NCBI GenBank assembly: GCA_964057225.1
Contig: OZ059895.1
Span: 13,206,001 to 13,270,000, forward strand
Source: Auanema rhodensis
Taxonomy: Eukaryota; Animalia; Nematoda
DNA length: 64,000 nt
Direction of reading: 5' to 3'
In this document: positions 1 through 64,000 of the stretch, piece by piece
Layout of the letters: the number at the start of each line of letters is the position of its first letter
Position numbering within the stretch: the stretch's first letter is position 1
Notes under the pieces: generated by a model
The model's input: the letters and a program-made list of their open reading frames with translations, nothing else
What the model was told of the DNA's origin: nothing
Database searches by the model: none
Program-made: the position numbers and the translations under genes

Positions 1-269
1 TTCCTCGATGATATCAAATCTTATGAGCTCCAAATACAATAAATTAAAAAAGGTTTCACAGTTGTATAGTGTTAAAACAATGTTTGTTTCAATAGGAAAT
101 AGATAGAAACAGTAAAGTTAAGATGAAGGTTCATAAACTACTGGTTTATAACTGTAATATAGAAATAAGATTGAAGATATTTTGATGCCTCGGGTTGAGC
201 TATCTAAGTAAAACTGCTAGAAAATTAAAAACATTTGTTACTGAAGAGATAAAATTGAAAATCAGCTGC

Positions 270-298
270 ATGGCGTACTTTCAACGTGGTATGATCGT
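270..298 (-). pseudogene. Duplicated 5' fragment of 5S (nt 5-33), 15 nt downstream of each full gene (representative)
   Basis: ACGATCATACCACGTTGAAAGTACGCCAT versus gene ACGACCATACCACGTTGAAAGTACGCCAT; the two copies are 130 bp apart. Confidence 0.93.
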
Positions 299-313
299 TA
301 AAAAAATTTGAAA

Positions 314-432
314 AGCTTACGGCACCCGGGATTCCCAAGCCGTCTCCGATTCAAGTACTAACCGGGCCCAACGTTGCTTGACTTGCCAGATCGGACGGGA
401 TGGCGTACTTTCAACGTGGTATGGTCGTAAGC
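314..432 (-). rRNA. 5S rRNA (representative left-arm copy)
   Basis: 119 nt GCTTACGACC...CCGTAAGCT, closely resembling C. elegans 5S; box A (AGTCAAGC) and box C (TG(G/A)ATCGGAGA) regions present; followed by an oligo-T terminator. Confidence 0.97.
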
Positions 433-3400
433 GAAAATACCTGATATTCAATGATTTACATACTTATCCTCGTTATTGTTTTTTTTCCAATTTCATGTTA
501 GTTATGTAATTTTCTACGTTACATCTAAATTCCTCGATGATATCAAATCTTATGAGCTCCAAATACAATAAATTAAAAAAGGTTTCACAGTTGTATAGTG
601 TTAAAACAATGTTTGTTTCAATAGGAAATAGATAGAAACAGTGAAGTTAAGATGAAGGTTCATAAACTACTGGTTTATAACTGTAATATAGAAATAAGAT
701 TGAAGATATTTTGATGCCTTGGGTTGAGCTATCTAAGTAAAACTGCTGGAAAATTAAAAACATTTGTTACGGAAGAGATAAAATTGAAAATCAGCTGCAT
801 TGCGTACTTTCAATGTGGTATGATCGTTAAAAAAATTTGAAAAGCTTACGGCACCCGGGATTCCCAAGCCGTCTCCGATCCAAGTACTAACCGGGCCCAA
901 CGTTGCTTGACTTGCCAGATCGGACGGGATGGCGTACTTTCAACGTGGTATGGTCGTAAGCGAAAATACCTGATATTCAATGATTTACATACTTATCCTC
1001 GTTATTGTTTTTTTTCCAATTTCATGTTAGTTATGTAGTTTTCTACGTTACATCTAAATTCCTCGATGATATCAAATCTTATGAGCTCCAAATACAATAA
1101 ATTAAAAAAGGTTTCACAGTTGTATAGTGTTAAAACAATGTTTGTTTCAATAGGAAATAGATAGAAACAGTAAAGTTAAGATGAAGGTTCATAAACTACT
1201 GGTTTATAACTGTAATATAGAAATAAGATTGAAGATATTTTGATGCCTCGGGTTGAGCTATCTAAGTAAAACTGCTGGAAAATTAAAAACATTTGTTACT
1301 GAAGAGATAAAATTGAAAATCAGCTGCATGGCGTACTTTCAACGTGGTATGATCGTTAAAAAAATTTGAAAAGCTTACGGCACCCGGGATTCCCAAGCCG
1401 TCTCCGATTCAAGTACTAACCGGGCCCAACGTTGCTTGACTTGCCAGATCGGACGGGATGGCGTACTTTCAACGTGGTATGGTCGTAAGCGAAAATACCT
1501 GATATTCAATGATTTACATATTTATCCTCGTTATTGTTTTTTTTCCAATTTCATGTTAGTTATGTAATTTTCTACGTTACATCTAAATTCCTCGATGATA
1601 TCAAATCTTATGAGCTCCAAATACAATAAATTAAAAAAGGTTTCACAGTTGTATAGTGTTAAAACAATGTTTGTTTCAATAGGAAATAGATAGAAACAGT
1701 AAAGTTAAGATGAAGGTTCATAAACTACTGGTTTATAACTGTAATATAGAAATAAGATTGAAGATATTTTGATGCCTCGGGTTGAGCTATCTAAGTAAAA
1801 CTGCTGGAAAATTAAAAACATTTGTTACTGAAGAGATAAAATTGAAAATCAGCTGCATGGCGTACTTTCAACGTGGTATGATCGTTAAAAAAATTTGAAA
1901 AGCTTACGGCACCCGGGATTCCCAAGCCGTCTCCGATCCAAGTACTAACCGGGCCCAACGTTGCTTGACTTGCCAGATCGGACGGGATGGCGTACTTTCA
2001 ACGTGGTATGGTCGTAAGCGAAAATACCTGATATTCAATGATTTACATACTTATCCTCGTTATTGTTTTTTTTCCAATTTCATGTTAGTTATGTAATTTT
2101 CTACGTTACATCTAAATTCCTCGATGATATCAAATCTTATGAGCTCCAAATACAATAAATTAAAAAAGGTTTCACAGTTGTATAGTGTTAAAACAATGTT
2201 TGTTTCAATAGGAAATAGATAGAAACAGTGAAGTTAAGATGAAGGTTCATAAACTACTGGTTTATAACTGTAATATAGAAATAAGATTGAAGATATTTTG
2301 ATGCCTTGGGTTGAGCTATCTAAGTAAAACTGCTGGAAAATTAAAAACATTTGTTACGGAAGAGATAAAATTGAAAATCAGCTGCATTGCGTACTTTCAA
2401 TGTGGTATGATCGTTAAAAAAATTTGAAAAGCTTACGGCACCCGGGATTCCCAAGCCGTCTCCGATCCAAGTACTAACCGGGCCCAACGTTGCTTGACTT
2501 GCCAGATCGGACGGGATGGCGTACTTTCAATGTGGTATGGTCGTAAGCGAAAATACCTGATATTCAATGATTTACATACTTATCCTCGTTATTGTTTTTT
2601 TTTCCAATTTCATGTTAGTTATGTAATTTTCTACGTTACATATAAATCCCTCGATGATATCAAATCTTAAGAGATCCAAATACAATAAATTAAAAAAGGT
2701 TTCACAGTTGTATAGTGTTTAAACAATGTTTGTTTCAATAGGAAATAGATAGAAACAGTAAAGTTAAGATGAAGGTTCATAAACTACTGGTTTATAACTG
2801 TAATATAGAAATAAGATTGAAGATATTTTGATGCCTTGGGTTGAGCTATCTAAGTAAAACTGCTGGAAAATTAAAAACATTTGTTACGGAAGAGATAAAA
2901 TTGAAAATCAGCTGCATTGCGTACTTTCAACGTGGTATGATCGTTAAAAAACTTTGAAAAGCTTACGGCACCCGGGATTCCCAAGCCGTCTCCGATCCAA
3001 GTACTAACCGGGCCCAACGTTGCTTGACTTGCCAGATCGGACGGGATGGCGTACTTTCAACGTGGTATGGTCGTAAGCGAAAATACCTGATATTCAATGA
3101 TTTACATACTTATCCTCGTTATTGTTTTTTTTCCAATTTCATGTTAGTTATGTAGTTTTCTACGTTACATCTAAATTCCTCGATGATATCAAATCTTATG
3201 AGCTCCAAATACAATAAATTAAAAAAGGTTTCACAGTTGTATAGTGTTAAAACAATGTTTGTTTCAATAGGAAATAGATAGAAACAGTAAAGTTAAGATG
3301 AAGGTTCATAAACTACTGGTTTATAACTGTAATATAGAAATAAGATTGAAGATATTTTGATGCCTCGGGTTGAGCTATCTAAGTAAAACTGCTGGAAAAT

Positions 3401-6400
3401 TAAAAACATTTGTTACTGAAGAGATAAAATTGAAAATCAGCTGCATGGCGTACTTTCAACGTGGTATGATCGTTAAAAAAATTTGAAAAGCTTACGGCAC
3501 CCGGGATTCCCAAGCCGTCTCCGATCCAAGTACTAACCGGGCCCAACGTTGCTTGACTTGCCAGATCGGACGGGATGGCGTACTTTCAACGTGGTATGGT
3601 CGTAAGCGAAAATACCTGATATTCAATGATTTACATACTTATCCTCGTTATTGTTTTTTTTCCAATTTCATGTTAGTTATGTAATTTTCTACGTTACATC
3701 TAAATTCCTCGATGATATCAAATCTTATGAGCTCCAAATACAATAAATTAAAAAAGGTTTCACAGTTGTATAGTGTTAAAACAATGTTTGTTTCAATAGG
3801 AAATAGATAGAAACAGTAAAGTTAAGATGAAGGTTCATAAACTACTGGTTTATAACTGTAATATAGAAATAAGATTGAAGATATTTTGATGCCTCGGGTT
3901 GAGCTATCTAAGTAAAACTGCTGGAAAATTAAAAACATTTGTTACTGAAGAGATAAAATTGAAAATCAGCTGCATGGCGTACTTTCAACGTGGTATGATC
4001 GTTAAAAAAATTTGAAAAGCTTACGGCACCCGGGATTCCCAAGCCGTCTCCGATCCAAGTACTAACCGGGCCCAACGTTGCTTGACTTGCCAGATCGGAC
4101 GGGATGGCGTACTTTCAACGTGGTATGGTCGTAAGCGAAAATACCTGATATTCAATGATTTACATACTTATCCTCGTTATTGTTTTTTTTCCAATTTCAT
4201 GTTAGTTATGTAATTTTCTACGTTACATCTAAATTCCTCGATGATATCAAATCTTATGAGCTCCAAATACAATAAATTAAAAAAGGTTTCACAGTTGTAT
4301 AGTGTTAAAACAATGTTTGTTTCAATAGGAAATAGATAGAAACAGTGAAGTTAAGATGAAGGTTCATAAACTACTGGTTTATAACTGTAATATAGAAATA
4401 AGATTGAAGATATTTTGATGCCTTGGGTTGAGCTATCTAAGTAAAACTGCTGGAAAATTAAAAACATTTGTTACGGAAGAGATAAAATTGAAAATCAGCT
4501 GCATTGCGTACTTTCAATGTGGTATGATCGTTAAAAAAATTTGAAAAGCTTACGGCACCCGGGATTCCCAAGCCGTCTCCGATCCAAGTACTAACCGGGC
4601 CCAACGTTGCTTGACTTGCCAGATCGGACGGGATGGCGTACTTTCAACGTGGTATGGTCGTAAGCGAAAATACCTGATATTCAATGATTTACATACTTAT
4701 CCTCGTTATTGTTTTTTTTTCCAATTTCATGTTAGTTATGTAATTTTCTACGTTACATATAAATCCCTCGATGATATCAAATCTTAAGAGATCCAAATAC
4801 AATAAATTAAAAAAGGTTTCACAGTTGTATAGTGTTTAAACAATGTTTGTTTCAATAGTAAATAGATAGAAACAGTAAAGTTAAGATGAAGGTTCATAAA
4901 CTACTGGTTTATAACTGTAATATAGAAATAAGATTGAAGATATTTTGATGCCTTGGGTTGAGCTATCTAAGTAAAACTGCTGGAAAATTAAAAACATTTG
5001 TTACGGAAGAGATAAAATTGAAAATCAGCTGCATTGCGTACTTTCAACGTGGTATGATCGTTAAAAAAATTTGAAAAGCTTACGGCACCCGGGATTCCCA
5101 AGCCGTCTCCGATCCAAGTACTAACCGGGCCCAACGTTGCTTGACTTGCCAGATCGGACGGGATGGCGTACTTTCAACGTGGTATGGTCGTAAGCGAAAA
5201 TACCTGATATTCAATGATTTACATACTTATCCTCGTTATTGTTTTTTTTCCAATTTCATGTTAGTTATGTAGTTTTCTACGTTACATCTAAATTCCTCGA
5301 TGATATCAAATCTTATGAGCTCCAAATACAATAAATTAAAAAAGGTTTCACAGTTGTATAGTGTTAAAACAATGTTTGTTTCAATAGGAAATAGATAGAA
5401 ACAGTAAAGTTAAGATGAAGGTTCATAAACTACTGGTTTATAACTGTAATATAGAAATAAGATTGAAGATATTTTGATGCCTCGGGTTGAGCTATCTAAG
5501 TAAAACTGCTGGAAAATTAAAAACATTTGTTACTGAAGAGATAAAATTGAAAATCAGCTGCATGGCGTACTTTCAACGTGGTATGATCGTTAAAAAAATT
5601 TGAAAAGCTTACGGCACCCGGGATTCCCAAGCCGTCTCCGATCCAAGTACTAACCGGGCCCAACGTTGCTTGACTTGCCAGATCGGACGGGATGGCGTAC
5701 TTTCAACGTGGTATGGTCGTAAGCGAAAATACCTGATATTCAATGATTTACATACTTATCCTCGTTATTGTTTTTTTTCCAATTTCATGTTAGTTATGTA
5801 GTTTTCTACGTTACATCTAAATTCCTCGATGATATCAAATCTTATGAGCTCCAAATACAATAAATTAAAAAAGGTTTCACAGTTGTATAGTGTTAAAACA
5901 ATGTTTGTTTCAATAGGAAATAGATAGAAACAGTAAAGTTAAGATGAAGGTTCATAAACTACTGGTTTATAACTGTAATATAGAAATAAGATTGAAGATA
6001 TTTTGATGCCTCGGGTTGAGCTATCTAAGTAAAACTGCTGGAAAATTAAAAACATTTGTTACTGAAGAGATAAAATTGAAAATCAGCTGCATGGCGTACT
6101 TTCAACGTGGTATGATCGTTAAAAAAATTTGAAAAGCTTACGGCACCCGGGATTCCCAAGCCGTCTCCGATCCAAGTACTAACCGGGCCCAACGTTGCTT
6201 GACTTGCCAGATCGGACGGGATGGCGTACTTTCAACGTGGTATGGTCGTAAGCGAAAATACCTGATATTCAATGATTTACATACTTATCCTCGTTATTGT
6301 TTTTTTTCCAATTTCATGTTAGTTATGTAATTTTCTACGTTACATCTAAATTCCTCGATGATATCAAATCTTATGAGCTCCAAATACAATAAATTAAAAA

Positions 6401-9400
6401 AGGTTTCACAGTTGTATAGTGTTAAAACAATGTTTGTTTCAATAGGAAATAGATAGAAACAGTAAAGTTAAGATGAAGGTTCATAAACTACTGGTTTATA
6501 ACTGTAATATAGAAATAAGATTGAAGATATTTTGATGCCTCGGGTTGAGCTATCTAAGTAAAACTGCTGGAAAATTAAAAACATTTGTTACTGAAGAGAT
6601 AAAATTGAAAATCAGCTGCATGGCGTACTTTCAACGTGGTATGATCGTTAAAAAAATTTGAAAAGCTTACGGCACCCGGGATTCCCAAGCCGTCTCCGAT
6701 CCAAGTACTAACCGGGCCCAACGTTGCTTGACTTGCCAGATCGGACGGGATGGCGTACTTTCAACGTGGTATGGTCGTAAGCGAAAATACCTGATATTCA
6801 ATGATTTACATACTTATCCTCGTTATTGTTTTTTTTCCAATTTCATGTTAGTTATGTAATTTTCTACGTTACATCTAAATTCCTCGATGATATCAAATCT
6901 TATGAGCTCCAAATACAATAAATTAAAAAAGGTTTCACAGTTGTATAGTGTTAAAACAATGTTTGTTTCAATAGGAAATAGATAGAAACAGTGAAGTTAA
7001 GATGAAGGTTCATAAACTACTGGTTTATAACTGTAATATAGAAATAAGATTGAAGATATTTTGATGCCTTGGGTTGAGCTATCTAAGTAAAACTGCTGGA
7101 AAATTAAAAACATTTGTTACGGAAGAGATAAAATTGAAAATCAGCTGCATTGCGTACTTTCAATGTGGTATGATCGTTAAAAAAATTTGAAAAGCTTACG
7201 GCACCCGGGATTCCCAAGCCGTCTCCGATCCAAGTACTAACCGGGCCCAACGTTGCTTGACTTGCCAGATCGGACGGGATGGCGTACTTTCAACGTGGTA
7301 TGGTCGTAAGCGAAAATACCTGATATTCAATGATTTACATACTTATCCTCGTTATTGTTTTTTTTTCCAATTTCATGTTAGTTATGTAATTTTCTACGTT
7401 ACATATAAATCCCTCGATGATATCAAATCTTAAGAGATCCAAATACAATAAATTAAAAAAGGTTTCACAGTTGTATAGTGTTTAAACAATGTTTGTTTCA
7501 ATAGTAAATAGATAGAAACAGTAAAGTTAAGATGAAGGTTCATAAACTACTGGTTTATAACTGTAATATAGAAATAAGATTGAAGATATTTTGATGCCTT
7601 GGGTTGAGCTATCTAAGTAAAACTGCTGGAAAATTAAAAACATTTGTTACGGAAGAGATAAAATTGAAAATCAGCTGCATTGCGTACTTTCAACGTGGTA
7701 TGATCGTTAAAAAAATTTGAAAAGCTTACGGCACCCGGGATTCCCAAGCCGTCTCCGATCCAAGTACTAACCGGGCCCAACGTTGCTTGACTTGCCAGAT
7801 CGGACGGGATGGCGTACTTTCAACGTGGTATGGTCGTAAGCGAAAATACCTGATATTCAATGATTTACATACTTATCCTCGTTATTGTTTTTTTTCCAAT
7901 TTCATGTTAGTTATGTAGTTTTCTACGTTACATCTAAATTCCTCGATGATATCAAATCTTATGAGCTCCAAATACAATAAATTAAAAAAGGTTTCACAGT
8001 TGTATAGTGTTAAAACAATGTTTGTTTCAATAGGAAATAGATAGAAACAGTAAAGTTAAGATGAAGGTTCATAAACTACTGGTTTATAACTGTAATATAG
8101 AAATAAGATTGAAGATATTTTGATGCCTCGGGTTGAGCTATCTAAGTAAAACTGCTGGAAAATTAAAAACATTTGTTACTGAAGAGATAAAATTGAAAAT
8201 CAGCTGCATGGCGTACTTTCAACGTGGTATGATCGTTAAAAAAATTTGAAAAGCTTACGGCACCCGGGATTCCCAAGCCGTCTCCGATCCAAGTACTAAC
8301 CGGGCCCAACGTTGCTTGACTTGCCAGATCGGACGGGATGGCGTACTTTCAACGTGGTATGGTCGTAAGCGAAAATACCTGATATTCAATGATTTACATA
8401 CTTATCCTCGTTATTGTTTTTTTTCCAATTTCATGTTAGTTATGTAGTTTTCTACGTTACATCTAAATTCCTCGATGATATCAAATCTTATGAGCTCCAA
8501 ATACAATAAATTAAAAAAGGTTTCACAGTTGTATAGTGTTAAAACAATGTTTGTTTCAATAGGAAATAGATAGAAACAGTAAAGTTAAGATGAAGGTTCA
8601 TAAACTACTGGTTTATAACTGTAATATAGAAATAAGATTGAAGATTTTTTGATGCCTCGGGTTGAGCTATCTAAGTAAAACTGCTGGAAAATTAAAAACA
8701 TTTGTTACTGAAGAGATAAAATTGAAAATCAGCTGCATGGCGTACTTTCAACGTGGTATGATCGTTAAAAAAATTTGAAAAGCTTACGGCACCCGGGATT
8801 CCCAAGCCGTCTCCGATTCAAGTACTAACCGGGCCCAACGTTGCTTGACTTGCCAGATCGGACGGGATGGCGTACTTTCAACGTGGTATGGTCGTAAGCG
8901 AAAATACCTGATATTCAATGATTTACATACTTATCCTCGTTATTGTTTTTTTTCCAATTTCATGTTAGTTATGTAGTTTTCTACGTTACATCTAAATTCC
9001 TCGATGATATCAAATCTTATGAGCTCCAAATACAATAAATTAAAAAAGGTTTCACAGTTGTATAGTGTTAAAACAATGTTTGTTTCAATAGGAAATAGAT
9101 AGAAACAGTAAAGTTAAGATGAAGGTTCATAAACTACTGGTTTATAACTGTAATATAGAAATAAGATTGAAGATATTTTGATGCCTCGGGTTGAGCTATC
9201 TAAGTAAAACTGCTGGAAAATTAAAAACATTTGTTACTGAAGAGATAAAATTGAAAATCAGCTGCATGGCGTACTTTCAACGTGGTATGATCGTTAAAAA
9301 AATTTGAAAAGCTTACGGCACCCGGCATTCCCAAGCCGTCTCCGATCCAAGTACTAACCGCGCCCAACGTTGCTTGACTTGCCAGATCGGACGGGATGGC

Positions 9401-9428
9401 GTACTTTCAACGTGGTATGGTCGTAAGC

Positions 9429-9827
9429 GAAAATACCTGATATTCAATGATTTACATACTTATCCTCGTTATTGTTTTTTTTCCAATTTCATGTTAGTTA
9501 TGTAATTTTCTACGTTACATCTAAATTCCTCGATGATATCAAATCTTATGAGCTCCAAATACAATAAATTAAAAAAGGTTTCACAGTTGTATAGTGTTAA
9601 AACAATGTTTGTTTCAATAGGAAATAGATAGAAACAGTAAAGTTAAGATGAAGGTTCATAAACTACTGGTTTATAACTGTAATATAGAAATAAGATTGAA
9701 GATATTTTGATGCCTTGGGTTGAGCTATCTAAGTAAAACTGCTGGAAAATTAAAAACATTTGTTACGGAAGAGATAAAATTGAAAATCAGCTGCATGGCG
9801 TACTTTCAACGTGGTATGGTCGTAAGC
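9429..9827 (-). pseudogene. Single 399-bp unit retaining only 5S nt 1-33
   Basis: ...cagctgcatggcgtac...ggtcgtaagc with the 130 bp containing 5S nt 34-119 missing. Confidence 0.93.
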
Positions 9828-11414
9828 GAAAAAATCTGATATTCAATGATTTACATACTTATCCTCGTTATTGTTTTTTTTCCAATTTCATGTTAGTTAT
9901 GTAATTTTCTACGTTACATCTAAATTCCTCGATGATATCAAATCTTATGAGCTCCAAATACAATAAATTAAAAAAGGTTTCACAGTTGTATAGTGTTAAA
10001 ACAATGTTTGTTTCAATAGGAAATAGATAGAAACAGTAAAGTTAAGATGAAGGTTCATAAACTACTGGTTTATAACTGTAATGTAGAAATAAGATTGAAG
10101 ATATTTTGATGCCTTGGGTTGAGCTATCTAAGTAAAACTGCTGGAAAATTAAAAACATTTGTTACGGAAGAGATAAAATTGAAAATCAGCTGCATTGCGT
10201 ACTTTCAATGTGGTATGATCGTTAAAAAAATTTGAAAAGCTTACGGCACCCGGGATTCCCAAGCCGTCTCCGATCCAAGTACTAACCGGGCCCAACGTTG
10301 CTTGACTTGCCAGATCGGACGGGATGGCGTACTTTCAACGTGGTATGGTCGTAAGCGAAAATACCTGATATTCAATGATTTACATACTTATCCTCGTTAT
10401 TGTTTTTTTTCCAATTTCATGTTAGTTATGTAATTTTCTACGTTACATCTAAATTCCTCGATGATATCAAATCTTATGAGCTCCAAATACAATAAATTAA
10501 AAAAGGTTTCACAGTTGTATAGTGTTAAAACAATGTTTGTTTCAATAGGAAATAGATAGAAACAGTAAAGTTAAGATGAAGGTTCATAAACTACTGGTTT
10601 ATAACTGTAATATAGAAATAAGATTGAAGATATTTTGATGCCTTGGGTTGAGCTATCTAAGTAAAACTGCTGGAAAATTAAAAACATTTGTTACTGAAGA
10701 GATAAATTTGAAAATCAGCTGCATGGCGTACTTTCAACGTGGTATGATCGTTAAAAAAGTTTGAAAAGCTTACGGCACCCGGGATTCCCAAGCCGTCTCC
10801 GATTCAAGTACTAACCGGGCCCAACGTTGCTTGACTTGCCAGATCGGACGGGATGGCGTACTTTCAACGTGGTATGGTCGTAAGCGAAAATACCTGATAT
10901 TCAATGATTTACATACTTATCCTCGTTATTGTTTTTTTTCCAATTTCATGTTAGTTATGTAATTTTCTACGTTACATCTAAATTCCTCGATGATATCAAA
11001 TCTTATGAGCTCCAAATACAATAAATTAAAAAAGGTTTCACAGTTGTATAGTGTTAAAACAATGTTTGTTTCAATAGGAAATAGATAGAAACAGTAAAGT
11101 TAAGATGAAGGTTCATAAACTACTGGTTTATAACTGTAATATAGAAATAAGATTGAAGATATTTTGATGCCTCGGGTTGAGCTATCTAAGTAAAACTGCT
11201 GGAAAATTAAAAACATTTGTTACTGAAGAGATAAAATTGAAAATCAGCTGCATGGCGTACTTTCAACGTGGTATGATCGTTAAAAAAATTTGAAAAGCTT
11301 ACGGCACCCGGGATTCCCAAGCCGTCTCCGATCCAAGTACTAACCGGGCCCAACGTTGCTTGACTTGCAAGATCGGACGGGATGGCGTACTTTCAACGTG
11401 GTATGGTCGTAAGC

Positions 11415-14400
11415 GAAAATACCTGATATTCAATGATTTACATACTTATCCTCGTTATTGTTTTTTTTCCAATTTCATGTTAGTTATGTAATTTTCTACG
11501 TTACATCTAAATTCCTCGATGATATCAAATCTTATGAGCTCCAAATACAATAAATTAAAAAAGGTTTCACAGTTGTATAGTGTTAAAACAATGTTTGTTT
11601 CAATAGGAAATAGATAGAAACAGTAAAGTTAAGATGAAGGTTCATAAACTACTGGTTTATAACTGTAATATAGAAATAAGATTGAAGATATTTTGATGCC
11701 TTGGGTTGAGCTATCTAAGTAAAACTGCTGGAAAATTAAAAACATTTGTTACGGAAGAGATAAAATTGAAAATCAGCTGCATGGCGTACTTTCAACGTGG
11801 TATGGTCGTAAGCGAAAAAATCTGATATTCAATGATTTACATACTTATCCTCGTTATTGTTTTTTTTCCAATTTCATGTTAGTTATGTAATTTTCTACGT
11901 TACATCTAAACTCCTCGATGATATCAAATCTTATGAGCTCCAAATACAATAAATTAAAAAAGGTTTCACAGTTGTATAGTGTTTAAACAATGTTTGTTTC
12001 AATAGAAAATAGATAGAAACAGTAAAGTTAAGATGAAGGTTCATAAACTACTGGTTTATAACTGTAGTATAGAAATAAGATTGAAGATATTTTGATGCCT
12101 TGGGTTGAGCTATCTAAGTAAAACTGCTGGAAAATTAAAAACATTTGTTACGGAAGAGATAAAATTGAAAATCAGCTGCATTGCGTACTTTCAACGTGGT
12201 ATGGTCGTAAGCGAAAATACCTGATATTCAATGATTTACATACTTATCCTCGTTATTGTTTTTTTTCCAATTTCATGTTAGTTATGTAATTTTCTACGTT
12301 ACATCTAAATTCCTCGATGATATCAAATCTTATGTGCTCCAAATACAATAAATTAAAAAAGGTTTCACAGTTGTATAGTGTTAAAACAATGTTTGTTTCA
12401 ATAGGAAATAGATAGAAACAGTAAAGTTAAGATGAAGGTTCATAAACTACTGGTTTATAACTGTAATATAGAAATAAGATTGAAGATATTTTGATGCCTT
12501 GGGTTGAGCTATCTAAGTAAAACTGCTGGAAAATTAAAAACATTTGTTACGGAAGAGATAAAATTGAAAATCAGCTGCATGGCGTACTTTCAACGTGGTA
12601 TGGTCGTAAGCGAAAAAATCTGATATTCAATGATTTACATACTTATCCTCGTTATTGTTTTTTTTCCAATTTCATGTTAGTTATGTAATTTTCTACGTTA
12701 CATCTAAACTCCTCGATGATATCAAATCTTATGAGCTCCAAATACAATAAATTAAAAAAGGTTTCACAGTTGTATAGTGTTTAAACAATGTTTGTTTCAA
12801 TAGAAAATAGATAGAAACAGTAAAGTTAAGATGAAGGTTCATAAACTACTGGTTTATAACTGTAGTATAGAAATAAGATTGAAGATATTTTGATGCCTTG
12901 GGTTGAGCTATCTAAGTAAAACTGCTGGAAAATTAAAAACATTTGTTACGGAAGAGATAAAATTGAAAATCAGCTGCATTGCGTACTTTCAACGTGGTAT
13001 GGTCGTAAGCGAAAATACCTGATATTCAATGATTTACATACTTATCCTCGTTATTGTTTTTTTTCCAATTTCATGTTAGTTATGTAATTTTCTACGTTAC
13101 ATCTAAATTCCTCGATGATATCAAATCTTATGTGCTCCAAATACAATAAATTAAAAAAGGTTTCACAGTTGTATAGTGTTAAAACAATGTTTGTTTCAAT
13201 AGAAAATAGATAGAAACAGTAAAGTTAAGATGAAGGTTCATAAACTACTGGTTTATAACTGTAGTATAGAAATAAGATTGAAGATATTTTGATGCCTTGG
13301 GTTGAGCTATCTAAGTAAAACTGCTGGAAAATTAAAAACATTTGTTACGGAAGAGATAAAATTGAAAATCAGCTGCATTGCGTACTTTCAACGTGGTATG
13401 GTCGTAAGCGAAAATACCTGATATTCAATGATTTACATACTTATCCTCGTTATTGTTTTTTTTCCAATTTCATGTTAGTTATGTAATTTTCTACGTTACA
13501 TCTAAATTCCTCGATGATATCAAATCTTATGTGCTCCAAATACAATAAATTAAAAAAGGTTTCACAGTTGTATAGTGTTAAAACAATGTTTGTTTCAATA
13601 GGAAATAGATAGAAACAGTAAAGTTAAGATGAAGGTTCATAAACTACTGGTTTATAACTGTAATATAGAAATAAGATTGAAGATATTTTGATGCCTTGGG
13701 TTGAGCTATCTAAGTAAAACTGCTGGAAAATTAAAAACATTTGTTACGGAAGAGATAAAATTGAAAATCAGCTGCATGGCGTACTTTCAACGTGGTATGG
13801 TCGTAAGCGAAAAAATCTGATATTCAATGATTTACATACTTATCCTCGTTATTGTTTTTTTTCCAATTTCATGTTAGTTATGTAATTTTCTACGTTACAT
13901 CTAAACTCCTCGATGATATCAAATCTTATGAGCTCCAAATACAATAAATTAAAAAAGGTTTCACAGTTGTATAGTGTTTAAACAATGTTTGTTTCAATAG
14001 AAAATAGATAGAAACAGTAAAGTTAAGATGAAGGTTCATAAACTACTGGTTTATAACTGTAGTATAGAAATAAGATTGAAGATATTTTGATGCCTTGGGT
14101 TGAGCTATCTAAGTAAAACTGCTGGAAAATTAAAAACATTTGTTACGGAAGAGATAAAATTGAAAATCAGCTGCATTGCGTACTTTCAACGTGGTATGGT
14201 CGTAAGCGAAAATACCTGATATTCAATGATTTACATACTTATCCTCGTTATTGTTTTTTTTCCAATTTCATGTTAGTTATGTAATTTTCTACGTTACATC
14301 TAAATTCCTCGATGATATCAAATCTTATGTGCTCCAAATACAATAAATTAAAAAAGGTTTCACAGTTGTATAGTGTTAAAACAATGTTTGTTTCAATAGA

Positions 14401-14606
14401 AAATAGATAGAAACAGTAAAGTTAAGATGAAGGTTCATAAACTACTGGTTTATAACTGTAGTATAGAAATAAGATTGAAGATATTTTGATGCCTTGGGTT
14501 GAGCTATCTAAGTAAAACTGCTGGAAAATTAAAAACATTTGTTACGGAAGAGATAAAATTGAAAATCAGCTGCATTGCGTACTTTCAACGTGGTATGGTC
14601 GTAAGC
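11415..14606 (-). repeat. Eight consecutive 399-bp 5S-deleted units
   Basis: Fragment recurs at ~11781, 12180, 12579, 12978, 13377, 13776, 14175 and 14574 with no internal control region. Confidence 0.93.
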
Positions 14607-17133
14607 GAAAATACCTGATATTCAATGATTTACATACTTATCCTCGTTATTGTTTTTTTTCCAATTTCATGTTAGTTATGTAATTTTCTACGTTACATCT
14701 AAATTCCTCGATGATATCAAATCTTATGTGCTCCAAATACAATAAATTAAAAAAGGTTTCACAGTTGTATAGTGTTAAAACAATGTTTGTTTCAATAGGA
14801 AATAGATAGAAACAGTAAAGTTAAGATGAAGGTTCATAAACTACTGGTTTATAACTGTAATATAGAAATAAGATTGAAGATATTTTGATGCCTTGGGTTG
14901 AGCTATCTAAGTAAAACTGCTGGAAAATTAAAAACATTTGTTACGGAAGAGATAAAATTGAAAATCAGCTGCATTGCGTACTTTCAATGTGGTATGATCG
15001 TTAAAAAAATTTGAAAAGCTTACGGCACCCGGGATTCCCAAGCCGTCTCCGATCCAAGTACTAACCGGGCCCAACGTTGCTTGACTTCCCAGATCGGACG
15101 GGATGGCGTACTTTCAACGTGGTATGGTCGTAAGCGAAAATACCTGATATTCAATGATTTACATACTTATCCTCGTTATTGTTTTTTTTCCAATTTCATG
15201 TTAGTTATGTAATTTTCTACGTTACATCTAAATTCCTCGATGATATCAAATCTTATGAGCTCCAAATACAATAAATTAAAAAAGGTTTCACAGTTGTATA
15301 GTGTTAAAACAATGTTTGTTTCAATAGGAAATAGATAGAAACAGTAAAGTTAAGATGAAGGTTCATGAACTACTGGTTTATAACTGTAATATAGAAATAA
15401 GATTGAAGATATTTTGATGCCTCGGGTTGAGCTATCTAAGTAAAACTGCTGGAAAATTAAAAACATTTGTTACTGAAGAGATAAAATTGAAAATCAGCTG
15501 CATGGCGTACTTTCAACGTGGTATGATCGTTAAAAAAATTTGAAAAGCTTACGGCACCCGGGATTCCCAAGCCGTCTCCGATCCAAGTACTAACCGGGTC
15601 CAACGTTGCTTGACTTGCCAGATCGGACGGGATGGCGTACTTTCAACGTGGTATGGTCGTAAGCGAAAATACCTGATATTCAATGATTTACATACTTATC
15701 CTCGTTATTGTTTTTTTTCCAATTTCATGTTAGTTATGTAGTTTTCTACGTTACATCTAAATTCCTCGATGATATCAAATCTTATGAGCTCCAAATACAA
15801 TAAATTAAAAAAGGTTTCACAGTTGTATAGTGTTAAAACAATGTTTGTTTCAATAGGAAATAGATAGAAACAGTAAAGTTAAGATGAAGGTTCATAAACT
15901 ACTGGTTTATAACTGTAATATAGAAATAAGATTGAAGATATTTTGATGCCTCGGGTTGAGCTATCTAAGTAAAACTGCTGGAAAATTAAAAACATTTGTT
16001 ACTGAAGAGATAAAATTGAAAATCAGCTGCATGGCGTACTTTCAACGTGGTATGATCGTTAAAAAAATTTGAAAAGCTTACGGCACCCGGGATTCCCAAG
16101 CCGTCTCCGATTCAAGTACTAACCGGGCCCAACGTTGCTTGACTCGCCAGATCGGACGGGATGGCGTACTTTCAACGTGGTATGGTCGTAAGCGAAAATA
16201 CCTGATATTCAATGATTTACATACTTATCCTCGTTATTGTTTTTTTTTCCAATTTCATGTTAGTTATGTAATTTTCTACGTTACATCTAAATTCCTCGAT
16301 GATATCAAATCTTATGAGCTCCAAATACAATAAATTAAAAAAGGTTTCACAGTTGTATAGTGTTAAAACAATGTTTGTTTCAATAGGAAATAGATAGAAA
16401 CAGTAAAGTTAAGATGAAGGTTCATAAACTACTGGTTTATAACTGTAATATAGAAATAAGATTGAAGATATTTTGATGCCTCGGGTTGAGCTATCTAAGT
16501 AAAACTGCTAGAAAATTAAAAACATTTGTTACTGAAGAGATAAAATTGAAAATCAGCTGCATGGCGTACTTTCAACGTGGTATGATCGTTAAAAAAATTT
16601 GAAAAGCTTACGGCACCCGGGATTCCCAAGCCGTCTCCGATCCAAGTACTAACCGGGCCCAACGTTGCTTGACTTGCCAGATCGGACGGGATGGCGTACT
16701 TTCAACGTGGTATGGTCGTAAGCGAAAATACCTGATATTCAATGATTTACATACTTATCCTCGTTATTGTTTTTTTTCCAATTTCATGTTAGTTATGTAA
16801 TTTTCTACGTTACATCTAAATTCCTCGATGATATCAAATCTTATGAGCTCCAAATACAATAAATTAAAAAAGGTTTCACAGTTGTATAGTGTTAAAACAA
16901 TGTTTGTTTCAATAGGAAATAGATAGAAACAGTAAAGTTAAGATGAAGGTTCATAAACTACTGGTTTATAACTGTAATATAGAAATAAGATTGAAGATAT
17001 TTTGATGCCTCGGGTTGAGCTATCTAAGTAAAACTGCTGGAAAATTAAAAACATTTGTTACTGAAGAGATAAAATTGAAAATCAGCTGCATGGCGTACTT
17101 TCAACGTGGTATGATCGTTAAAAAAATTTGAAA

Positions 17134-17252
17134 AGCTTACGGCACCCGGGATTCCCAAGCCGTCTCCGATCCAAGTACTAACCGGGCCCAACGTTGCTTG
17201 ACTTGCCAGATCGGACGGGATGGCGTACTTTCAACGTGGTATGGTCGTAAGC
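17134..17252 (-). rRNA. 5S rRNA (full left-arm copy nearest the inversion point)
   Basis: Full 119-nt consensus copy. Confidence 0.95.
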
Positions 17253-18848
17253 GAAAATACCTGATATTCAATGATTTACATACTTATCCTCGTTATTGTT
17301 TTTTTTCCAATTTCATGTTAGTTATGTAATTTTCTACGTTACATCTAAATTCCTCGATGATATCAAATCTTATGAGCTCCAAATACAATAAATTAAAAAA
17401 GGTTTCACAGTTGTATAGTGTTAAAACAATGTTTGTTTCAATAGGAAATAGATAGAAACAGTAAAGTTAAGATGAAGGTTCATAAACTACTGGTTTATAA
17501 CTGTAATATAGAAATAAGATTGAAGATATTTTGATGCCTTGGGTTGAGCTATCTAAGTAAAACTGCTGGAAAATTAAAAACATTTGTTACGGAAGAGATA
17601 AAATTGAAAATCAGCTGCATGGCGTACTTTCAACGTGGTATGGTCGTAAGCGAAAAAATCTGATATTCAATGATTTACATACTTATCCTCGTTATTGTTT
17701 TTTTTCCAATTTCATGTTAGTTATGTAATTTTCTACGTTACATCTAAACTCCTCGATGATATCAAATCTTATGAGCTCCAAATACAATAAATTAAAAAAG
17801 GTTTCACAGTTGTATAGTGTTTAAACAATGTTTGTTTCAATAGAAAATAGATAGAAACAGTAAAGTTAAGATGAAGGTTCATAAACTACTGGTTTATAAC
17901 TGTAGTATAGAAATAAGATTGAAGATATTTTGATGCCTTGGGTTGAGCTATCTAAGTAAAACTGCTGGAAAATTAAAAACATTTGTTACGGAAGAGATAA
18001 AATTGAAAATCAGCTGCATTGCGTACTTTCAACGTGGTATGGTCGTAAGCGAAAATACCTGATATTCAATGATTTACATACTTATCCTCGTTATTGTTTT
18101 TTTTCCAATTTCATGTTAGTTATGTAATTTTCTACGTTACATCTAAATTCCTCGATGATATCAAATCTTATGTGCTCCAAATACAATAAATTAAAAAAGG
18201 TTTCACAGTTGTATAGTGTTAAAACAATGTTTGTTTCAATAGGAAATAGATAGAAACAGTAAAGTTAAGATGAAGGTTCATAAACTACTGGTTTATAACT
18301 GTAATATAGAAATAAAATTGAAGATATTTTGATGCCTTGGGTTGAGCTATCTAAGTAAAACTGCTGGAAAATTAAAAACATTTGTTACGGAAGAGATAAA
18401 ATTGAAAATCAGCTGCATGGCGTACTTTCAACGTGGTATGGTCGTAAGCGAAAAAATCTGATATTCAATGATTTACATACTTATCCTCGTTATTGTTTTT
18501 TTTCCAATTTCATGTTAGTTATGTAATTTTCTACGTTACATCTAAACTCCTCGATGATATCAAATCTTATGAGCTCCAAATACAATAAATTAAAAAAGGT
18601 TTCACAGTTGTATAGTGTTTAAACAATGTTTGTTTCAATAGAAAATAGATAGAAACAGTAAAGTTAAGATGAAGGTTCATAAACTACTGGTTTATAACTG
18701 TAGTATAGAAATAAGATTGAAGATATTTTGATGCCTTGGGTTGAGCTATCTAAGTAAAACTGCTGGAAAATTAAAAACATTTGTTACGGAAGAGATAAAA
18801 TTGAAAATCAGCTGCATTGCGTACTTTCAACGTGGTATGGTCGTAAGC
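17253..18848 (-). repeat. Four consecutive 399-bp 5S-deleted units
   Basis: Same 130-bp deletion; period 399. Confidence 0.93.
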
Positions 18849-19237
18849 GAAAATACCTGATATTCAATGATTTACATACTTATCCTCGTTATTGTTTTTT
18901 TTCCAATTTCATGTTAGTTATGTAATTTTCTACGTTACATCTAAATTCCTCGATGATATCAAATCTTATGAGCTCCAAATACAATAAATTAAAAAAGGTT
19001 TCACAGTTGTATAGTGTTAAAACAATGTTTGTTTCAATAGGAAATAGATAGAAACAGTAAAGTTAAGATGAAGGTTCATAAACTACTGGTTTATAACTGT
19101 AATATAGAAATAAGATTGAAGATATTTTGATGCCTTGGGTTGAGCTATCTAAGTAAAACTGCTGGAAAATTAAAAACATTTGTTACGGAAGAGATAAAAT
19201 TGAAAATCAGCTGCATTGCGTACTTTCAATGTGGTAT

Positions 19238-19576
19238 TGTTCCATACGTGTCTTATAAAGAAGGCGGTTGACAACGTCAACCGACTTTTGGTTAATAGAA
19301 TTCAATAAGAAACTAGACCTGAACTACTTTTTGTATAAATTCAATTATATTTGTAATTAATATTTTTCTATATAAACCCCTGAGAAAGCAACTAGGTTGG
19401 CTTTCTCATAACATGTAGTTTCATTTATTTGATTATTGTATTTTGCTTTTATAGTTGTATTTCCATATTCTGAATAAACTTCTTTTTCTCTACTCTCTGT
19501 TACTTTTACAATGGCATTCACACTATTAAAGTCCATATGGTTACCTAGCCGGAACCCTAGGAACCAATATGGAACG
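19238..19576 (+). mobile_element. Solo LTR (339 bp) of a third family member related to element B, at the array inversion point
   Basis: Starts TGTTCCATAC, contains GAAGGCGGTTGAC-AAC-GTCAACCGACTTT and TATATAAACCC, ends CCTAG..GGAACCCTAGG...ATGGAACG, all shared with the element B LTR. Flanks GTAT and TTGG do not match, so no TSD. Confidence 0.92.
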
Positions 19577-19634
19577 TTGGAAAAAAAACAATAACGAGGA
19601 TAAGTATGTAAATCATTGAATATCAGGTATTTTC

Positions 19635-19753
19635 GCTTACGACCATACCACGTTGAAAGTACGCCATCCCGTCCGATCTGGCAAGTCAAGCAACGTTGGG
19701 CCCGGTTAGTACTTGGATCGGAGACGGCTTGGGAATCCCGGGTGCCGTAAGCT
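19635..19753 (+). rRNA. 5S rRNA (first right-arm copy)
   Basis: 119-nt consensus copy followed by TTT. Confidence 0.96.
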
Positions 19754-22700
19754 TTTCAAATTTTTTTAACGATCATACCACGTTGAAAGTACGCAATGCA
19801 GCTGATTTTCAATTTTATCTCTTCCGTAACAAATGTTTTCAATTTTCTAGCAGTTTTACTTAGATAGCTCAACCTAAGGCATCAAAATATCTTCAATCTT
19901 ATTTCTATATTACAGTTATAAACCAGTAGTTTATGAACCTTCATCTTAACTTTACTGTTTCTATCTATTTCCTTTTGAAACAAACATTGTTTTAACACTA
20001 TACAACTGTGAAACCTTTTTTAATTTATTGTATTTGGAGCTCATAAGATTTGATATCATCGAGGAATTTAGATGTAACGTAGAAAATTACATAACTAACA
20101 TGAAATTGGAAAAAAAACAATAACGAGGATAAGTATGTAAATCATTGAATATCAGGTATTTTCGCTTACGACCATACCACGTTGAAAGTACGCCATCCCG
20201 TCAGATCTGGCAAGTCAAGCAACGTTGGGCTCGGTTAGTACTTGGATCGGAGACGGCTTGGAAATCCCGGGTGCCGTAAGCTTTTCAATTTTTTTTAACG
20301 ATCATACCACGTTGAAAGTACGCAATGCAGCTGATTTTCAATTTTATCTCTTCCGTAACAAATGTTTTTAATTTTCCAGCAGTTTTACTTAGATAGCTAA
20401 ACCGAAGGCAGCGAATTATCTCTAATCTTATTCCTATATTACAGTTATAAACCAGTAGTTTATGAACCTTCATCTTAACTTTACTGTTTCTATCTATTTC
20501 CTATTGAAACAAACATTGTTTAAACACTATACAACTGTGAAACCTTTTTTAATTTATTGTATTTGGATCTCATAAGATTTGATATCATCGAGGGATTTAG
20601 ATGTAACGTAGAAAATTACATAACTAACATGAAATTGGAAAAAAAACCATAACGAGGATAAGTATGTAAATCATTGAATATCAGATATTTTCGCTTTCGA
20701 CCATACCACGTTGAAAGTACGCCATCCCGTCCGATCTGGCAAGTCAAGCAACGTTGGGCCCGGTTAGTACTTGGATCGGAGACGGCTTGGGAATCCCGGG
20801 TGCCGTAAGCTTTTCAATTTTTTTTAACGATCATACCACGTTGAAAGTACGCAATGCAGCTGATTTTCAATTTTATCTCTTCCGTAACAAATGTTTTTAA
20901 TTTTCTAGCAGTTTTACTTAGATAGCTCAACCCAAGGCATCAAAATATCTTCAATCTTATTTCTATATTACAGTTATAAACCAGTAGTTTATGAACCTTC
21001 ATCTTAACTTTACTGTTTCTATCTATTTCCTATTGAAACAAACATTGTTTTAACACTATACAACTGTGAAACCTTTTTTAATTTATTGTATTTGGAGCTC
21101 ATAAGATTTGATATCATCGAGGAATTTAGATGTAACGTAGAAAATTACATAACTAACATGAAATTGGAAAAAAAACAATAACGAGGATAAGTATGTAAAT
21201 CATTGAATATCAGATATTTTCGCTTACGACCATACCACGTTGAAAGTACGCCATCCCGTCCGATCTGGCAAGTCAAGCAACGTTGGGCCCGGTTAGTACT
21301 TGGATCGGAGACGGCTTGGGAATCCCGGGTGCCGTAAGCTTTTCAAATTTTTTTAACGATCATACCACGTTGAAAGTACGCAATGCAGCTGATTTTCAAT
21401 TTTATCTCTTCCGTAACAAATGTTTTCAATTTTCTAGCAGTTTTACTTAGATAGCTCAACCCAAGGCATCAAAATATCTTCAATCTTATTTCTATATTAC
21501 AGTTATAAACCAGTAGTTTATGAACCTTCATCTTAACTTTACTGTTTCTATCTATTTCCTTTTGAAACAAACATTGTTTTAACACTATACAACTGTGAAA
21601 CCTTTTTTAATTTATTGTATTTGGAGCTCATAAGATTTGATATCATCGAGGAATTTAGATGTAACGTAGAAAATTACATAACTAACATGAAATTGGAAAA
21701 AAAACAATAACGAGGATAAGTATGTAAATCATTGAATATCAGATATTTTCGCTTACGACCATACCACGTTGAAAGTACGCCATCCCGTCAGATCTGGCAA
21801 GTCAAGCAACGTTGGGCTCGGTTAGTACTTGGATCGGAGACGGCTTGGAAATCCCGGGTGCCGTAAGCTTTTCAATTTTTTTTAACGATCATACCACGTT
21901 GAAAGTACGCAATGCAGCTGATTTTCAATTTTATCTCTTCCGTAACAAATGTTTTTAATTTTCCAGCAGTTTTACTTAGATAGCTAAACCGAAGGCAGCG
22001 AATTATCTCTAATCTTATTCCTATATTACAGTTATAAACCAGTAGTTTATGAACCTTCATCTTAACTTTACTGTTTCTATCTATTTCCTATTGAAACAAA
22101 CATTGTTTAAACACTATACAACTGTGAAACCTTTTTTAATTTATTGTATTTGGATCTCATAAGATTTGATATCATCGAGGGATTTAGATGTAACGTAGAA
22201 AATTACATAACTAACATGAAATTGGAAAAAAAACCATAACGAGGATAAGTATGTAAATCATTGAATATCAGATATTTTCGCTTTCGACCATACCACGTTG
22301 AAAGTACGCCATCCCGTCCGATCTGGCAAGTCAAGCAACGTTGGGCCCGGTTAGTACTTGGATCGGAGACGGCTTGGGAATCCCGGGTGCCGTAAGCTTT
22401 TCAATTTTTTTTAACGATCATACCACGTTGAAAGTACGCAATGCAGCTGATTTTCAATTTTATCTCTTCCGTAACAAATGTTTTTAATTTTCTAGCAGTT
22501 TTACTTAGATAGCTCAACCCAAGGCATCAAAATATCTTCAATCTTATTTCTATATTACAGTTATAAACCAGTAGTTTATGAACCTTCATCTTAACTTTAC
22601 TGTTTCTATCTATTTCCTATTGAAACAAACATTGTTTTAACACTATACAACTGTGAAACCTTTTTTAATTTATTGTATTTGGAGCTCATAAGATTTGATA

Positions 22701-25700
22701 TCATCGAAGAATTTAGATGTAACGTAGAAAATTACATAACTAACATGAAATTGGAAAAAAAACAATAACGAGGATAAGTATGTAAATCATTGAATATCAG
22801 GTATTTTCGCTTACGACCATACCACGTTGAAAGTACGCCATCCCGTCCGATCTGGCAAGTCAAGCAACGTTGGGCCCGGTTAGTACTTGGATCGGAGACG
22901 GCTTGGGAATCCCGGGTGCCGTAAGCTTTTCAAATTTTTTTAACGATCATACCACGTTGAAAGTACGCAATGCAGCTGATTTTCAATTTTATCTCTTCCG
23001 TAACAAATGTTTTCAATTTTCTAGCAGTTTTACTTAGATAGCTCAACCCAAGGCATCAAAATATCTTCAATCTTATTTCTATATTACAGTTATAAACCAG
23101 TAGTTTATGAACCTTCATCTTAACTTTACTGTTTCTATCTATTTCCTTTTGAAACAAACATTGTTTTAACACTATACAACTGTGAAACCTTTTTTAATTT
23201 ATTGTATTTGGAGCTCATAAGATTTGATATCATCGAGGAATTTAGATGTAACGTAGAAAATTACATAACTAACATGAAATTGGAAAAAAAACAATAACGA
23301 GGATAAGTATGTAAATCATTGAATATCAGATATTTTCGCTTACGACCATACCACGTTGAAAGTACGCCATGCAGCTGATTTTTAATTTTATCTCTTCCGT
23401 AACAAATGTTTTCAATTTTCCAGCAGTTTTACTTAGATAGCTAAACCGAAGGCAGCGAATTATCTCTAATCTTATTCCTATATTACAGTTATAAACCAGT
23501 AGTTTATGAACCTTCATCTTAACTTTACTGTTTCTATCTATTTCCTATTGAAACAAACATTGTTTTAACACTATACAACTGTGAAACCTTTTTTAATTTA
23601 TTGTATTTGGAGCTCATAAGATTTGATATCATCGAGGAATTTAGATGTAACGTAGAAAATTACATAACTAACATGAAATTGGAAAAAAAACCATAACGAG
23701 GATAAGTATGTAAATCATTGAATATCAGATATTTCCGCTTACGACCATACCACGTTGAAAGTACGCCATCCCGTCCGATCTGGCAAGTCAAGCAACGTTG
23801 GGCCCGGTTAGTACTTGGATCGGAGACGGCTTGGGAATCCCGGGTGCCGTAAGCTTTTCAAATTTTTTTAACGATCATACCACGTTGAAAGTACGCCGTG
23901 CAGCTGATTTTCAATTTTATCTCTTCCGTAACAAATGTTTTTAATTTTCTAGCAGTTTTACTTAGATAGCTCAACCCAAGGCATCAAAATATCTTCAATC
24001 TTATTTCTATATTACAGTTATAAACCAGTAGTTTATGAACCTTCATCTTAACTTTACTGTTTCTATCTATTTCCTATTGAAACAAACATTGTTTTAACAC
24101 TATACAACTGTGAAACCTTTTTTAATTTATTGTATTTGGAGCTCATAAGATTTGATATCATCGAGGAATTTAGATGTAACGTAGAAAATTACATAACTAA
24201 CATGAAATTGGAAAAAAAACAATAAGGAGGATAAGTATGTAAATCATTGAATATCAGGTATTTTCGCTTACGACCATACCACGTTGAAAGTACGCCATCC
24301 TGTCCGATCTGGCAAGTCAAGCAACGTTGGGCCCGGTTAGTACTTGGATCGGAGACGGCTTGGGAATCCCGGGTGCCGTAAGCTTTTCAATTTTTTTTAA
24401 CGATCATACCACGTTGAAAGTACGCAATGCAGCTGATTTTCAATTTTATCTCTTCCGTAACAAATGTTTTTAATTTTCTAGCAGTTTTACTTAGATAGCT
24501 CAACCCAAGGCATCAAAATATCTTCAATCTTATTTCTATATTACAGTTATAAACCAGTAGTTTATGAACCTTCATCTTAACTTTACTGTTTCTATCTATT
24601 TCCTATTGAAACAAACATTGTTTTAACACTATACAACTGTGAAACCTTTTTTAATTTATTGTATTTGGAGCTCATAAGATTTGATATCATCGAGGAATTT
24701 AGATGTAACGTAGAAAATTACATAACTAACATGAAATTGGAAAAAAAAACAATAACGAGGATAAGTATGTAAATCATTGAATATCAGATATTTTCGCTTT
24801 CGACCATACCACGTTGAAAGTACGCCATCCCGTCCGATCTGGCAAGTCAAGCAACGTTGGGCCCGGTTAGTACTTGGATCGGAGACGGCTTGGGAATCCC
24901 GGGTGCCGTAAGCTTTTCAATTTTTTTTAACGATCATACCACGTTGAAAGTACGCAATGCAGCTGATTTTCAATTTTATCTCTTCCGTAACAAATGTTTT
25001 CAATTTTCTAGCAGTTTTACTTAGATAGCTCAACCCAAGGCATCAAAATATCTTCAATCTTATTTCTATATTACAGTTATAAACCAGTAGTTTATGAACC
25101 TTCATCTTAACTTTACTGTTTCTATCTATTTCCTTTTGAAACAAACATTGTTTTAACACTATACAACTGTGAAACCTTTTTTAATTTATTGTATTTGGAG
25201 CTCATAAGATTTGATATCATCGAGGAATTTAGATGTAACGTAGAAAATTACATAACTAACATGAAATTGGAAAAAAAACAATAACGAGGATAAGTATGTA
25301 AATCATTGAATATCAGATATTTTCGCTTACGACCATACCACGTTGAAAGTACGCCATGCAGCTGATTTTTAATTTTATCTCTTCCGTAACAAATGTTTTC
25401 AATTTTCCAGCAGTTTTACTTAGATAGCTAAACCGAAGGCAGCGAATTATCTCTAATCTTATTCCTATATTACAGTTATAAACCAGTAGTTTATGAACCT
25501 TCATCTTAACTTTACTGTTTCTATCTATTTCCTATTGAAACAAACATTGTTTTAACACTATACAACTGTGAAACCTTTTTTAATTTATTGTATTTGGAGC
25601 TCATAAGATTTGATATCATCGAGGAATTTAGATGTAACGTAGAAAATTACATAACTAACATGAAATTGGAAAAAAAACCATAACGAGGATAAGTATGTAA

Positions 25701-28700
25701 ATCATTGAATATCAGATATTTCCGCTTACGACCATACCACGTTGAAAGTACGCCATCCCGTCCGATCTGGCAAGTCAAGCAACGTTGGGCCCGGTTAGTA
25801 CTTGGATCGGAGACGGCTTGGGAATCCCGGGTGCCGTAAGCTTTTCAAATTTTTTTAACGATCATACCACGTTGAAAGTACGCCGTGCAGCTGATTTTCA
25901 ATTTTATCTCTTCCGTAACAAATGTTTTTAATTTTCTAGCAGTTTTACTTAGATAGCTCAACCCAAGGCATCAAAATATCTTCAATCTTATTTCTATATT
26001 ACAGTTATAAACCAGTAGTTTATGAACCTTCATCTTAACTTTACTGTTTCTATCTATTTCCTATTGAAACAAACATTGTTTTAACACTATACAACTGTGA
26101 AACCTTTTTTAATTTATTGTATTTGGAGCTCATAAGATTTGATATCATCGAGGAATTTAGATGTAACGTAGAAAATTACATAACTAACATGAAATTGGAA
26201 AAAAAACAATAAGGAGGATAAGTATGTAAATCATTGAATATCAGGTATTTTCGCTTACGACCATACCACGTTGAAAGTACGCCATCCTGTCCGATCTGGC
26301 AAGTCAAGCAACGTTGGGCCCGGTTAGTACTTGGATCGGAGACGGCTTGGGAATCCCGGGTGCCGTAAGCTTTTCAATTTTTTTTAACGATCATACCACG
26401 TTGAAAGTACGCAATGCAGCTGATTTTCAATTTTATCTCTTCCGTAACAAATGTTTTTAATTTTCTAGCAGTTTTACTTAGATAGCTCAACCCAAGGCAT
26501 CAAAATATCTTCAATCTTATTTCTATATTACAGTTATAAACCAGTAGTTTATGAACCTTCATCTTAACTTTACTGTTTCTATCTATTTCCTATTGAAACA
26601 AACATTGTTTTAACACTATACAACTGTGAAACCTTTTTTAATTTATTGTATTTGGAGCTCATAAGATTTGATATCATCGAGGAATTTAGATGTAACGTAG
26701 AAAATTACATAACTAACATGAAATTGGAAAAAAAAACAATAACGAGGATAAGTATGTAAATCATTGAATATCAGATATTTTCGCTTTCGACCATACCACG
26801 TTGAAAGTACGCCATCCCGTCCGATCTGGCAAGTCAAGCAACGTTGGGCCCGGTTAGTACTTGGATCGGAGACGGCTTGGGAATCCCGGGTGCCGTAAGC
26901 TTTTCAATTTTTTTTAACGATCATACCACGTTGAAAGTACGCAATGCAGCTGATTTTCAATTTTATCTCTTCCGTAACAAATGTTTTTAATTTTCTAGCA
27001 GTTTTACTTAGATAGCTCAACCCAAGGCATCAAAATATCTTCAATCTTATTTCTATATTACAGTTATAAACCAGTAGTTTATGAACCTTCATCTTAACTT
27101 TACTGTTTCTATCTATTTCCTATTGAAACAAACATTGTTTTAACACTATACAACTGTGAAACCTTTTTTAATTTATTGTATTTGGAGCTCATAAGATTTG
27201 ATATCATCGAGGAATTTAGATGTAACGTAGAAAATTACATAACTAACATGAAATTGGAAAAAAAACAATAACGAGGATAAGTATGTAAATCATTGAATAT
27301 CAGATATTTTCGCTTACGACCATACCACGTTGAAAGTACGCCATCCCGTCCGATCTGGCAAGTCAAGCAACGTTGGGCCCGGTTAGTACTTGGATCGGAG
27401 ACGGCTTGGGAATCCCGGGTGCCGTAAGCTTTTCAAATTTTTTTAACGATCATACCACGTTGAAAGTACGCCGTGCAGCTGATTTTCAATTTTATCTCTT
27501 CCGTAACAAATGTTTTTAATTTTCTAGCAGTTTTACTTAGATAGCTCAACCCAAGGCATCAAAATATCTTCAATCTTATTTCTATATTACAGTTATAAAC
27601 CAGTAGTTTATGAACCTTCATCTTAACTTTACTGTTTCTATCTATTTCCTATTGAAACAAACATTGTTTTAACACTATACAACTGTGAAACCTTTTTTAA
27701 TTTATTGTATTTGGAGCTCATAAGATTTGATATCATCGAGGAATTTAGATGTAACGTAGAAAATTACATAACTAACATGAAATTAGAAAAAAAACAATAA
27801 CGAGGATAAGTATGTAAATCATTGAATATCAGATATTTTCGCTTACGACCATACCACGTTGAAAGTACGCCATCCCGTCCGATCTGGCAAGTCAAGCAAC
27901 GTTGGGCCCGGTTAGTAGTTGGATCGGAGACGGCTTGGGAATCCCGGGTGCCGTAAGCTTTTCAAATTTTTTTAACGATCATACCACGTTGAAAGTACGC
28001 CGTGCAGCTGATTTTCAATTTTATCTCTTCCGTAACAAATGTTTTTAATTTTCTAGCAGTTTTACTTAGATAGCTCAACCCAAGGCATCAAAATATCTTC
28101 AATCTTATTTCTATATTACAGTTATAAACCAGTAGTTTATGAACCTTCATCTTAACTTTACTGTTTCTATCTATTTCCTATTGAAACAAACATTGTTTTA
28201 ACACTATACAACTGTGAAACCTTTTTTAATTTATTGTATTTGGTGCTCATAAGATTTGATATCATCGAGGAATTTAGATGTAACGTAGAAAATTACATAA
28301 CTAACATGAAATTAGAAAAAAAACAATAACGAGGATAAGTATGTAAATCATTGAATATCAGATATTTTCGCTTACGACCATACCACGTTGAAAGTACGCC
28401 ATCCCGTCCGATCTGGCAAGTCAAGCAACGTTGGGCCCGGTTAGTACTTGGATCGGAGACGGCTTGGGAATCCCGGGTGCCGTAAGCTTTTCAAATTTTT
28501 TTAACGATCATACCACGTTGAAAGTACGCCGTGCAGCTGATTTTCAATTTTATCTCTTCCGTAACAAATGTTTTTAATTTTCTAGCAGTTTTACTTAGAT
28601 AGCTCAACCCAAGGCATCAAAATATCTTCAATCTTATTTCTATATTACAGTTATAAACCAGTAGTTTATGAACCTTCATCTTAACTTTACTGTTTCTATC

Positions 28701-31700
28701 TATTTCCTATTGAAACAAACATTGTTTTAACACTATACAACTGTGAAACCTTTTTTAATTTATTGTATTTGGTGCTCATAAGATTTGATATCATCGAGGA
28801 ATTTAGATGTAACGTAGAAAATTACATAACTAACATGAAATTGGAAAAAAAACAATAACGAGGATAAGTATGTAAATCATTGAATATCAGGTATTTTCGC
28901 TTACGACCATACCACGTTGAAAGTACGCCATCCTGTCCGATCTGGCAAGTCAAGCAACGTTGGGCCCGGTTAGTACTTGGATCGGAGACGGCTTGGGAAT
29001 CCCGGGTGCCGTAAGCTTTTCAATTTTTTTTAACGATCATACCACGTTGAAAGTACGCAATGCAGCTGATTTTCAATTTTATCTCTTCCGTAACAAATGT
29101 TTTTAATTTTCTAGCAGTTTTACTTAGATAGCTCAACCCGAGGCATCAAAATATCTTCAATCTTATTTCTATATTACAGTTATAAACCAGTAGTTTATGA
29201 ACCTTCATCTTAACTTTACTGTTTCTATCTATTTCCTATTGAAACAAACATTGTTTTAACACTATACAACTGTGAAACCTTTTTTAATTTATTGTATTTG
29301 GAGCTCATAAGATTTGATATCATCGAGGAATTTAGATGTAACGTAGAAAACTACATAACTAACATGAAATTGGAAAAAAAACAATAACGAGGATAAGTAT
29401 GTAAATCATTGAATATCAGGTATTTTCGCTTACGACCATACCACGTTGAAAGTACGCCATCCCGTCCGATCTGGCAAGTCAAGCAACGTTGGGCCCGGTT
29501 AGTACTTGGATCGGAGACGGCTTGGGAATCCCGGGTGCCGTAAGCTTTTCAAATTTTTTTAACGGTCATACCACGTTGAAAGTACGCCGTGCAGCTGATT
29601 TTCAATTTTATCTCTTCCGTAACAAATGTTTTTAATTTTCTAGCAGTTTTACTTAGATAGCTCAACCCAAGGCATCAAAATATCTTCAATCTTATTTCTA
29701 TATTACAGTTATAAACCAGTAGTTTATGAACCTTCATCTTAACTTTACTGTTTCTATCTATTTCCTATTGAAACAAACATTGTTTTAACACTATACAACT
29801 GTGAAACCTTTTTTAATTTATTGTATTTGGAGCTCATAAGATTTGATATCATCGAGGAATTTAGATGTAACGTAGAAAATTACATAACTAACATGAAATT
29901 AGAAAAAAAACAATAACGAGGATAAGTATGTAAATCATTGAATATCAGATATTTTCGCTTACGACCATACCACGTTGAAAGTACGCCATCCCGTCCGATC
30001 TGGCAAGTCAAGCAACGTTGGGCCCGGTTAGTACTTGGATCGGAGACGGCTTGGGAATCCCGGGTGCCGTAAGCTTTTCAAATTTTTTTAACGATCATAC
30101 CACGTTGAAAGTACGCCGTGCAGCTGATTTTCAATTTTATCTCTTCCGTAACAAATGTTTTTAATTTTCTAGCAGTTTTACTTAGATAGCTCAACCCAAG
30201 GCATCAAAATATCTTCAATCTTATTTCTATATTACAGTTATAAACCAGTAGTTTATGAACCTTCATCTTAACTTTACTGTTTCTATCTATTTCCTATTGA
30301 AACAAACATTGTTTTAACACTATACAACTGTGAAACCTTTTTTAATTTATTGTATTTGGTGCTCATAAGATTTGATATCATCGAGGAATTTAGATGTAAC
30401 GTAGAAAATTACATAACTAACATGAAATTGGAAAAAAAACAATAACGAGGATAAGTATGTAAATCATTGAATATCAGGTATTTTCGCTTACGACCATACC
30501 ACGTTGAAAGTACGCCATCCTGTCCGATCTGGCAAGTCAAGCAACGTTGGGCCCGGTTAGTACTTGGATCGGAGACGGCTTGGGAATCCCGGGTGCCGTA
30601 AGCTTTTCAATTTTTTTTAACGATCATACCACGTTGAAAGTACGCAATGCAGCTGATTTTCAATTTTATCTCTTCCGTAACAAATGTTTTTAATTTTCTA
30701 GCAGTTTTACTTAGATAGCTCAACCCAAGGCATCAAAATATCTTCAATCTTATTTCTATATTACAGTTATAAACCAGTAGTTTATGAACCTTCATCTTAA
30801 CTTTACTGTTTCTATCTATTTCCTATTGAAACAAACATTGTTTTAACACTATACAACTGTGAAACCTTTTTTAATTTATTGTATTTGGAGCTCATAAGAT
30901 TTGATATCATCGAGGAATTTAGATGTAACGTAGAAAATTACATAACTAACATGAAATTGGAAAAAAAACAATAACGAGGATAAGTATGTAAATCATTGAA
31001 TATCAGGTATTTTCGCTTACGACCATACCACGTTGAAAGTACGCCATCCCGTCCGATCTGGCAAGTCAAGCAACGTTGGGCCCGGTTAGTACTTGGATCG
31101 GAGACGGCTTGGGAATCCCGGGTGCCGTAAGCTTTTCAATTTTTTTTAACGATCATACCACGTTGAAAGTACGCAATGCAGCTGATTTTCAATTTTATCT
31201 CTTCCGTAACAAATGTTTTTAATTTTCTAGCAGTTTTACTTAGATAGCTCAACCCAAGGCATCAAAATATCTTCAATCTTATTTCTATATTACAGTTATA
31301 AACCAGTAGTTTATGAACCTTCATCTTAACTTTACTGTTTCTATCTATTTCCTATTGAAACAAACATTGTTTTAACACTATACAACTGTGAAACCTTTTT
31401 TAATTTATTGTATTTGGAGCTCATAAGATTTGATATCATCGAGGAATTTAGATGTAACGTAGAAAATTACATAACTAACATGAAATTGGAAAAAAAACAA
31501 TAACGAGGATAAGTATGTAAATCATTGAATATCAGGTATTTTCGCTTACGACCATACCACGTTGAAAGTACGCCATCCCGTCCGATCTGGCAAGTCAAGC
31601 AACGTTGGGCCCGGTTAGTACTTGGATCGGAGACGGCTTGGGAATCCCGGGTGCCGTAAGCTTTTCAATTTTTTTTAACGATCATACCACGTTGAAAGTA

Positions 31701-34700
31701 CGCAATGCAGCTGATTTTCAATTTTATCTCTTCCGTAACAAATGTTTTTAATTTTCTAGCAGTTTTACTTAGATAGCTCAACCCAAGGCATCAAAATATC
31801 TTCAATCTTATTTCTATATTACAGTTATAAACCAGTAGTTTATGAACCTTCATCTTAACTTTACTGTTTCTATCTATTTCCTATTGAAACAAACATTGTT
31901 TTAACACTATACAACTGTGAAACCTTTTTTAATTTATTGTATTTGGAGCTCATAAGATTTGATATCATCGAGGAATTTAGATGTAACGTAGAAAATTACA
32001 TAACTAACATGAAATTGGAAAAAAAACAATAACGAGGATAAGTATGTAAATCATTGAATATCAGATATTTTCGCTTACGACCATACCACGTTGAAAGTAC
32101 GCCATCCCGTCCGATCTGGCAAGTCAAGCAACGTTGGGCCCGGTTAGTACTTGGATCGGAGACGGCTTGGGAATCCCGGGTGCCGTAAGCTTTTCAAATT
32201 TTTTTAACGATCATACCACGTTGAAAGTACGCCGTGCAGCTGATTTTCAATTTTATCTCTTCCGTAACAAATGTTTTTAATTTTCTAGCAGTTTTACTTA
32301 GATAGCTCAACCCAAGGCATCAAAATATCTTCAATCTTATTTCTATATTACAGTTATAAACCAGTAGTTTATGAACCTTCATCTTAACTTTACTGTTTCT
32401 ATCTATTTCCTATTGAAACAAACATTGTTTTAACACTATACAACTGTGAAACCTTTTTCAATTTATTGTATTTGGAGCTCATAAGATTTGATATCATCGA
32501 GGAATTTAGATGTAACGTAGAAAATTACATAACTAACATGAAATTGGAAAAAAAACAATAACGAGGATAAGTATGTAAATCATTGAATATCAGGTATTTT
32601 CGCTTACGACCATACCACGCTGAAAGTACGCCATCCCGTCCGATCTGGCAAGTCAAGCAACGTTGGGCCCGGTTAGTACTTGGATCGGAGACGGCTTGGG
32701 AATCCCGGGTGCCGTAAGCTTTTCAAATTTTTTTAACGATCATACCACGTTGAAAGTACGCAATGCAGCTGATTTTCAATTTTATCTCTTCCGTAACAAA
32801 TGTTTTTAATTTTCTAGCAGTTTTACTTAGATAGCTCAACCCAAGGCATCAAAATATCTTCAATCTTATTTCTATATTACAGTTATAAACCAGTAGTTTA
32901 TGAACCTTCATCTTAACTTTACTGTTTCTATCTATTTCCTATTGAAACAAACATTGTTTTAACACTATACAACTGTGAAACCTTTTTTAATTTATTGTAT
33001 TTGGAGCTCATAAGATTTGATATCATCGAGGAATTTAGATGTAACGTAGAAAATTACATAACTAACATGAAATTGGAAAAAAAAACAATAACGAGGATAA
33101 GTATGTAAATCATTGAATATCAGATATTTTTGCTTACGACCATACCACGTTGAAAGTACGCCATCCCGTCCGATCTGGCAAGTCAAGCAACGTTGGGCCC
33201 GGTTAGTACTTGGATCGAAGACGGCTTGGGAATCCCGGGTGCCGTAAGCTTTTCAAATTTTTTTAACGATCATACCACGTTGAAAGTACGCCATGCAGCT
33301 GATTTTTAATTTTATCTCTTCCGTAACAAATGTTTTCAATTTTCCAGCAGTTTTACTTAGATAGCTCAACCCAAGGCAGCGAATTATCTCTAATCTTATT
33401 CCTATATTACAGTTATAAACCAGTAGTTTATGAACCTTCATCTTAACTTTACTGTTTCTATCTATTTCCTTTTGAAACAAACATTGTTTTAACACTATAC
33501 AACTGTGAAACCTTTTTTAATTTATTGTATTTGGAGCTCATAAGATTTGATATCATCGAGGAATTTAGATGTAACGTAGAAAATTACATAACTAACATGA
33601 AATTGGAAAAAAAACAATAACGAGGATAAGTATGTAAATCATTGAATATCAGGTATTTTCGCTTACGACCATACCACGTTGAAAGTACGCCATCCCGTCC
33701 GATCTGGCAAGTCAAGCAACGTTGGGCCCGGTTAGTACTTGGATCGGAGACGGCTTGGGAATCCCGGGTGCCGTAAGCTTTTCAATTTTTTTTAACGATC
33801 ATACCACGTAGAAAGTACGCAATGCAGCTGATTTTCAATTTTATCTCTTCCGTAACAAATGTTTTTAATTTTCTAGCAGTTTTACTTAGATAGCTCAACC
33901 CAAGGCATCAAAATATCTTCAATCTTATTTCTATATTACAGTTATAAACCAGTAGTTTATGAACCTTCATCTTAACTTTACTGTTTCTATCTATTTCCTA
34001 TTGAAACAAACATTGTTTTAACACTATACAACTGTGAAACCTTTTTTAATTTATTGTATTTGGAGCTCATAAGATTTGATATCATCGAGGAATTTAGATG
34101 TAACGTAGAAAATTACATAACTAACATGAAATTGGAAAAAAAACAATAACGAGGATAAGTATGTAAATCATTGAATATCAGATATTTTCGCTTACGACCA
34201 TACCACGTTGAAAGTACGCCATCCCGTCCGATCTGGCAAGTCAAGCAACGTTGGGCCCGGTTAGTACTTGGATCGGAGACGGCTTGGGAATCCCGGGTGC
34301 CGTAAGCTTTTCAAATTTTTTTAACGATCATACCACGTTGAAAGTACGCCGTGCAGCTGATTTTCAATTTTATCTCTTCCGTAACAAATGTTTTTAATTT
34401 TCTAGCAGTTTTACTTAGATAGCTCAACCCAAGGCATCAAAATATCTTCAATCTTATTTCTATATTACAGTTATAAACCAGTAGTTTATGAACCTTCATC
34501 TTAACTTTACTGTTTCTATCTATTTCCTATTGAAACAAACATTGTTTTAACACTATACAACTGTGAAACCTTTTTTAATTTATTGTATTTGGTGCTCATA
34601 AGATTTGATATCATCGAGGAATTTAGATGTAACGTAGAAAATTACATAACTAACATGAAATTGGAAAAAAAACAATAACGAGGATAAGTATGTAAATCAT

Positions 34701-34718
34701 TGAATATCAGGTATTTTC

Positions 34719-34837
34719 GCTTACGACCATACCACGTTGAAAGTACGCCATCCTGTCCGATCTGGCAAGTCAAGCAACGTTGGGCCCGGTTAGTACTTGG
34801 ATCGGAGACGGCTTGGGAATCCCGGGTGCCGTAAGCT
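34719..34837 (+). rRNA. 5S rRNA (C36T variant, last copy before element A)
   Basis: 119-nt copy. Confidence 0.94.
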
Positions 34838-35183
34838 TTTCAATTTTTTTTAACGATCATACCACGTTGAAAGTACGCAATGCAGCTGATTTTCAATTTT
34901 ATCTCTTCCGTAACAAATGTTTTTAATTTTCTAGCAGTTTTACTTAGATAGCTCAACCCAAGGCATCAAAATATCTTCAATCTTATTTCTATATTACAGT
35001 TATAAACCAGTAGTTTATGAACCTTCATCTTAACTTTACTGTTTCTATCTATTTCCTATAGAAACAAACATTGTTTTAACACTATACAACTGTGAAACCT
35101 TTTTTAATTTATTGTATTTGGAGCTCATAAGATTTGATATCATCGAGGAATTTAGATGTAACGTAGAAAATTACATAACTAAC

Positions 35184-35608
35184 TGTTACATACATATCTC
35201 AAAGGAAAGCAGCTGACCATGGCAGCTGCTATTATTAAACTAATGCAGATAGTTTTTAAGCAATTCTGAGAATATTCTAGATGCACTTTTTATAAGCTTT
35301 GTAACAATTTGTGTAAACTGAGTAGGAGTTGTATGGATATATAAACCTGAGTCCTCAAGACTCAGGCATCTCATTATCTCATTATCTCATTATCTTACTT
35401 TCTCTTTATCTTCTTTATATTCTCTTTCTTAACTCTAGCTTAAATCTTTGTATAATTATATTATAATGCGAACAATAAACCTTTATATATTTGATCTCTT
35501 GTTTCTTATTTCACCTTACATTACACACTTATATTTAAAATCATACTCATCGTCTCATAATCTGTTTGGATATCTCAACTTGGAACCATTGAGAATCTAA
35601 ATGGAACG
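35184..35608 (+). repeat. Element A 5' LTR
   Basis: TGTTACAT...ATGGAACG; TATATAAA at ~35338-35345; AATAAA at ~35474; no differences seen against 47089-47513. Confidence 0.96.
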
Positions 35609-35626
35609 TGGAGGTTCCGCCGAGAT
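35609..35626 (+). promoter_or_regulatory. Primer-binding site, tRNA-Gln
   Basis: TGGAGGTTCCGCCGAGAT directly abuts the LTR and is complementary to the eukaryotic tRNA-Gln 3' end (ATCTCGGTGGAACCT-CCA) with one G.U pair. Confidence 0.88.
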
Positions 35627-36354
35627 CCTTCCTTTTGGACAGGATCTCGTAAAGGAACTCAAGCGCTACCGTCTACATCTCTTATTCAATTAAAAATCTT
35701 ATCTCTCTCTTAAAGTTAGCTTATAATATTTTCTTAAAAACTCTAAAACTTTTCTATTAAAAATTATATCCAAAAACTCTTTACAAAAACTCAGTCTTCC
35801 ATTCATTATATTCTCATAAAATTATTCATAAGAGTACTTATATCATTTATCATTCTCTCTATCCAAAATCCTATATACGAAAATTATTCAAATTCAATAA
35901 TTAACTTTTCTAAGAATTATAAGTTTATTTTCACATTTTTTGAACAAAAATAGTTAAGTTCTTTATAAAATTAATTTAGAATTAAGAAATAAAAAAAGAA
36001 TATTGCTTCTATACCTCTCAATCTTAATCATCTTATCATATTATCTGAATCTTCATCTTATCATACTATCTTAATCATCCTATCATACCATATTTTTATT
36101 ATTTTCTTTATGTTCGTTTATAAAACTATTATTCTTATGCTACTACACTGTATTCTCATAAACCCACCCCTTCCCCCCCCCCCCGTTATTTCATAAACAA
36201 GAAATCCCGTGTTAAACACGACAGTAAAAATATTTATTAGGCGCAGCGTATCCAAATTCCGATTACCTTAGCACCTGAAAATACGAAAAATAATTAAATT
36301 AATCAATAAGTTTTAACTCATACGCAAAAACCATCCCCCTCGTTAAGAATAATG

Positions 36355-36554
36355 CCAGACACTCAAGAGACTCGAGCGGAGGCCGACACTCAGGATAAGA
36401 CGTACGCCCCATGAAATAATTAGAGAATTTTTGAATTGAAATCTGCCCCACATTGATATAAATAATAAGAGTGGTCTCGCCATCATAGAGTCAGGGAGCA
36501 GGATGCAGAAGGCAGCTGACATACCTGTGACTCAGATAGGTTAATGAGGTCTGG
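36355..36554 (+). ncRNA. Structured cis-acting RNA domain in the element A leader (putative packaging or translation element)
   Basis: Helices CCAGAC-CTCA/TGAGGTCTGG, GAGAC+CACTC/GAGTGGTCTC, GAGTCA/TGACTC and GCAGG/CCTGT; equivalents in element B show compensatory changes. Confidence 0.7.
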
Positions 36555-36852
36555 GAAAATGAAATGATTGCGAAAATTCTATTTTGTATCCTTGTCCCAA
36601 AAGACTGGCGAACTATTAACTTTCATTTCATGCCTTTTTCACAATATAGAACTTGTCCCTTCGAAAAGGCACACTAGTTTCAAACCTGTGTTAGACCCGG
36701 ACAAGCTATATTGGTAAAGAGATTACTTGCAAGACTAGCTACCTTCATAAGAATCGCGCACACAAACCCAACATTATTCTTTACGTTTTTCTATATATAA
36801 AATTATTTCGGCACACGTTGGATATAACAAATTTCCTTACAGGATACCAACG

Positions 36853-39800
36853 ATGCTGCCCAATACTGGTCCAAAACCTCCGCTGGACCCTGCTGCCACT
36901 TCAAATATTATAAGAAGAAAAAGACAACCGCCCGCAACATATTCTCCCCCCTCTGCAAAACAAGCGAAGTTAAGCATTAAAACAAAGTCAATGGTAATAC
37001 ATACCCCAAGACATCGCGGCATTCAAAAACAATTCACCAATCCCAAATCACATGAAAAAACGAAGAAACAAAAAACAGACATAGTCGAAAGAAACACCTT
37101 AGAAAAGAAAATTATCCCAAACATTAAACCTATTCCTAAAAACATAGCAAGCAAAGGGAACCCTCAAAACCCCCCAACCAACACCATACCAAATACAATC
37201 AACCCAATCAATCCTTTAATAGCCACCCCTAGAAGAAGCAATACACCAACCACACAAAAATCACCTACGCCCGCACTTTCTTCAACCACACCCGCAGTAA
37301 GCTCATCCCCACCTCTACGAAACTCACCTTCATCCATTGATCATTCTACATCCGGGCATTCTCTATCTCCGTCTCTTCCATCGCAAACTAATCAAGCAAA
37401 TACTTTTGTTGCAGAAAACAAGAGAATTAACCCAAGAATGGACCCAATGGACGAAGGCGCACCACTTACGCAAACCTCGGGAAGGGCACCTGTTCCAACA
37501 CCTACAATCATCCCTCAACCAGCAGCGATTCCGTCCGCCATACGCGATATAAAAGCTCCACGCTACGATGGAAAAACACCATTCAACCGCTATCTACTAT
37601 ACCTAGATGAACACTTCAACGCTACAAGAACAACTATGCCCGAACGTCTTCAAAGCATACAATTATTGCTAGAAGATGATCGAGCAAGAGAAGCGTACAG
37701 AAAACTCACAACCGAAGATAAGCGACTTGGATGGGACCATGTCAAGAAGCGACTCTCAGAAATGATCACACCGGAAAAACAGAGAGAACGAGCAATGCAC
37801 CGCCTACATGGCTTGAAACAGTTACCAACGGAATCGGTACAAAGCTTTGCAACAAGATGTTCTAACGAAGCCTACTCGGCTATGGACATGAACAACGAAA
37901 GTGAGCTTAACATGCTCCGATCCACCTTCACCTGGGGACTAAGACCCGAAATAAGCGAACACGTTAGCCGTCTAGACCCACCAAACTTTGAGGAAGCTTA
38001 CGAAATGGCCTTACGAGAAGAACTCTTTATACAAAATAGACCACCATCGTTCGTCAACAATATGGAGAAGTCGTTCAACAACCTCAACATTCGAGACTCA
38101 AAGGACAACAATCAATACCAGAGAAACGAATCTAAGGATTTCAAAGGAACCAAACCGATGTATAATGGCAATGGCAAACCACACAACCGATATCCGGACA
38201 GATACAACAACCAATATCGGCCTCATCAACACCAATACAGGAACCATAACTCACGATTCTCTCAAAATAAGGGATCAAGACAAAACTACTTCGACAGATC
38301 ACGGAACAGAAGCCAAGAAAGACCATACTATCGAAACCGCGACCAAAACTATAGCGGACACAACAACCGGCGACAATCAAATAATCACGAACAATACCCC
38401 TCTCAATACAATCGAAGCCAATACAACAATTATAGAAGTCGCCCGCGCAGCACCTCCAATGGACCGGAACGGTATAGAGAACGCACACAGAGCCCAGGAG
38501 TACGTTTTCAAGTCAACAACGTCACGGAAAACAAAGTACCGAACAACAAAAGAAAATCAACACCATTCCTACCCCTTTTTATCACAATTATCGCACTCAT
38601 TATAAACACATGCAGTGCAGAAACAACGTACCAGTTATGCACAGGAAACAGAGGAGGAATATATGTCGAGCCGCCATCTCCAACAGCTTGCCGATCCACC
38701 GCACCAACTAATAACCATATCCAGAAGACAACAGCAGAATTGTTCATCCAAAACCTACAACCAAAAGAATGGGAAGCATGGAAATGTGCAATTGAAACTT
38801 ACCAACTCTGCATTCACGACGTTTTCTTCATCAGAGAAACTAATGTCTCACTAGCAAAAGTTTCACCAACAACACTGCAAGAATGTTCGTCAGCTATTAA
38901 AGAAAGAATATTCAACGGTACCAACCTTCAAAGAGAAGCACCAGGACTCTATGGAACTCCATTCCCAGAGACAACCATTACTAATGGTATATGGAAACAG
39001 GAATGCGAACAACGTACCAGATTCATAGCTGAACGAGGACACATGACCAGCCTACAAGACAATACAGTACTCTCAGATATATTCATAAACGACAACGGAT
39101 GCACCAGTGACAAAGGACAATGCCTAACCAACAACGCTCTCATCATATGGACCCCACCATCAGAAAAACATAGTTGCTCGTACACTTCATTAGGCTCTCA
39201 CGAAGTTTTTATATCAGAAGACACCATATTGATTCCCGGAATTCAAAGTGCTTTTATTCTAAACAATAAAACACCGGAAAAAGAAGCCTCCTCATGCTTA
39301 CAAAAAGATATATTTACTACAAATAGTGGAACTCTAATCTCCTTCAACTCAACCTCAAGCTTAGGACGATCAAGAAGACACGCAATCACGGAATACCCTA
39401 AAGGATTCTTGACAGTTCATCAATACCCCTCGCTAAGATATTCAGCCAGCAAAACCGGAACTATTCTACTATATACAACCTATATTCAACGGAAAAGACT
39501 TGACATCCATTACAATCTCAATAACATAACAAATATGTTACCTAAGTATATCGCAATCTTCAAATACCTAGGTATAAATTTTGATGTTATCAAAAATCGT
39601 CTTATATGGCACAAATATGAAGACGTCAACATAGCCATTCTACACGCCCTAGGAGAAGCAGAAATAAGAGAAGCAACAAAAATCGCGATCGATAATCTAT
39701 CGTATAAGGAACTTACGCATAAACTTAGCAAACGGATCACAATTAAGGATTTTAAGAAGATACTACCAACCAAAACAGGAGACTACTATGAAATCGCGAA

Positions 39801-42800
39801 AGAAATTGCTTACTCACTTGCGGAAATACCTACTACGTTAGCTACAGGAGAAACAACACCATCTTTAGAAGAATACTTATATCAACTCATGCCACCAAGA
39901 AAACCAAGACTCACCAAGACACGAAACGATTTAGAACTGTACGAACAACTAGCACAAGCAAAAATTATCCTGAACGCAATAAATAATCCGAAGAAGCTAC
40001 ATTCAAAAGAAGAATACGAAGCAGAAATGAAGAAATGGATCAAATATGAAAAAGAACTGAACTTACCACCATTACAACTGCCAAACTACACAGTTATCTT
40101 CGATGGCGACGATATATTCTACGGCTTCCGAAAAAGAAATCCTACAAATTATAGCATTACACAAGAGGATAGTGAAAAATTTTATAATCATTATCTACCC
40201 CTTATCAGTACTCCCGGAACACGACCTTTTGCAACCACAATTAGAAGCACTTCGACCCCCCTACAAACTACTACTACAACCACTACCACGACCCCTAAGC
40301 CTACAACCATAAGGAACGTCATCACTTCGACAATCACACCCAAAACACATATATCCACAACAACTAGACCCAAACCAACAATACCCACGTCTTCATCAAC
40401 TACTACTACTACTACCACTACTACTACTACTACTTCTACTACTGCTAGACCCAGATCAACAACAACCACAACACCTACAACAACCACAACTATATTCACC
40501 ACTCATCGACCAACACAATCATTCTCCACCCCCCAATCTACATTCAATATTACTACAAACCCAATCACAATCACCTCAAGCCAGGAATACAATAGGAAAG
40601 AATCACTCACCAAGTCACCGCCTCCAAGAACTACAAAAAGATCTATCACTACCACTCGCAGCACACTTGAAGAAATATCATCACATATTGGTAAGAAAGC
40701 TCACGTAGACTACCTTAAAGCTAAGAACGATATCGTCCAAAAATGGAATGAACATCTTCATCAACAAGAAACGCAATCTCATCTACAATATGCCACTACC
40801 AATCTGGAAGATGATATCATACGTACGTTCACAACAAACAGAAACAACATCTGCCACGTACAAAATAAACAACTACTTACCTGGTGGGCTATTCTTCAAA
40901 TAAATCCTACTATAGGGATGCGTACAATGCTACGACGACAGGATATATCTGCAAGATTCATAAATGATAAACTAATTTATGTAATGCCATGCACACCAAT
41001 TCAAATTACAAAAACATACCGCGATCACAAAGTCAACAGCACGTGTTTCCTGGAAACCCCAGTCGAAACGGAACATCACGGCCAACTGTTCATCCTACCA
41101 GGTACAAGAGACCTCACACCGATGGCACATGCCATACCATGCGGATTCACAATCAAGGATCCCTGGAAAGAAAACGATCAATGGACTAATAATAACCAAT
41201 CAATAAATGTAACATCACCAGCATACATCGACGAGTTAGGATCAATCAACCTAGAACATATCAAGTTTAATGGAAGCAACATTTTCAACAATCTAACAGA
41301 ATCAACGTTTCCTATGGCACTAGCAATATCATATGGATCCAGCTTAGCAACGCTACAGGCTACTTTACCAGGAAGAATAAAACCTGTAATCAAACAAAGA
41401 TTAATTCCTAACATGAACCCTGTTACCCTAACAGCAGGAGCAGCCAGCAGCTTACTACTCAGCTACGAACATACAAAAGAAGCTATAACTTGGAAAATGT
41501 TTGACTTTCTGTCACCAATATGGGAAAAGATTCAAACCTGGACACTACGCGTACTTGCTATCATTGGATCAATCATCATAACAATTGGCATAATCACACT
41601 CGCCACCTGGATAATAAAAATATACGCATGTAGTTCAAGGATACCCATCAACAATGTCAAATGGGAAGCAGAATACTTACAACCACTATCAACTGAGAAC
41701 ACAAGAACAGAAACATCTCATCCTTCTCCGTCCGCTCCATACGTCGACAACCATCACAACAGCTGTCAACTCACATTGTATGATCCTTCAGCACCAATTC
41801 CTGAACACATTTATGAAGCTTATTTCCCTACAAGCATGAAGAAAGAAAACATAAACTACATAGGAGGATCACAATTACCGTTTGTCCCAATTTCAATCCA
41901 CAATCACATCTTTAAGGCACTATGGGACACGGGAGCATCAGCATCATACATGCGAGAATCCACCTTCAAACAACTGCCCGCTGCAACGATGGTACTAAAA
42001 CAAACAACAGCGATAGTCGCGAATAAATCTAAATTCTCATTTATGGGATACACAAGGATCCTCATAACAATAGGAACAACAGAAACAGAACACAAATTTT
42101 ATGTAGCAGAAGATAACTACTGTCCAGCACCAGTGTTACTTGGAATAGACTTCATGGAAGCATTACATCAACAAGGAATTTACACCTCACTTCGACCGCT
42201 GGATAAAACAATTGTTATCGGCACAACACATGTTCCACTAGCACGAGAAACATCTCCGTGGGAACACCAGACCACGAAAGCATATGTGGTTAGCTTAGAA
42301 AACAAAACGCTAAGACCAGGAGAAACAAGAACGCTCACGCTAGAAGTACACGATCCAGAAAGCTATGAACAGGCGTTTCTAGATTGTAAGAAACCAGGCA
42401 ACAAACTCTCTTTCACGCCTACTATATTTACGCCCACTGGATACGGAGTACAAATTTACGCGACGAACATATGCAAACAGCCACTCGAAATTCAAATGAA
42501 CCAAGAAATAGGGATAGCAGAAGCGATACCAAAGGACAACCAAGAAAAATACGAAGGACAATACATACTTCCGGAAGCTCGATGGGAAGAGCAACTGCCA
42601 TATTTCCCAGACAAGTTCATCAATGAGCTTGACCTTTCAGAAGCCTGCTTCTCACAAATCGAACAACAGCAACTGAAAGAAATAATTTTACTACATAAAC
42701 AAGCGTTTCTCAACGAAGATAGAAATATCGGACTCTTCCTAGGACCAATTGAACACTCCATTCCAATCATGCCAGGAAAAACACCATCATTCAAAATTAC

Positions 42801-45800
42801 TTATCGTATACCACTCTCCCAACAAGAAGAAGTAGAGAAACAAATAGAAGAAATGCTACAACAAAGAATCATTGAACCATCAAACTCAATGACAACTAGT
42901 CCAGTAATTTTGGTGAAGAAGAAAGACAAAACTTATAGATTTGTAACGGACTTTCGAGCTCTGAATGCAATCACTCAGAAACAAGTATATGTCATATCAA
43001 ACATACAGGACATCCTAGATTTGGCCGCTGGAGCAAGGATCTTCAGCAACTTTGATTTAGTATCTGGATTTTTCCAAATACCTCTTAAGAAAGAAGATCG
43101 TCATCTTACAGCTTTCACAACAACAAGTGGAACTTACCAATATTGTCGAATGCCGATGGGATTATGTGGATCACCCCATACTTTTCAAAACGCAGTACGA
43201 TACCTGCAATCAATGGTTAAATGCAAGCTATTCGTATATCTAGATGATTTACTGTTAATCTCTGAATCTACGACAGCACATTTAAAAGATATTGAAGAAG
43301 TTTTGGAAGCAGTAACTCAAATAGGATTCAAAATAAAACTGAAGAAATGCGCATTCGCAAGAAAGGAAGTAAAATTTCTAGGATACATAGTTGGACAAGA
43401 AGGAATTAAACCGGACCCACATAAAATTAAGGCAATACAAGATTATCCCCAACCAAAATCAACAACAGGAGTAAGAGCTTTCATGGGAGTAGTAAACTAC
43501 TTCAGAAGGTTCATAAAGAACGCTGCAGGAATAGCAACACCACTCTACAACCTCACTCGGAAAGACACTCCGTTCAAATGGACAGAAGAAGAAGAAATTG
43601 CTTTTAATACTTTGAAGAAAACATTGACTCAAGCACCTGTGTTACAAGCACCAATCCCGAAACGACCATATGTTATTGAAAGTGATGGAAGTATGATAGC
43701 AGTTGGCGCTGTACTACTTCAAGCGAAAGACGATCAAGAACCATTACATCCAATAGCTTTTGCTAGTCGGAAACTCAACAAAGCTGAAAGGAATTATCCA
43801 CCAATAGAAGTAGAAGCATTAGCTCTTACATTCGCCGTCAAACAATTTCGCACCTACATACTAGGAACAGCAACCAAAATTATCACGGACCATGGACCAC
43901 TCACTAGTTTAATGACTAGAAAGGATTTAATAGGTCGTTTAGCAAAATTTCAAATTGTTTTACAAGAATACGATATTGAAATTATCTACAGACCAGGAAA
44001 ATTAAACAGTGTATGTGACGCATTATCACGATATTTTGAAGATGAAATCAACGAAGCAAAACCACCAGCAAAGAAGAAAAACGAAAGAAAAACGACGGAA
44101 GATACTATTCATCAGATAAACACCTTCACGATAGCAGATATTCGATCAGTTCAGAATCAATCAAATTGGATAAAAGAAACTATGGATAAAATAAAGAATA
44201 ATACAGCTGGACGACAACTGACGGACAGATATATTGTGTACAACGATGTACTATACTCAAAACCAAAAAGAAGCCTACAAGTACCACGAACAATTTTACC
44301 ACGAGAAGAGCACATAATTAATCCAATTATGAAGAAATTTCATGAAGATCCGACACTCGGAGCTCATCTAGGAATAAACAAAACAATGGACTCAATATCG
44401 AGACGATTTACATGGACTGGAATGCAAGAAGACATTACAAACTACATCAACAGATGTCTTGCTTGTGCGAAAAGAAAGAACAACCCTCACGAAGCAACGG
44501 TGGAACCAATGAAAAATTTTCCAACATCAACAAAACCATGGCAAGTACACATGGATATACTCGGACCATTACCTAGGACAGAACAAGAAAACAGATATGT
44601 TCTTTCAATTCAAGATTCTTTTTCAAAATGGATAATCGCAATTCCGCTAATCAGACAAACATCAGAAGAAATTATATCAGCTATCGAAAAATATCTCTTT
44701 TATGTTTTTGGACCACCTGTTACTATCATCACAGACAATGGATCTAATTTTATTTCAAACGATTTCACTACTATGTGCAGTAATTTTGGAACTACACACC
44801 ACACTACTATGCCGTATTACAAAAACGCTAACGGACAAGTAGAAAGATTGCATCGGACGATCGAAGAAGCATTAACAGCCTACGTTAATGACGAACAAAA
44901 CGATTGGGATAAGATACTTCCGAAGATTATTTTTACACTCAACAGATTACCAAACGCCACCACTAAAACATCACCATACGAATGTTTGTTTGGACAAGTA
45001 GCACGTCTACCCATTGACAAAAACTTGGAAACACCGGAAGAACAAAATATCACGGATCAGCTCAAAAACTTAAGAGATATTCAAGAAAAAGTCAAGGAAA
45101 AGATTGCCACCAACGAAGAAAGAATGAAGCAGAAATACGATCAAGCACATAGGACAAAAGAAAGAATATTGGATATAGGAGATCGAGTATTTGTACAAAG
45201 AGCGAACCCAAGCAACAAATTACAAATACGAAGAGATGGACCTTACCGGATAGTGACAATTGAAGGAAACAACATCAGCATAACGGACCAAGATGGAAAT
45301 ATTATAAAAGCTCACAAAAATAACATACGTTATTTTCCACCAGACGATAATCTTATATCAACAAGAAATAATGAAGAAGAGGAAGAAGAAGACCAAGACA
45401 TAGCAAACGAAGAAGAAGAAGAAGAAGAAACAAGTTGGAATAATCTGGATGAATGGGAACAAACCAATAATACGGAAAATAACAACAACTGTTACCCAAC
45501 AGGCAGTCCAGATACTCTCGCGCAACTGTTACCTATCACAGGGAATAACAGAGGAATAAACGAAGAAGAAATTGAACATAATTCAGAAACACCTGACGAC
45601 CTTGCTACAGCAAGAAGAATAACAAATTCTAATATACAATTAGAAAATGAATCAACAACAATCGACAGAATTCAAGAGGACCTCAGACAGCTGACACCTT
45701 TCTCTCAAGAAGAAGGTCCTAATCAAAACGATATAGAAGATAATAACGCAAAAACATACGAAAAGCTACGAGATCAATTCAAGAATGAAAACAGAAAGGA

Positions 45801-46050
45801 GCTATTTGAGGACAGAAACAAAAACTCACCAGCAATCAAAAATTGGAACACTACACTTGCCGCAGCACTAGGAATAGGAAATGAAAACTCACGCCCGTAT
45901 CATGTTAAACTACAACCCAAAAGAAAAACACAAGACGAAGAAATCAGAAGTAATGGAGAATTGGAACTACATGGAAAAGCGGATCAAAGCAAAAAGCAGC
46001 AGAATAAATCTCCAACGCAAAACAAAGGAGAACAAGTACGAAACTTTTAA
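36853..46050 (+). CDS. Gag-Env-Pol polyprotein (3065 aa): capsid-like Gag, class III fusion glycoprotein, aspartic protease, RT, RNase H, integrase
   Basis: Gag APRYDG...LKQLPTESVQSF...FTWGLRPEI; signal peptide 38563-38619; furin-type RSRR 39367-39378; gB-like LQY...C.VQ...INPT...ISARF...MPC from 40780; TM 41551-41616; LWDTGAS (DTG 41926-41934); YLDD 43237-43248; RNase H ESDGS...EALA...TDH; HHCC, D-D-E and GPY integrase motifs. Confidence 0.96.
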   Translation: MLPNTGPKPPLDPAATSNIIRRKRQPPATYSPPSAKQAKLSIKTKSMVIHTPRHRGIQKQFTNPKSHEKTKKQKTDIVERNTLEKKIIPNIKPIPKNIASKGNPQNPPTNTIPNTINPINPLIATPRRSNTPTTQKSPTPALSSTTPAVSSSPPLRNSPSSIDHSTSGHSLSPSLPSQTNQANTFVAENKRINPRMDPMDEGAPLTQTSGRAPVPTPTIIPQPAAIPSAIRDIKAPRYDGKTPFNRYLLYLDEHFNATRTTMPERLQSIQLLLEDDRAREAYRKLTTEDKRLGWDHVKKRLSEMITPEKQRERAMHRLHGLKQLPTESVQSFATRCSNEAYSAMDMNNESELNMLRSTFTWGLRPEISEHVSRLDPPNFEEAYEMALREELFIQNRPPSFVNNMEKSFNNLNIRDSKDNNQYQRNESKDFKGTKPMYNGNGKPHNRYPDRYNNQYRPHQHQYRNHNSRFSQNKGSRQNYFDRSRNRSQERPYYRNRDQNYSGHNNRRQSNNHEQYPSQYNRSQYNNYRSRPRSTSNGPERYRERTQSPGVRFQVNNVTENKVPNNKRKSTPFLPLFITIIALIINTCSAETTYQLCTGNRGGIYVEPPSPTACRSTAPTNNHIQKTTAELFIQNLQPKEWEAWKCAIETYQLCIHDVFFIRETNVSLAKVSPTTLQECSSAIKERIFNGTNLQREAPGLYGTPFPETTITNGIWKQECEQRTRFIAERGHMTSLQDNTVLSDIFINDNGCTSDKGQCLTNNALIIWTPPSEKHSCSYTSLGSHEVFISEDTILIPGIQSAFILNNKTPEKEASSCLQKDIFTTNSGTLISFNSTSSLGRSRRHAITEYPKGFLTVHQYPSLRYSASKTGTILLYTTYIQRKRLDIHYNLNNITNMLPKYIAIFKYLGINFDVIKNRLIWHKYEDVNIAILHALGEAEIREATKIAIDNLSYKELTHKLSKRITIKDFKKILPTKTGDYYEIAKEIAYSLAEIPTTLATGETTPSLEEYLYQLMPPRKPRLTKTRNDLELYEQLAQAKIILNAINNPKKLHSKEEYEAEMKKWIKYEKELNLPPLQLPNYTVIFDGDDIFYGFRKRNPTNYSITQEDSEKFYNHYLPLISTPGTRPFATTIRSTSTPLQTTTTTTTTTPKPTTIRNVITSTITPKTHISTTTRPKPTIPTSSSTTTTTTTTTTTTSTTARPRSTTTTTPTTTTTIFTTHRPTQSFSTPQSTFNITTNPITITSSQEYNRKESLTKSPPPRTTKRSITTTRSTLEEISSHIGKKAHVDYLKAKNDIVQKWNEHLHQQETQSHLQYATTNLEDDIIRTFTTNRNNICHVQNKQLLTWWAILQINPTIGMRTMLRRQDISARFINDKLIYVMPCTPIQITKTYRDHKVNSTCFLETPVETEHHGQLFILPGTRDLTPMAHAIPCGFTIKDPWKENDQWTNNNQSINVTSPAYIDELGSINLEHIKFNGSNIFNNLTESTFPMALAISYGSSLATLQATLPGRIKPVIKQRLIPNMNPVTLTAGAASSLLLSYEHTKEAITWKMFDFLSPIWEKIQTWTLRVLAIIGSIIITIGIITLATWIIKIYACSSRIPINNVKWEAEYLQPLSTENTRTETSHPSPSAPYVDNHHNSCQLTLYDPSAPIPEHIYEAYFPTSMKKENINYIGGSQLPFVPISIHNHIFKALWDTGASASYMRESTFKQLPAATMVLKQTTAIVANKSKFSFMGYTRILITIGTTETEHKFYVAEDNYCPAPVLLGIDFMEALHQQGIYTSLRPLDKTIVIGTTHVPLARETSPWEHQTTKAYVVSLENKTLRPGETRTLTLEVHDPESYEQAFLDCKKPGNKLSFTPTIFTPTGYGVQIYATNICKQPLEIQMNQEIGIAEAIPKDNQEKYEGQYILPEARWEEQLPYFPDKFINELDLSEACFSQIEQQQLKEIILLHKQAFLNEDRNIGLFLGPIEHSIPIMPGKTPSFKITYRIPLSQQEEVEKQIEEMLQQRIIEPSNSMTTSPVILVKKKDKTYRFVTDFRALNAITQKQVYVISNIQDILDLAAGARIFSNFDLVSGFFQIPLKKEDRHLTAFTTTSGTYQYCRMPMGLCGSPHTFQNAVRYLQSMVKCKLFVYLDDLLLISESTTAHLKDIEEVLEAVTQIGFKIKLKKCAFARKEVKFLGYIVGQEGIKPDPHKIKAIQDYPQPKSTTGVRAFMGVVNYFRRFIKNAAGIATPLYNLTRKDTPFKWTEEEEIAFNTLKKTLTQAPVLQAPIPKRPYVIESDGSMIAVGAVLLQAKDDQEPLHPIAFASRKLNKAERNYPPIEVEALALTFAVKQFRTYILGTATKIITDHGPLTSLMTRKDLIGRLAKFQIVLQEYDIEIIYRPGKLNSVCDALSRYFEDEINEAKPPAKKKNERKTTEDTIHQINTFTIADIRSVQNQSNWIKETMDKIKNNTAGRQLTDRYIVYNDVLYSKPKRSLQVPRTILPREEHIINPIMKKFHEDPTLGAHLGINKTMDSISRRFTWTGMQEDITNYINRCLACAKRKNNPHEATVEPMKNFPTSTKPWQVHMDILGPLPRTEQENRYVLSIQDSFSKWIIAIPLIRQTSEEIISAIEKYLFYVFGPPVTIITDNGSNFISNDFTTMCSNFGTTHHTTMPYYKNANGQVERLHRTIEEALTAYVNDEQNDWDKILPKIIFTLNRLPNATTKTSPYECLFGQVARLPIDKNLETPEEQNITDQLKNLRDIQEKVKEKIATNEERMKQKYDQAHRTKERILDIGDRVFVQRANPSNKLQIRRDGPYRIVTIEGNNISITDQDGNIIKAHKNNIRYFPPDDNLISTRNNEEEEEEDQDIANEEEEEEETSWNNLDEWEQTNNTENNNNCYPTGSPDTLAQLLPITGNNRGINEEEIEHNSETPDDLATARRITNSNIQLENESTTIDRIQEDLRQLTPFSQEEGPNQNDIEDNNAKTYEKLRDQFKNENRKELFEDRNKNSPAIKNWNTTLAAALGIGNENSRPYHVKLQPKRKTQDEEIRSNGELELHGKADQSKKQQNKSPTQNKGEQVRNF

Positions 46051-46254
46051 TTAACTAACAAAAATCGTAGAATTGTAAAAATAATTTTTCTTTCTTTCGT
46101 ATAGTACATTAAACATAAGACATAGATCAAAAACCACCGAAATTCTAATTTCTATCTTTTAATTTTAACAAATTGTAACAATCACTGAAAAAACAAACTA
46201 TATAAAGAGAAAATTTTGATAGAGAAAAATTCAATAACACTTTTCTTACTCAAA

Positions 46255-46899
46255 ATGACCTCCTCTCTCGCCAACGTCACACTCTCTACATTCCTCGCAA
46301 CTCCAACACCACTGGTCCCTCTAGCGACCACTATTGAACAAGAATGGATAGAGGTAGAAAACCTTCGTGAAGGTCTTCTACCTATCAACTGCATGAAGCC
46401 CAACTTAGGACCAATAATAAGCCTCCAAACGAGCAAATTGGAAAAGAAGACACAGCACATCCTATTTATGATGGAACTATTGGAGGAGAAAACCAAAAAC
46501 TATAAGGAAAACGATCTGAAGGAGCTTCGCCAGCATCAAAAGAAATGGACAGAAGGATGTTCTCTCAGCCAGAAAGAGAACAGAATCCGACACATAATGC
46601 TGGGACAACCCGCCAGAACGCAGACCACAGCTGACATCTACAAAGCAATGCCGACGTGGACAACACAGATGACACAACAAGCTGTAGGAAATAGCGGAAC
46701 CGAAGAAGAAGCATCGTGGATAGAGATAGGGCAAGACCTATCAGTAGTAATCAAAAAACTACTGACAAAAAGGACTACCAACATGTCCGCATCAAAAAGT
46801 AAGGCAAAAGCAGTTAGCCAAACCATCAGAACAATGGAGCTGCTTGGACTAGCATCAATGACGGAAATGATCCAGGAAATTGACCAACTGGCGGATTAA
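46255..46899 (+). CDS. Accessory ORF2 of element A (214 aa from first ATG), unknown and probably helical
   Basis: Open frame between pol and the 3' LTR; positional and weak sequence homologue of element B ORF2. Confidence 0.75.
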   Translation: MTSSLANVTLSTFLATPTPLVPLATTIEQEWIEVENLREGLLPINCMKPNLGPIISLQTSKLEKKTQHILFMMELLEEKTKNYKENDLKELRQHQKKWTEGCSLSQKENRIRHIMLGQPARTQTTADIYKAMPTWTTQMTQQAVGNSGTEEEASWIEIGQDLSVVIKKLLTKRTTNMSASKSKAKAVSQTIRTMELLGLASMTEMIQEIDQLAD

Positions 46900-47088
46900 A
46901 GAAGAGAGGAAAGGTTTAAATCATTTATAAAATTCTATCTCTTAAAATTTTTTCTCTTTATCAATAGTTTGTTGAAAAATTTGCTTTATCTCATGCCATT
47001 TTATTTTTTTTTATTTTTTTTATTTTTCTCTCTTAATTATTATTTGCATATAACAGCTGAGGTCAGCTGACTTGTATTCGTTGGGGCA

Positions 47089-47513
47089 TGTTACATACAT
47101 ATCTCAAAGGAAAGCAGCTGACCATGGCAGCTGCTATTATTAAACTAATGCAGATAGTTTTTAAGCAATTCTGAGAATATTCTAGATGCACTTTTTATAA
47201 GCTTTGTAACAATTTGTGTAAACTGAGTAGGAGTTGTATGGATATATAAACCTGAGTCCTCAAGACTCAGGCATCTCATTATCTCATTATCTCATTATCT
47301 TACTTTCTCTTTATCTTCTTTATATTCTCTTTCTTAACTCTAGCTTAAATCTTTGTATAATTATATTATAATGCGAACAATAAACCTTTATATATTTGAT
47401 CTCTTGTTTCTTATTTCACCTTACATTACACACTTATATTTAAAATCATACTCATCGTCTCATAATCTGTTTGGATATCTCAACTTGGAACCATTGAGAA
47501 TCTAAATGGAACG
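47089..47513 (+). repeat. Element A 3' LTR
   Basis: 425-bp direct repeat of 35184-35608. Confidence 0.96.
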
Positions 47514-47581
47514 TAACATGAAATTGGAAAAAAAACAATAACGAGGATAAGTATGTAAATCATTGAATATCAGGTATTTTC

Positions 47582-47700
47582 GCTTACGACCATACCACGT
47601 TGAAAGTACGCCATCCCGTCCGATCTGGCAAGTCAAGCAACGTTGGGCCCGGTTAGTACTTGGATCGGAGACGGCTTGGGAATCCCGGGTGCCGTAAGCT
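47582..47700 (+). rRNA. 5S rRNA immediately downstream of element A
   Basis: 119-nt consensus copy. Confidence 0.96.
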
Positions 47701-47744
47701 TTTCAATTTTTTTTAACGATCATACCACGTTGAAAGTACGCAAT

Positions 47745-48026
47745 GCAGCTGATTTTCAATTTTATCTCTTCCGTAACAAATGTTTTTAATTTTCTAGCAG
47801 TTTTACTTAGATAGCTCAACCCAAGGCATCAAAATATCTTCAATCTTATTTCTATATTACAGTTATAAACCAGTAGTTTATGAACCTTCATCTTAACTTT
47901 ACTGTTTCTATCTATTTCCTATTGAAACAAACATTGTTTTAACACTATACAACTGTGAAACCTTTTTTAATTTATTGTATTTGGAGCTCATAAGATTTGA
48001 TATCATCGAGGAATTTAGATGTAACG
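47745..48026 (+). mobile_element. Putative decayed LTR relic forming most of the 5S spacer (representative unit)
   Basis: Collinear matches to the LTRs of A and B: GCAGCTG, GTTTTTAA, TATAAACC(A/C)GTAG, TTAACTTTACT-GTTT, ATTTCCTATTG and the terminal GAAT(T/C)TA(G/A)ATG(T/G)AACG. Confidence 0.55.
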
Positions 48027-48110
48027 TAGAAAATTACATAACTAACATGAAATTGGAAAAAAAACAATAACGAGGATAAGTATGTAAATCATTGAATATC
48101 AGATATTTTC

Positions 48111-48229
48111 GCTTACGACCATACCACGTTGAAAGTACGCCATCCCGTCCGATCTGGCAAGTCAAGCAACGTTGGGCCCGGTTAGTACTTGGATCGGAGA
48201 CGGCTTGGGAATCCCGGGTGCCGTAAGCT
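48111..48229 (+). rRNA. 5S rRNA
   Basis: 119-nt consensus copy. Confidence 0.96.
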
Positions 48230-48639
48230 TTTCAATTTTTTTTAACGATCATACCACGTTGAAAGTACGCAATGCAGCTGATTTTCAATTTTATCTCTTC
48301 CGTAACAAATGTTTTTAATTTTCTAGCAGTTTTACTTAGATAGCTCAACCCAAGGCATCAAAATATCTTCAATCTTATTTCTATATTACAGTTATAAACC
48401 AGTAGTTTATGAACCTTCATCTTAACTTTACTGTTTCTATCTATTTCCTATTGAAACAAACATTGTTTTAACACTATACAACTGTGAAACCTTTTTTAAT
48501 TTATTGTATTTGGAGCTCATAAGATTTGATATCATCGAGGAATTTAGATGTAACGTAGAAAATTACATAACTAACATGAAATTGGAAAAAAAACAATAAC
48601 GAGGATAAGTATGTAAATCATTGAATATCAGATATTTTC

Positions 48640-48758
48640 GCTTACGACCATACCACGTTGAAAGTACGCCATCCCGTCCGATCTGGCAAGTCAAGCAACG
48701 TTGGGCCCGGTTAGTACTTGGATCGGAGACGGCTTGGGAATCCCGGGTGCCGTAAGCT
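48640..48758 (+). rRNA. 5S rRNA
   Basis: 119-nt consensus copy. Confidence 0.96.
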
Positions 48759-49099
48759 TTTCAATTTTTTTTAACGATCATACCACGTTGAAAGTACGCA
48801 ATGCAGCTGATTTTCAATTTTATCTCTTCCGTAACAAATGTTTTTAATTTTCTAGCAGTTTTACTTAGATAGCTCAACCCAAGGCATCAAAATATCTTCA
48901 ATCTTATTTCTATATTACAGTTATAAACCAGTAGTTTATGAACCTTCATCTTAACTTTACTGTTTCTATCTATTTCCTATTGAAACAAACATTGTTTTAA
49001 CACTATACAACTGTGAAACCTTTTTCAATTTATTGTATTTGGAGCTCATAAGATTTGATATCATCGAGGAATTTAGATGTAACGTAGAAAATTACATAA

Positions 49100-49485
49100 C
49101 GTTCCATTTGATTGCCCTAGGGTTCCGACTAGGGTTTCAGATGGATTTTGTGCAAGGATTTCATTGTTCAACAAGTAGATAAATTAGCAACCGTTTTATT
49201 ATATAGAGAAAACTACAATAGGAAATGTTATAAACTACAAACAAGTAAAGTTAAAGTCTAAAACTACATGATAGAAGATCTCTCTTAGTGTGTTTTCTAC
49301 GGGTTTATATAGCAAACTATAGAATGTAAAAAGTGAATGAATTTGTATAAAAAGAATTACGTTCCACCTTATTCCGTGGAATCTTTTATAAAAAAACTTT
49401 CGAATTCTAGTTTCTTATTTTATTTGATTAAACTAAAGTCGGTTGACGTAGTCAACCGCCTTCTCTATAAGTTATGTATGGAACA
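49100..49485 (-). repeat. Element B 3' LTR
   Basis: Direct repeat of 60259-60644; one substitution seen (49249 A versus 60408 T). Confidence 0.96.
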
Positions 49486-49697
49486 TGCCTTATAGGAAAA
49501 AGTTAGCTGACCTCAGCTATAAGAAATTAGATTTCGTGTTTTTTTTTTTTTTTTTTTTTTTTTTGAAACAAAAAAAAAAAAAAATTGAAACAAGAATAGG
49601 AATAATAGAATAGGTAAGTGAATAATAGAGTGAAAAAAAATAAAAAAAAATAAAAATAAAATGTTTTATTGATTCATCACCTCTTTCTTAGCAGTTT

Positions 49698-50327
49698 TCA
49701 TCCTTCCTCCTCATTGATTTGTCCCATTTGAAAGTCGGTTGCTGTATGCTGCCCAGCGACGGTCCATGTGTGATAGAGACTGAGATCTGTCAGCAAATCT
49801 GTCGTCTGGTTGCATATCTTCTTTTTCATATCTTTCTGGTTCTGGGTGGTGGCGCCAGTTGCCATTAAAATCTTCAATGCTTGGCCAACTCGTTCTCCAG
49901 CTTTCCTTATTGACTGGTTTGCGGACTTGTTTAAACTCTCTTCTGTCCAACTCTTGTAGATTTCTTCTGCGGCCCATCTCGGGATTAGATCAGCGCTTCC
50001 TTCGTATTCTGGGATTGAATAGCCTAATTCTTGACGCAGTTTGCGGATGGTGAACTTGGTGCGGACGGTGGCTGACAACCAGTTCTTTGCCATTTTGGCC
50101 ATTTCGTCTTCTTCATGGTTACATAAACATTGTAACCTTTCCAGAGTTTCTATCAATAGAGTCACTCTGGATAGATTCTCCGAGAAGGACCGAAGAATCT
50201 TTAGTTTCTTGGGGTTGTCTTTCTCCAGCTCTTGTAGCTCAATTTGGAGTGAATGGATGTTGATCCATTTTTCCTTGATCATTTCGATGGGTGTCTCGCA
50301 GGGTAGAGGTGGAAGGTTGAGCGACAT
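49698..50327 (-). CDS. Accessory ORF2 of element B (209 aa from MSLNLPP; upstream in-frame ATG at 50402 crosses a poly-A tract)
   Basis: Same position as ORF2 of A; shared pattern TP..I...WI.+..L, L+E.LE, K.W, +R..LG, P.W, +GQ.L. Confidence 0.75.
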   Translation of the reverse strand: MSLNLPPLPCETPIEMIKEKWINIHSLQIELQELEKDNPKKLKILRSFSENLSRVTLLIETLERLQCLCNHEEDEMAKMAKNWLSATVRTKFTIRKLRQELGYSIPEYEGSADLIPRWAAEEIYKSWTEESLNKSANQSIRKAGERVGQALKILMATGATTQNQKDMKKKICNQTTDLLTDLSLYHTWTVAGQHTATDFQMGQINEEEG

Positions 50328-50543
50328 CTTGTCGAATTCGGAGGAATTTTTTTTTTTTTTTTTTTTTTTGCTTGAGGTGTTTTTGAGCTTATATAGCTCC
50401 ATGCAAAGCAGGTTTTTTTTTTTTTTTTTTTTTTTTCAGGTTACTGTAGGTGATGAATCGTTTTTTTTTTTTTTTTTTTTTTTTTTTGAACAGAGAAGGT
50501 AGAATTTTTAGAGAGATAGTGTGATTGATGACAAAAAAAAAAA

Positions 50544-53500
50544 TCAAAATTCGAAAACTTGTATCACGCTGTTGTACCTTATTGGTACGTGAAACGGTTT
50601 TGGAGGAGTAATCGGATTTTTGTCTTCTAAACCGAGTGCCAATTTGAGAGCTGAGCTCCATCTTTTGATTGTAGGTAACTCTTTTTGTCTTTCTTCGTAG
50701 AGCTCTTGTCTTGTTTCTTCTCCAATTTTGTCGACCAATTGTTGGAATTGGTTGTTTTCTTCTTTGTTCGTAGATGTCTTGTCTGCTGTATCTAGTCCAG
50801 ATTCCGATTGATAACTTTCTTGTTGTCTTTCCAACGTATCTTCCTGCGGTGTTATTGTTTCTTTAGTTGTTATTATAGGTCGGCTTTGTTCGTAGAACTC
50901 GTCCTCGTTATCGCTGTCCGAATCAGAAATTGGGGGCGTGGCTTGACCGTTGTTCTGAGCGCGCGTATTGACCTGATCGTGCCGGGACCTGTTGCTATAA
51001 ATAGCGGATCCCGCGTCATTTCTGCCGTGCTCGCTTTCCTCGATGTTATTGTCATCGGGTGGAAAATATCTTATATTATTCTTATGAGCCCGTATTCTAT
51101 TCCCGTCGTCATCTGCTAATATGACATTATTTTTATTTATTTCTTTTATGAGGTACGGTCCATCACTGACTGCTTGCAGTTTGTTGGTGGGCTTTGCCCG
51201 TTTGACGAGAGCTCTGTTATCCACGTAGAGTTCTCGTTCTTGTATCTTGTGTGCCTCGTCGTATTTCTTCTTCATCTTCTCATTGTTCCTTGTTATCCTT
51301 TCGTATATTTTCTCATGTAAATCTCCTGTGGGTTTGAGAGTGGGTGCGGGAGTGTCCAGGTTGTGGTCGATTGGTAGTCGCGCTGCCTGACCAAAGATAC
51401 AATCGTAGGGCGGTGTGCGAGTTGTGGCATTAGGTAGCCTGTTGAGTGTGAATACTATCTTAGGTAGTATATCATCCCAATTGTCCTGTTCCGTATTTAC
51501 GTACGACGTTAGTGCTTCTTCTAGTGTTCTGTGTAGTCGTTCCACTTGTCCATTTGCATTCTTGTAATATGGCATAGTTGTATGATGCTCGGAACCTAGT
51601 TGTTCGCACATTGTTTTGAATTCGTGAGAAACAAAATTGGATCCGTTGTCCGTTATGATCCTTTTTGGTGGTCCGAAAACAAAGAACAGGTTTTTCTTAA
51701 TTGCTGTTATGATTTCTTCTGATGTTTGTCTTAATAATGGTGTTGCTATTATCCATTTGGAGAACGCGTCCTGTATTGATGAGATATATCTGTTCCCGTT
51801 TTGTGTTCGTGGTAGTGGTCCGAGAATGTCCATGTGAACTCTTTCCCAAGGTTGTGAAACGGTGGGAAAGTTTCTCATGGGTTCCACCGTTGCTTCATGC
51901 GGGTTATTTTTCCTTTTTGCGCACTGAAGACATCTGTTGACGTAGTTGGTGATATCTTCTTGCATTCCTGTCCATGTATAACGGCGTAGAATTGAGTCAT
52001 GTGTTTTGTTGATTCCTAGATGAGCTCCTAGTAATGGGTCCTTATGAAACTTATCAATTATTGCTGTAGTAATTGTTGGATCATTGGGTAGAACGGCTCG
52101 AGGTGTTTGGAATGCTGTTTTTGGCTTTGCATAGAGAATATTATTTTGAACTATATATCGATCTGTTAGTTGCCTTCCTGCTGTTTTGTTCTGAATCTTT
52201 TCTTTTGTTTCCATGATCCATTCTGTTTCCTCTTGAATTGTCCGAAGGTCCGTGATAGTTGTAATAGTAGAGATTTGATGCGTGGGAGATTCTTTCGTTT
52301 TCTTCTTTCTTTCCTTCGCTTCGTTGATTTCGTCTTCGAAGTATCTTGATAATGCGTCACAAACGCTATTAAGACGTCCTGGGCGATAGATAATTTCAAT
52401 ATCATACTCTTGGAGTACTATTTGAAATTTGGCTAGTCTTCCTATGAGGTCTTTTCTTGTCATAAGGCTAGTTAAGGGTCTATGATCGGTTATGATTTTG
52501 ATCGGTGCTCCTAAGATGTAGGTGCGAAACTGATGAACTGCGAAAGTTAGGGCTAAGGCTTCGATCTCAATCGGGGGGTAGTTCCTTTCTGCTTTGTTTA
52601 GTTTACGGCTAGCGAAAGCTATTGGGTGCAATGGTTCTTGACCATCCGCAGATTGCAATAGAACTGCTCCTACTGCAATTATGCTTCCGTCGCTTTCAAC
52701 TACGTATGGTCGTTTTGCTCTAGGTGCCTGAAGAACCGGTGCTTGACAAAGGACTTTCTTCAGGTGTTGGAAAGATTTTTCTTCTTTGTCTCCCCATGTG
52801 AAAGCTTTATCCTTTTTTGTGAGGTCGTAGAGAGGTGAGGCAATTCCCGCGGCATTTTTGATGAATCTTCGAAAGTAGTTAACGACGCCCATGAAAGCTC
52901 TGACTCCTGTTGTTGACTTTGGTCTGGGGTAGTCTCTGATGGCTTTAATTTTCTGAGGGTCCGGTTTTATTCCCTCATATCCGACTATAAATCCGAGAAA
53001 CTTGACTTCTCTTTGTCCAAAGGTGCATTTCTTCAGCTTAATTTTGAATCCTAGCTCTATTGCTACTCTCAAAACTTCTTTGATATCTTGAAGATGTTGT
53101 GTGGTTGATTCTGATATAAGCAGAAGATCGTCTAGATATACGAAGAGTTTGCAGCGTACATGTTGTTGTAGGTACCGTACTGCGTTTTGGAATGTATGTG
53201 GGGCTCCACAGAGTCCCATGGGCATTCGACAGTATTGGTATGTACCACTAGTTGTAGTAAATGCTGTTAAATGTCGATCTTCTTTACGCAGAGGTATTTG
53301 GAAGAATCCTGATACCAAATCAAAGTTAGTGAAGATGCATGCTCCTGCTGCTAGATCGAGAATATCTTGTATGTTTGAAATGACGTATATCTGCTTTAGT
53401 GTTATGGCATTTAATGCTCGAAAATCCGTAACAAAACGGTATGTTTTGTCCTTCTTTTTGACGAGTATAACGGGACTTGTGGTAATAGAAATTGATGGTT

Positions 53501-56500
53501 CTATTATACCTTGTTCGAGCATTTCCTCCACCTGTTTTTCGACTTCTTCTTGTTGAGTTAGAGGGATCCTGTATGTGATTTGAAATGATGGAAATTTTCC
53601 TGGTATGATAGGTATATTATGTTCCACTGGTCCTTTAAAAAGTCCGATATTGCGATCCTCGTTCAAGAAAGCCTCCTTATTTCTAAGTACTATTTTCTTT
53701 AATTCTTGTCTTTCCAATTGGGTGAAGATGGTGTTTGTTACGTCGAGATCCTTTATGAAGTCGTCTGGGAAGTATGGTAGTTGTTCTTCCCATCTTGCTT
53801 CCGGTGGGACGTATTGTCCTTTTTGTTCTTTGATATCTTTTGGGATAGCGTAAGCAGTTCCGATTCCTTGATTTGTTTTAATTTTGATTGTTTCGGGTGA
53901 GATATTTGTAGCGAATATCTGAACCCCGTATCCTGTTGGCGTGAAAGTTGTAGGGGCGAAAGTCATTTTTCCTATTCGTTGTGAACTTCTTATAAAAGCT
54001 TGTGCGTATGATGCTGGATCGTCTACTTCCAACGTGAGCGATCTGGTTTCTCCTGGGTAAAACTGTTTAGTTTCCAGGCTTACTACATGAGCTATCGTGT
54101 GGTTCTCGGTCCACGGTGAGTAGTCTTGTGCTAGAGGTACTATTGTATCTCCGACTAGCAATGAATTCTGAAGTGGTCGCAATGATGTATTTATTCCTAT
54201 TTTGCTGAGGGCTTCTATAAAGTCTATTCCTAATAAGATAGGTGCTGGGCAGTGGTTGTTGGCAGAAATCAGTATTTTGTGCTCAATCTCTGTTTTTCCA
54301 ATAACAATTGGAAGTCTTGTGTAGCCCAGGAAGGAAAACCGTGATTTGTTTGCTACGATAGCTGTTGTCTTTTCACCAACCATCGTTGCTGCCGGTAGTT
54401 GTTGAAATGTGCTTTCCTTCATATATGATATAGAAGCTCCTGTGTCCCATAAAGCAGTAAAGATCTGATTGTGGATGGAGAGAGGTACGAAAGGTAGTCG
54501 TGATCCTCCGATGTAGTTAATCCTTGATTCTTTCATGGCGTATCGTGGTAGATAGGCTAGAAAGTCGTTGTCTGATAGTGGAGCGTCGGGATCGTATCGG
54601 GAGATTCTTGAACAGAATTTGTTTTGTTGAGATTTATTCAGTGGTTGTAATTGCTGAAGTTCGATTTCTTTATTTTCTCGCCTTGGTTCTTCTTCTTCTT
54701 CTTTGAATGTTATTTGATTGATTGGTATCCTTGTGGTACATGCATATATTTTTAATGCCCAGATGGTAGCAGTTATAAGTCCTATTGCGACGAGAATTCC
54801 TCCAATAATGGCTAGTGTCCTTAGTATCCATGCTGTAATTGATTCTCCTACATATTCGAAGAAATTTGTGATTTGTTTTTCTGCGTTGTTTGATATGTTA
54901 TCTGCTAACATTAATGTCGTTCCAACTGTTCCTCCTATAATGCCTATTGGATTTAGATTAGAGAATCCAGACTGTTTGAAGACTGGTTTCAGCTTTCCTG
55001 GCAGAGTGGCTTGTAAGGATGCTAAGCTCGATCCGTAGGAGATAGCCAGTGCCATTGGAAATGTTGACTCCGTGAGGTTTGAAAATATGTTGGAATTGTT
55101 GAACTTAATGTGATCAATTTTTACAGATGTGAGTTCATCCGAAAATGAGAAGTGAGTTACATTCAATGTTGAATTATCTTTCATCCATTGATTGTTTATT
55201 TTGTAGGGATCTGATGTAGCCATATCGCATGCTATGATGTGAGCATATGGTGTCAAATCTCGTGATCCTGGTGTAATGAATAGTTTGCCGTGATGTTCCG
55301 TGTCTACAGGCGTCTCCAGGTAACATTTATCGTCTCGTTTGTGATCCGAATATACATGTGTTATTTGTACAGGGGTGCATGGCATGACGTAGATGAGATG
55401 TTCTCCGACGAATTTGGCTGAAATGTCCTGTCGACGAAGCATAGTGCGAATTCCTATGGTCGGATTAATTTGCAGGATTGCCCACCAGGTAAGTAGCTGT
55501 TTATTTTGCATTCTGCAAACGCTTTTCTTTGTTATTTGGAAAGCTTGTAAGATTTCCTCCTCGAGTTTTGACGTAGAGTATTGGAGGTGAGACCTTGTAT
55601 CTTGTTGTCGTAGTTGATCATCGTATTTTTGAATAATATCTGCTCGTGTTCGTAGGAAATTGAGGTGTGCTTGTGATCCTGTGTGAGATTTAATTTTCTC
55701 TACCGGTTGAGTTGTTGTTGCTCGTTTTGTGGTAATCCGAGTTGTGGGAATTGTCCTAGGAGGTTCTCTGCGATTTGTGGTAGTGAGAAGACGTGGTGGT
55801 GGAGTTACTGGAGTTGTTGTACTCTGGTAATAATGATATCTCCTTGGTGTGGTTGTGAATTGAGGTAAAGGTGTCCGATAAGTAGTAGTTGTCGGGTCAA
55901 CTGTGGTTGCAGGGGTTCTAGTGGTTGTTGTAGTTGTAGTAGTTGTGGTAGTGGTTGTCGTAGGACTAGCACCCGGTGACTCAATGAGCTGAAGATATGT
56001 TTGTTGAAATAATAAGCTGTCTTCTTCCGTGATGGGTCTGGCTGTAGGTAGTGTTTTCGGGAATCCGTAGTTTTGTGCGTGTCCGTTGAAGATGAGAGTA
56101 TAGTTGGGAAAGGTAATCGCTGAAGAGTTTGACTGTCTTGTGAGATCAGCCCATTTCTTGTTTTCTGCTTCTCTTTCCTCTTTTGATATCCGGCTTAGAC
56201 GATTGTTTTGAGCTAGGTATTCGAGAAATTTTTGTATTTCGTCTATCTGGGTGTAGACCTGTGTGTCTGTACGTGATCTAGGCAGTTTTGTCATTCTGGG
56301 TGGGTAAAGTTGGTATAAGTATTCCTCCAACGATGGAATAGTTTCACCTGTAGCCAGAGTTGTAGGTGTCTGTGCTATTTCGAGTGCTATTTGTCTTGCT
56401 CGTTCGAGATAGTCGCCTTTGTGGTTTAGTAATCGTGTGGCAAAGTCGCTGATAGTGATTTGCTTGCTGAGTTTTGCCGTAATTTCTGATGGTAATAGAT

Positions 56501-59288
56501 GTTCAATGGCGATTTCAGTGGAAAGTCGAATCTCGGCTTCTGCGAGTGTGTGTAGGATAACCATGTTGATATCGGTGTAGTTGTGCCATAAGAGTCGATA
56601 TTTTAGTTTTGATGCTTCCAGTTGTAGGAATTTGATGAGCCCTATGTGTACGCTAGATGTTTTGAGGTAGTCTATAAGGTTATAGGTACTATCCAGTCTT
56701 TTACGATTTCGATATGTTTGGTACATTGGTAGTAATCCTGTAGAACTGTCTGTGAGGCGAAGTGATTGATAGATAGTGATGTTGAAGAATCTCGTAGGGT
56801 ACTCCTGTGGTGCTTTTCTCTTTTGACGTCGGGGTTTTAACTCGTTGATGGAAATGTACGTACCGCTGTCAGTTGAATAGATGTTCTTATTCATACATCT
56901 TGTAGCAATAGGGTCTGGCGTGTCGTCGTTGAGGATGAATGCTCCTTGTATTTCCGAGATTATAACAGTATCATTATTGATTAGTGCTTCGAATTTTCCT
57001 AAAGTTGTGTAATCACAATTTCGATGGTTATTGGGTGGGATCCATGTGATAACTGCGTTTGTGGTGTTGCATACACCTTGTTGTTTAGTGCATCCCTCAG
57101 TGTTGATAAACAAGTCGGAGATTATAGTGTCATCGTGTAGGCTAGTCATCATTCCTCTTTCTAATGTGAATCTTGATTTTGTTGTGCAAGAGGATGACCA
57201 GAACGATTTTGATTGAGTATTGGTAGGCATAGGAGTTTTGAATAGTCCTGGAGCTTCCCGATTGAGGTTGTTATCCGTGTGTCGTCTCTCTTGAATGGCT
57301 GTTTTGCATTCTTGTGGAGTGGCTGGTTCTATTCGGAGTAATGTGAGGTTGTTTTCCCTGATGAAGAATAAGTCGTAGGCGCAAGCTTTATAGATTTCCT
57401 TGGAGCATTTCCATGCTTCCCATTCTTTGTAATTCATATTTTCTGCAAATAGTTCCACTGTTTTTATCTTGACTCCGTCTTTGTGTGCATAGTCTGAGCA
57501 GGTTGTTGGTCGAGGTGGTTCGAGGAAAATACCTCCTCGTTTGCCGATGCAGAGTTGATAGGTGTTGTCTGCCTGACAGGGTATCAAAGATAAAGCGATG
57601 ACGGATAAGAATAGCGGTATGAACGGAAGTGTCTTCCTTGTTTTTCCTGTTTCTTTCTCCACTTTGTTAACGTGAAAACGAACGCTAGGGCTTCTGGTAC
57701 GATCTCTGTACCTGTTATGTTGTCCATGCGAAGAGCTGCGATTTCTTTGTTGGAATCCGCGATCGTGATAGTTTCCGCGGTTGTATCGGTCGTTTCCTCT
57801 GTGCTCATGTCGATCGTTTCCTCTGTTATCATATCGGTCGTTTCTTCTGTTATCGTATCGATCGTTGTATCTATCGTACCGTTGAGGACTACGATAACTG
57901 TTGTATCCTCGTTGGTATCCATTGTTTCTGTTATCTTGTCTGAAGTTGGGACGGTTATTTTGTCGGTCGTCCTGGTATCTTGGTGGGCGGTATCCTCCTC
58001 TTCTTTGATTCCATTGTTCCTGTGGGCGTTGTGGTCTTGATTGATTTCCATAAAACGTTCTTGGTTGGTGTGTTTGTGATTCGTCATGGGTTTTGTCCTG
58101 TTGTGAGGTTCTCATGTGGTTTATGAGACCGTTATTGATCTCTAATTGTTCCACGTTTTTGATCAAGTTGTTGATATGTAGCGACGGATCTTCGTCGGCT
58201 TCTACTGTTTCGGCGATAGTTACAGCTGCATCGAAGGTTATAGGGCTGCGGTTATTGACGTGTGTTCTTAAAGTCTTTCTTAGTCCTCCTAAGAACGAAA
58301 CACGTAGTATTCTTTCGTCAGCTGTTGAGTCCATGTTGCATGATTCGTAAGCGAGATTTCTGCAACGTTGCGCGAAATTTTGTACCGTTTCGTTTTCTCC
58401 TTGTTTCAAATGGGTGAGTTTCGTAAATGCAGCATCCCTCTTTTCTGGAGGTTGTAATTTCTCCGATAGTAGACGTTTGACGTGGTTCCATCCTTGGCGT
58501 AAGTCTTCTGCTGGTATAGTTCGCAGAGCTTCGGCGGCTCTGTCCGTTCCAAGAAGTAGATAAAGATGGGAAAGTCTCTCCGCAATAGGGACTTGAAGTG
58601 CGTCAAAATATCCTTCTAGTCTTTGCATGTAGAGATTGAATGGTACGGATCCATCATAAAGCGTAGGTTTATGATGGCGAATAGAAACATTGTTGGCTCT
58701 CGCGATAGGAGGATTATCTTGCTCCATCTGATTTGCCATTTGAGGGCGACTTCTCTGCTCTGTAACATTCGAAGTCAAATTTATGTTATTGTCTGACGAA
58801 GAAGAGACAGGAGACAGAGAGTGCCCATGCAAAGATTGATCAGTGGAAGAGGGGGAATTTCTAGGAATAGGAGAAGTGAGGATTTCCGCGTTTTCGGTTT
58901 GAATAGGACGTTGAGGAGAAGTGTGATTTGGAAGATAAGTGTTAGTGCCGGTGTCAATGACTGTTTTTGGAGAGTGAGAAGAGCGTTTGGGCGTGGATTT
59001 ACTAGATGTTGCTTTATTTTTATTCAAACTTATCGCATGCCTAGTAGTTTTGATAGCAGTTGTATAAAGTTTCTTAGCAGTTAGCGGTGTGCCCGGAATG
59101 GGGGGTAATTTCTTTGATTTAGCGTTAGTTTTCGGATGTTTCGCATCTGGTCGAAATGCATCCGGTGGTCCTCTTTTTCTTTGGTTTCTATGCAGTGCTG
59201 CTTCCACTGTCTGGGTATTCTCTGAGCTATTTGTAGTGTTTTGGGTATTATTTCCCGGCGGAGGGTTTTGATTCGCTGTGTCAGCCAT
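50544..59288 (-). CDS. Gag-Env-Pol polyprotein (2914 aa)
   Basis: Gag KPTLYDG...LKQGENETVQNF; signal peptide ~57626-57570; furin-type RRQKR ~56831-56817; Thr-rich tract; gB-like helix; TM ~54822-54757; DTG 54446-54438; YLDD 53138-53127; RNase H; HHCC, DDE and GPY integrase motifs. Confidence 0.96.
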   Translation of the reverse strand: MADTANQNPPPGNNTQNTTNSSENTQTVEAALHRNQRKRGPPDAFRPDAKHPKTNAKSKKLPPIPGTPLTAKKLYTTAIKTTRHAISLNKNKATSSKSTPKRSSHSPKTVIDTGTNTYLPNHTSPQRPIQTENAEILTSPIPRNSPSSTDQSLHGHSLSPVSSSSDNNINLTSNVTEQRSRPQMANQMEQDNPPIARANNVSIRHHKPTLYDGSVPFNLYMQRLEGYFDALQVPIAERLSHLYLLLGTDRAAEALRTIPAEDLRQGWNHVKRLLSEKLQPPEKRDAAFTKLTHLKQGENETVQNFAQRCRNLAYESCNMDSTADERILRVSFLGGLRKTLRTHVNNRSPITFDAAVTIAETVEADEDPSLHINNLIKNVEQLEINNGLINHMRTSQQDKTHDESQTHQPRTFYGNQSRPQRPQEQWNQRRGGYRPPRYQDDRQNNRPNFRQDNRNNGYQRGYNSYRSPQRYDRYNDRYDNRRNDRYDNRGNDRHEHRGNDRYNRGNYHDRGFQQRNRSSSHGQHNRYRDRTRSPSVRFHVNKVEKETGKTRKTLPFIPLFLSVIALSLIPCQADNTYQLCIGKRGGIFLEPPRPTTCSDYAHKDGVKIKTVELFAENMNYKEWEAWKCSKEIYKACAYDLFFIRENNLTLLRIEPATPQECKTAIQERRHTDNNLNREAPGLFKTPMPTNTQSKSFWSSSCTTKSRFTLERGMMTSLHDDTIISDLFINTEGCTKQQGVCNTTNAVITWIPPNNHRNCDYTTLGKFEALINNDTVIISEIQGAFILNDDTPDPIATRCMNKNIYSTDSGTYISINELKPRRQKRKAPQEYPTRFFNITIYQSLRLTDSSTGLLPMYQTYRNRKRLDSTYNLIDYLKTSSVHIGLIKFLQLEASKLKYRLLWHNYTDINMVILHTLAEAEIRLSTEIAIEHLLPSEITAKLSKQITISDFATRLLNHKGDYLERARQIALEIAQTPTTLATGETIPSLEEYLYQLYPPRMTKLPRSRTDTQVYTQIDEIQKFLEYLAQNNRLSRISKEEREAENKKWADLTRQSNSSAITFPNYTLIFNGHAQNYGFPKTLPTARPITEEDSLLFQQTYLQLIESPGASPTTTTTTTTTTTTTTRTPATTVDPTTTTYRTPLPQFTTTPRRYHYYQSTTTPVTPPPRLLTTTNRREPPRTIPTTRITTKRATTTQPVEKIKSHTGSQAHLNFLRTRADIIQKYDDQLRQQDTRSHLQYSTSKLEEEILQAFQITKKSVCRMQNKQLLTWWAILQINPTIGIRTMLRRQDISAKFVGEHLIYVMPCTPVQITHVYSDHKRDDKCYLETPVDTEHHGKLFITPGSRDLTPYAHIIACDMATSDPYKINNQWMKDNSTLNVTHFSFSDELTSVKIDHIKFNNSNIFSNLTESTFPMALAISYGSSLASLQATLPGKLKPVFKQSGFSNLNPIGIIGGTVGTTLMLADNISNNAEKQITNFFEYVGESITAWILRTLAIIGGILVAIGLITATIWALKIYACTTRIPINQITFKEEEEEPRRENKEIELQQLQPLNKSQQNKFCSRISRYDPDAPLSDNDFLAYLPRYAMKESRINYIGGSRLPFVPLSIHNQIFTALWDTGASISYMKESTFQQLPAATMVGEKTTAIVANKSRFSFLGYTRLPIVIGKTEIEHKILISANNHCPAPILLGIDFIEALSKIGINTSLRPLQNSLLVGDTIVPLAQDYSPWTENHTIAHVVSLETKQFYPGETRSLTLEVDDPASYAQAFIRSSQRIGKMTFAPTTFTPTGYGVQIFATNISPETIKIKTNQGIGTAYAIPKDIKEQKGQYVPPEARWEEQLPYFPDDFIKDLDVTNTIFTQLERQELKKIVLRNKEAFLNEDRNIGLFKGPVEHNIPIIPGKFPSFQITYRIPLTQQEEVEKQVEEMLEQGIIEPSISITTSPVILVKKKDKTYRFVTDFRALNAITLKQIYVISNIQDILDLAAGACIFTNFDLVSGFFQIPLRKEDRHLTAFTTTSGTYQYCRMPMGLCGAPHTFQNAVRYLQQHVRCKLFVYLDDLLLISESTTQHLQDIKEVLRVAIELGFKIKLKKCTFGQREVKFLGFIVGYEGIKPDPQKIKAIRDYPRPKSTTGVRAFMGVVNYFRRFIKNAAGIASPLYDLTKKDKAFTWGDKEEKSFQHLKKVLCQAPVLQAPRAKRPYVVESDGSIIAVGAVLLQSADGQEPLHPIAFASRKLNKAERNYPPIEIEALALTFAVHQFRTYILGAPIKIITDHRPLTSLMTRKDLIGRLAKFQIVLQEYDIEIIYRPGRLNSVCDALSRYFEDEINEAKERKKKTKESPTHQISTITTITDLRTIQEETEWIMETKEKIQNKTAGRQLTDRYIVQNNILYAKPKTAFQTPRAVLPNDPTITTAIIDKFHKDPLLGAHLGINKTHDSILRRYTWTGMQEDITNYVNRCLQCAKRKNNPHEATVEPMRNFPTVSQPWERVHMDILGPLPRTQNGNRYISSIQDAFSKWIIATPLLRQTSEEIITAIKKNLFFVFGPPKRIITDNGSNFVSHEFKTMCEQLGSEHHTTMPYYKNANGQVERLHRTLEEALTSYVNTEQDNWDDILPKIVFTLNRLPNATTRTPPYDCIFGQAARLPIDHNLDTPAPTLKPTGDLHEKIYERITRNNEKMKKKYDEAHKIQERELYVDNRALVKRAKPTNKLQAVSDGPYLIKEINKNNVILADDDGNRIRAHKNNIRYFPPDDNNIEESEHGRNDAGSAIYSNRSRHDQVNTRAQNNGQATPPISDSDSDNEDEFYEQSRPIITTKETITPQEDTLERQQESYQSESGLDTADKTSTNKEENNQFQQLVDKIGEETRQELYEERQKELPTIKRWSSALKLALGLEDKNPITPPKPFHVPIRYNSVIQVFEF

Positions 59289-59594
59289 TTTTGTTGGTTT
59301 CCTGGAAGGAAATTATTAACCAACGAAGACTGAGCTTATATATACAAACGTAAGAAACAATATGGGGTTGGTATGCGCGACTCCTGTTTCTGTCAGGGGG
59401 CCAGCCTGCAGCGGGTCTCTAGTCGGAGAATAGCCTGGTCAGGTTCATACACGAGTCCGCAACTACGTGTGACCTTAGCAAAGGACCGGGTTCTTATCTC
59501 ACGAAGAGGCATGAGATGCGAGACAGTGGTCTGTGTATTGTGCCTTTTCAGTCATGGACAAGATCAGGTACACAGGCTTCTCGAACTCATTTTT

Positions 59595-59806
59595 CCAGAC
59601 TTCTCGTGCCTAAGCGAACCCGCAGAAGACGTTCCCTTTTAACGTTGCTTCTGCTCCCCTGGGCTCTGCTAGGTGGGACCACTTAACTTCAAAAAAATAT
59701 TACGTTTTGTAATTCTCATATAGGACCGAAAAAGGGTTAATTTCAAATGAATGCGCGTCTTATATCAAAAGTGTACGCCTCCGCACGATGTCCCGAGAAA
59801 GTCTGG
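59595..59806 (-). ncRNA. Structured cis-acting RNA domain in the element B leader
   Basis: CCAGACTT-CTCG/CGAGAAGTCTGG, GGGAC+CACTT/AAGTGGTCCC, GAGCCC/GGGTTC, GCAGAAG/CTTCTGC. Confidence 0.7.
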
Positions 59807-60240
59807 TATTGTTTCTCACGGGCTTGAATAAAATAGAATAGTTTATGGTTTATGAGTAGGAAGTTTTACGAAGAGAAAAAAAAATAGATGATTCAAGAAT
59901 ATGTTTTGGTATTTTTTTTTTTTTTTTTTTGAAAATGTCTTATAAATGATAATGAATAAATGTTTTTAAAGTATTTTATAAATAGATTATGACAATAAAT
60001 GTTTTGATTTGTTTGTTTCAAAAGAGTTTTCATGCATTATATGCTTTTAATATATATGAAATAAAAGAATGAAGTAAAGATAAAATTCGGGTAACATTTA
60101 GGAGATAAAATTGACAATTTTAGAAATAGAAGTTTGAATATTATATAAAGTTTTGATATGAAGGATAAAAGATTTTGAATACAAAAAGGATTTCGAAAAG
60201 TAGCGGAAATGGTCCATAGAGATCCGTCCGTTATAGACGG

Positions 60241-60258
60241 ATCTCGGTGGAACCTCCA
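60241..60258 (-). promoter_or_regulatory. Primer-binding site, tRNA-Gln
   Basis: TGGAGGTTCCACCGAGAT on the minus strand, directly abutting the 5' LTR. Confidence 0.9.
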
Positions 60259-60644
60259 CGTTCCATTTGATTGCCCTAGGGTTCCGACTAGGGTTTCAGA
60301 TGGATTTTGTGCAAGGATTTCATTGTTCAACAAGTAGATAAATTAGCAACCGTTTTATTATATAGAGAAAACTACAATAGGAAATGTTATAAACTACAAA
60401 CAAGTAATGTTAAAGTCTAAAACTACATGATAGAAGATCTCTCTTAGTGTGTTTTCTACGGGTTTATATAGCAAACTATAGAATGTAAAAAGTGAATGAA
60501 TTTGTATAAAAAGAATTACGTTCCACCTTATTCCGTGGAATCTTTTATAAAAAAACTTTCGAATTCTAGTTTCTTATTTTATTTGATTAAACTAAAGTCG
60601 GTTGACGTAGTCAACCGCCTTCTCTATAAGTTATGTATGGAACA
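60259..60644 (-). repeat. Element B 5' LTR
   Basis: TGTTCCAT...ATGGAACG on the minus strand; TATATAAACCC and AATAAA present. Confidence 0.96.
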
Positions 60645-63600
60645 ATAACTAACATGAAATTGGAAAAAAAACAATAACGAGGATAAGTATGTAAATCATT
60701 GAATATCAGATATTTTCGCTTACGACCATACCACGTTGAAAGTACGCCATCCCGTCCGATCTGGCAAGTCAAGCAACGTTGGGCCCGGTTAGTACTTGGA
60801 TCGGAGACGGCTTGGGAATCCCGGGTGCCGTAAGCTTTTCAATTTTTTTTAACGATCATACCACGTTGAAAGTACGCAATGCAGCTGATTTTCAATTTTA
60901 TCTCTTCCGTAACAAATGTTTTCAATTTTCTAGCAGTTTTACTTAGATAGCTCAACCCAAGGCATCAAAATATCTTCAATCTTATTTCTATATTACAGTT
61001 ATAAACCAGTAGTTTATGAACCTTCATCTTAACTTTACTGTTTCTATCTATTTCCTATTGAAACAAACATTGTTTTAACACTATACAACTGTGAAACCTT
61101 TTTTAATTTATTGTATTTGGTGCTCATAAGATTTGATATCATCGAGGAATTTAGATGTAACGTAGAAAATTACATAACTAACATGAAATTAGAAAAAAAA
61201 CAATAACGAGGATAAGTATGTAAATCATTGAATATCAGATATTTTCGCTTACGACCATACCACGTTGAAAGTACGCCATCCCGTCCGATCTGGCAAGTCA
61301 AGCAACGTTGGGCCCGGTTAGTACTTGGATCGGAGACGGCTTGGGAATCCCGGGTGCCGTAAGCTTTTCAAATTTTTTTAACGATCATACCACGTTGAAA
61401 GTACGCCGTGCAGCTGATTTTCAATTTTATCTCTTCCGTAACAAATGTTTTTAATTTTCTAGCAGTTTTACTTAGATAGCTCAACCCAAGGCATCAAAAT
61501 ATCTTCAATCTTATTTCTATATTACAGTTATAAACCAGTAGTTTATGAACCTTCATCTTAACTTTACTGTTTCTATCTATTTCCTATTGAAACAAACATT
61601 GTTTTAACACTATACAACTGTGAAACCTTTTTTAATTTATTGTATTTGGTGCTCATAAGATTTGATATCATCGAGGAATTTAGATGTAACGTAGAAAATT
61701 ACATAACTAACATGAAATTGGAAAAAAAACAATAACGAGGATAAGTATGTAAATCATTGAATATCAGGTATTTTCGCTTACGACCATACCACGTTGAAAG
61801 TACGCCATCCTGTCCGATCTGGCAAGTCAAGCAACGTTGGGCCCGGTTAGTACTTGGATCGGAGACGGCTTGGGAATCCCGGGTGCCGTAAGCTTTTCAA
61901 TTTTTTTTAACGATCATACCACGTTGAAAGTACGCAATGCAGCTGATTTTCAATTTTATCTCTTCCGTAACAAATGTTTTTAATTCTCTAGCAGTTTTAC
62001 TTAGATAGCTCAACCCAAGGCATCAAAATATCTTCAATCTTATTTCTATATTACAGTTATAAACCAGTAGTTTATGAACCTTCATCTTAACTTTACTGTT
62101 TCTATCTATTTCCTATTGAAACAAACATTGTTTTAACACTATACAACTGTGAAACCTTTTTTAATTTATTGTATTTGGAGCTCATAAGATTTGATATCAT
62201 CGAGGAATTTAGATGTAACGTAGAAAATTACATAACTAACATGAAATTGGAAAAAAAACAATAACGAGGATAAGTATGTAAATCATTGAATATCAGGTAT
62301 TTTCGCTTACGACCATACCACGTTGAAAGAACGCCATCCCGTCCGATCTGGAAAGTCAAGCAACGTTGGGCCCGGTTAGTACTTGGATCGGAGACGGCTT
62401 GGGAATCCCGGGTGCCGTAAGCTTTTCAATTTTTTTTAACGATCATACCACGTTGAAAGTACGCAATGCAGCTGATTTTCAATTTTATCTCTTCCGTAAC
62501 AAATGTTTTTAATTTTCTAGCAGTTTTACTTAGATAGCTCAACCCAAGGCATCAAAATATCTTCAATCTTATTTCTATATTACAGTTATAAACCAGTAGT
62601 TTATGAACCTTCATCTTAACTTTACTGTTTCTATCTATTTCCTATTGAAACAAACATTGTTTTAACACTATACAACTGTGAAACCTTTTTTAATTTATTG
62701 TATTTGGAGCTCATAAGATTTGATATCATCGAGGAATTTAGATGTAACGTAGAAAATTACATAACTAACATGAAATTGGAAAAAAAACAATAACGAGGAT
62801 AAGTATGTAAATCATTGAATATCAGGTATTTTCGCTTACGACCATACCACGTTGAAAGAACGCCATCCCGTCCGATCTGGAAAGTCAAGCAACGTTGGGC
62901 CCGGTTAGTACTTGGATCGGAGACGGCTTGGGAATCCCGGGTGCCGTAAGCTTTTCAATTTTTTTTAACGATCATACCACGTTGAAAGTACGCAATGCAG
63001 CTGATTTTCAATTTTATCTCTTCCGTAACAAATGTTTTTAATTTTCTAGCAGTTTTACTTAGATAGCTCAACCCAAGGCATCAAAATATCTTCAATCTTA
63101 TTTCTATATTACAGTTATAAACCAGTAGTTTATGAACCTTCATCTTAACTTTACTGTTTCTATCTATTTCCTATTGAAACAAACATTGTTTTAACACTAT
63201 ACAACTGTGAAACCTTTTTTAATTTATTGTATTTGGAGCTCATAAGATTTGATATCATCGAGGAATTTAGATGTAACGTAGAAAATTACATAACTAACAT
63301 GAAATTGGAAAAAAAACAATAACGAGGATAAGTATGTAAATCATTGAATATCAGGTATTTTCGCTTACGACCATACCACGTTGAAAGTACGCCATCCCGT
63401 CCGATCTGGCAAGTCAAGCAACGTTGGGCCCGGTTAGTACTTGGATCGGAGACGGCTTGGGAATCCCGGGTGCCGTAAGCTTTTCAATTTTTTTTAACGA
63501 TCATACCACGTTGAAAGTACGCAATGCAGCTGATTTTCAATTTTATCTCTTCCGTAACAAATGTTTTTAATTTTCTAGCAGTTTTACTTAGATAGCTCAA

Positions 63601-64000
63601 CCCAAGGCATCAAAATATCTTCAATCTTATTTCTATATTACAGTTATAAACCAGTAGTTTATGAACCTTCATCTTAACTTTACTGTTTCTATCTATTTCC
63701 TATTGAAACAAACATTGTTTTAACACTATACAACTGTGAAACCTTTTTTAATTTATTGTATTTGGAGCTCATAAGATTTGATATCATCGAGGAATTTAGA
63801 TGTAACGTAGAAAATTACATAACTAACATGAAATTGGAAAAAAAACAATAACGAGGATAAGTATGTAAATCATTGAATATCAGATATTTTCGCTTACGAC
63901 CATACCACGTTGAAAGTACGCCATCCCGTCCGATCTGGCAAGTCAAGCAACGTTGGGCCCGGTTAGTACTTGGATCGGAGACGGCTTGGGAATCCCGGGT
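60645..64000 (+). repeat. 5S rDNA array, right arm part 3 (5S at 60718, 61247, 61776, 62305, 62834, 63363; partial copy at 63892)
   Basis: 529-bp period continuing to the window edge. Confidence 0.96.
60718..60836 (+). rRNA. 5S rRNA adjacent to the element B 5' LTR
   Basis: 119-nt consensus copy. Confidence 0.96.

What the first reader, a model, noticed from the sequence alone, without database searches (positions are those of the whole stretch)
19577..60717. Three independent insertions 58-73 bp upstream of 5S starts: probable Pol III/5S-targeted integration
Seen: element A TSD at -68..-65 of the 5S at 47582; element B TSD at -73..-70 of the 5S at 60718; solo LTR right junction at -58 of the 5S at 19635. 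These are three distinct LTR sequences, in both orientations, with different TSD sequences, all within ~15 bp of a 529-bp unit, and the adjacent 5S gene stays intact. Known: yeast Ty1/Ty3 and Dictyostelium DGLT-A/TRE elements integrate next to Pol III genes through protein contacts with TFIIIB/C or Pol III. Inference: position-specific rather than sequence-specific targeting just outside the TFIIIB footprint, here in an animal env-bearing element. Only three sites, so the statistics are thin.
Basis: partly seen in the sequence, partly recalled or inferred. Interest (0 to 1): 0.9.

Follow-up and report, generated by a model that had tools for sequence, protein, structure and literature searches.

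The report
Worm retrovirus-like elements beside 5S genes
Three related retrovirus-like elements in a nematode-type 5S rRNA gene array all sit in one 19-bp spot, 55-73 bp upstream of a 5S gene, which hints (from three cases only) that this animal element lineage aims its integration at these genes, as some yeast and amoeba elements do.

Summary
The window is a 5S rDNA array (529-bp unit, 64 genes) interrupted by only three foreign blocks. Element A is 12.3 kb, with 425-bp identical LTRs and TSD TAAC at -68..-65. Element B is 11.5 kb, inverted, with 386-bp LTRs differing at one base and TSD ATAA at -73..-70. The third block is a 339-bp solo LTR whose right edge abuts -58. The neighbouring 5S genes are intact.

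Three points need correcting:
- The three LTRs are sub-families of one lineage, not unrelated.
- The solo LTR has no TSD. It lies on an array inversion breakpoint.
- Its left edge marks a fourth site elsewhere, at +11 of a 5S-like fragment.

Clustering beats a uniform model (p about 0.002; 0.01-0.016 if the fourth site counts). The cut sites share no motif.

A and B are uninterrupted gag-env(gB type)-pol Ty3/gypsy elements of the known nematode class. Their integrase is closest to Ty3 but shows no Ty3-type chromodomain. The C-terminal tail has no relatives and is predicted disordered.

Position-specific targeting upstream of 5S genes is the best reading. A Pol III-factor tether is plausible but untested.

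The parts
1..19237 (-). 5S rDNA array, minus-strand arm: 26 genes in 529-bp units, 13 gene-less 399-bp units, and one more 399-type unit truncated at the solo LTR
   Evidence: Rfam 5S hits; unit tiling; TRF
19238..19576 (+). Solo LTR (339 bp, termini TGTT...AACG) of a third sub-family. It lies on the array inversion breakpoint and has no TSD.
   Evidence: Non-array block; junctions; alignment to the A and B LTRs
19577..19634 (+). 58 bp of intact upstream spacer between the solo LTR and the 5S gene at 19635. It includes an A8 tract (-54..-47) and a TATA-like stretch (-30..-22).
   Evidence: That the TATA-like stretch marks the TFIIIB position is inference.
19577..35183 (+). 5S rDNA array, plus-strand arm up to element A
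35180..35183 (+). Left copy of element A's TSD (TAAC)
35184..47513 (+). Element A: full-length LTR element, 12,330 bp, same orientation as the 5S genes
35184..35608 (+). Element A 5' LTR (425 bp), identical to the 3' LTR
35609..35628 (+). Element A primer-binding site (starts TGG). 19 of 20 bases are shared with B.
36853..46050 (+). Element A single uninterrupted ORF, 3065 aa: Gag-Env-PR-RT-RNaseH-IN-tail. No stops or frameshifts.
37675..37944 (+). Gag capsid-like region (PF03732, aa 275-364; E 1.8e-4, 22.1 bits, just below the 24.1-bit cut-off)
38566..41628 (+). Env: signal-like segment, class III (gB/Monjiviricetes type) fusion glycoprotein ectodomain with 14 Cys and a Thr-rich block, then a TM anchor at aa 1563-1592
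   Evidence: Pfam PF00606 in A; PF24664 at 70 bits in B; A/B alignment; hydrophobicity scan
41875..42168 (+). Aspartic protease
42913..43971 (+). Reverse transcriptase and RNase H
44290..45360 (+). Integrase: HHCC zinc domain, catalytic core and SH3-like C-terminal domain. The closest solved relative is Ty3 integrase (7q5b).
45361..46047 (+). C-terminal tail (aa 2837-3065): acidic, mostly predicted disordered, with two helices. No relatives were found for its last 165 aa or so.
47089..47513 (+). Element A 3' LTR
47514..47517 (+). Right copy of element A's TSD (TAAC), at -68..-65 of the 5S gene at 47582
47582..47700 (+). Intact 5S gene downstream of element A
   Evidence: 107.5 bits
49096..49099 (+). 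Left copy of element B's TSD (ATAA)
49100..60644 (-). Element B: full-length LTR element, 11,545 bp, opposite orientation to the 5S genes
49100..49485 (-). Element B 3' LTR (386 bp)
50544..59288 (-). Element B single uninterrupted ORF, 2914 aa, same layout as A: Gag aa 248-337, Env about aa 553-1512, PR 1599-1694, RT 1943-2102, RNaseH 2165-2295, IN from aa 2404. It is 53% identical to A overall.
60239..60258 (-). Element B primer-binding site
60259..60644 (-). Element B 5' LTR; one mismatch to the 3' LTR
60645..60648 (+). Right copy of element B's TSD (ATAA), at -73..-70 of the 5S gene at 60718
60718..60836 (+). Intact 5S gene downstream of element B
   Evidence: 107.5 bits

Best explanation
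Three sub-families of one lineage of nematode gag-env-pol Ty3/gypsy endogenous retrovirus-like elements integrated recently and independently into the 5S array. Each integration was integrase-mediated and made a 4-bp staggered cut. Their site choice is set by position relative to the 5S gene, in a zone 55-73 bp upstream of +1, not by the sequence that is cut.

The most likely mechanism (inferred, not shown) is that the intasome is guided by something assembled on or organised by the 5S promoter-proximal region. That could be the Pol III pre-initiation complex (TFIIIB on the TATA-like stretch near -30, recruited by TFIIIA/TFIIIC) or the DNA edge it creates. Strand transfer would then fall just upstream of the occupied DNA and leave the gene intact.

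Shown: the anatomy, the independence of the events, the clustering, and the lack of a cut-site motif. Inferred: what the guide is. If it is a protein contact, it does not use a Ty3-type chromodomain.
For: - Only three foreign blocks interrupt 64 kb of array.
- A and B are simple insertions: 529 + 4 bp are restored across each.
- The elements lie in both orientations, and the TSD words differ (TAAC, ATAA/TTAT, putative TTGG). Those words occur 10, 10 and 5 times per unit.
- The clustering gives p = 0.0024-0.0043.
- LTR pairs differ at 0 of 425 and 1 of 386 bases, and both ORFs are uninterrupted. The copies are young, so their pattern reflects integration bias.
- No element sequence is similar to the array, so homology-driven insertion is excluded.
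- A and B are only 53% identical in protein, and about 73% in DNA within pol only, yet they use the same zone. The property therefore belongs to the lineage.
- The integrase's nearest solved relative is Ty3 integrase, from the TFIIIB-bound intasome structure.
- Comparable distances are on record for D. lacteum DGLT-A, at 55-65 bp upstream of tRNA genes (PMC5006619).
Against: - There are only three sites.
- The solo LTR's left junction records a fourth site, at +11..+14 of a 5S-like fragment and outside the zone. Counting it, p rises to 0.01-0.016.
- The window holds no tRNA, U6 or other Pol III gene. Pol III machinery cannot be separated from a 5S-specific factor, the spacer's A8 tract and DNA shape, or phased nucleosomes.
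- The 15 gene-less 399-bp units carry the same upstream sequence and no insertion, but this is uninformative: the expected probability is about 0.5.
- No chromodomain or other known tether module was found by Pfam, by exhaustive HMMER or in the AlphaFold model.
- The related Cer1 family sits at varied non-5S sites such as plg-1 (PMC3315495, PMC10309623).
Confidence: 0.5

Rival explanations
1. Local DNA or chromatin preference, with no contact to Pol III factors. The integrase favours a structural feature of this stretch of spacer: the flank of the rigid A8 tract at -54..-47, or a fixed location on a nucleosome phased by the tandem array. The same zone in every unit is then a hotspot. On this reading the elements are specialists for the 5S array, not for Pol III genes.
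For: All sites lie immediately upstream of the A8 tract. The solo LTR and A sites are 10 bp apart (-58 and -68). The gene-less 399-bp units and the intact units share this sequence, so the window cannot exclude the idea. No tether domain was detected.
Against: B's site is 5 bp out of phase with A's. The target DNA shows no unusual predicted structure (z = 0.12). The rest of the spacer is equally AT-rich, at 65-90%. Such preferences usually give broad rather than 19-bp-wide distributions.
Confidence: 0.3
2. Chance clustering in a safe haven. The elements insert more or less anywhere and persist in the 5S array because single units are dispensable. On this reading, three sites within 19 bp is a coincidence noticed after the fact.
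For: There are only three or four events. One junction does lie elsewhere. The finding was selected post hoc by a reader scanning for oddities.
Against: The arc statistic is position-agnostic and gives p = 0.002-0.016. The copies are too young (0 and 1 LTR differences) for selection to have shaped the pattern. Three copies from three sub-families within 64 kb is itself unexpected for nematode elements of this kind.
Confidence: 0.15
3. Assembly artefact. The junctions, above all the inversion at the solo LTR, would come from misjoined long reads in a repetitive array.
For: Head-to-head arrays joined at a repeat are a typical place for misassembly. The solo LTR lacks a TSD.
Against: A and B have perfect 4-bp TSDs and restore exactly one unit. 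Both edges of the solo LTR coincide to the base with the LTR termini shared by A and B. That points to integrase-made junctions, even if two loci were later joined by recombination or by the assembler.
Confidence: 0.05

Closest known systems
Non-canonical nematode endogenous retroviruses / gB-type 'errantiviruses' with GAG-ENV-POL order (Sacco et al. 2022, as cited in PMC13524379; eLife 2026)
   Same: Ty3/gypsy pol. A herpesvirus-gB/Monjiviricetes-type class III fusion glycoprotein lies between gag and pol. LTRs and a tRNA-type PBS are present, and the copies are young and intact. The nearest relatives, at about 50% identity in RT-IN and with the same Pfam layout, are in Caenorhabditis and Ancylostoma.
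   Different: The held eLife paper never uses the terms 'integration site' or 'target site', so no site preference is on record there. Here gag, env and pol form one continuous ORF of about 3000 aa. I could not read the Sacco paper, which is not held.
Ty3 of Saccharomyces cerevisiae (TFIIIB-tethered integration; PDB 7q5b, PMC8632968)
   Same: Ty3/gypsy integrase. It is the best sequence and fold match to the integrase here. It inserts next to Pol III genes in either orientation without destroying them.
   Different: Ty3 cuts at -6/-2 of the transcription start, makes a 5-bp TSD, and uses a C-terminal domain plus a vestigial chromodomain to touch TBP and Brf1. Here the distance is -55..-73, the TSD is 4 bp, and no second beta-barrel follows the C-terminal domain. 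Any tether would lie on the far side of TFIIIB.
Dictyostelid DGLT-A, especially D. lacteum DGLT-A.1/2 (PMC5006619)
   Same: Ty3/gypsy element with a single ORF and no chromodomain. It has a position-specific window upstream of Pol III genes, at 55-65 bp in D. lacteum, close to the 55-73 bp seen here.
   Different: It lives in amoebae, targets tRNA genes and has no env. Its mechanism is also unknown. The relationship is probably convergent; I did not test phylogeny.
Ty1 (integrase-AC40/Pol III contact) and TRE5-A (ORF1-TFIIIB) (PMC7459421, PMC5911963)
   Same: Upstream-of-Pol III 'safe haven' targeting that includes 5S genes. TRE5-A inserts 37-41 bp upstream of the extrachromosomal 5S genes.
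   Different: Ty1 is a copia-type element with a 1-kb nucleosome-periodic window. TRE5-A is a non-LTR element.
Cer1 of Caenorhabditis (PMC3315495, PMC10309623)
   Same: Nematode Ty3/gypsy element with one long ORF, identical LTRs, and a divergent region after the integrase.
   Different: Cer1 has no gB-type env and a tRNA-Pro PBS signature; the PBS here differs. Its known insertion sites are not at 5S genes (plg-1 and others). Its post-integrase region encodes CERV from a spliced mRNA. Whether the tail here does the same is untested.
Sequence-specific rDNA/5S elements (R2; Mutsu in 5S; PMC10946416 table)
   Same: They reside in ribosomal or 5S arrays.
   Different: Those are non-LTR elements with an endonuclease that cuts one fixed sequence. 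Here three different positions and TSDs are used by an integrase.

Membership tests
Nematode GAG-ENV-POL Ty3/gypsy ERV-like elements (gB-type) | LTR pair with target-site duplication and a PBS next to the 5' LTR | tested here: met
   425-bp and 386-bp LTR pairs, 4-bp TSDs, and a PBS starting TGG directly after the LTR.
Nematode GAG-ENV-POL Ty3/gypsy ERV-like elements (gB-type) | Pol domain order PR-RT-RNaseH-IN (Ty3/gypsy) | tested here: met
   both elements.
Nematode GAG-ENV-POL Ty3/gypsy ERV-like elements (gB-type) | Class III (gB-type) fusion glycoprotein placed between gag and pol | tested here: met
   PF24664 at 70.3 bits in B, above the 27-bit cut-off. A has only a sub-threshold PF00606 hit, but is 64-66% identical to B across that stretch. 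A signal-like segment, a TM anchor and 14 Cys are present in both. No PDB match was found by sequence.
Nematode GAG-ENV-POL Ty3/gypsy ERV-like elements (gB-type) | Nearest relatives are nematode elements with the same layout | tested here: met
   Caenorhabditis species and Ancylostoma ceylanicum, 45-52% identity in RT-IN, carrying PF24664/PF00606.
Ty3-type TFIIIB-tethered integration | Insertion within a few bp of the Pol III transcription start | tested here: not met
   The sites are at -55..-73, against -6/-2 for Ty3.
Ty3-type TFIIIB-tethered integration | 5-bp TSD | tested here: not met
   The TSDs are 4 bp in A and B.
Ty3-type TFIIIB-tethered integration | Integrase C-terminal domain followed by a (vestigial) chromodomain that contacts Brf1 | tested here: not met
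   There is no Pfam chromo hit. The sequence match to Ty3 stops at the C-terminal domain. The AlphaFold model has one beta-barrel followed by disorder and two helices, and Foldseek aligns only about 180 residues. Caveat: the tail has low confidence.
Ty3-type TFIIIB-tethered integration | Physical contact of the integrase with TBP/Brf1 | not testable with these tools
   No host Pol III factor sequences are available, and no complex prediction tool.
Pol III-gene-targeting retroelements in general (Ty1, Ty3, DGLT-A, TRE) | Copies lie at a characteristic distance from several kinds of Pol III genes (tRNA, 5S, U6) genome-wide | not tested
The window contains only 5S genes.
Pol III-gene-targeting retroelements in general (Ty1, Ty3, DGLT-A, TRE) | Narrow, position-defined window next to the gene, in either orientation, with the gene left intact | tested here: inconclusive
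   Three of three (or three of four) junctions lie within 19 bp, both orientations occur and the genes are intact. But n = 3.
Sequence-specific rDNA-inserting elements (R2/Mutsu type) | One fixed cleavage sequence; non-LTR element with its own endonuclease | tested here: not met
   There are three different cut positions and TSDs, and the elements are LTR/integrase elements.
Cer1 family | tRNA-Pro PBS signature adjacent to the 5' LTR (as defined in PMC10309623) | tested here: not met
   The PBS at 35609-35628 and 60239-60258 differs from that signature from its fourth base onward.

The most novel reading that the evidence does not exclude
This would be the first animal retrovirus-like (env-bearing) LTR lineage whose integrase is tethered to the Pol III transcription complex. 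It would place new copies at a distance not seen in yeast, 55-73 bp upstream of 5S genes and possibly other Pol III genes. It would do so through an integrase surface unlike the Ty3 chromodomain, making it a convergent 'safe-haven' strategy in Metazoa.
Probability: 0.3. Interest if true: 0.8.

Novelty: new variant of a known kind. Interest (0 to 1): 0.62.

Why it matters
Targeting of Pol III genes is the textbook example of a retroelement choosing harmless landing sites, but the review tables I could read list it only for yeasts and dictyostelid amoebae (PMC5911963, PMC5006619). A nematode lineage doing the same would have several consequences:
- It would show that the strategy also evolved in animals. 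This lineage is young, apparently intact and carries a viral fusion glycoprotein.
- It would give a second, independent geometry, upstream of the presumed TFIIIB position rather than at the transcription start, for asking how integrases read transcription complexes.
- It would explain how such elements persist in compact nematode genomes.
- It would bear on how 5S arrays are reshaped, since here an array inversion coincides with an LTR.

If the pattern instead turns out to be a preference for spacer shape or chromatin, it is still a clean natural example of a hotspot in a tandem array.

Tried and rejected
- **Homology-driven insertion:** rejected. No array-like sequence lies inside the elements.
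- **Amplification of one insertion by unequal crossing-over:** rejected. The three LTRs and the A and B interiors differ.
- **Cut-site sequence specificity:** rejected as the sole cause. The TSD words differ and each recurs 5-10 times per unit.
- **Unusual single-strand structure at the target:** none found (z = 0.12).
- **Small ORFs after pol (46216-46899 and 49698-50402):** no Pfam hit, and not conserved between A and B. I treat them as spurious.
- **Known domain in the integrase tail:** none found by Pfam at E up to 10. An exhaustive HMMER search gave 11,712 hits, but all of the 150 listed cover only the integrase core end and C-terminal domain. The AlphaFold and Foldseek results agree.
- **Env against PDB by sequence:** no hit.
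- **Literature:** seven searches ran. None found a report of a nematode or other animal LTR element targeted to 5S or Pol III genes. The Sacco et al. 2022 paper is not held, and the eLife supplement is not held.
- **Primer tRNA for the PBS:** not identified. There is no tRNA gene in the window, and I type no sequences from memory.
- **Gene-less 399-bp units as a test of 'sequence versus active gene':** uninformative. With 64 intact and 15 gene-less units, the chance that three insertions all fall next to intact genes is about 0.5.

Full report
**What is in the window.** Rfam finds 64 5S rRNA genes and nothing else at gathering threshold. Of these, 26 lie on the minus strand between 314 and 17252. 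The other 38 lie on the plus strand from 19635 to the window end. Gene spacing is 529 bp.

Tiling one reference unit (19635-20163) over the window covers everything except three blocks: 19238-19576, 35184-47509 and 49101-60644. The array also holds 15 gene-less 399-bp units, plus one truncated at 19237. In these units the gene body is deleted between the first 33 nt of the 5S gene and a 29-nt 5S-like fragment that follows every terminator.

**The junctions.**
- **Element A.** It has identical 425-bp LTRs at 35184-35608 and 47089-47513. It is flanked by TAAC at 35180-35183 and 47514-47517, so the right TSD copy occupies -68..-65 of the 5S gene at 47582.
- **Element B.** It is inverted relative to A. 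Its 386-bp LTRs at 49100-49485 and 60259-60644 differ at one base. It is flanked by ATAA at 49096-49099 and 60645-60648, which is -73..-70 of the gene at 60718.
- In both cases the two halves of the split unit add up to 529 + 4 bp, so these are clean integrase-type insertions.
- **Solo LTR.** It is 339 bp long. It ends precisely at the LTR terminus shared with A and B and meets array DNA at 19577, which is -58 of the gene at 19635.

All three adjacent genes score 107.5 bits, the top class in the window.

**Corrections to the observation.**
- The solo LTR is not a simple insertion. Its left flank is the inverted arm of the array and ends at unit position 141, which is +11 of the 5S-like fragment or of a 399-type hybrid start. 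There is no TSD.
- Both edges of the solo LTR are exact LTR termini, so both were most likely made by integrase. The simplest account is that two oppositely oriented copies of this sub-family, or two ends joined non-concertedly, were followed by LTR-LTR recombination that inverted part of the array. A misjoin by the assembler between two such loci cannot be excluded.
- Either way the window records a fourth site, with putative TSD at +11..+14 of a 5S-like sequence. That site lies outside the zone.
- The three LTRs are related. They share about 10 nt at the 5' end and about 9 nt at the 3' end (TGTT...AACG). The solo LTR is about 82% identical to parts of B's LTR. They are three sub-families of one lineage.

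**Is it more than chance?** For sites drawn uniformly on a circle of 529 bp, the probability that all three TSD centres fall within 15 bp is 0.0024. On the 410-bp spacer alone it is 0.0043. If the fourth site is counted and three of four are required, the values are 0.0096 and 0.016.

- The statistic does not depend on where the cluster lies.
- The 4-mers at the cut sites differ. In element orientation they are TAAC, TTAT, TTGG and GTAT.
- The TSD words occur 10, 10 and 5 times per unit.
- The target DNA has no unusual predicted structure.
- The LTR pairs differ at 0 and 1 positions, so the copies are young and their distribution should reflect insertion bias more than selection.

**What the elements are.** A carries one uninterrupted ORF of 3065 aa (36853-46050). 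B carries one of 2914 aa (50544-59288, minus strand). Neither has a stop or frameshift.

Pfam gives the following order:
1. Gag capsid-like region.
2. A herpesvirus-gB / Monjiviricetes-type class III fusion glycoprotein. PF24664 scores 70.3 bits in B, above its cut-off. In A there is only a sub-threshold PF00606 hit.
3. Aspartic protease.
4. RT.
5. RNase H.
6. Integrase zinc domain and catalytic core.

The glycoprotein part begins with a hydrophobic signal-like segment and ends in a TM anchor (A aa 1563-1592, B aa 1484-1512). Each ectodomain has 14 Cys and a Thr-rich block.

A and B are 53% identical overall. Identity is 78-93% in most of RT, RNase H and the integrase core, and only 14-34% beyond about aa 2800.

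The nearest database proteins (45-52% identity in RT-IN, same Pfam layout) come from Caenorhabditis species and Ancylostoma ceylanicum. The host is therefore most likely a rhabditid nematode whose own proteins are not in the collection.

This class is already described. Nematode 'errantiviruses' carry only gB-type Env, in the order GAG-ENV-POL (PMC13524379, citing Sacco et al. 2022). That paper does not use the terms 'integration site' or 'target site'.

**The integrase and its tail.**
- The best solved relative of the integrase is the Ty3 polyprotein in the TFIIIB-bound intasome, 7q5b (E 8e-28). The match covers the zinc domain, the catalytic core and the C-terminal domain (A aa 2480-2814), but not the Ty3 chromodomain.
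- In Ty3, the C-terminal domain touches TBP and a vestigial chromodomain touches Brf1. Cuts are placed at -6/-2 and give a 5-bp TSD (PMC8632968).
- Here no chromo or other domain is found in the tails by Pfam, even at E up to 10.
- An exhaustive HMMER search with A aa 2657-3065 gives 11,712 hits. In all of the 150 best hits listed, the best-scoring match ends by about residue 240 of the query, so the last 165 aa or so have no detectable relatives.
- An AlphaFold model built with a 37-sequence alignment is confident for the end of the core, the linker helix and one SH3-like barrel. After that it shows disorder, two helices and disorder again.
- Foldseek again puts Ty3 7q5b first, over about 180 aligned columns only.
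- The tails are acidic.
- In Cer1, the region after the integrase encodes part of CERV, a separate protein made from a spliced mRNA and needed for genomic RNA export (PMC10309623). The tail here may likewise not be part of the mature integrase. That is a lead, not a result.

**Mechanism.** The best-supported reading is position-specific integration into a narrow zone upstream of 5S genes, by a property shared across this lineage.

- The upstream DNA has a TATA-like stretch at -30..-22 and an A8 tract at -54..-47. Placing TFIIIB over the former is inference from general Pol III biology. On that inference, the sites lie just beyond its upstream edge.
- A protein tether to the Pol III pre-initiation complex is the most economical mechanism. 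Precedents are Ty3-TFIIIB, Ty1-AC40 and TRE5-A ORF1-TFIIIB (PMC8632968, PMC7459421, PMC5911963). D. lacteum DGLT-A inserts at a nearly identical distance from tRNA genes, 55-65 bp (PMC5006619).
- The window cannot distinguish this from a preference for the DNA next to the A-tract, or for a phased nucleosome. It contains no other Pol III gene class.
- The gene-less 399-bp units share the upstream sequence and carry no insertion, which is uninformative for three events.
- Cer1, a more distant nematode relative with a different PBS, is not associated with 5S genes.

**Novelty.**
- The elements themselves are new members of a known class.
- A Pol III-gene-directed (or 5S-directed) site preference for an animal LTR or ERV-like lineage appears in none of the papers I could search.
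- It is also absent from the review tables of Pol III-targeting and rDNA-associated elements. PMC5911963 lists only yeasts and dictyostelids. PMC10946416 lists only non-LTR Mutsu and unspecified fragments for 5S.
- If confirmed, it would be a new variant of a known kind of targeting. It would have a different distance and TSD length from Ty3 and would lack the Ty3 chromodomain.

That census is the decisive test and is referred.
The conservation line printed by the aligner was used only to describe the shared LTR termini.
- Slip: at the very start, in my own reasoning, I wrote out from memory what I took to be the 5S rRNA sequences of two model organisms, in order to guess the host. I stopped, sent those sequences to no tool, and rest nothing on them. 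The host assignment rests alone.

Noticed in passing
window 9429-9827, 11415-14606, 17253-19237, 23338-23736, 25325-25723: There are 15 gene-less 399-bp units, plus one truncated at the solo LTR. Each is a 529-bp unit that has lost 130 bp between the first 33 nt of the 5S gene and the 29-nt 5S-like fragment after the terminator. They keep the whole upstream region but lack the internal control region.
   Followed up: partly
window 19769-19794 and the same place in every unit (unit positions 135-163): A copy, about 96% identical, of 5S positions 5-33 sits directly after each gene's T-run terminator. It is the likely recombination partner that generated the 399-bp units.
   Followed up: partly
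window 19237/19238 and 19576/19577: The 5S array switches strand exactly at the two edges of the solo LTR, giving head-to-head arms. This is an LTR-associated inversion, or else a misjoin between two LTR-bearing loci. The reciprocal breakpoint is outside the window.
   Followed up: partly
window 19635-22927 and 23737-27430: The array has higher-order periodicity. Rfam scores of successive genes repeat as 107.5/98.9/103.1 every 3 units (1587 bp). Further on they repeat as 107.5/103.3/103.1 plus one 399-bp unit, every 1987 bp. This implies recent multi-unit duplications.
   Followed up: no
window 38566-41628 (A) and about 54753-57632 (B, minus strand): The Env part lies inside the same ORF as gag and pol. 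It has an internal signal-like segment, a conserved run of basic residues in the ectodomain of both elements, a Thr-rich mucin-like block and a TM anchor. How Env is released from the polyprotein (cleavage or splicing) is not evident from the sequence.
   Followed up: partly
window 45361-46047 (A) and 50547-51040 (B, minus strand): The tail after the integrase is acidic, mostly predicted disordered, and has one long helix. A and B are only 14-34% identical there, and its last 165 aa or so have no detectable relatives. It may be analogous to the CERV region of Cer1.
   Followed up: partly
window 35184-35608, 49100-49485, 19238-19576: The LTRs end in ...AACG rather than the usual ...CA. All three share an inverted-repeat motif about 28-46 nt from the 5' end (alignment A1).
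   Followed up: no
window 35609-35628 and 60239-60258: A and B share a 20-nt PBS, with one difference, that abuts the LTR with no spacer. It differs from the tRNA-Pro signature of Cer1. The primer tRNA was not identified.
   Followed up: no
window 49534-49596 and 50347-50490: Short (24-34 nt) repeated stretches lie in the untranslated region between B's ORF end and its 3' LTR.
   Followed up: no
window 35629-36852 and 59289-60238: The leaders between the PBS and the first ATG of the polyprotein are unusually long, about 1.2 kb in A and about 0.95 kb in B. BLASTN found almost no similarity between them.
   Followed up: no
protein P0006: One Caenorhabditis auriculariae relative is annotated as a fusion with EF-Tu/eEF1A-type GTPase domains. 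That copy probably lies beside a protein-coding gene, which is anecdotal evidence that not all relatives sit in 5S arrays.
   Followed up: no

Follow-up and report, generated by a model that had tools for sequence, protein, structure and literature searches.

The closest described systems to the two elements analysed here, A and B, are nematode errantiviruses of the Gag-Env-Pol type that carry an HSV/gB-type envelope protein; their earliest description is by Sacco et al. 2022, as cited in PMC13524379. These elements share with A and B the order of open reading frames and the gB-like Env, and a tRNA-Gln primer site as in A and B appears in 8 of the 30 nematode rows considered (of 36 given there). 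The main text of PMC13524379 makes no mention of secondary structure, UTRs, splicing or rRNA; we did not find there a counterpart of the leader RNA, the second open reading frame (ORF2) or the probable 5S targeting described below for A and B. Cer1 of C. elegans likewise belongs to the Ty3/gypsy elements of nematodes; an acceptor precedes its ORF, and it faces the same export problem. Its leader contains an SL1 acceptor that is skipped by the long RNA (PMC3315495), and its export requires CERV (PMC10309623). Cer1 uses tRNA-Pro where A and B use tRNA-Gln, and CERV is made from a spliced mRNA, whereas ORF2 of A and B is a separate 3' ORF.

Three further kinds of RNA element provide points of comparison. 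The retroviral packaging signal psi is usually located between the primer site and the gag AUG (PMC7828637). In MMTV it is unpaired purines with a 5' GGAG that drive the binding of Gag, with related motifs in HIV (PMC8096270), HIV-1 SL3 psi is read by the CCHC zinc fingers of NC (PMC8952333), and foamy virus Gag packages through a Gly/Arg-rich sequence, without Cys-His fingers (PMC7828637). Like these signals (HIV-1 SL1-SL3, the MMTV SL4 purine loop, foamy virus CAS-I), the leader RNA of A and B is structured, lies between primer site and gag, and is predicted to expose GGAG and purine bulges. Unlike them, it has no Rfam match, no CCHC NC and no shared loop palindrome, and its ~450 nt make up a single closed unit at some distance 3' of the primer site. 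The export elements RRE, RmRE, RcRE and the MTE of MusD resemble it in size, closing stem, multiple domains, a possible tertiary contact and a candidate small accessory protein, but the RNA of A and B lies in the 5' leader and has no sequence likeness to them, and its partner is a candidate only. Finally, the 5' packaging regions of Ty1 and Ty3 are also 5' cis-acting RNA structures of LTR retrotransposons. There, genome and mRNA are drawn from a common pool, the leaders are short and the signals ill-defined, whereas A and B have a long non-coding leader with a discrete unit; even for the Ty3/gypsy elements of yeast, little is settled about the signals for packaging and export (PMC4974528).

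Two envelope-carrying elements in a 5S rDNA array

The window, that is the whole stretch of 64,000 nucleotides that was analysed, is a 5S rDNA array with a 529-bp unit, broken by the two intact LTR elements. Their features are as follows.

35184-47513, + strand: element A; LTRs identical, 4-bp target duplication
60644-49100, - strand: element B; one LTR mismatch, 4-bp target duplication
35184..35608, + strand: 5' LTR of A (TG...CG), identical to the 3' LTR at 47089-47513
60259..60644, - strand: 5' LTR of B; 3' LTR at 49485-49100, one mismatch
35609..35626, + strand: primer-binding site of A, tRNA-Gln type; agrees at 11 of 12 letters with the Gln entry listed in the PMC13524379 supplement
60241..60258, - strand: primer-binding site of B, tRNA-Gln type; 12 of 12 letters fit the same entry of PMC13524379
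36853..46050, + strand: Gag-Env(gB-like)-Pol ORF of A; 3065 aa, stop-free
50544..59288, - strand: Gag-Env(gB-like)-Pol ORF of B; 2914 aa, stop-free
46255..46899, + strand: ORF2 of A; 214 aa, TATATAA at 46199
49698..50327, - strand: ORF2 of B; 209 aa, TATATAA at 50395

Both are intact Ty3/gypsy elements of the Gag-Env(gB-like)-Pol kind. The polyprotein of each is ordered Gag, gB-like Env, protease, RT, RNase H and integrase, and is followed by ORF2 of ~210 aa. A and B thus possess the LTRs, tRNA primer site, Gag, gB-type Env and PR-RT-RH-IN by which nematode GAG-ENV-POL errantiviruses are recognised. Their identity to one another is 80% in the RT region and 42% in the Gag/Env N-terminus. The named closest relatives of Env, among the 10 that were looked up, come from Auanema, Caenorhabditis and Diploscapter, which makes a rhabditid nematode the likely host. 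A protein search with the Gag region returned no match. The host elements belong to an already described group; their leader RNA is a new structure, and its purpose is probably a familiar one. ORF2 is an orphan, helical protein encoded 3' of pol in both elements, with TATATAA 56-68 nt upstream. We found no Pfam family and no homologue for it, the AlphaFold pLDDT values of 42.6 and 39.5 were too low for a fold search, and its Atlas matches were uninformative.

At 35608 and 60259 the LTRs end in CG, as does a solo LTR in the window; LTRs usually end in CA, not CG. The purine tracts ahead of the 3' LTRs are very short in both elements. A hairpin separate from the leader RNA, common to A and B, overlaps the primer site (35609-35660, and 60257-60205 on the minus strand; z -3.3 and -5.9), and short hairpin-like sequences are shared just 5' of the 3' LTR (about 47052-47070, and 49520-49503 on the minus strand) and at the LTR start. 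One contig joins the LTR end at 35608 to 46591 inside ORF2, without splice signals, perhaps through a nested insertion in another individual.

What appears to be a satellite in 1-35183, 47514-49099 and 60645-64000 is the 529-bp 5S rDNA array: at the Rfam gathering score, all 64 matches in the whole window were to 5S. The array also contains 399-bp units without most of the 5S gene, and its unit gave no match to a spliced-leader RNA. Three insertions (47514, 60645 and 19578) lie 68, 73 and about 57 nt ahead of the point where a 5S gene begins, in both orientations, and 4-bp duplications are present at the insertions upstream of 5S genes. By analogy with yeast Ty elements, this pattern likely reflects targeting upstream of Pol III genes. 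The solo LTR (19238-19577) is related to the LTR of B and lies exactly at the inversion point of the 5S array, with non-matching flanks; it is probably the scar of an LTR-LTR recombination.

Architecture of the leader RNA

The predicted structured RNA spans ~450 nt in each leader and comprises a basal helix (P1), three domains (I-III) and a weakly folded segment 3' of domain III inside P1. It is followed by a TATATAA motif and by a hairpin (V) ahead of gag.

36341..36785, + strand: whole structured RNA of A, 445 nt
59349..59820, - strand: whole structured RNA of B, 472 nt
36341..36354, + strand: 5' arm of P1 in A, partner 36772-36785; 13 of 14 pairs at p 0.94-0.97
36772..36785, + strand: 3' arm of P1 in A, partner 36341-36354
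59820-59807:59362-59349, - strand: arms of P1 in B, pairing with each other
36355..36554, + strand: domain I of A; branched, with the GGAG hairpin, a ~80-nt variable AU-rich loop and a purine bulge at 36493-36497
59595..59806, - strand: domain I of B (single-sequence fold and hand alignment)
36559..36631, + strand: domain II hairpin of A, with a conserved apical internal loop
59511..59590, - strand: domain II of B (single-sequence fold and hand alignment)
36634..36721, + strand: domain III of A; long irregular stem, conserved AA bulge, three-way junction at the end
59417..59508, - strand: domain III of B (single-sequence fold and hand alignment)
36794..36800, + strand: TATATAA of A, candidate internal promoter (putative role), 59 nt before the gag AUG
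59336..59342, - strand: TATATAA of B, 54 nt before the gag AUG
36816..36852, + strand: hairpin V of A, enclosing a candidate 3' splice/trans-splice acceptor (AG 36841-36842)
59293..59324, - strand: hairpin V of B, enclosing a candidate acceptor (AG 59303-59302)

An earlier note on this DNA had described a covarying fold of ~200 nt in both leaders. All the helices that it named are present where it placed them, and the fold stands, but its boundaries do not: what had been drawn is domain I, less than half of the RNA. The sequence conservation that the note had followed to about 36800 turned out to be the rest of the same molecule, namely P1 and domains II and III. P1 is a 14-bp helix whose arms lie ~430 nt apart, with p 0.94-0.97 when A and B are folded singly; between the two copies 9 of its pairs are identical, 4 are compensatory and 1 is broken. 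The compensatory changes first reported for domain I were borne out, since 29 of 37 aligned pairs are identical, both bases differ in 7, a single base differs in 1 and none is broken. Domain II contributed 10 aligned pairs (2 compensatory) and domain III 29 (6 compensatory, 2 wobble, 3 broken). An AGCTA/TAGCT helix proposed by RNAalifold was dropped for a longer domain III stem that is backed by both single folds.

Parts of domain I are less firmly paired. The GAGTCA and GCAGG helices of A compete for base 36528, and the CACTC/GAGTG helix, found by two-sequence methods, stays under p 0.3 in each single-sequence ensemble. The GC-GGAG-GC octamer is invariant, as had been claimed, and unique within each element. 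The hairpin assigned to it is weak: it has only 2 bp, with p 0.66 in A and a different register in B folded alone, and it shows no covariation because its sequence is invariant. The GC flanks of this octamer are presumably identical to those of HIV-1 SL3. The likeness to SL3, which had been noted with the caution that it might be coincidental, is probably just that, because Gag has no CCHC knuckle and the RNA has no Rfam match. The G-run bulge of domain I and the C-run ahead of the 3' arm of P1 count 3 and 3 nt in A and 4 and 4 nt in B; they may form a tertiary contact (G3:C3 in A, G4:C4 in B), with the change in length as a single event. The structured RNA starts 420-715 nt downstream of the primer site, and classic psi regions lie nearer to it than that.

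Comparative evidence and controls

The comparison involved two sequences only, A and B, and the pair table, which included hairpin V, was aligned and fitted by hand. It contains 99 pairs, of which 73 are identical, 19 compensatory, 3 wobble and 4 broken. Because this table was fitted, we ran a structure-blind test, in which A and B were aligned by MAFFT without structure (54% identity) and each copy was given an independent MFE fold. This test returned 49 pairs common to A and B, 14 of them compensatory; domain I alone accounted for 16 and 3. Across 100 class-preserving column shuffles the shared pairs averaged 1.35 (maximum 11) and the compensatory pairs 0.24 (maximum 3), while homologous coding windows (45-76% identity), in all 16 cases, had at most 15 shared and at most 1 compensatory pair. 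A looser helix-scan gave a weaker separation: the longest common helix measured 10 bp and the longest in any shuffle 9, and 3 of 100 shuffles reached 4 compensatory changes within a single helix. RNAalifold, which the earlier note had proposed as a check, recovered the fold on the sequence-only alignment and additionally showed P1 and further helices beyond domain I.

The structural signal is comparative and does not reside in single-sequence stability. For domain I, the stability relative to shuffles was not unusual in A (z -0.97) and moderate in B (z -2.66), and A taken by itself did not stand out in stability from its shuffles (z -0.68 to -1.44). These stabilities, the hand-fitted table and the restriction to two sequences are the points in favour of chance pairing between two related sequences. 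Set against the shuffle and coding-window maxima (11/3 and 15/1), the 49 shared and 14 compensatory pairs of the blind test make this explanation extremely improbable. A coding cause of the conservation was rejected, as tblastx showed short, stop-interrupted segments only. On the evidence of the aligned sequences, the conserved leader structure is confirmed as real and larger than first drawn. The reverse complement gave 36 shared pairs, 10 compensatory, in the blind test, since Watson-Crick symmetry predicts such scoring. The aligned pairs include 4 G-U against 1 A-C, and therefore the sense strand is mildly favoured.

A motif-pattern search for a third homologue in viral, metagenome and genome contigs found none, nor did protein-led scans find a relative. 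A pattern of LTR end plus primer site matched 90 metagenome loci and no viral ones. In none of the 90 did tblastn match the polyprotein of A or of B, none matched the leader to a meaningful extent, and ARAGORN found no tRNA in the 5 of them to which it was applied; most of these loci (L001-L090) come from one assembly and contain a repeat joined to a 3' end like that of tRNA-Gln, with no relation to A and B. The Rfam comparison that had also been suggested gave no family for either leader RNA: the Rfam 15 covariance models had no match in the A region at E up to 5, and in the B region matched only 5S rRNA, plus two sub-threshold chance matches at E 1.8-2.1. Likeness to SRP, RNase P, telomerase and group II introns had no Rfam support. 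We did not find the leader RNA described in the open-access papers searched.

Possible roles of the leader RNA

The region between the structured RNA and gag bears on which transcripts would contain the structure. An acceptor-like TTnCAG/G lies 10-14 nt before the gag AUG in A and B, 3' of the structured RNA, as does the TATATAA motif. The nematode-type splice-acceptor consensus and the usual TATA spacing served as background for these two assignments. On the sense strand, A has 4 copies of TATATAA (both LTRs, before gag and before ORF2) and B has 7 (the same places and three others in AT-rich non-coding DNA), and none lies inside the long ORFs of A or B. The structured RNA ends 61-68 nt before the gag AUG, P1 closes 57 (A) and 47 (B) nt upstream of the acceptor, and a pyrimidine tract lies ~15-20 nt upstream of the AUG. 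Hairpin V consists of 9 invariant pairs without covariation, and within it the acceptor AG is predicted to be paired (p 0.76-0.95 in A, p 0.76-1.0 over both copies). Conserved occlusion of the AUG was rejected, as U and G are paired in A and only G in B. Because TATATAA and the acceptor lie 3' of the structure, the mRNA would likely lack it and the genome RNA would keep it. We infer that a short-leader mRNA arises by trans-splicing or from the internal promoter, with the structure confined to genome RNA, and this division favours packaging or export over an IRES.

The available RNA contigs derive from four likely-RNA runs of one study; they do not show transcript starts or strand, and their depth and ends are not used as evidence. 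They cover 36247-36446 and 36478-36873, with the strand not told, and one of them runs unspliced across the acceptor site. Among the 15 contig joints listed (of 23), there was no sense-strand joint at the acceptor, and none of the records containing the sequence is listed as RNA. Many antisense introns occur in 36275-43082 on the minus strand, with CT..AC ends in 10 of the 15 joints listed (of 23) and lengths mostly of 41-81 nt. A heavily spliced antisense RNA runs across element A, and its exons are non-coding; an antisense protein was rejected, as stops interrupt every one of the three frames in 9 of the 12 antisense exons.

Our best explanation, held tentatively, is that the ~450-nt RNA serves as a packaging signal that marks the full-length genome RNA. 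The LTR-initiated transcript, with 11 or 12 upstream AUGs in its leader, would be a poor mRNA. The polyprotein would instead be translated from a short-leader RNA, made by SL1 trans-splicing at the acceptor or from the internal TATA promoter, and either route would lose the structure. RNA that retained the structure would be bound at unpaired purines (the GGAG loop and the GGG(G)A bulge) by the Arg/Asn/Gln/Tyr-rich post-capsid part of Gag, and would thereby be selected into particles. Hairpin V would hide the acceptor AG, and a fraction of the transcripts may thereby avoid trans-splicing. The RNA lies where a packaging signal would be sought, between primer site and gag in the full-length RNA. 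Neither polyprotein has a CCHC knuckle; the post-capsid 170-175 aa of Gag are rich in Arg, Asn, Gln and Tyr and contain 25 and 34 Arg, which invites comparison with the Gag of foamy viruses (PMC7828637). Both elements are intact with near-identical LTRs, and therefore their cis signals would have been under recent selection. Dimerisation, which the earlier note had coupled with packaging, did not hold, since palindromes of at least 6 nt are not at homologous loop positions in A and B. Against packaging, a long closing stem with radiating domains would fit export elements equally well, and the long Gag-Pol RNA of Cer1 is not trans-spliced, so by analogy the leader-bearing RNA might itself be an mRNA.

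A nuclear-export element of the unspliced genome RNA, like RRE, RmRE or the MusD MTE and bound by the ORF2 protein from its internal promoter or by host export factors, is a strong rival that was absent from the first interpretation, though we consider it less likely. P1 and the three domains give the RNA the shape of a Rev-type response element (long closing stem, branched domains, ~350-500 nt), and at 445-472 nt with a long basal stem it resembles the ~350-nt RRE (PMC4488727) as well as the MTE, which has tertiary contacts (PMC5767303). Unspliced RNA with an acceptor must escape retention, as Cer1 RNA does via CERV (PMC10309623), and both elements carry ORF2 behind its own TATATAA. However, known response elements lie mostly in env or near the 3' end (the RRE in env), the ORF2 proteins barely align (E 0.14) although the RNA is conserved, and ORF2 offers no family, homologue or usable model to judge it by. 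Packaging and export roles may coexist. It is conceivable, though we think it rather unlikely, that A and B are 'complex' nematode retroviruses with their own Rev/RRE-like pair, in which a tertiary-folded leader RNA and the internal-promoter ORF2 protein would bind each other, rescue genome RNA from SL1 trans-splicing and direct it to export and packaging; Gag-Env-Pol would come from another, short-leader mRNA.

The earlier note had offered an IRES beside packaging, through which full-length RNA would translate Gag-Env-Pol past the upstream AUGs. Their number, the multi-domain build and ~450-nt size of the RNA, and its end close to the AUG with the pyrimidine tract between would suit this, and the reading is kept because the long RNA of Cer1 is not SL1-spliced (PMC3315495). 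We nevertheless judge it improbable, as the conserved TATATAA and acceptor give a cap-dependent route, hairpin V covers the initiation region and no Rfam IRES matched at E up to 5. That the RNA mainly sets the share of transcripts escaping trans-splicing appears very doubtful. The paired acceptor AG in both copies and the closeness of P1 to the acceptor speak for such a switch, but hairpin V lacks covariation and domains I-III seem more than a switch needs. Less probable again is an independently acting RNA, whether an excised outron RNA, a ribozyme or a structure of the antisense transcript: P1 joins both ends as in a stand-alone RNA, spliced antisense transcripts exist and shared pairs are found on the reverse strand too, against which stand the want of an Rfam match, the G-U bias towards the sense strand and one antisense intron (36275-42570) that removes the whole structured RNA.

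What remains of the first interpretation is thus a conserved structured leader RNA with packaging as its best reading. In an envelope-carrying element of a likely tractable animal, this RNA is bounded and backed by covariation; a protein that may be its partner is at hand, and a split between genome and mRNA is predicted. Two questions thereby become testable: how a retroelement preserves its genome at full length when the host removes 5' ends by trans-splicing, and how RNA is selected by a Gag that has no zinc knuckles.

Follow-up and report, generated by a model that had tools for sequence, protein, structure and literature searches.

Two Ty3/gypsy Elements of Auanema rhodensis with a Predicted gB-Type Envelope Between Gag and Protease, Located Upstream of 5S rRNA Genes

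The analysed window, a 64-kb stretch of the Auanema rhodensis genome, contains two full-length Ty3/gypsy elements, E1 and E2, each with a single ORF. As read from their sequences and from a structural model, both are probably gB-type Gag-Env-Pol elements with a membrane-spanning polyprotein, from which the protease would free Gag and Pol, and with enveloped particles. The preliminary description had presented this gene order as unusual and novel, and had named a described family of identical organization as the finding that would speak against it. Such a family exists: GAG-ENV-POL HSV/gB-type Ty3/gypsy elements are known in Nematoda, Bryozoa and Platyhelminthes, with 36 nematode elements listed (Chary & Hayashi, eLife 2026, PMC13524379). 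As the gene order is already published, the headline claim of novelty falls. The sequences suggest two additions to that family: a protease-site-like motif at the Env boundaries and a position upstream of 5S genes.

Organization of the Elements

E1 lies on the + strand. It starts with a 425-bp 5' LTR with TG...CG termini (35184..35608), followed by a primer-binding site of the tRNA-Gln type (35609..35626), a leader of ~1.2 kb, two blocks of which are conserved in E2 (35627..36852), the uninterrupted Gag-Env-PR-RT-RH-IN polyprotein ORF of 3065 aa (36853..46050), an accessory ORF of 214 aa (46255..46899) and the 3' LTR (47089..47513). Its TSD, TAAC (35180-35183 and 47514-47517), is found at -68..-65 from the 5S start. 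E2 has the opposite orientation (49100..60644, - strand; LTRs 60259-60644 and 49100-49485), with the TSD ATAA (+ strand) at -73..-70 from the 5S start. It encodes a Gag-Env-Pol ORF of 2913 aa from the ATG (59285-50544, -) and an accessory ORF (49698..50402, -) of 234 aa from the first ATG or 209 aa from the second. The two accessory ORFs show no similarity to each other, and searches gave no assignment for either. Both elements are flanked by 4-bp TSDs, and their LTR pairs are identical at 425/425 (E1) and 385/386 (E2) positions. The right LTR terminus is CG, not CA, and no clear polypurine tract was found in the elements. Compared with the Gln primer-binding site given for two Caenorhabditis elements (PMC13524379), the 12-mer of E2 is identical and that of E1 is one base off. 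The leader is closed in both elements by a splice-acceptor-like motif just 5' of the ATG; no tRNA genes were found, and there was no Rfam match in 34900-37000.

ORF calls, Pfam order and hydropathy bear out the unbroken Gag-signal-Env-TM-PR-RT-RH-IN frame already described for both elements. The Pfam order is the same in E1 and E2: Retrotrans_gag, a gB-like stretch, aspartic protease, RVT_1, RNase H, integrase zinc finger and rve. The capsid-like stretch of E1 Gag (aa 275-364; 37675..37944, +) matches Retrotrans_gag below the Pfam cut-off (E 1.8e-4), and that of E2 above it. PR (DTG, aa 1692), RT (YLDD, aa 2129), RNase H and integrase of E1 occupy 41875..44988 (+); the integrase C-terminal tails gave no Pfam matches above the cut-off. 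Direct LTRs, a primer-binding site, a short TSD and gypsy-type PR-RT-RH-IN Pfam domains point to the Metaviridae for both elements. Their identity is 51% in Env and 85% in RT-RH.

The Gag-signal-Env junction is spanned by contigs from public runs (X11, 36861-40142; X9, 38297-39234). In the part of the ORF covered by contigs, none of the 10 indels and none of the 23 substitutions listed breaks the frame; 11 of these substitutions are synonymous and 12 non-synonymous. Summed contig depth does not equal copy number. An assembly artefact was rejected in view of the two diverged copies, 24 relatives and the bridging contigs. Among the loose ends listed (19 of 58), the sequence before the LTR start was the element's own 3' end in 4/4 runs, which carries no weight.

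Position in the 5S rDNA Array

The repeat flanking the elements, overlooked in the preliminary description, is 5S rDNA, which rules out plain satellite DNA; Rfam RF00001 gave four matches in 17500-21500 (99-108 bits). The tandem array runs on the - strand in 1..19237, with 529-bp units and 399-bp units without most of the gene, and on the + strand in 19577..35183, 47514-49099 and 60645-64000. At the orientation switch lies a 339-bp solo LTR with E2-like ends (19238..19576, +). Its right flank begins at -58 from the 5S start, its other junction is at +11 or +141 of the inverted unit, and it has no TSD.

E1, E2 and the solo LTR are all located 58-73 bp upstream of 5S genes (-68, -73 and -58; n=3 in the 64-kb window). 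The simulated chance of such clustering is 0.0025 for 3/3 sites, 0.0098 for 3/4 junctions and 0.021 for the two full elements alone. These three insertions suggest Pol III-type targeting of 5S genes. The chances are about even, however, that the clustering reflects coincidence, open chromatin of the AT-rich spacer or survival bias in the array instead of integrase targeting. The insertions are only three and share one window, the solo LTR lacks a TSD and has its second junction elsewhere in the unit, and TE insertions in 5S spacers have been called relatively frequent (PMC10946416). Against this reading stand the simulated values (0.0025-0.021), with differing TSDs, both orientations and three distinct LTR sequences all within 16 of 529 bp; a single element lineage also accounts for all non-array sequence found in the 64 kb.

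Targeting of Pol III genes is known for Ty3, Tj1, DGLT-A and Skipper-2 (Ty3/gypsy) and for the non-LTR element TRE5, and Table 1 of the review on this subject contains only fungi and social amoebae (PMC5911963). DGLT-A inserts 13-33 bp upstream of tRNA genes and TRE5 37-41 bp upstream of 5S genes (PMC5911963). Like these elements, E1, E2 and the solo LTR occupy a short interval 5' of Pol III genes, in either orientation; the distance is instead 58-73 bp, and the suggested targeting rests on three sites. To our knowledge, env does not occur in Ty3, Tj1, DGLT-A, Skipper-2 or TRE5. Literature searches, covering open and not subscription papers, found no report of 5S-targeting animal LTR elements. 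If targeting is real, an animal LTR element would direct its integration to Pol III/5S genes, beyond the fungi and amoebae of the review (PMC5911963). It would also provide a metazoan integrase-tether system for study and explain the survival of intact copies in arrays that short-read assemblies collapse.

The Predicted Envelope Glycoprotein

The boundaries of Env were called from 19-residue hydropathy of at least 1.6. Exactly two segments per polyprotein reach this value, a signal (E1 571-589, E2 561-579) and a TM segment (E1 1567-1585, E2 1499-1517). In E1, they correspond to the internal signal segment at 38563..38619 (+), with a predicted cut A589/E590 placed by eye, and the transmembrane anchor at 41551..41619 (+). 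The predicted class III (gB-type) ectodomain is found between them (38620..41550, +). Its length (~975 aa in E1, ~917 aa in E2), 14 Cys in each element and 13 and 12 sequons, respectively, agree with the Cys-containing, glycosylated ectodomain of ~1000 aa described earlier, but only about half of it is fusogen core, the remainder being an insert of 430-490 aa.

The core contains two predicted fusion loops. Loop 1 (38821..38829, +; VFF, LFF in E2) forms a hairpin tip in the E2 model, and its column is hydrophobic in 92% of 56 rows; loop 2 (38986..38994, +; GIW, SFW in E2) is hydrophobic in 93% of 64 rows. A furin-like site, RSRR (RQKR in E2; 39367..39378, +), precedes the insert (39379..40773, +), a predicted all-helical domain followed by a Thr/Ser-rich mucin-like tract, for which searches with larger queries including it gave no Pfam or Atlas assignment. 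The gB core helix and a domain IV-like part follow (aa 1308-1445; 40774..41187, +).

Profile searches matched the C-terminal half of the ectodomain to herpes gB (best E 1.8e-15) and the N-terminal half (profile 52-186) to chains titled Glycoprotein or RABV-G-ecto (best E 3.4e-6), in agreement with the gB likeness and the rhabdovirus G pattern noted for these halves in the preliminary description. The match of E1 alone to Pfam gB stays under the curated cut-off. Monjiviricetes_fusion is missed by E1 and passed by E2 (70 bits vs 27), and PF24664 is above the cut-off in E2 only. Rhabdo-like and nyamivirus G lead the BFVD search, with nyamivirus G at rank 2 (E 1.8e-13). The structure was modelled with AlphaFold for E2 Env as one chain from a 92-row alignment (mean pLDDT 72.5, pTM only 0.50). 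The model fits prefusion EBV gB with a Z of 14.8 and an rmsd of 5.2 over 387 aligned residues, but the pTM and the Foldseek TM-scores to gB (0.15-0.28) are low. The top rows of a further comparison were gB, Chandipura G and Bourbon glycoprotein. Taken together, the profile matches, the predicted fold and the G-type top rows support the earlier assignment of the ectodomain as a predicted class III fusogen, similar to herpes gB.

An intact Env might also serve intracellular assembly or membrane anchoring, or be a passenger, in an ordinary, non-infectious intracellular retrotransposon. The enveloped particles are a prediction from the genes, and the substitution counts given above fit such a reading. 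Since a frameshift in env would also cost Pol, the open frame alone is no proof of selection for fusion. However, env could be removed by in-frame deletion, E1 and E2 still share 14/14 Cys, the two hydrophobic loops and the furin-like site at an Env identity of 51%, and conservation of the Cys columns extends over 92 rows. We consider this function improbable and retain the fusogen.

Relatives and Classification

A HMMER scan yielded 257 relatives, and the counts given here rest on the best 150, which were listed. Gag, Env and PR are fused in one protein in 24 of these best 150 of 257, and env follows the integrase in 14 of them. Word-index protein searches returned one relative in one case and none in another; no related loci were found in two metagenome scans. 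A signal-like segment is present in 44/50 proteins and a TM in 48/49 (E1 and E2 counted in). This recurrence, with the hydropathy, upholds as a prediction the topology proposed earlier, in which Gag is cytosolic, Env is luminal and Pol is attached to the tail of Env.

In an RT tree without named references, in which 15/25 inner branches are unresolved, the elements group with 19 other env-before-PR proteins, and seven pol-env proteins are separate at 100/100. An env of gB-like or chuvirus-like type is also present in BEL/Pao elements, reportedly for instance in mosquitoes (Dezordi et al. 2020). Their Env is homologous, but it is placed after pol, whereas that of E1 and E2 precedes PR. Peptidase_A17 was found in 6/6 env-after-integrase proteins scanned. 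BEL/Pao membership of E1 and E2 was rejected, as they have no Peptidase_A17/DUF1759 signature, their env does not follow IN and RT separates them at 100/100.

E1 and E2 carry gag-env-pol between LTRs and a gB-type ectodomain, with signal and TM by hydropathy only, as in the GAG-ENV-POL gB-type group. The gene order, the succession of signal peptide, gB-type Env and TM, the fusion loops and the LTRs are common to them and the errantiviruses of Chary & Hayashi, who cite Sacco et al. 2022 for such elements (PMC13524379). The words polyprotein, protease cleavage, mucin, rDNA, 5S rRNA and insertion site are absent from their main text (PMC13524379). The processing motif, the Env insert and the 5S position, all features of E1 and E2, are thus untreated there under those words. 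The Nematoda endogenous retroviruses (NERV) described by Sacco et al. in 2022 (J Gen Virol) reportedly have a continuous gag-env-pro-pol ORF, a metavirus RT, a nyamivirus-like Env and an extra small ORF. By that description, E1 and E2 are similar in their single ORF, the nyamivirus G at BFVD rank 2 and the small ORF after pol.

Putative Processing of the Polyprotein

At each of the two Env boundaries, E1 and E2 carry a [VI]N-x-[VIL] motif on the side predicted to face the cytosol. In E1, the putative element-protease sites are VNNV (aa 554-557; 38512..38523, +), 5' of the signal segment, and INNV (aa 1599) and INYI (aa 1667) in the cytosolic linker (41647..41862, +). Among held-out relatives, which are phylogenetically non-independent, the pre-signal motif occurs in 22/43 (shuffle mean 1.3, max 7; luminal control 2/43) and the post-TM motif in 18/45 (shuffle mean 2.8, max 9; luminal control 3/45). 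The strict motif is absent from about half of the relatives in the windows examined; a looser one on the post-TM side occurs in 26/45, against 17/45 in the luminal control. The protease of Ty1 cuts VPTIN*NVHTS, with mainly Val or Ile at P2/P2' (PMC6952103). A protease-site-like motif at both Env boundaries suggests a route by which Gag and Pol are freed.

Capsid assembly is poorly served by a Gag:Env:Pol ratio of 1:1:1, and no means of producing Gag in excess was recognized in the elements. This stoichiometry, and the acceptor-like motif 5' of the ATG in both elements, would be accommodated if the fused ORF were mostly a coding convenience and, as in other gypsy elements with an env, Gag, Gag-Pol and Env were each made from spliced or early-ended RNAs. 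We regard this as unlikely, since a simple consensus scan found no donor at matching positions of the two elements close to the gag terminus and no acceptor before PR in either of them, protease-like sites lie on both flanks of Env, and none of the four joints listed is inside the ORF (contigs only, 5' part only).

Proposed Mechanism

In the polyprotein scheme that we favour, the internal signal segment would start translocation, and signal peptidase would release the Env N-terminus, with Gag staying tethered to the membrane. The TM would halt the transfer, so that PR-RT-RH-IN would remain in the cytosol, suspended from the tail of Env. With Gag tethered and Pol on the Env tail, both would collect on the membrane of the Env trimer, and Pol would be packaged via Env and not via a Gag-Pol fusion. 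The protease of the element would cleave at [VI]N-x-[VIL] sites that directly precede the signal segment, directly follow the TM and directly precede PR. Such processing would explain, for the Gag-Env-Pol group, the delivery of Pol into the capsid from a polyprotein split by the ER membrane. Furin-like cleavage would divide Env ahead of the large helical and mucin-like insert. Particles would bud with Env and fuse via the two hydrophobic loops, and would most likely carry the element from the soma to the germ line.

Integration may finally prefer the zone directly upstream of 5S genes, the least certain step, whose chances we put slightly below even. The complete combination, an enveloped animal metavirus with enzyme packaging by the Env tail, paired protease sites freeing Gag and Pol, and an integrase aimed upstream of the 5S Pol III initiation complex, is put forward tentatively, with odds somewhat against it. 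If true, a metazoan element with an env would follow a safe-harbour strategy like that of Ty3, and would also rearrange the 5S array, as in the inversion at the solo LTR.

Two complete gypsy elements with a single reading frame

The two long interruptions of the tandem array, E1 (35184-47513, plus strand) and E2 (49100-60644, minus strand), are complete LTR elements of the Ty3/gypsy type. The LTR pair is identical at 425/425 bases in E1 (TSD TAAC) and at 385/386 in E2 (TSD ATAA). Because the LTRs are so nearly identical, both insertions appear to be recent. The LTRs of both elements start with TG and end with CG, and the duplications may alternatively be 3-bp TSDs with one extra LTR base. All three LTR types in the window terminate in GGAACG instead of the usual CA (47513, 49100 and 19576), and the right flank starts with T each time.

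A PBS directly follows the 5' LTR in both elements. The E2 12-mer equals the tRNA-Gln PBS of two Caenorhabditis elements tabulated by Chary & Hayashi (PMC13524379). Neither element shows a clear polypurine tract ahead of its 3' LTR; at this place both share a conserved palindromic motif, AGCTGA-GG-TCAGCT (47055-47075; 49499-49519). The final 230 bases of the leader (36624-36852; about 59290-59520) are 65% alike between E1 and E2, and a splice-acceptor-like motif closes the leader 8-14 bases ahead of the ATG in both. This shared end could act in splicing, as a trans- or cis-acceptor, or in packaging.

One long ORF is present per element (E1, 36853-46050, 3065 aa; E2, 59285-50544, 2913 aa). In both, the Pfam domains run from Gag through a gB-like stretch to PR, RT, RNase H and IN. 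Each polyprotein contains exactly two hydrophobic segments, and Env is bracketed by the pair. The single Gag-Env-Pol ORF of the preliminary description is real. Contigs from public runs span the Gag-signal-Env junction, in a comparison covering 34900-40380 in 4 of the 15 runs listed; the Env-PR junction lies beyond that stretch. None of the 10 indels listed for it falls inside the ORF, and the 23 ORF substitutions among the rows listed comprise 11 synonymous and 12 non-synonymous changes and no stop. E1 is present in public runs (X1-X15) filed under five organism codes. As the runs compared also carry a near-identical 5S spacer, they probably derive from the same or a very close species, and this distribution is probably not a sign of transfer. 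The host is likely a nematode.

A small accessory ORF lies 3' of pol at an equivalent position in each element (46255-46899 in E1, 49698-50402 in E2), with no detectable similarity between the two. Sacco et al. 2022 reportedly described a continuous gag-env-pro-pol ORF with a small extra ORF; processing or insertion sites may already be treated in that paper or in its supplements. The gene order, which had been taken as novel, is already published: Chary & Hayashi (PMC13524379) describe nematode, bryozoan and flatworm elements with only gB-type Env and the order GAG-ENV-POL, citing Sacco et al. 2022, and their Supplementary file 1 lists 36 nematode rows. The main text uses none of the terms polyprotein, protease cleavage, mucin, rDNA, 5S rRNA or insertion site. 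What makes E1 and E2 of interest is the putative processing motif and a possible preference for 5S genes, rather than their gene order.

Env, a predicted gB-type fusogen

A HMMER scan returned 257 relatives. Among the 150 matches listed, 24 have gag-env-PR within one protein and 14 have env after integrase; the BEL/Pao Peptidase_A17 signature was found in 6/6 scanned proteins of the latter kind. In an RT tree of 28 rows, the env-before-PR and env-after-integrase groups are split at 100/100 and E1 and E2 fall together, with little else resolved. Two or three tandem protease-like domains follow the Env TM in several relatives (P0011, P0016, P0029, P0047 and P0094).

An Env profile was built from 92 rows: E1, E2 and 90 matches picked for their length and coverage. 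It hits herpes gB chains with E values down to 1.8e-15, and its positions 52-186 hit chains entitled Glycoprotein / RABV-G-ecto with E values down to 3.4e-6. This confirms the likenesses to gB and rhabdovirus G previously noticed by eye. The model of the E2 ectodomain (mean pLDDT 72.5, pTM 0.50) fits prefusion gB best (EBV, Z 14.8, rmsd 5.2, 387 residues); postfusion forms give about Z 10 and an rmsd of about 42. In a search of 48,161 representatives, gB accounts for all 6 chains at Z >= 8; next come Chandipura G (Z 7.7) and the Bourbon virus glycoprotein (Z 6.0). In BFVD, rhabdo-like and nyamivirus glycoproteins rank first; the TM-scores given by Foldseek are low (0.15-0.28). Two loop positions are hydrophobic in 92% (56 rows) and 93% (64 rows), in keeping with bipartite fusion loops. 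That E1 and E2 are gB-type enveloped gypsy elements is well supported.

Downstream of a furin-like site, an insert separates the Env halves by 488 (E1) and 429 (E2) residues, against 32-61 in most relatives; its length among relatives ranges from about 30 to 530 aa. About 200 residues of it are modeled with confidence as an all-helical domain (predicted at 39379-40242 in E1, 55983-56762 in E2), although the alignment is thin there (5-15 rows); a Thr-rich tract follows. No family match was found for the insert.

A recurrent motif at the proposed cleavage sites

The proteins of E1, E2 and the relative P0003 first drew attention to the motif [VI]N-x-[VIL], which they carry ahead of the signal segment, behind the TM and ahead of PR. 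The test leaves out these three, along with 4 and 1 rows that have no hydrophobic segment. In 22/43 relatives the motif is present among the 40 residues that precede the signal (mean 1.3, maximum 7 in 2000 shuffles), and in 18/45 among the 45 residues that follow the TM (shuffle mean 2.8, maximum 9); the luminal windows used as controls have it in 2/43 and 3/45. A looser motif is found in 26/43 and 26/45, with controls at 4/43 and 17/45. The Ty1 protease is described as cleaving VPTIN*NVHTS, with P2/P2' mostly Val or Ile (PMC6952103).

We infer that the element protease would act on the cytosolic face, detaching Gag from the anchoring signal segment and Pol from the tail of Env, and that signal peptidase and a furin-like enzyme would work on the luminal side. 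E1 and E2 show no conserved splice signals for skipping env, and no mechanism for making excess Gag was found.

Insertion upstream of 5S rRNA genes

The array consists of 529-bp units and 399-bp variants. The repeat unit contains a 5S rRNA gene (Rfam RF00001, 4 matches at 99-108 bits, scanned over 17500-21500), and the array is interrupted at three sites: by E1, by E2 and by an E2-like solo LTR (19238-19576). Counted from the 5S start, the insertion site of E1 is at -68..-65, with the element oriented like the gene, and that of E2 is at -73..-70, with the element oriented against it. To the right of the solo LTR, the flanking sequence starts at -58. Simulations put the chance of such clustering at 0.0025 for 3/3 sites within 16 bp, at 0.0098 for 3/4 junctions and at 0.021 when just E1 and E2 are counted. 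The placement is reminiscent of Ty3 and DGLT-A, both Pol III-targeting elements. Table 1 of PMC5911963 lists Pol III-targeting elements for fungi and amoebae only. TE insertions in spacers are called relatively frequent in PMC10946416, which for the 5S sequences of fish mentions the LINE Mutsu together with undefined gypsy elements; its available text names no targeted animal LTR family, and our literature search for 5S-targeting animal LTR elements found no report. On three sites in one window, Pol III/5S targeting can be regarded as a lead.

The solo LTR is located exactly at the inversion point of the array, without a TSD and with unmatched flanks; on its left side, the junction falls at +11 or +141 in the inverted unit. 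The site is possibly an LTR-mediated inversion, or the junction of two arrays. Of the 79 5S starts in the window, 63 lead into a full gene and 15 into a shortened one; the remaining one runs past the window end. The 399-bp units (1-19237; also 23338 and 25325) are missing 130 bp, with most of the 5S gene among them, and apparently arose by recombination between the gene start and its short duplicate just downstream (+141). Shortened units account for 13/39 starts in the inverted block versus 2/40 in the other.
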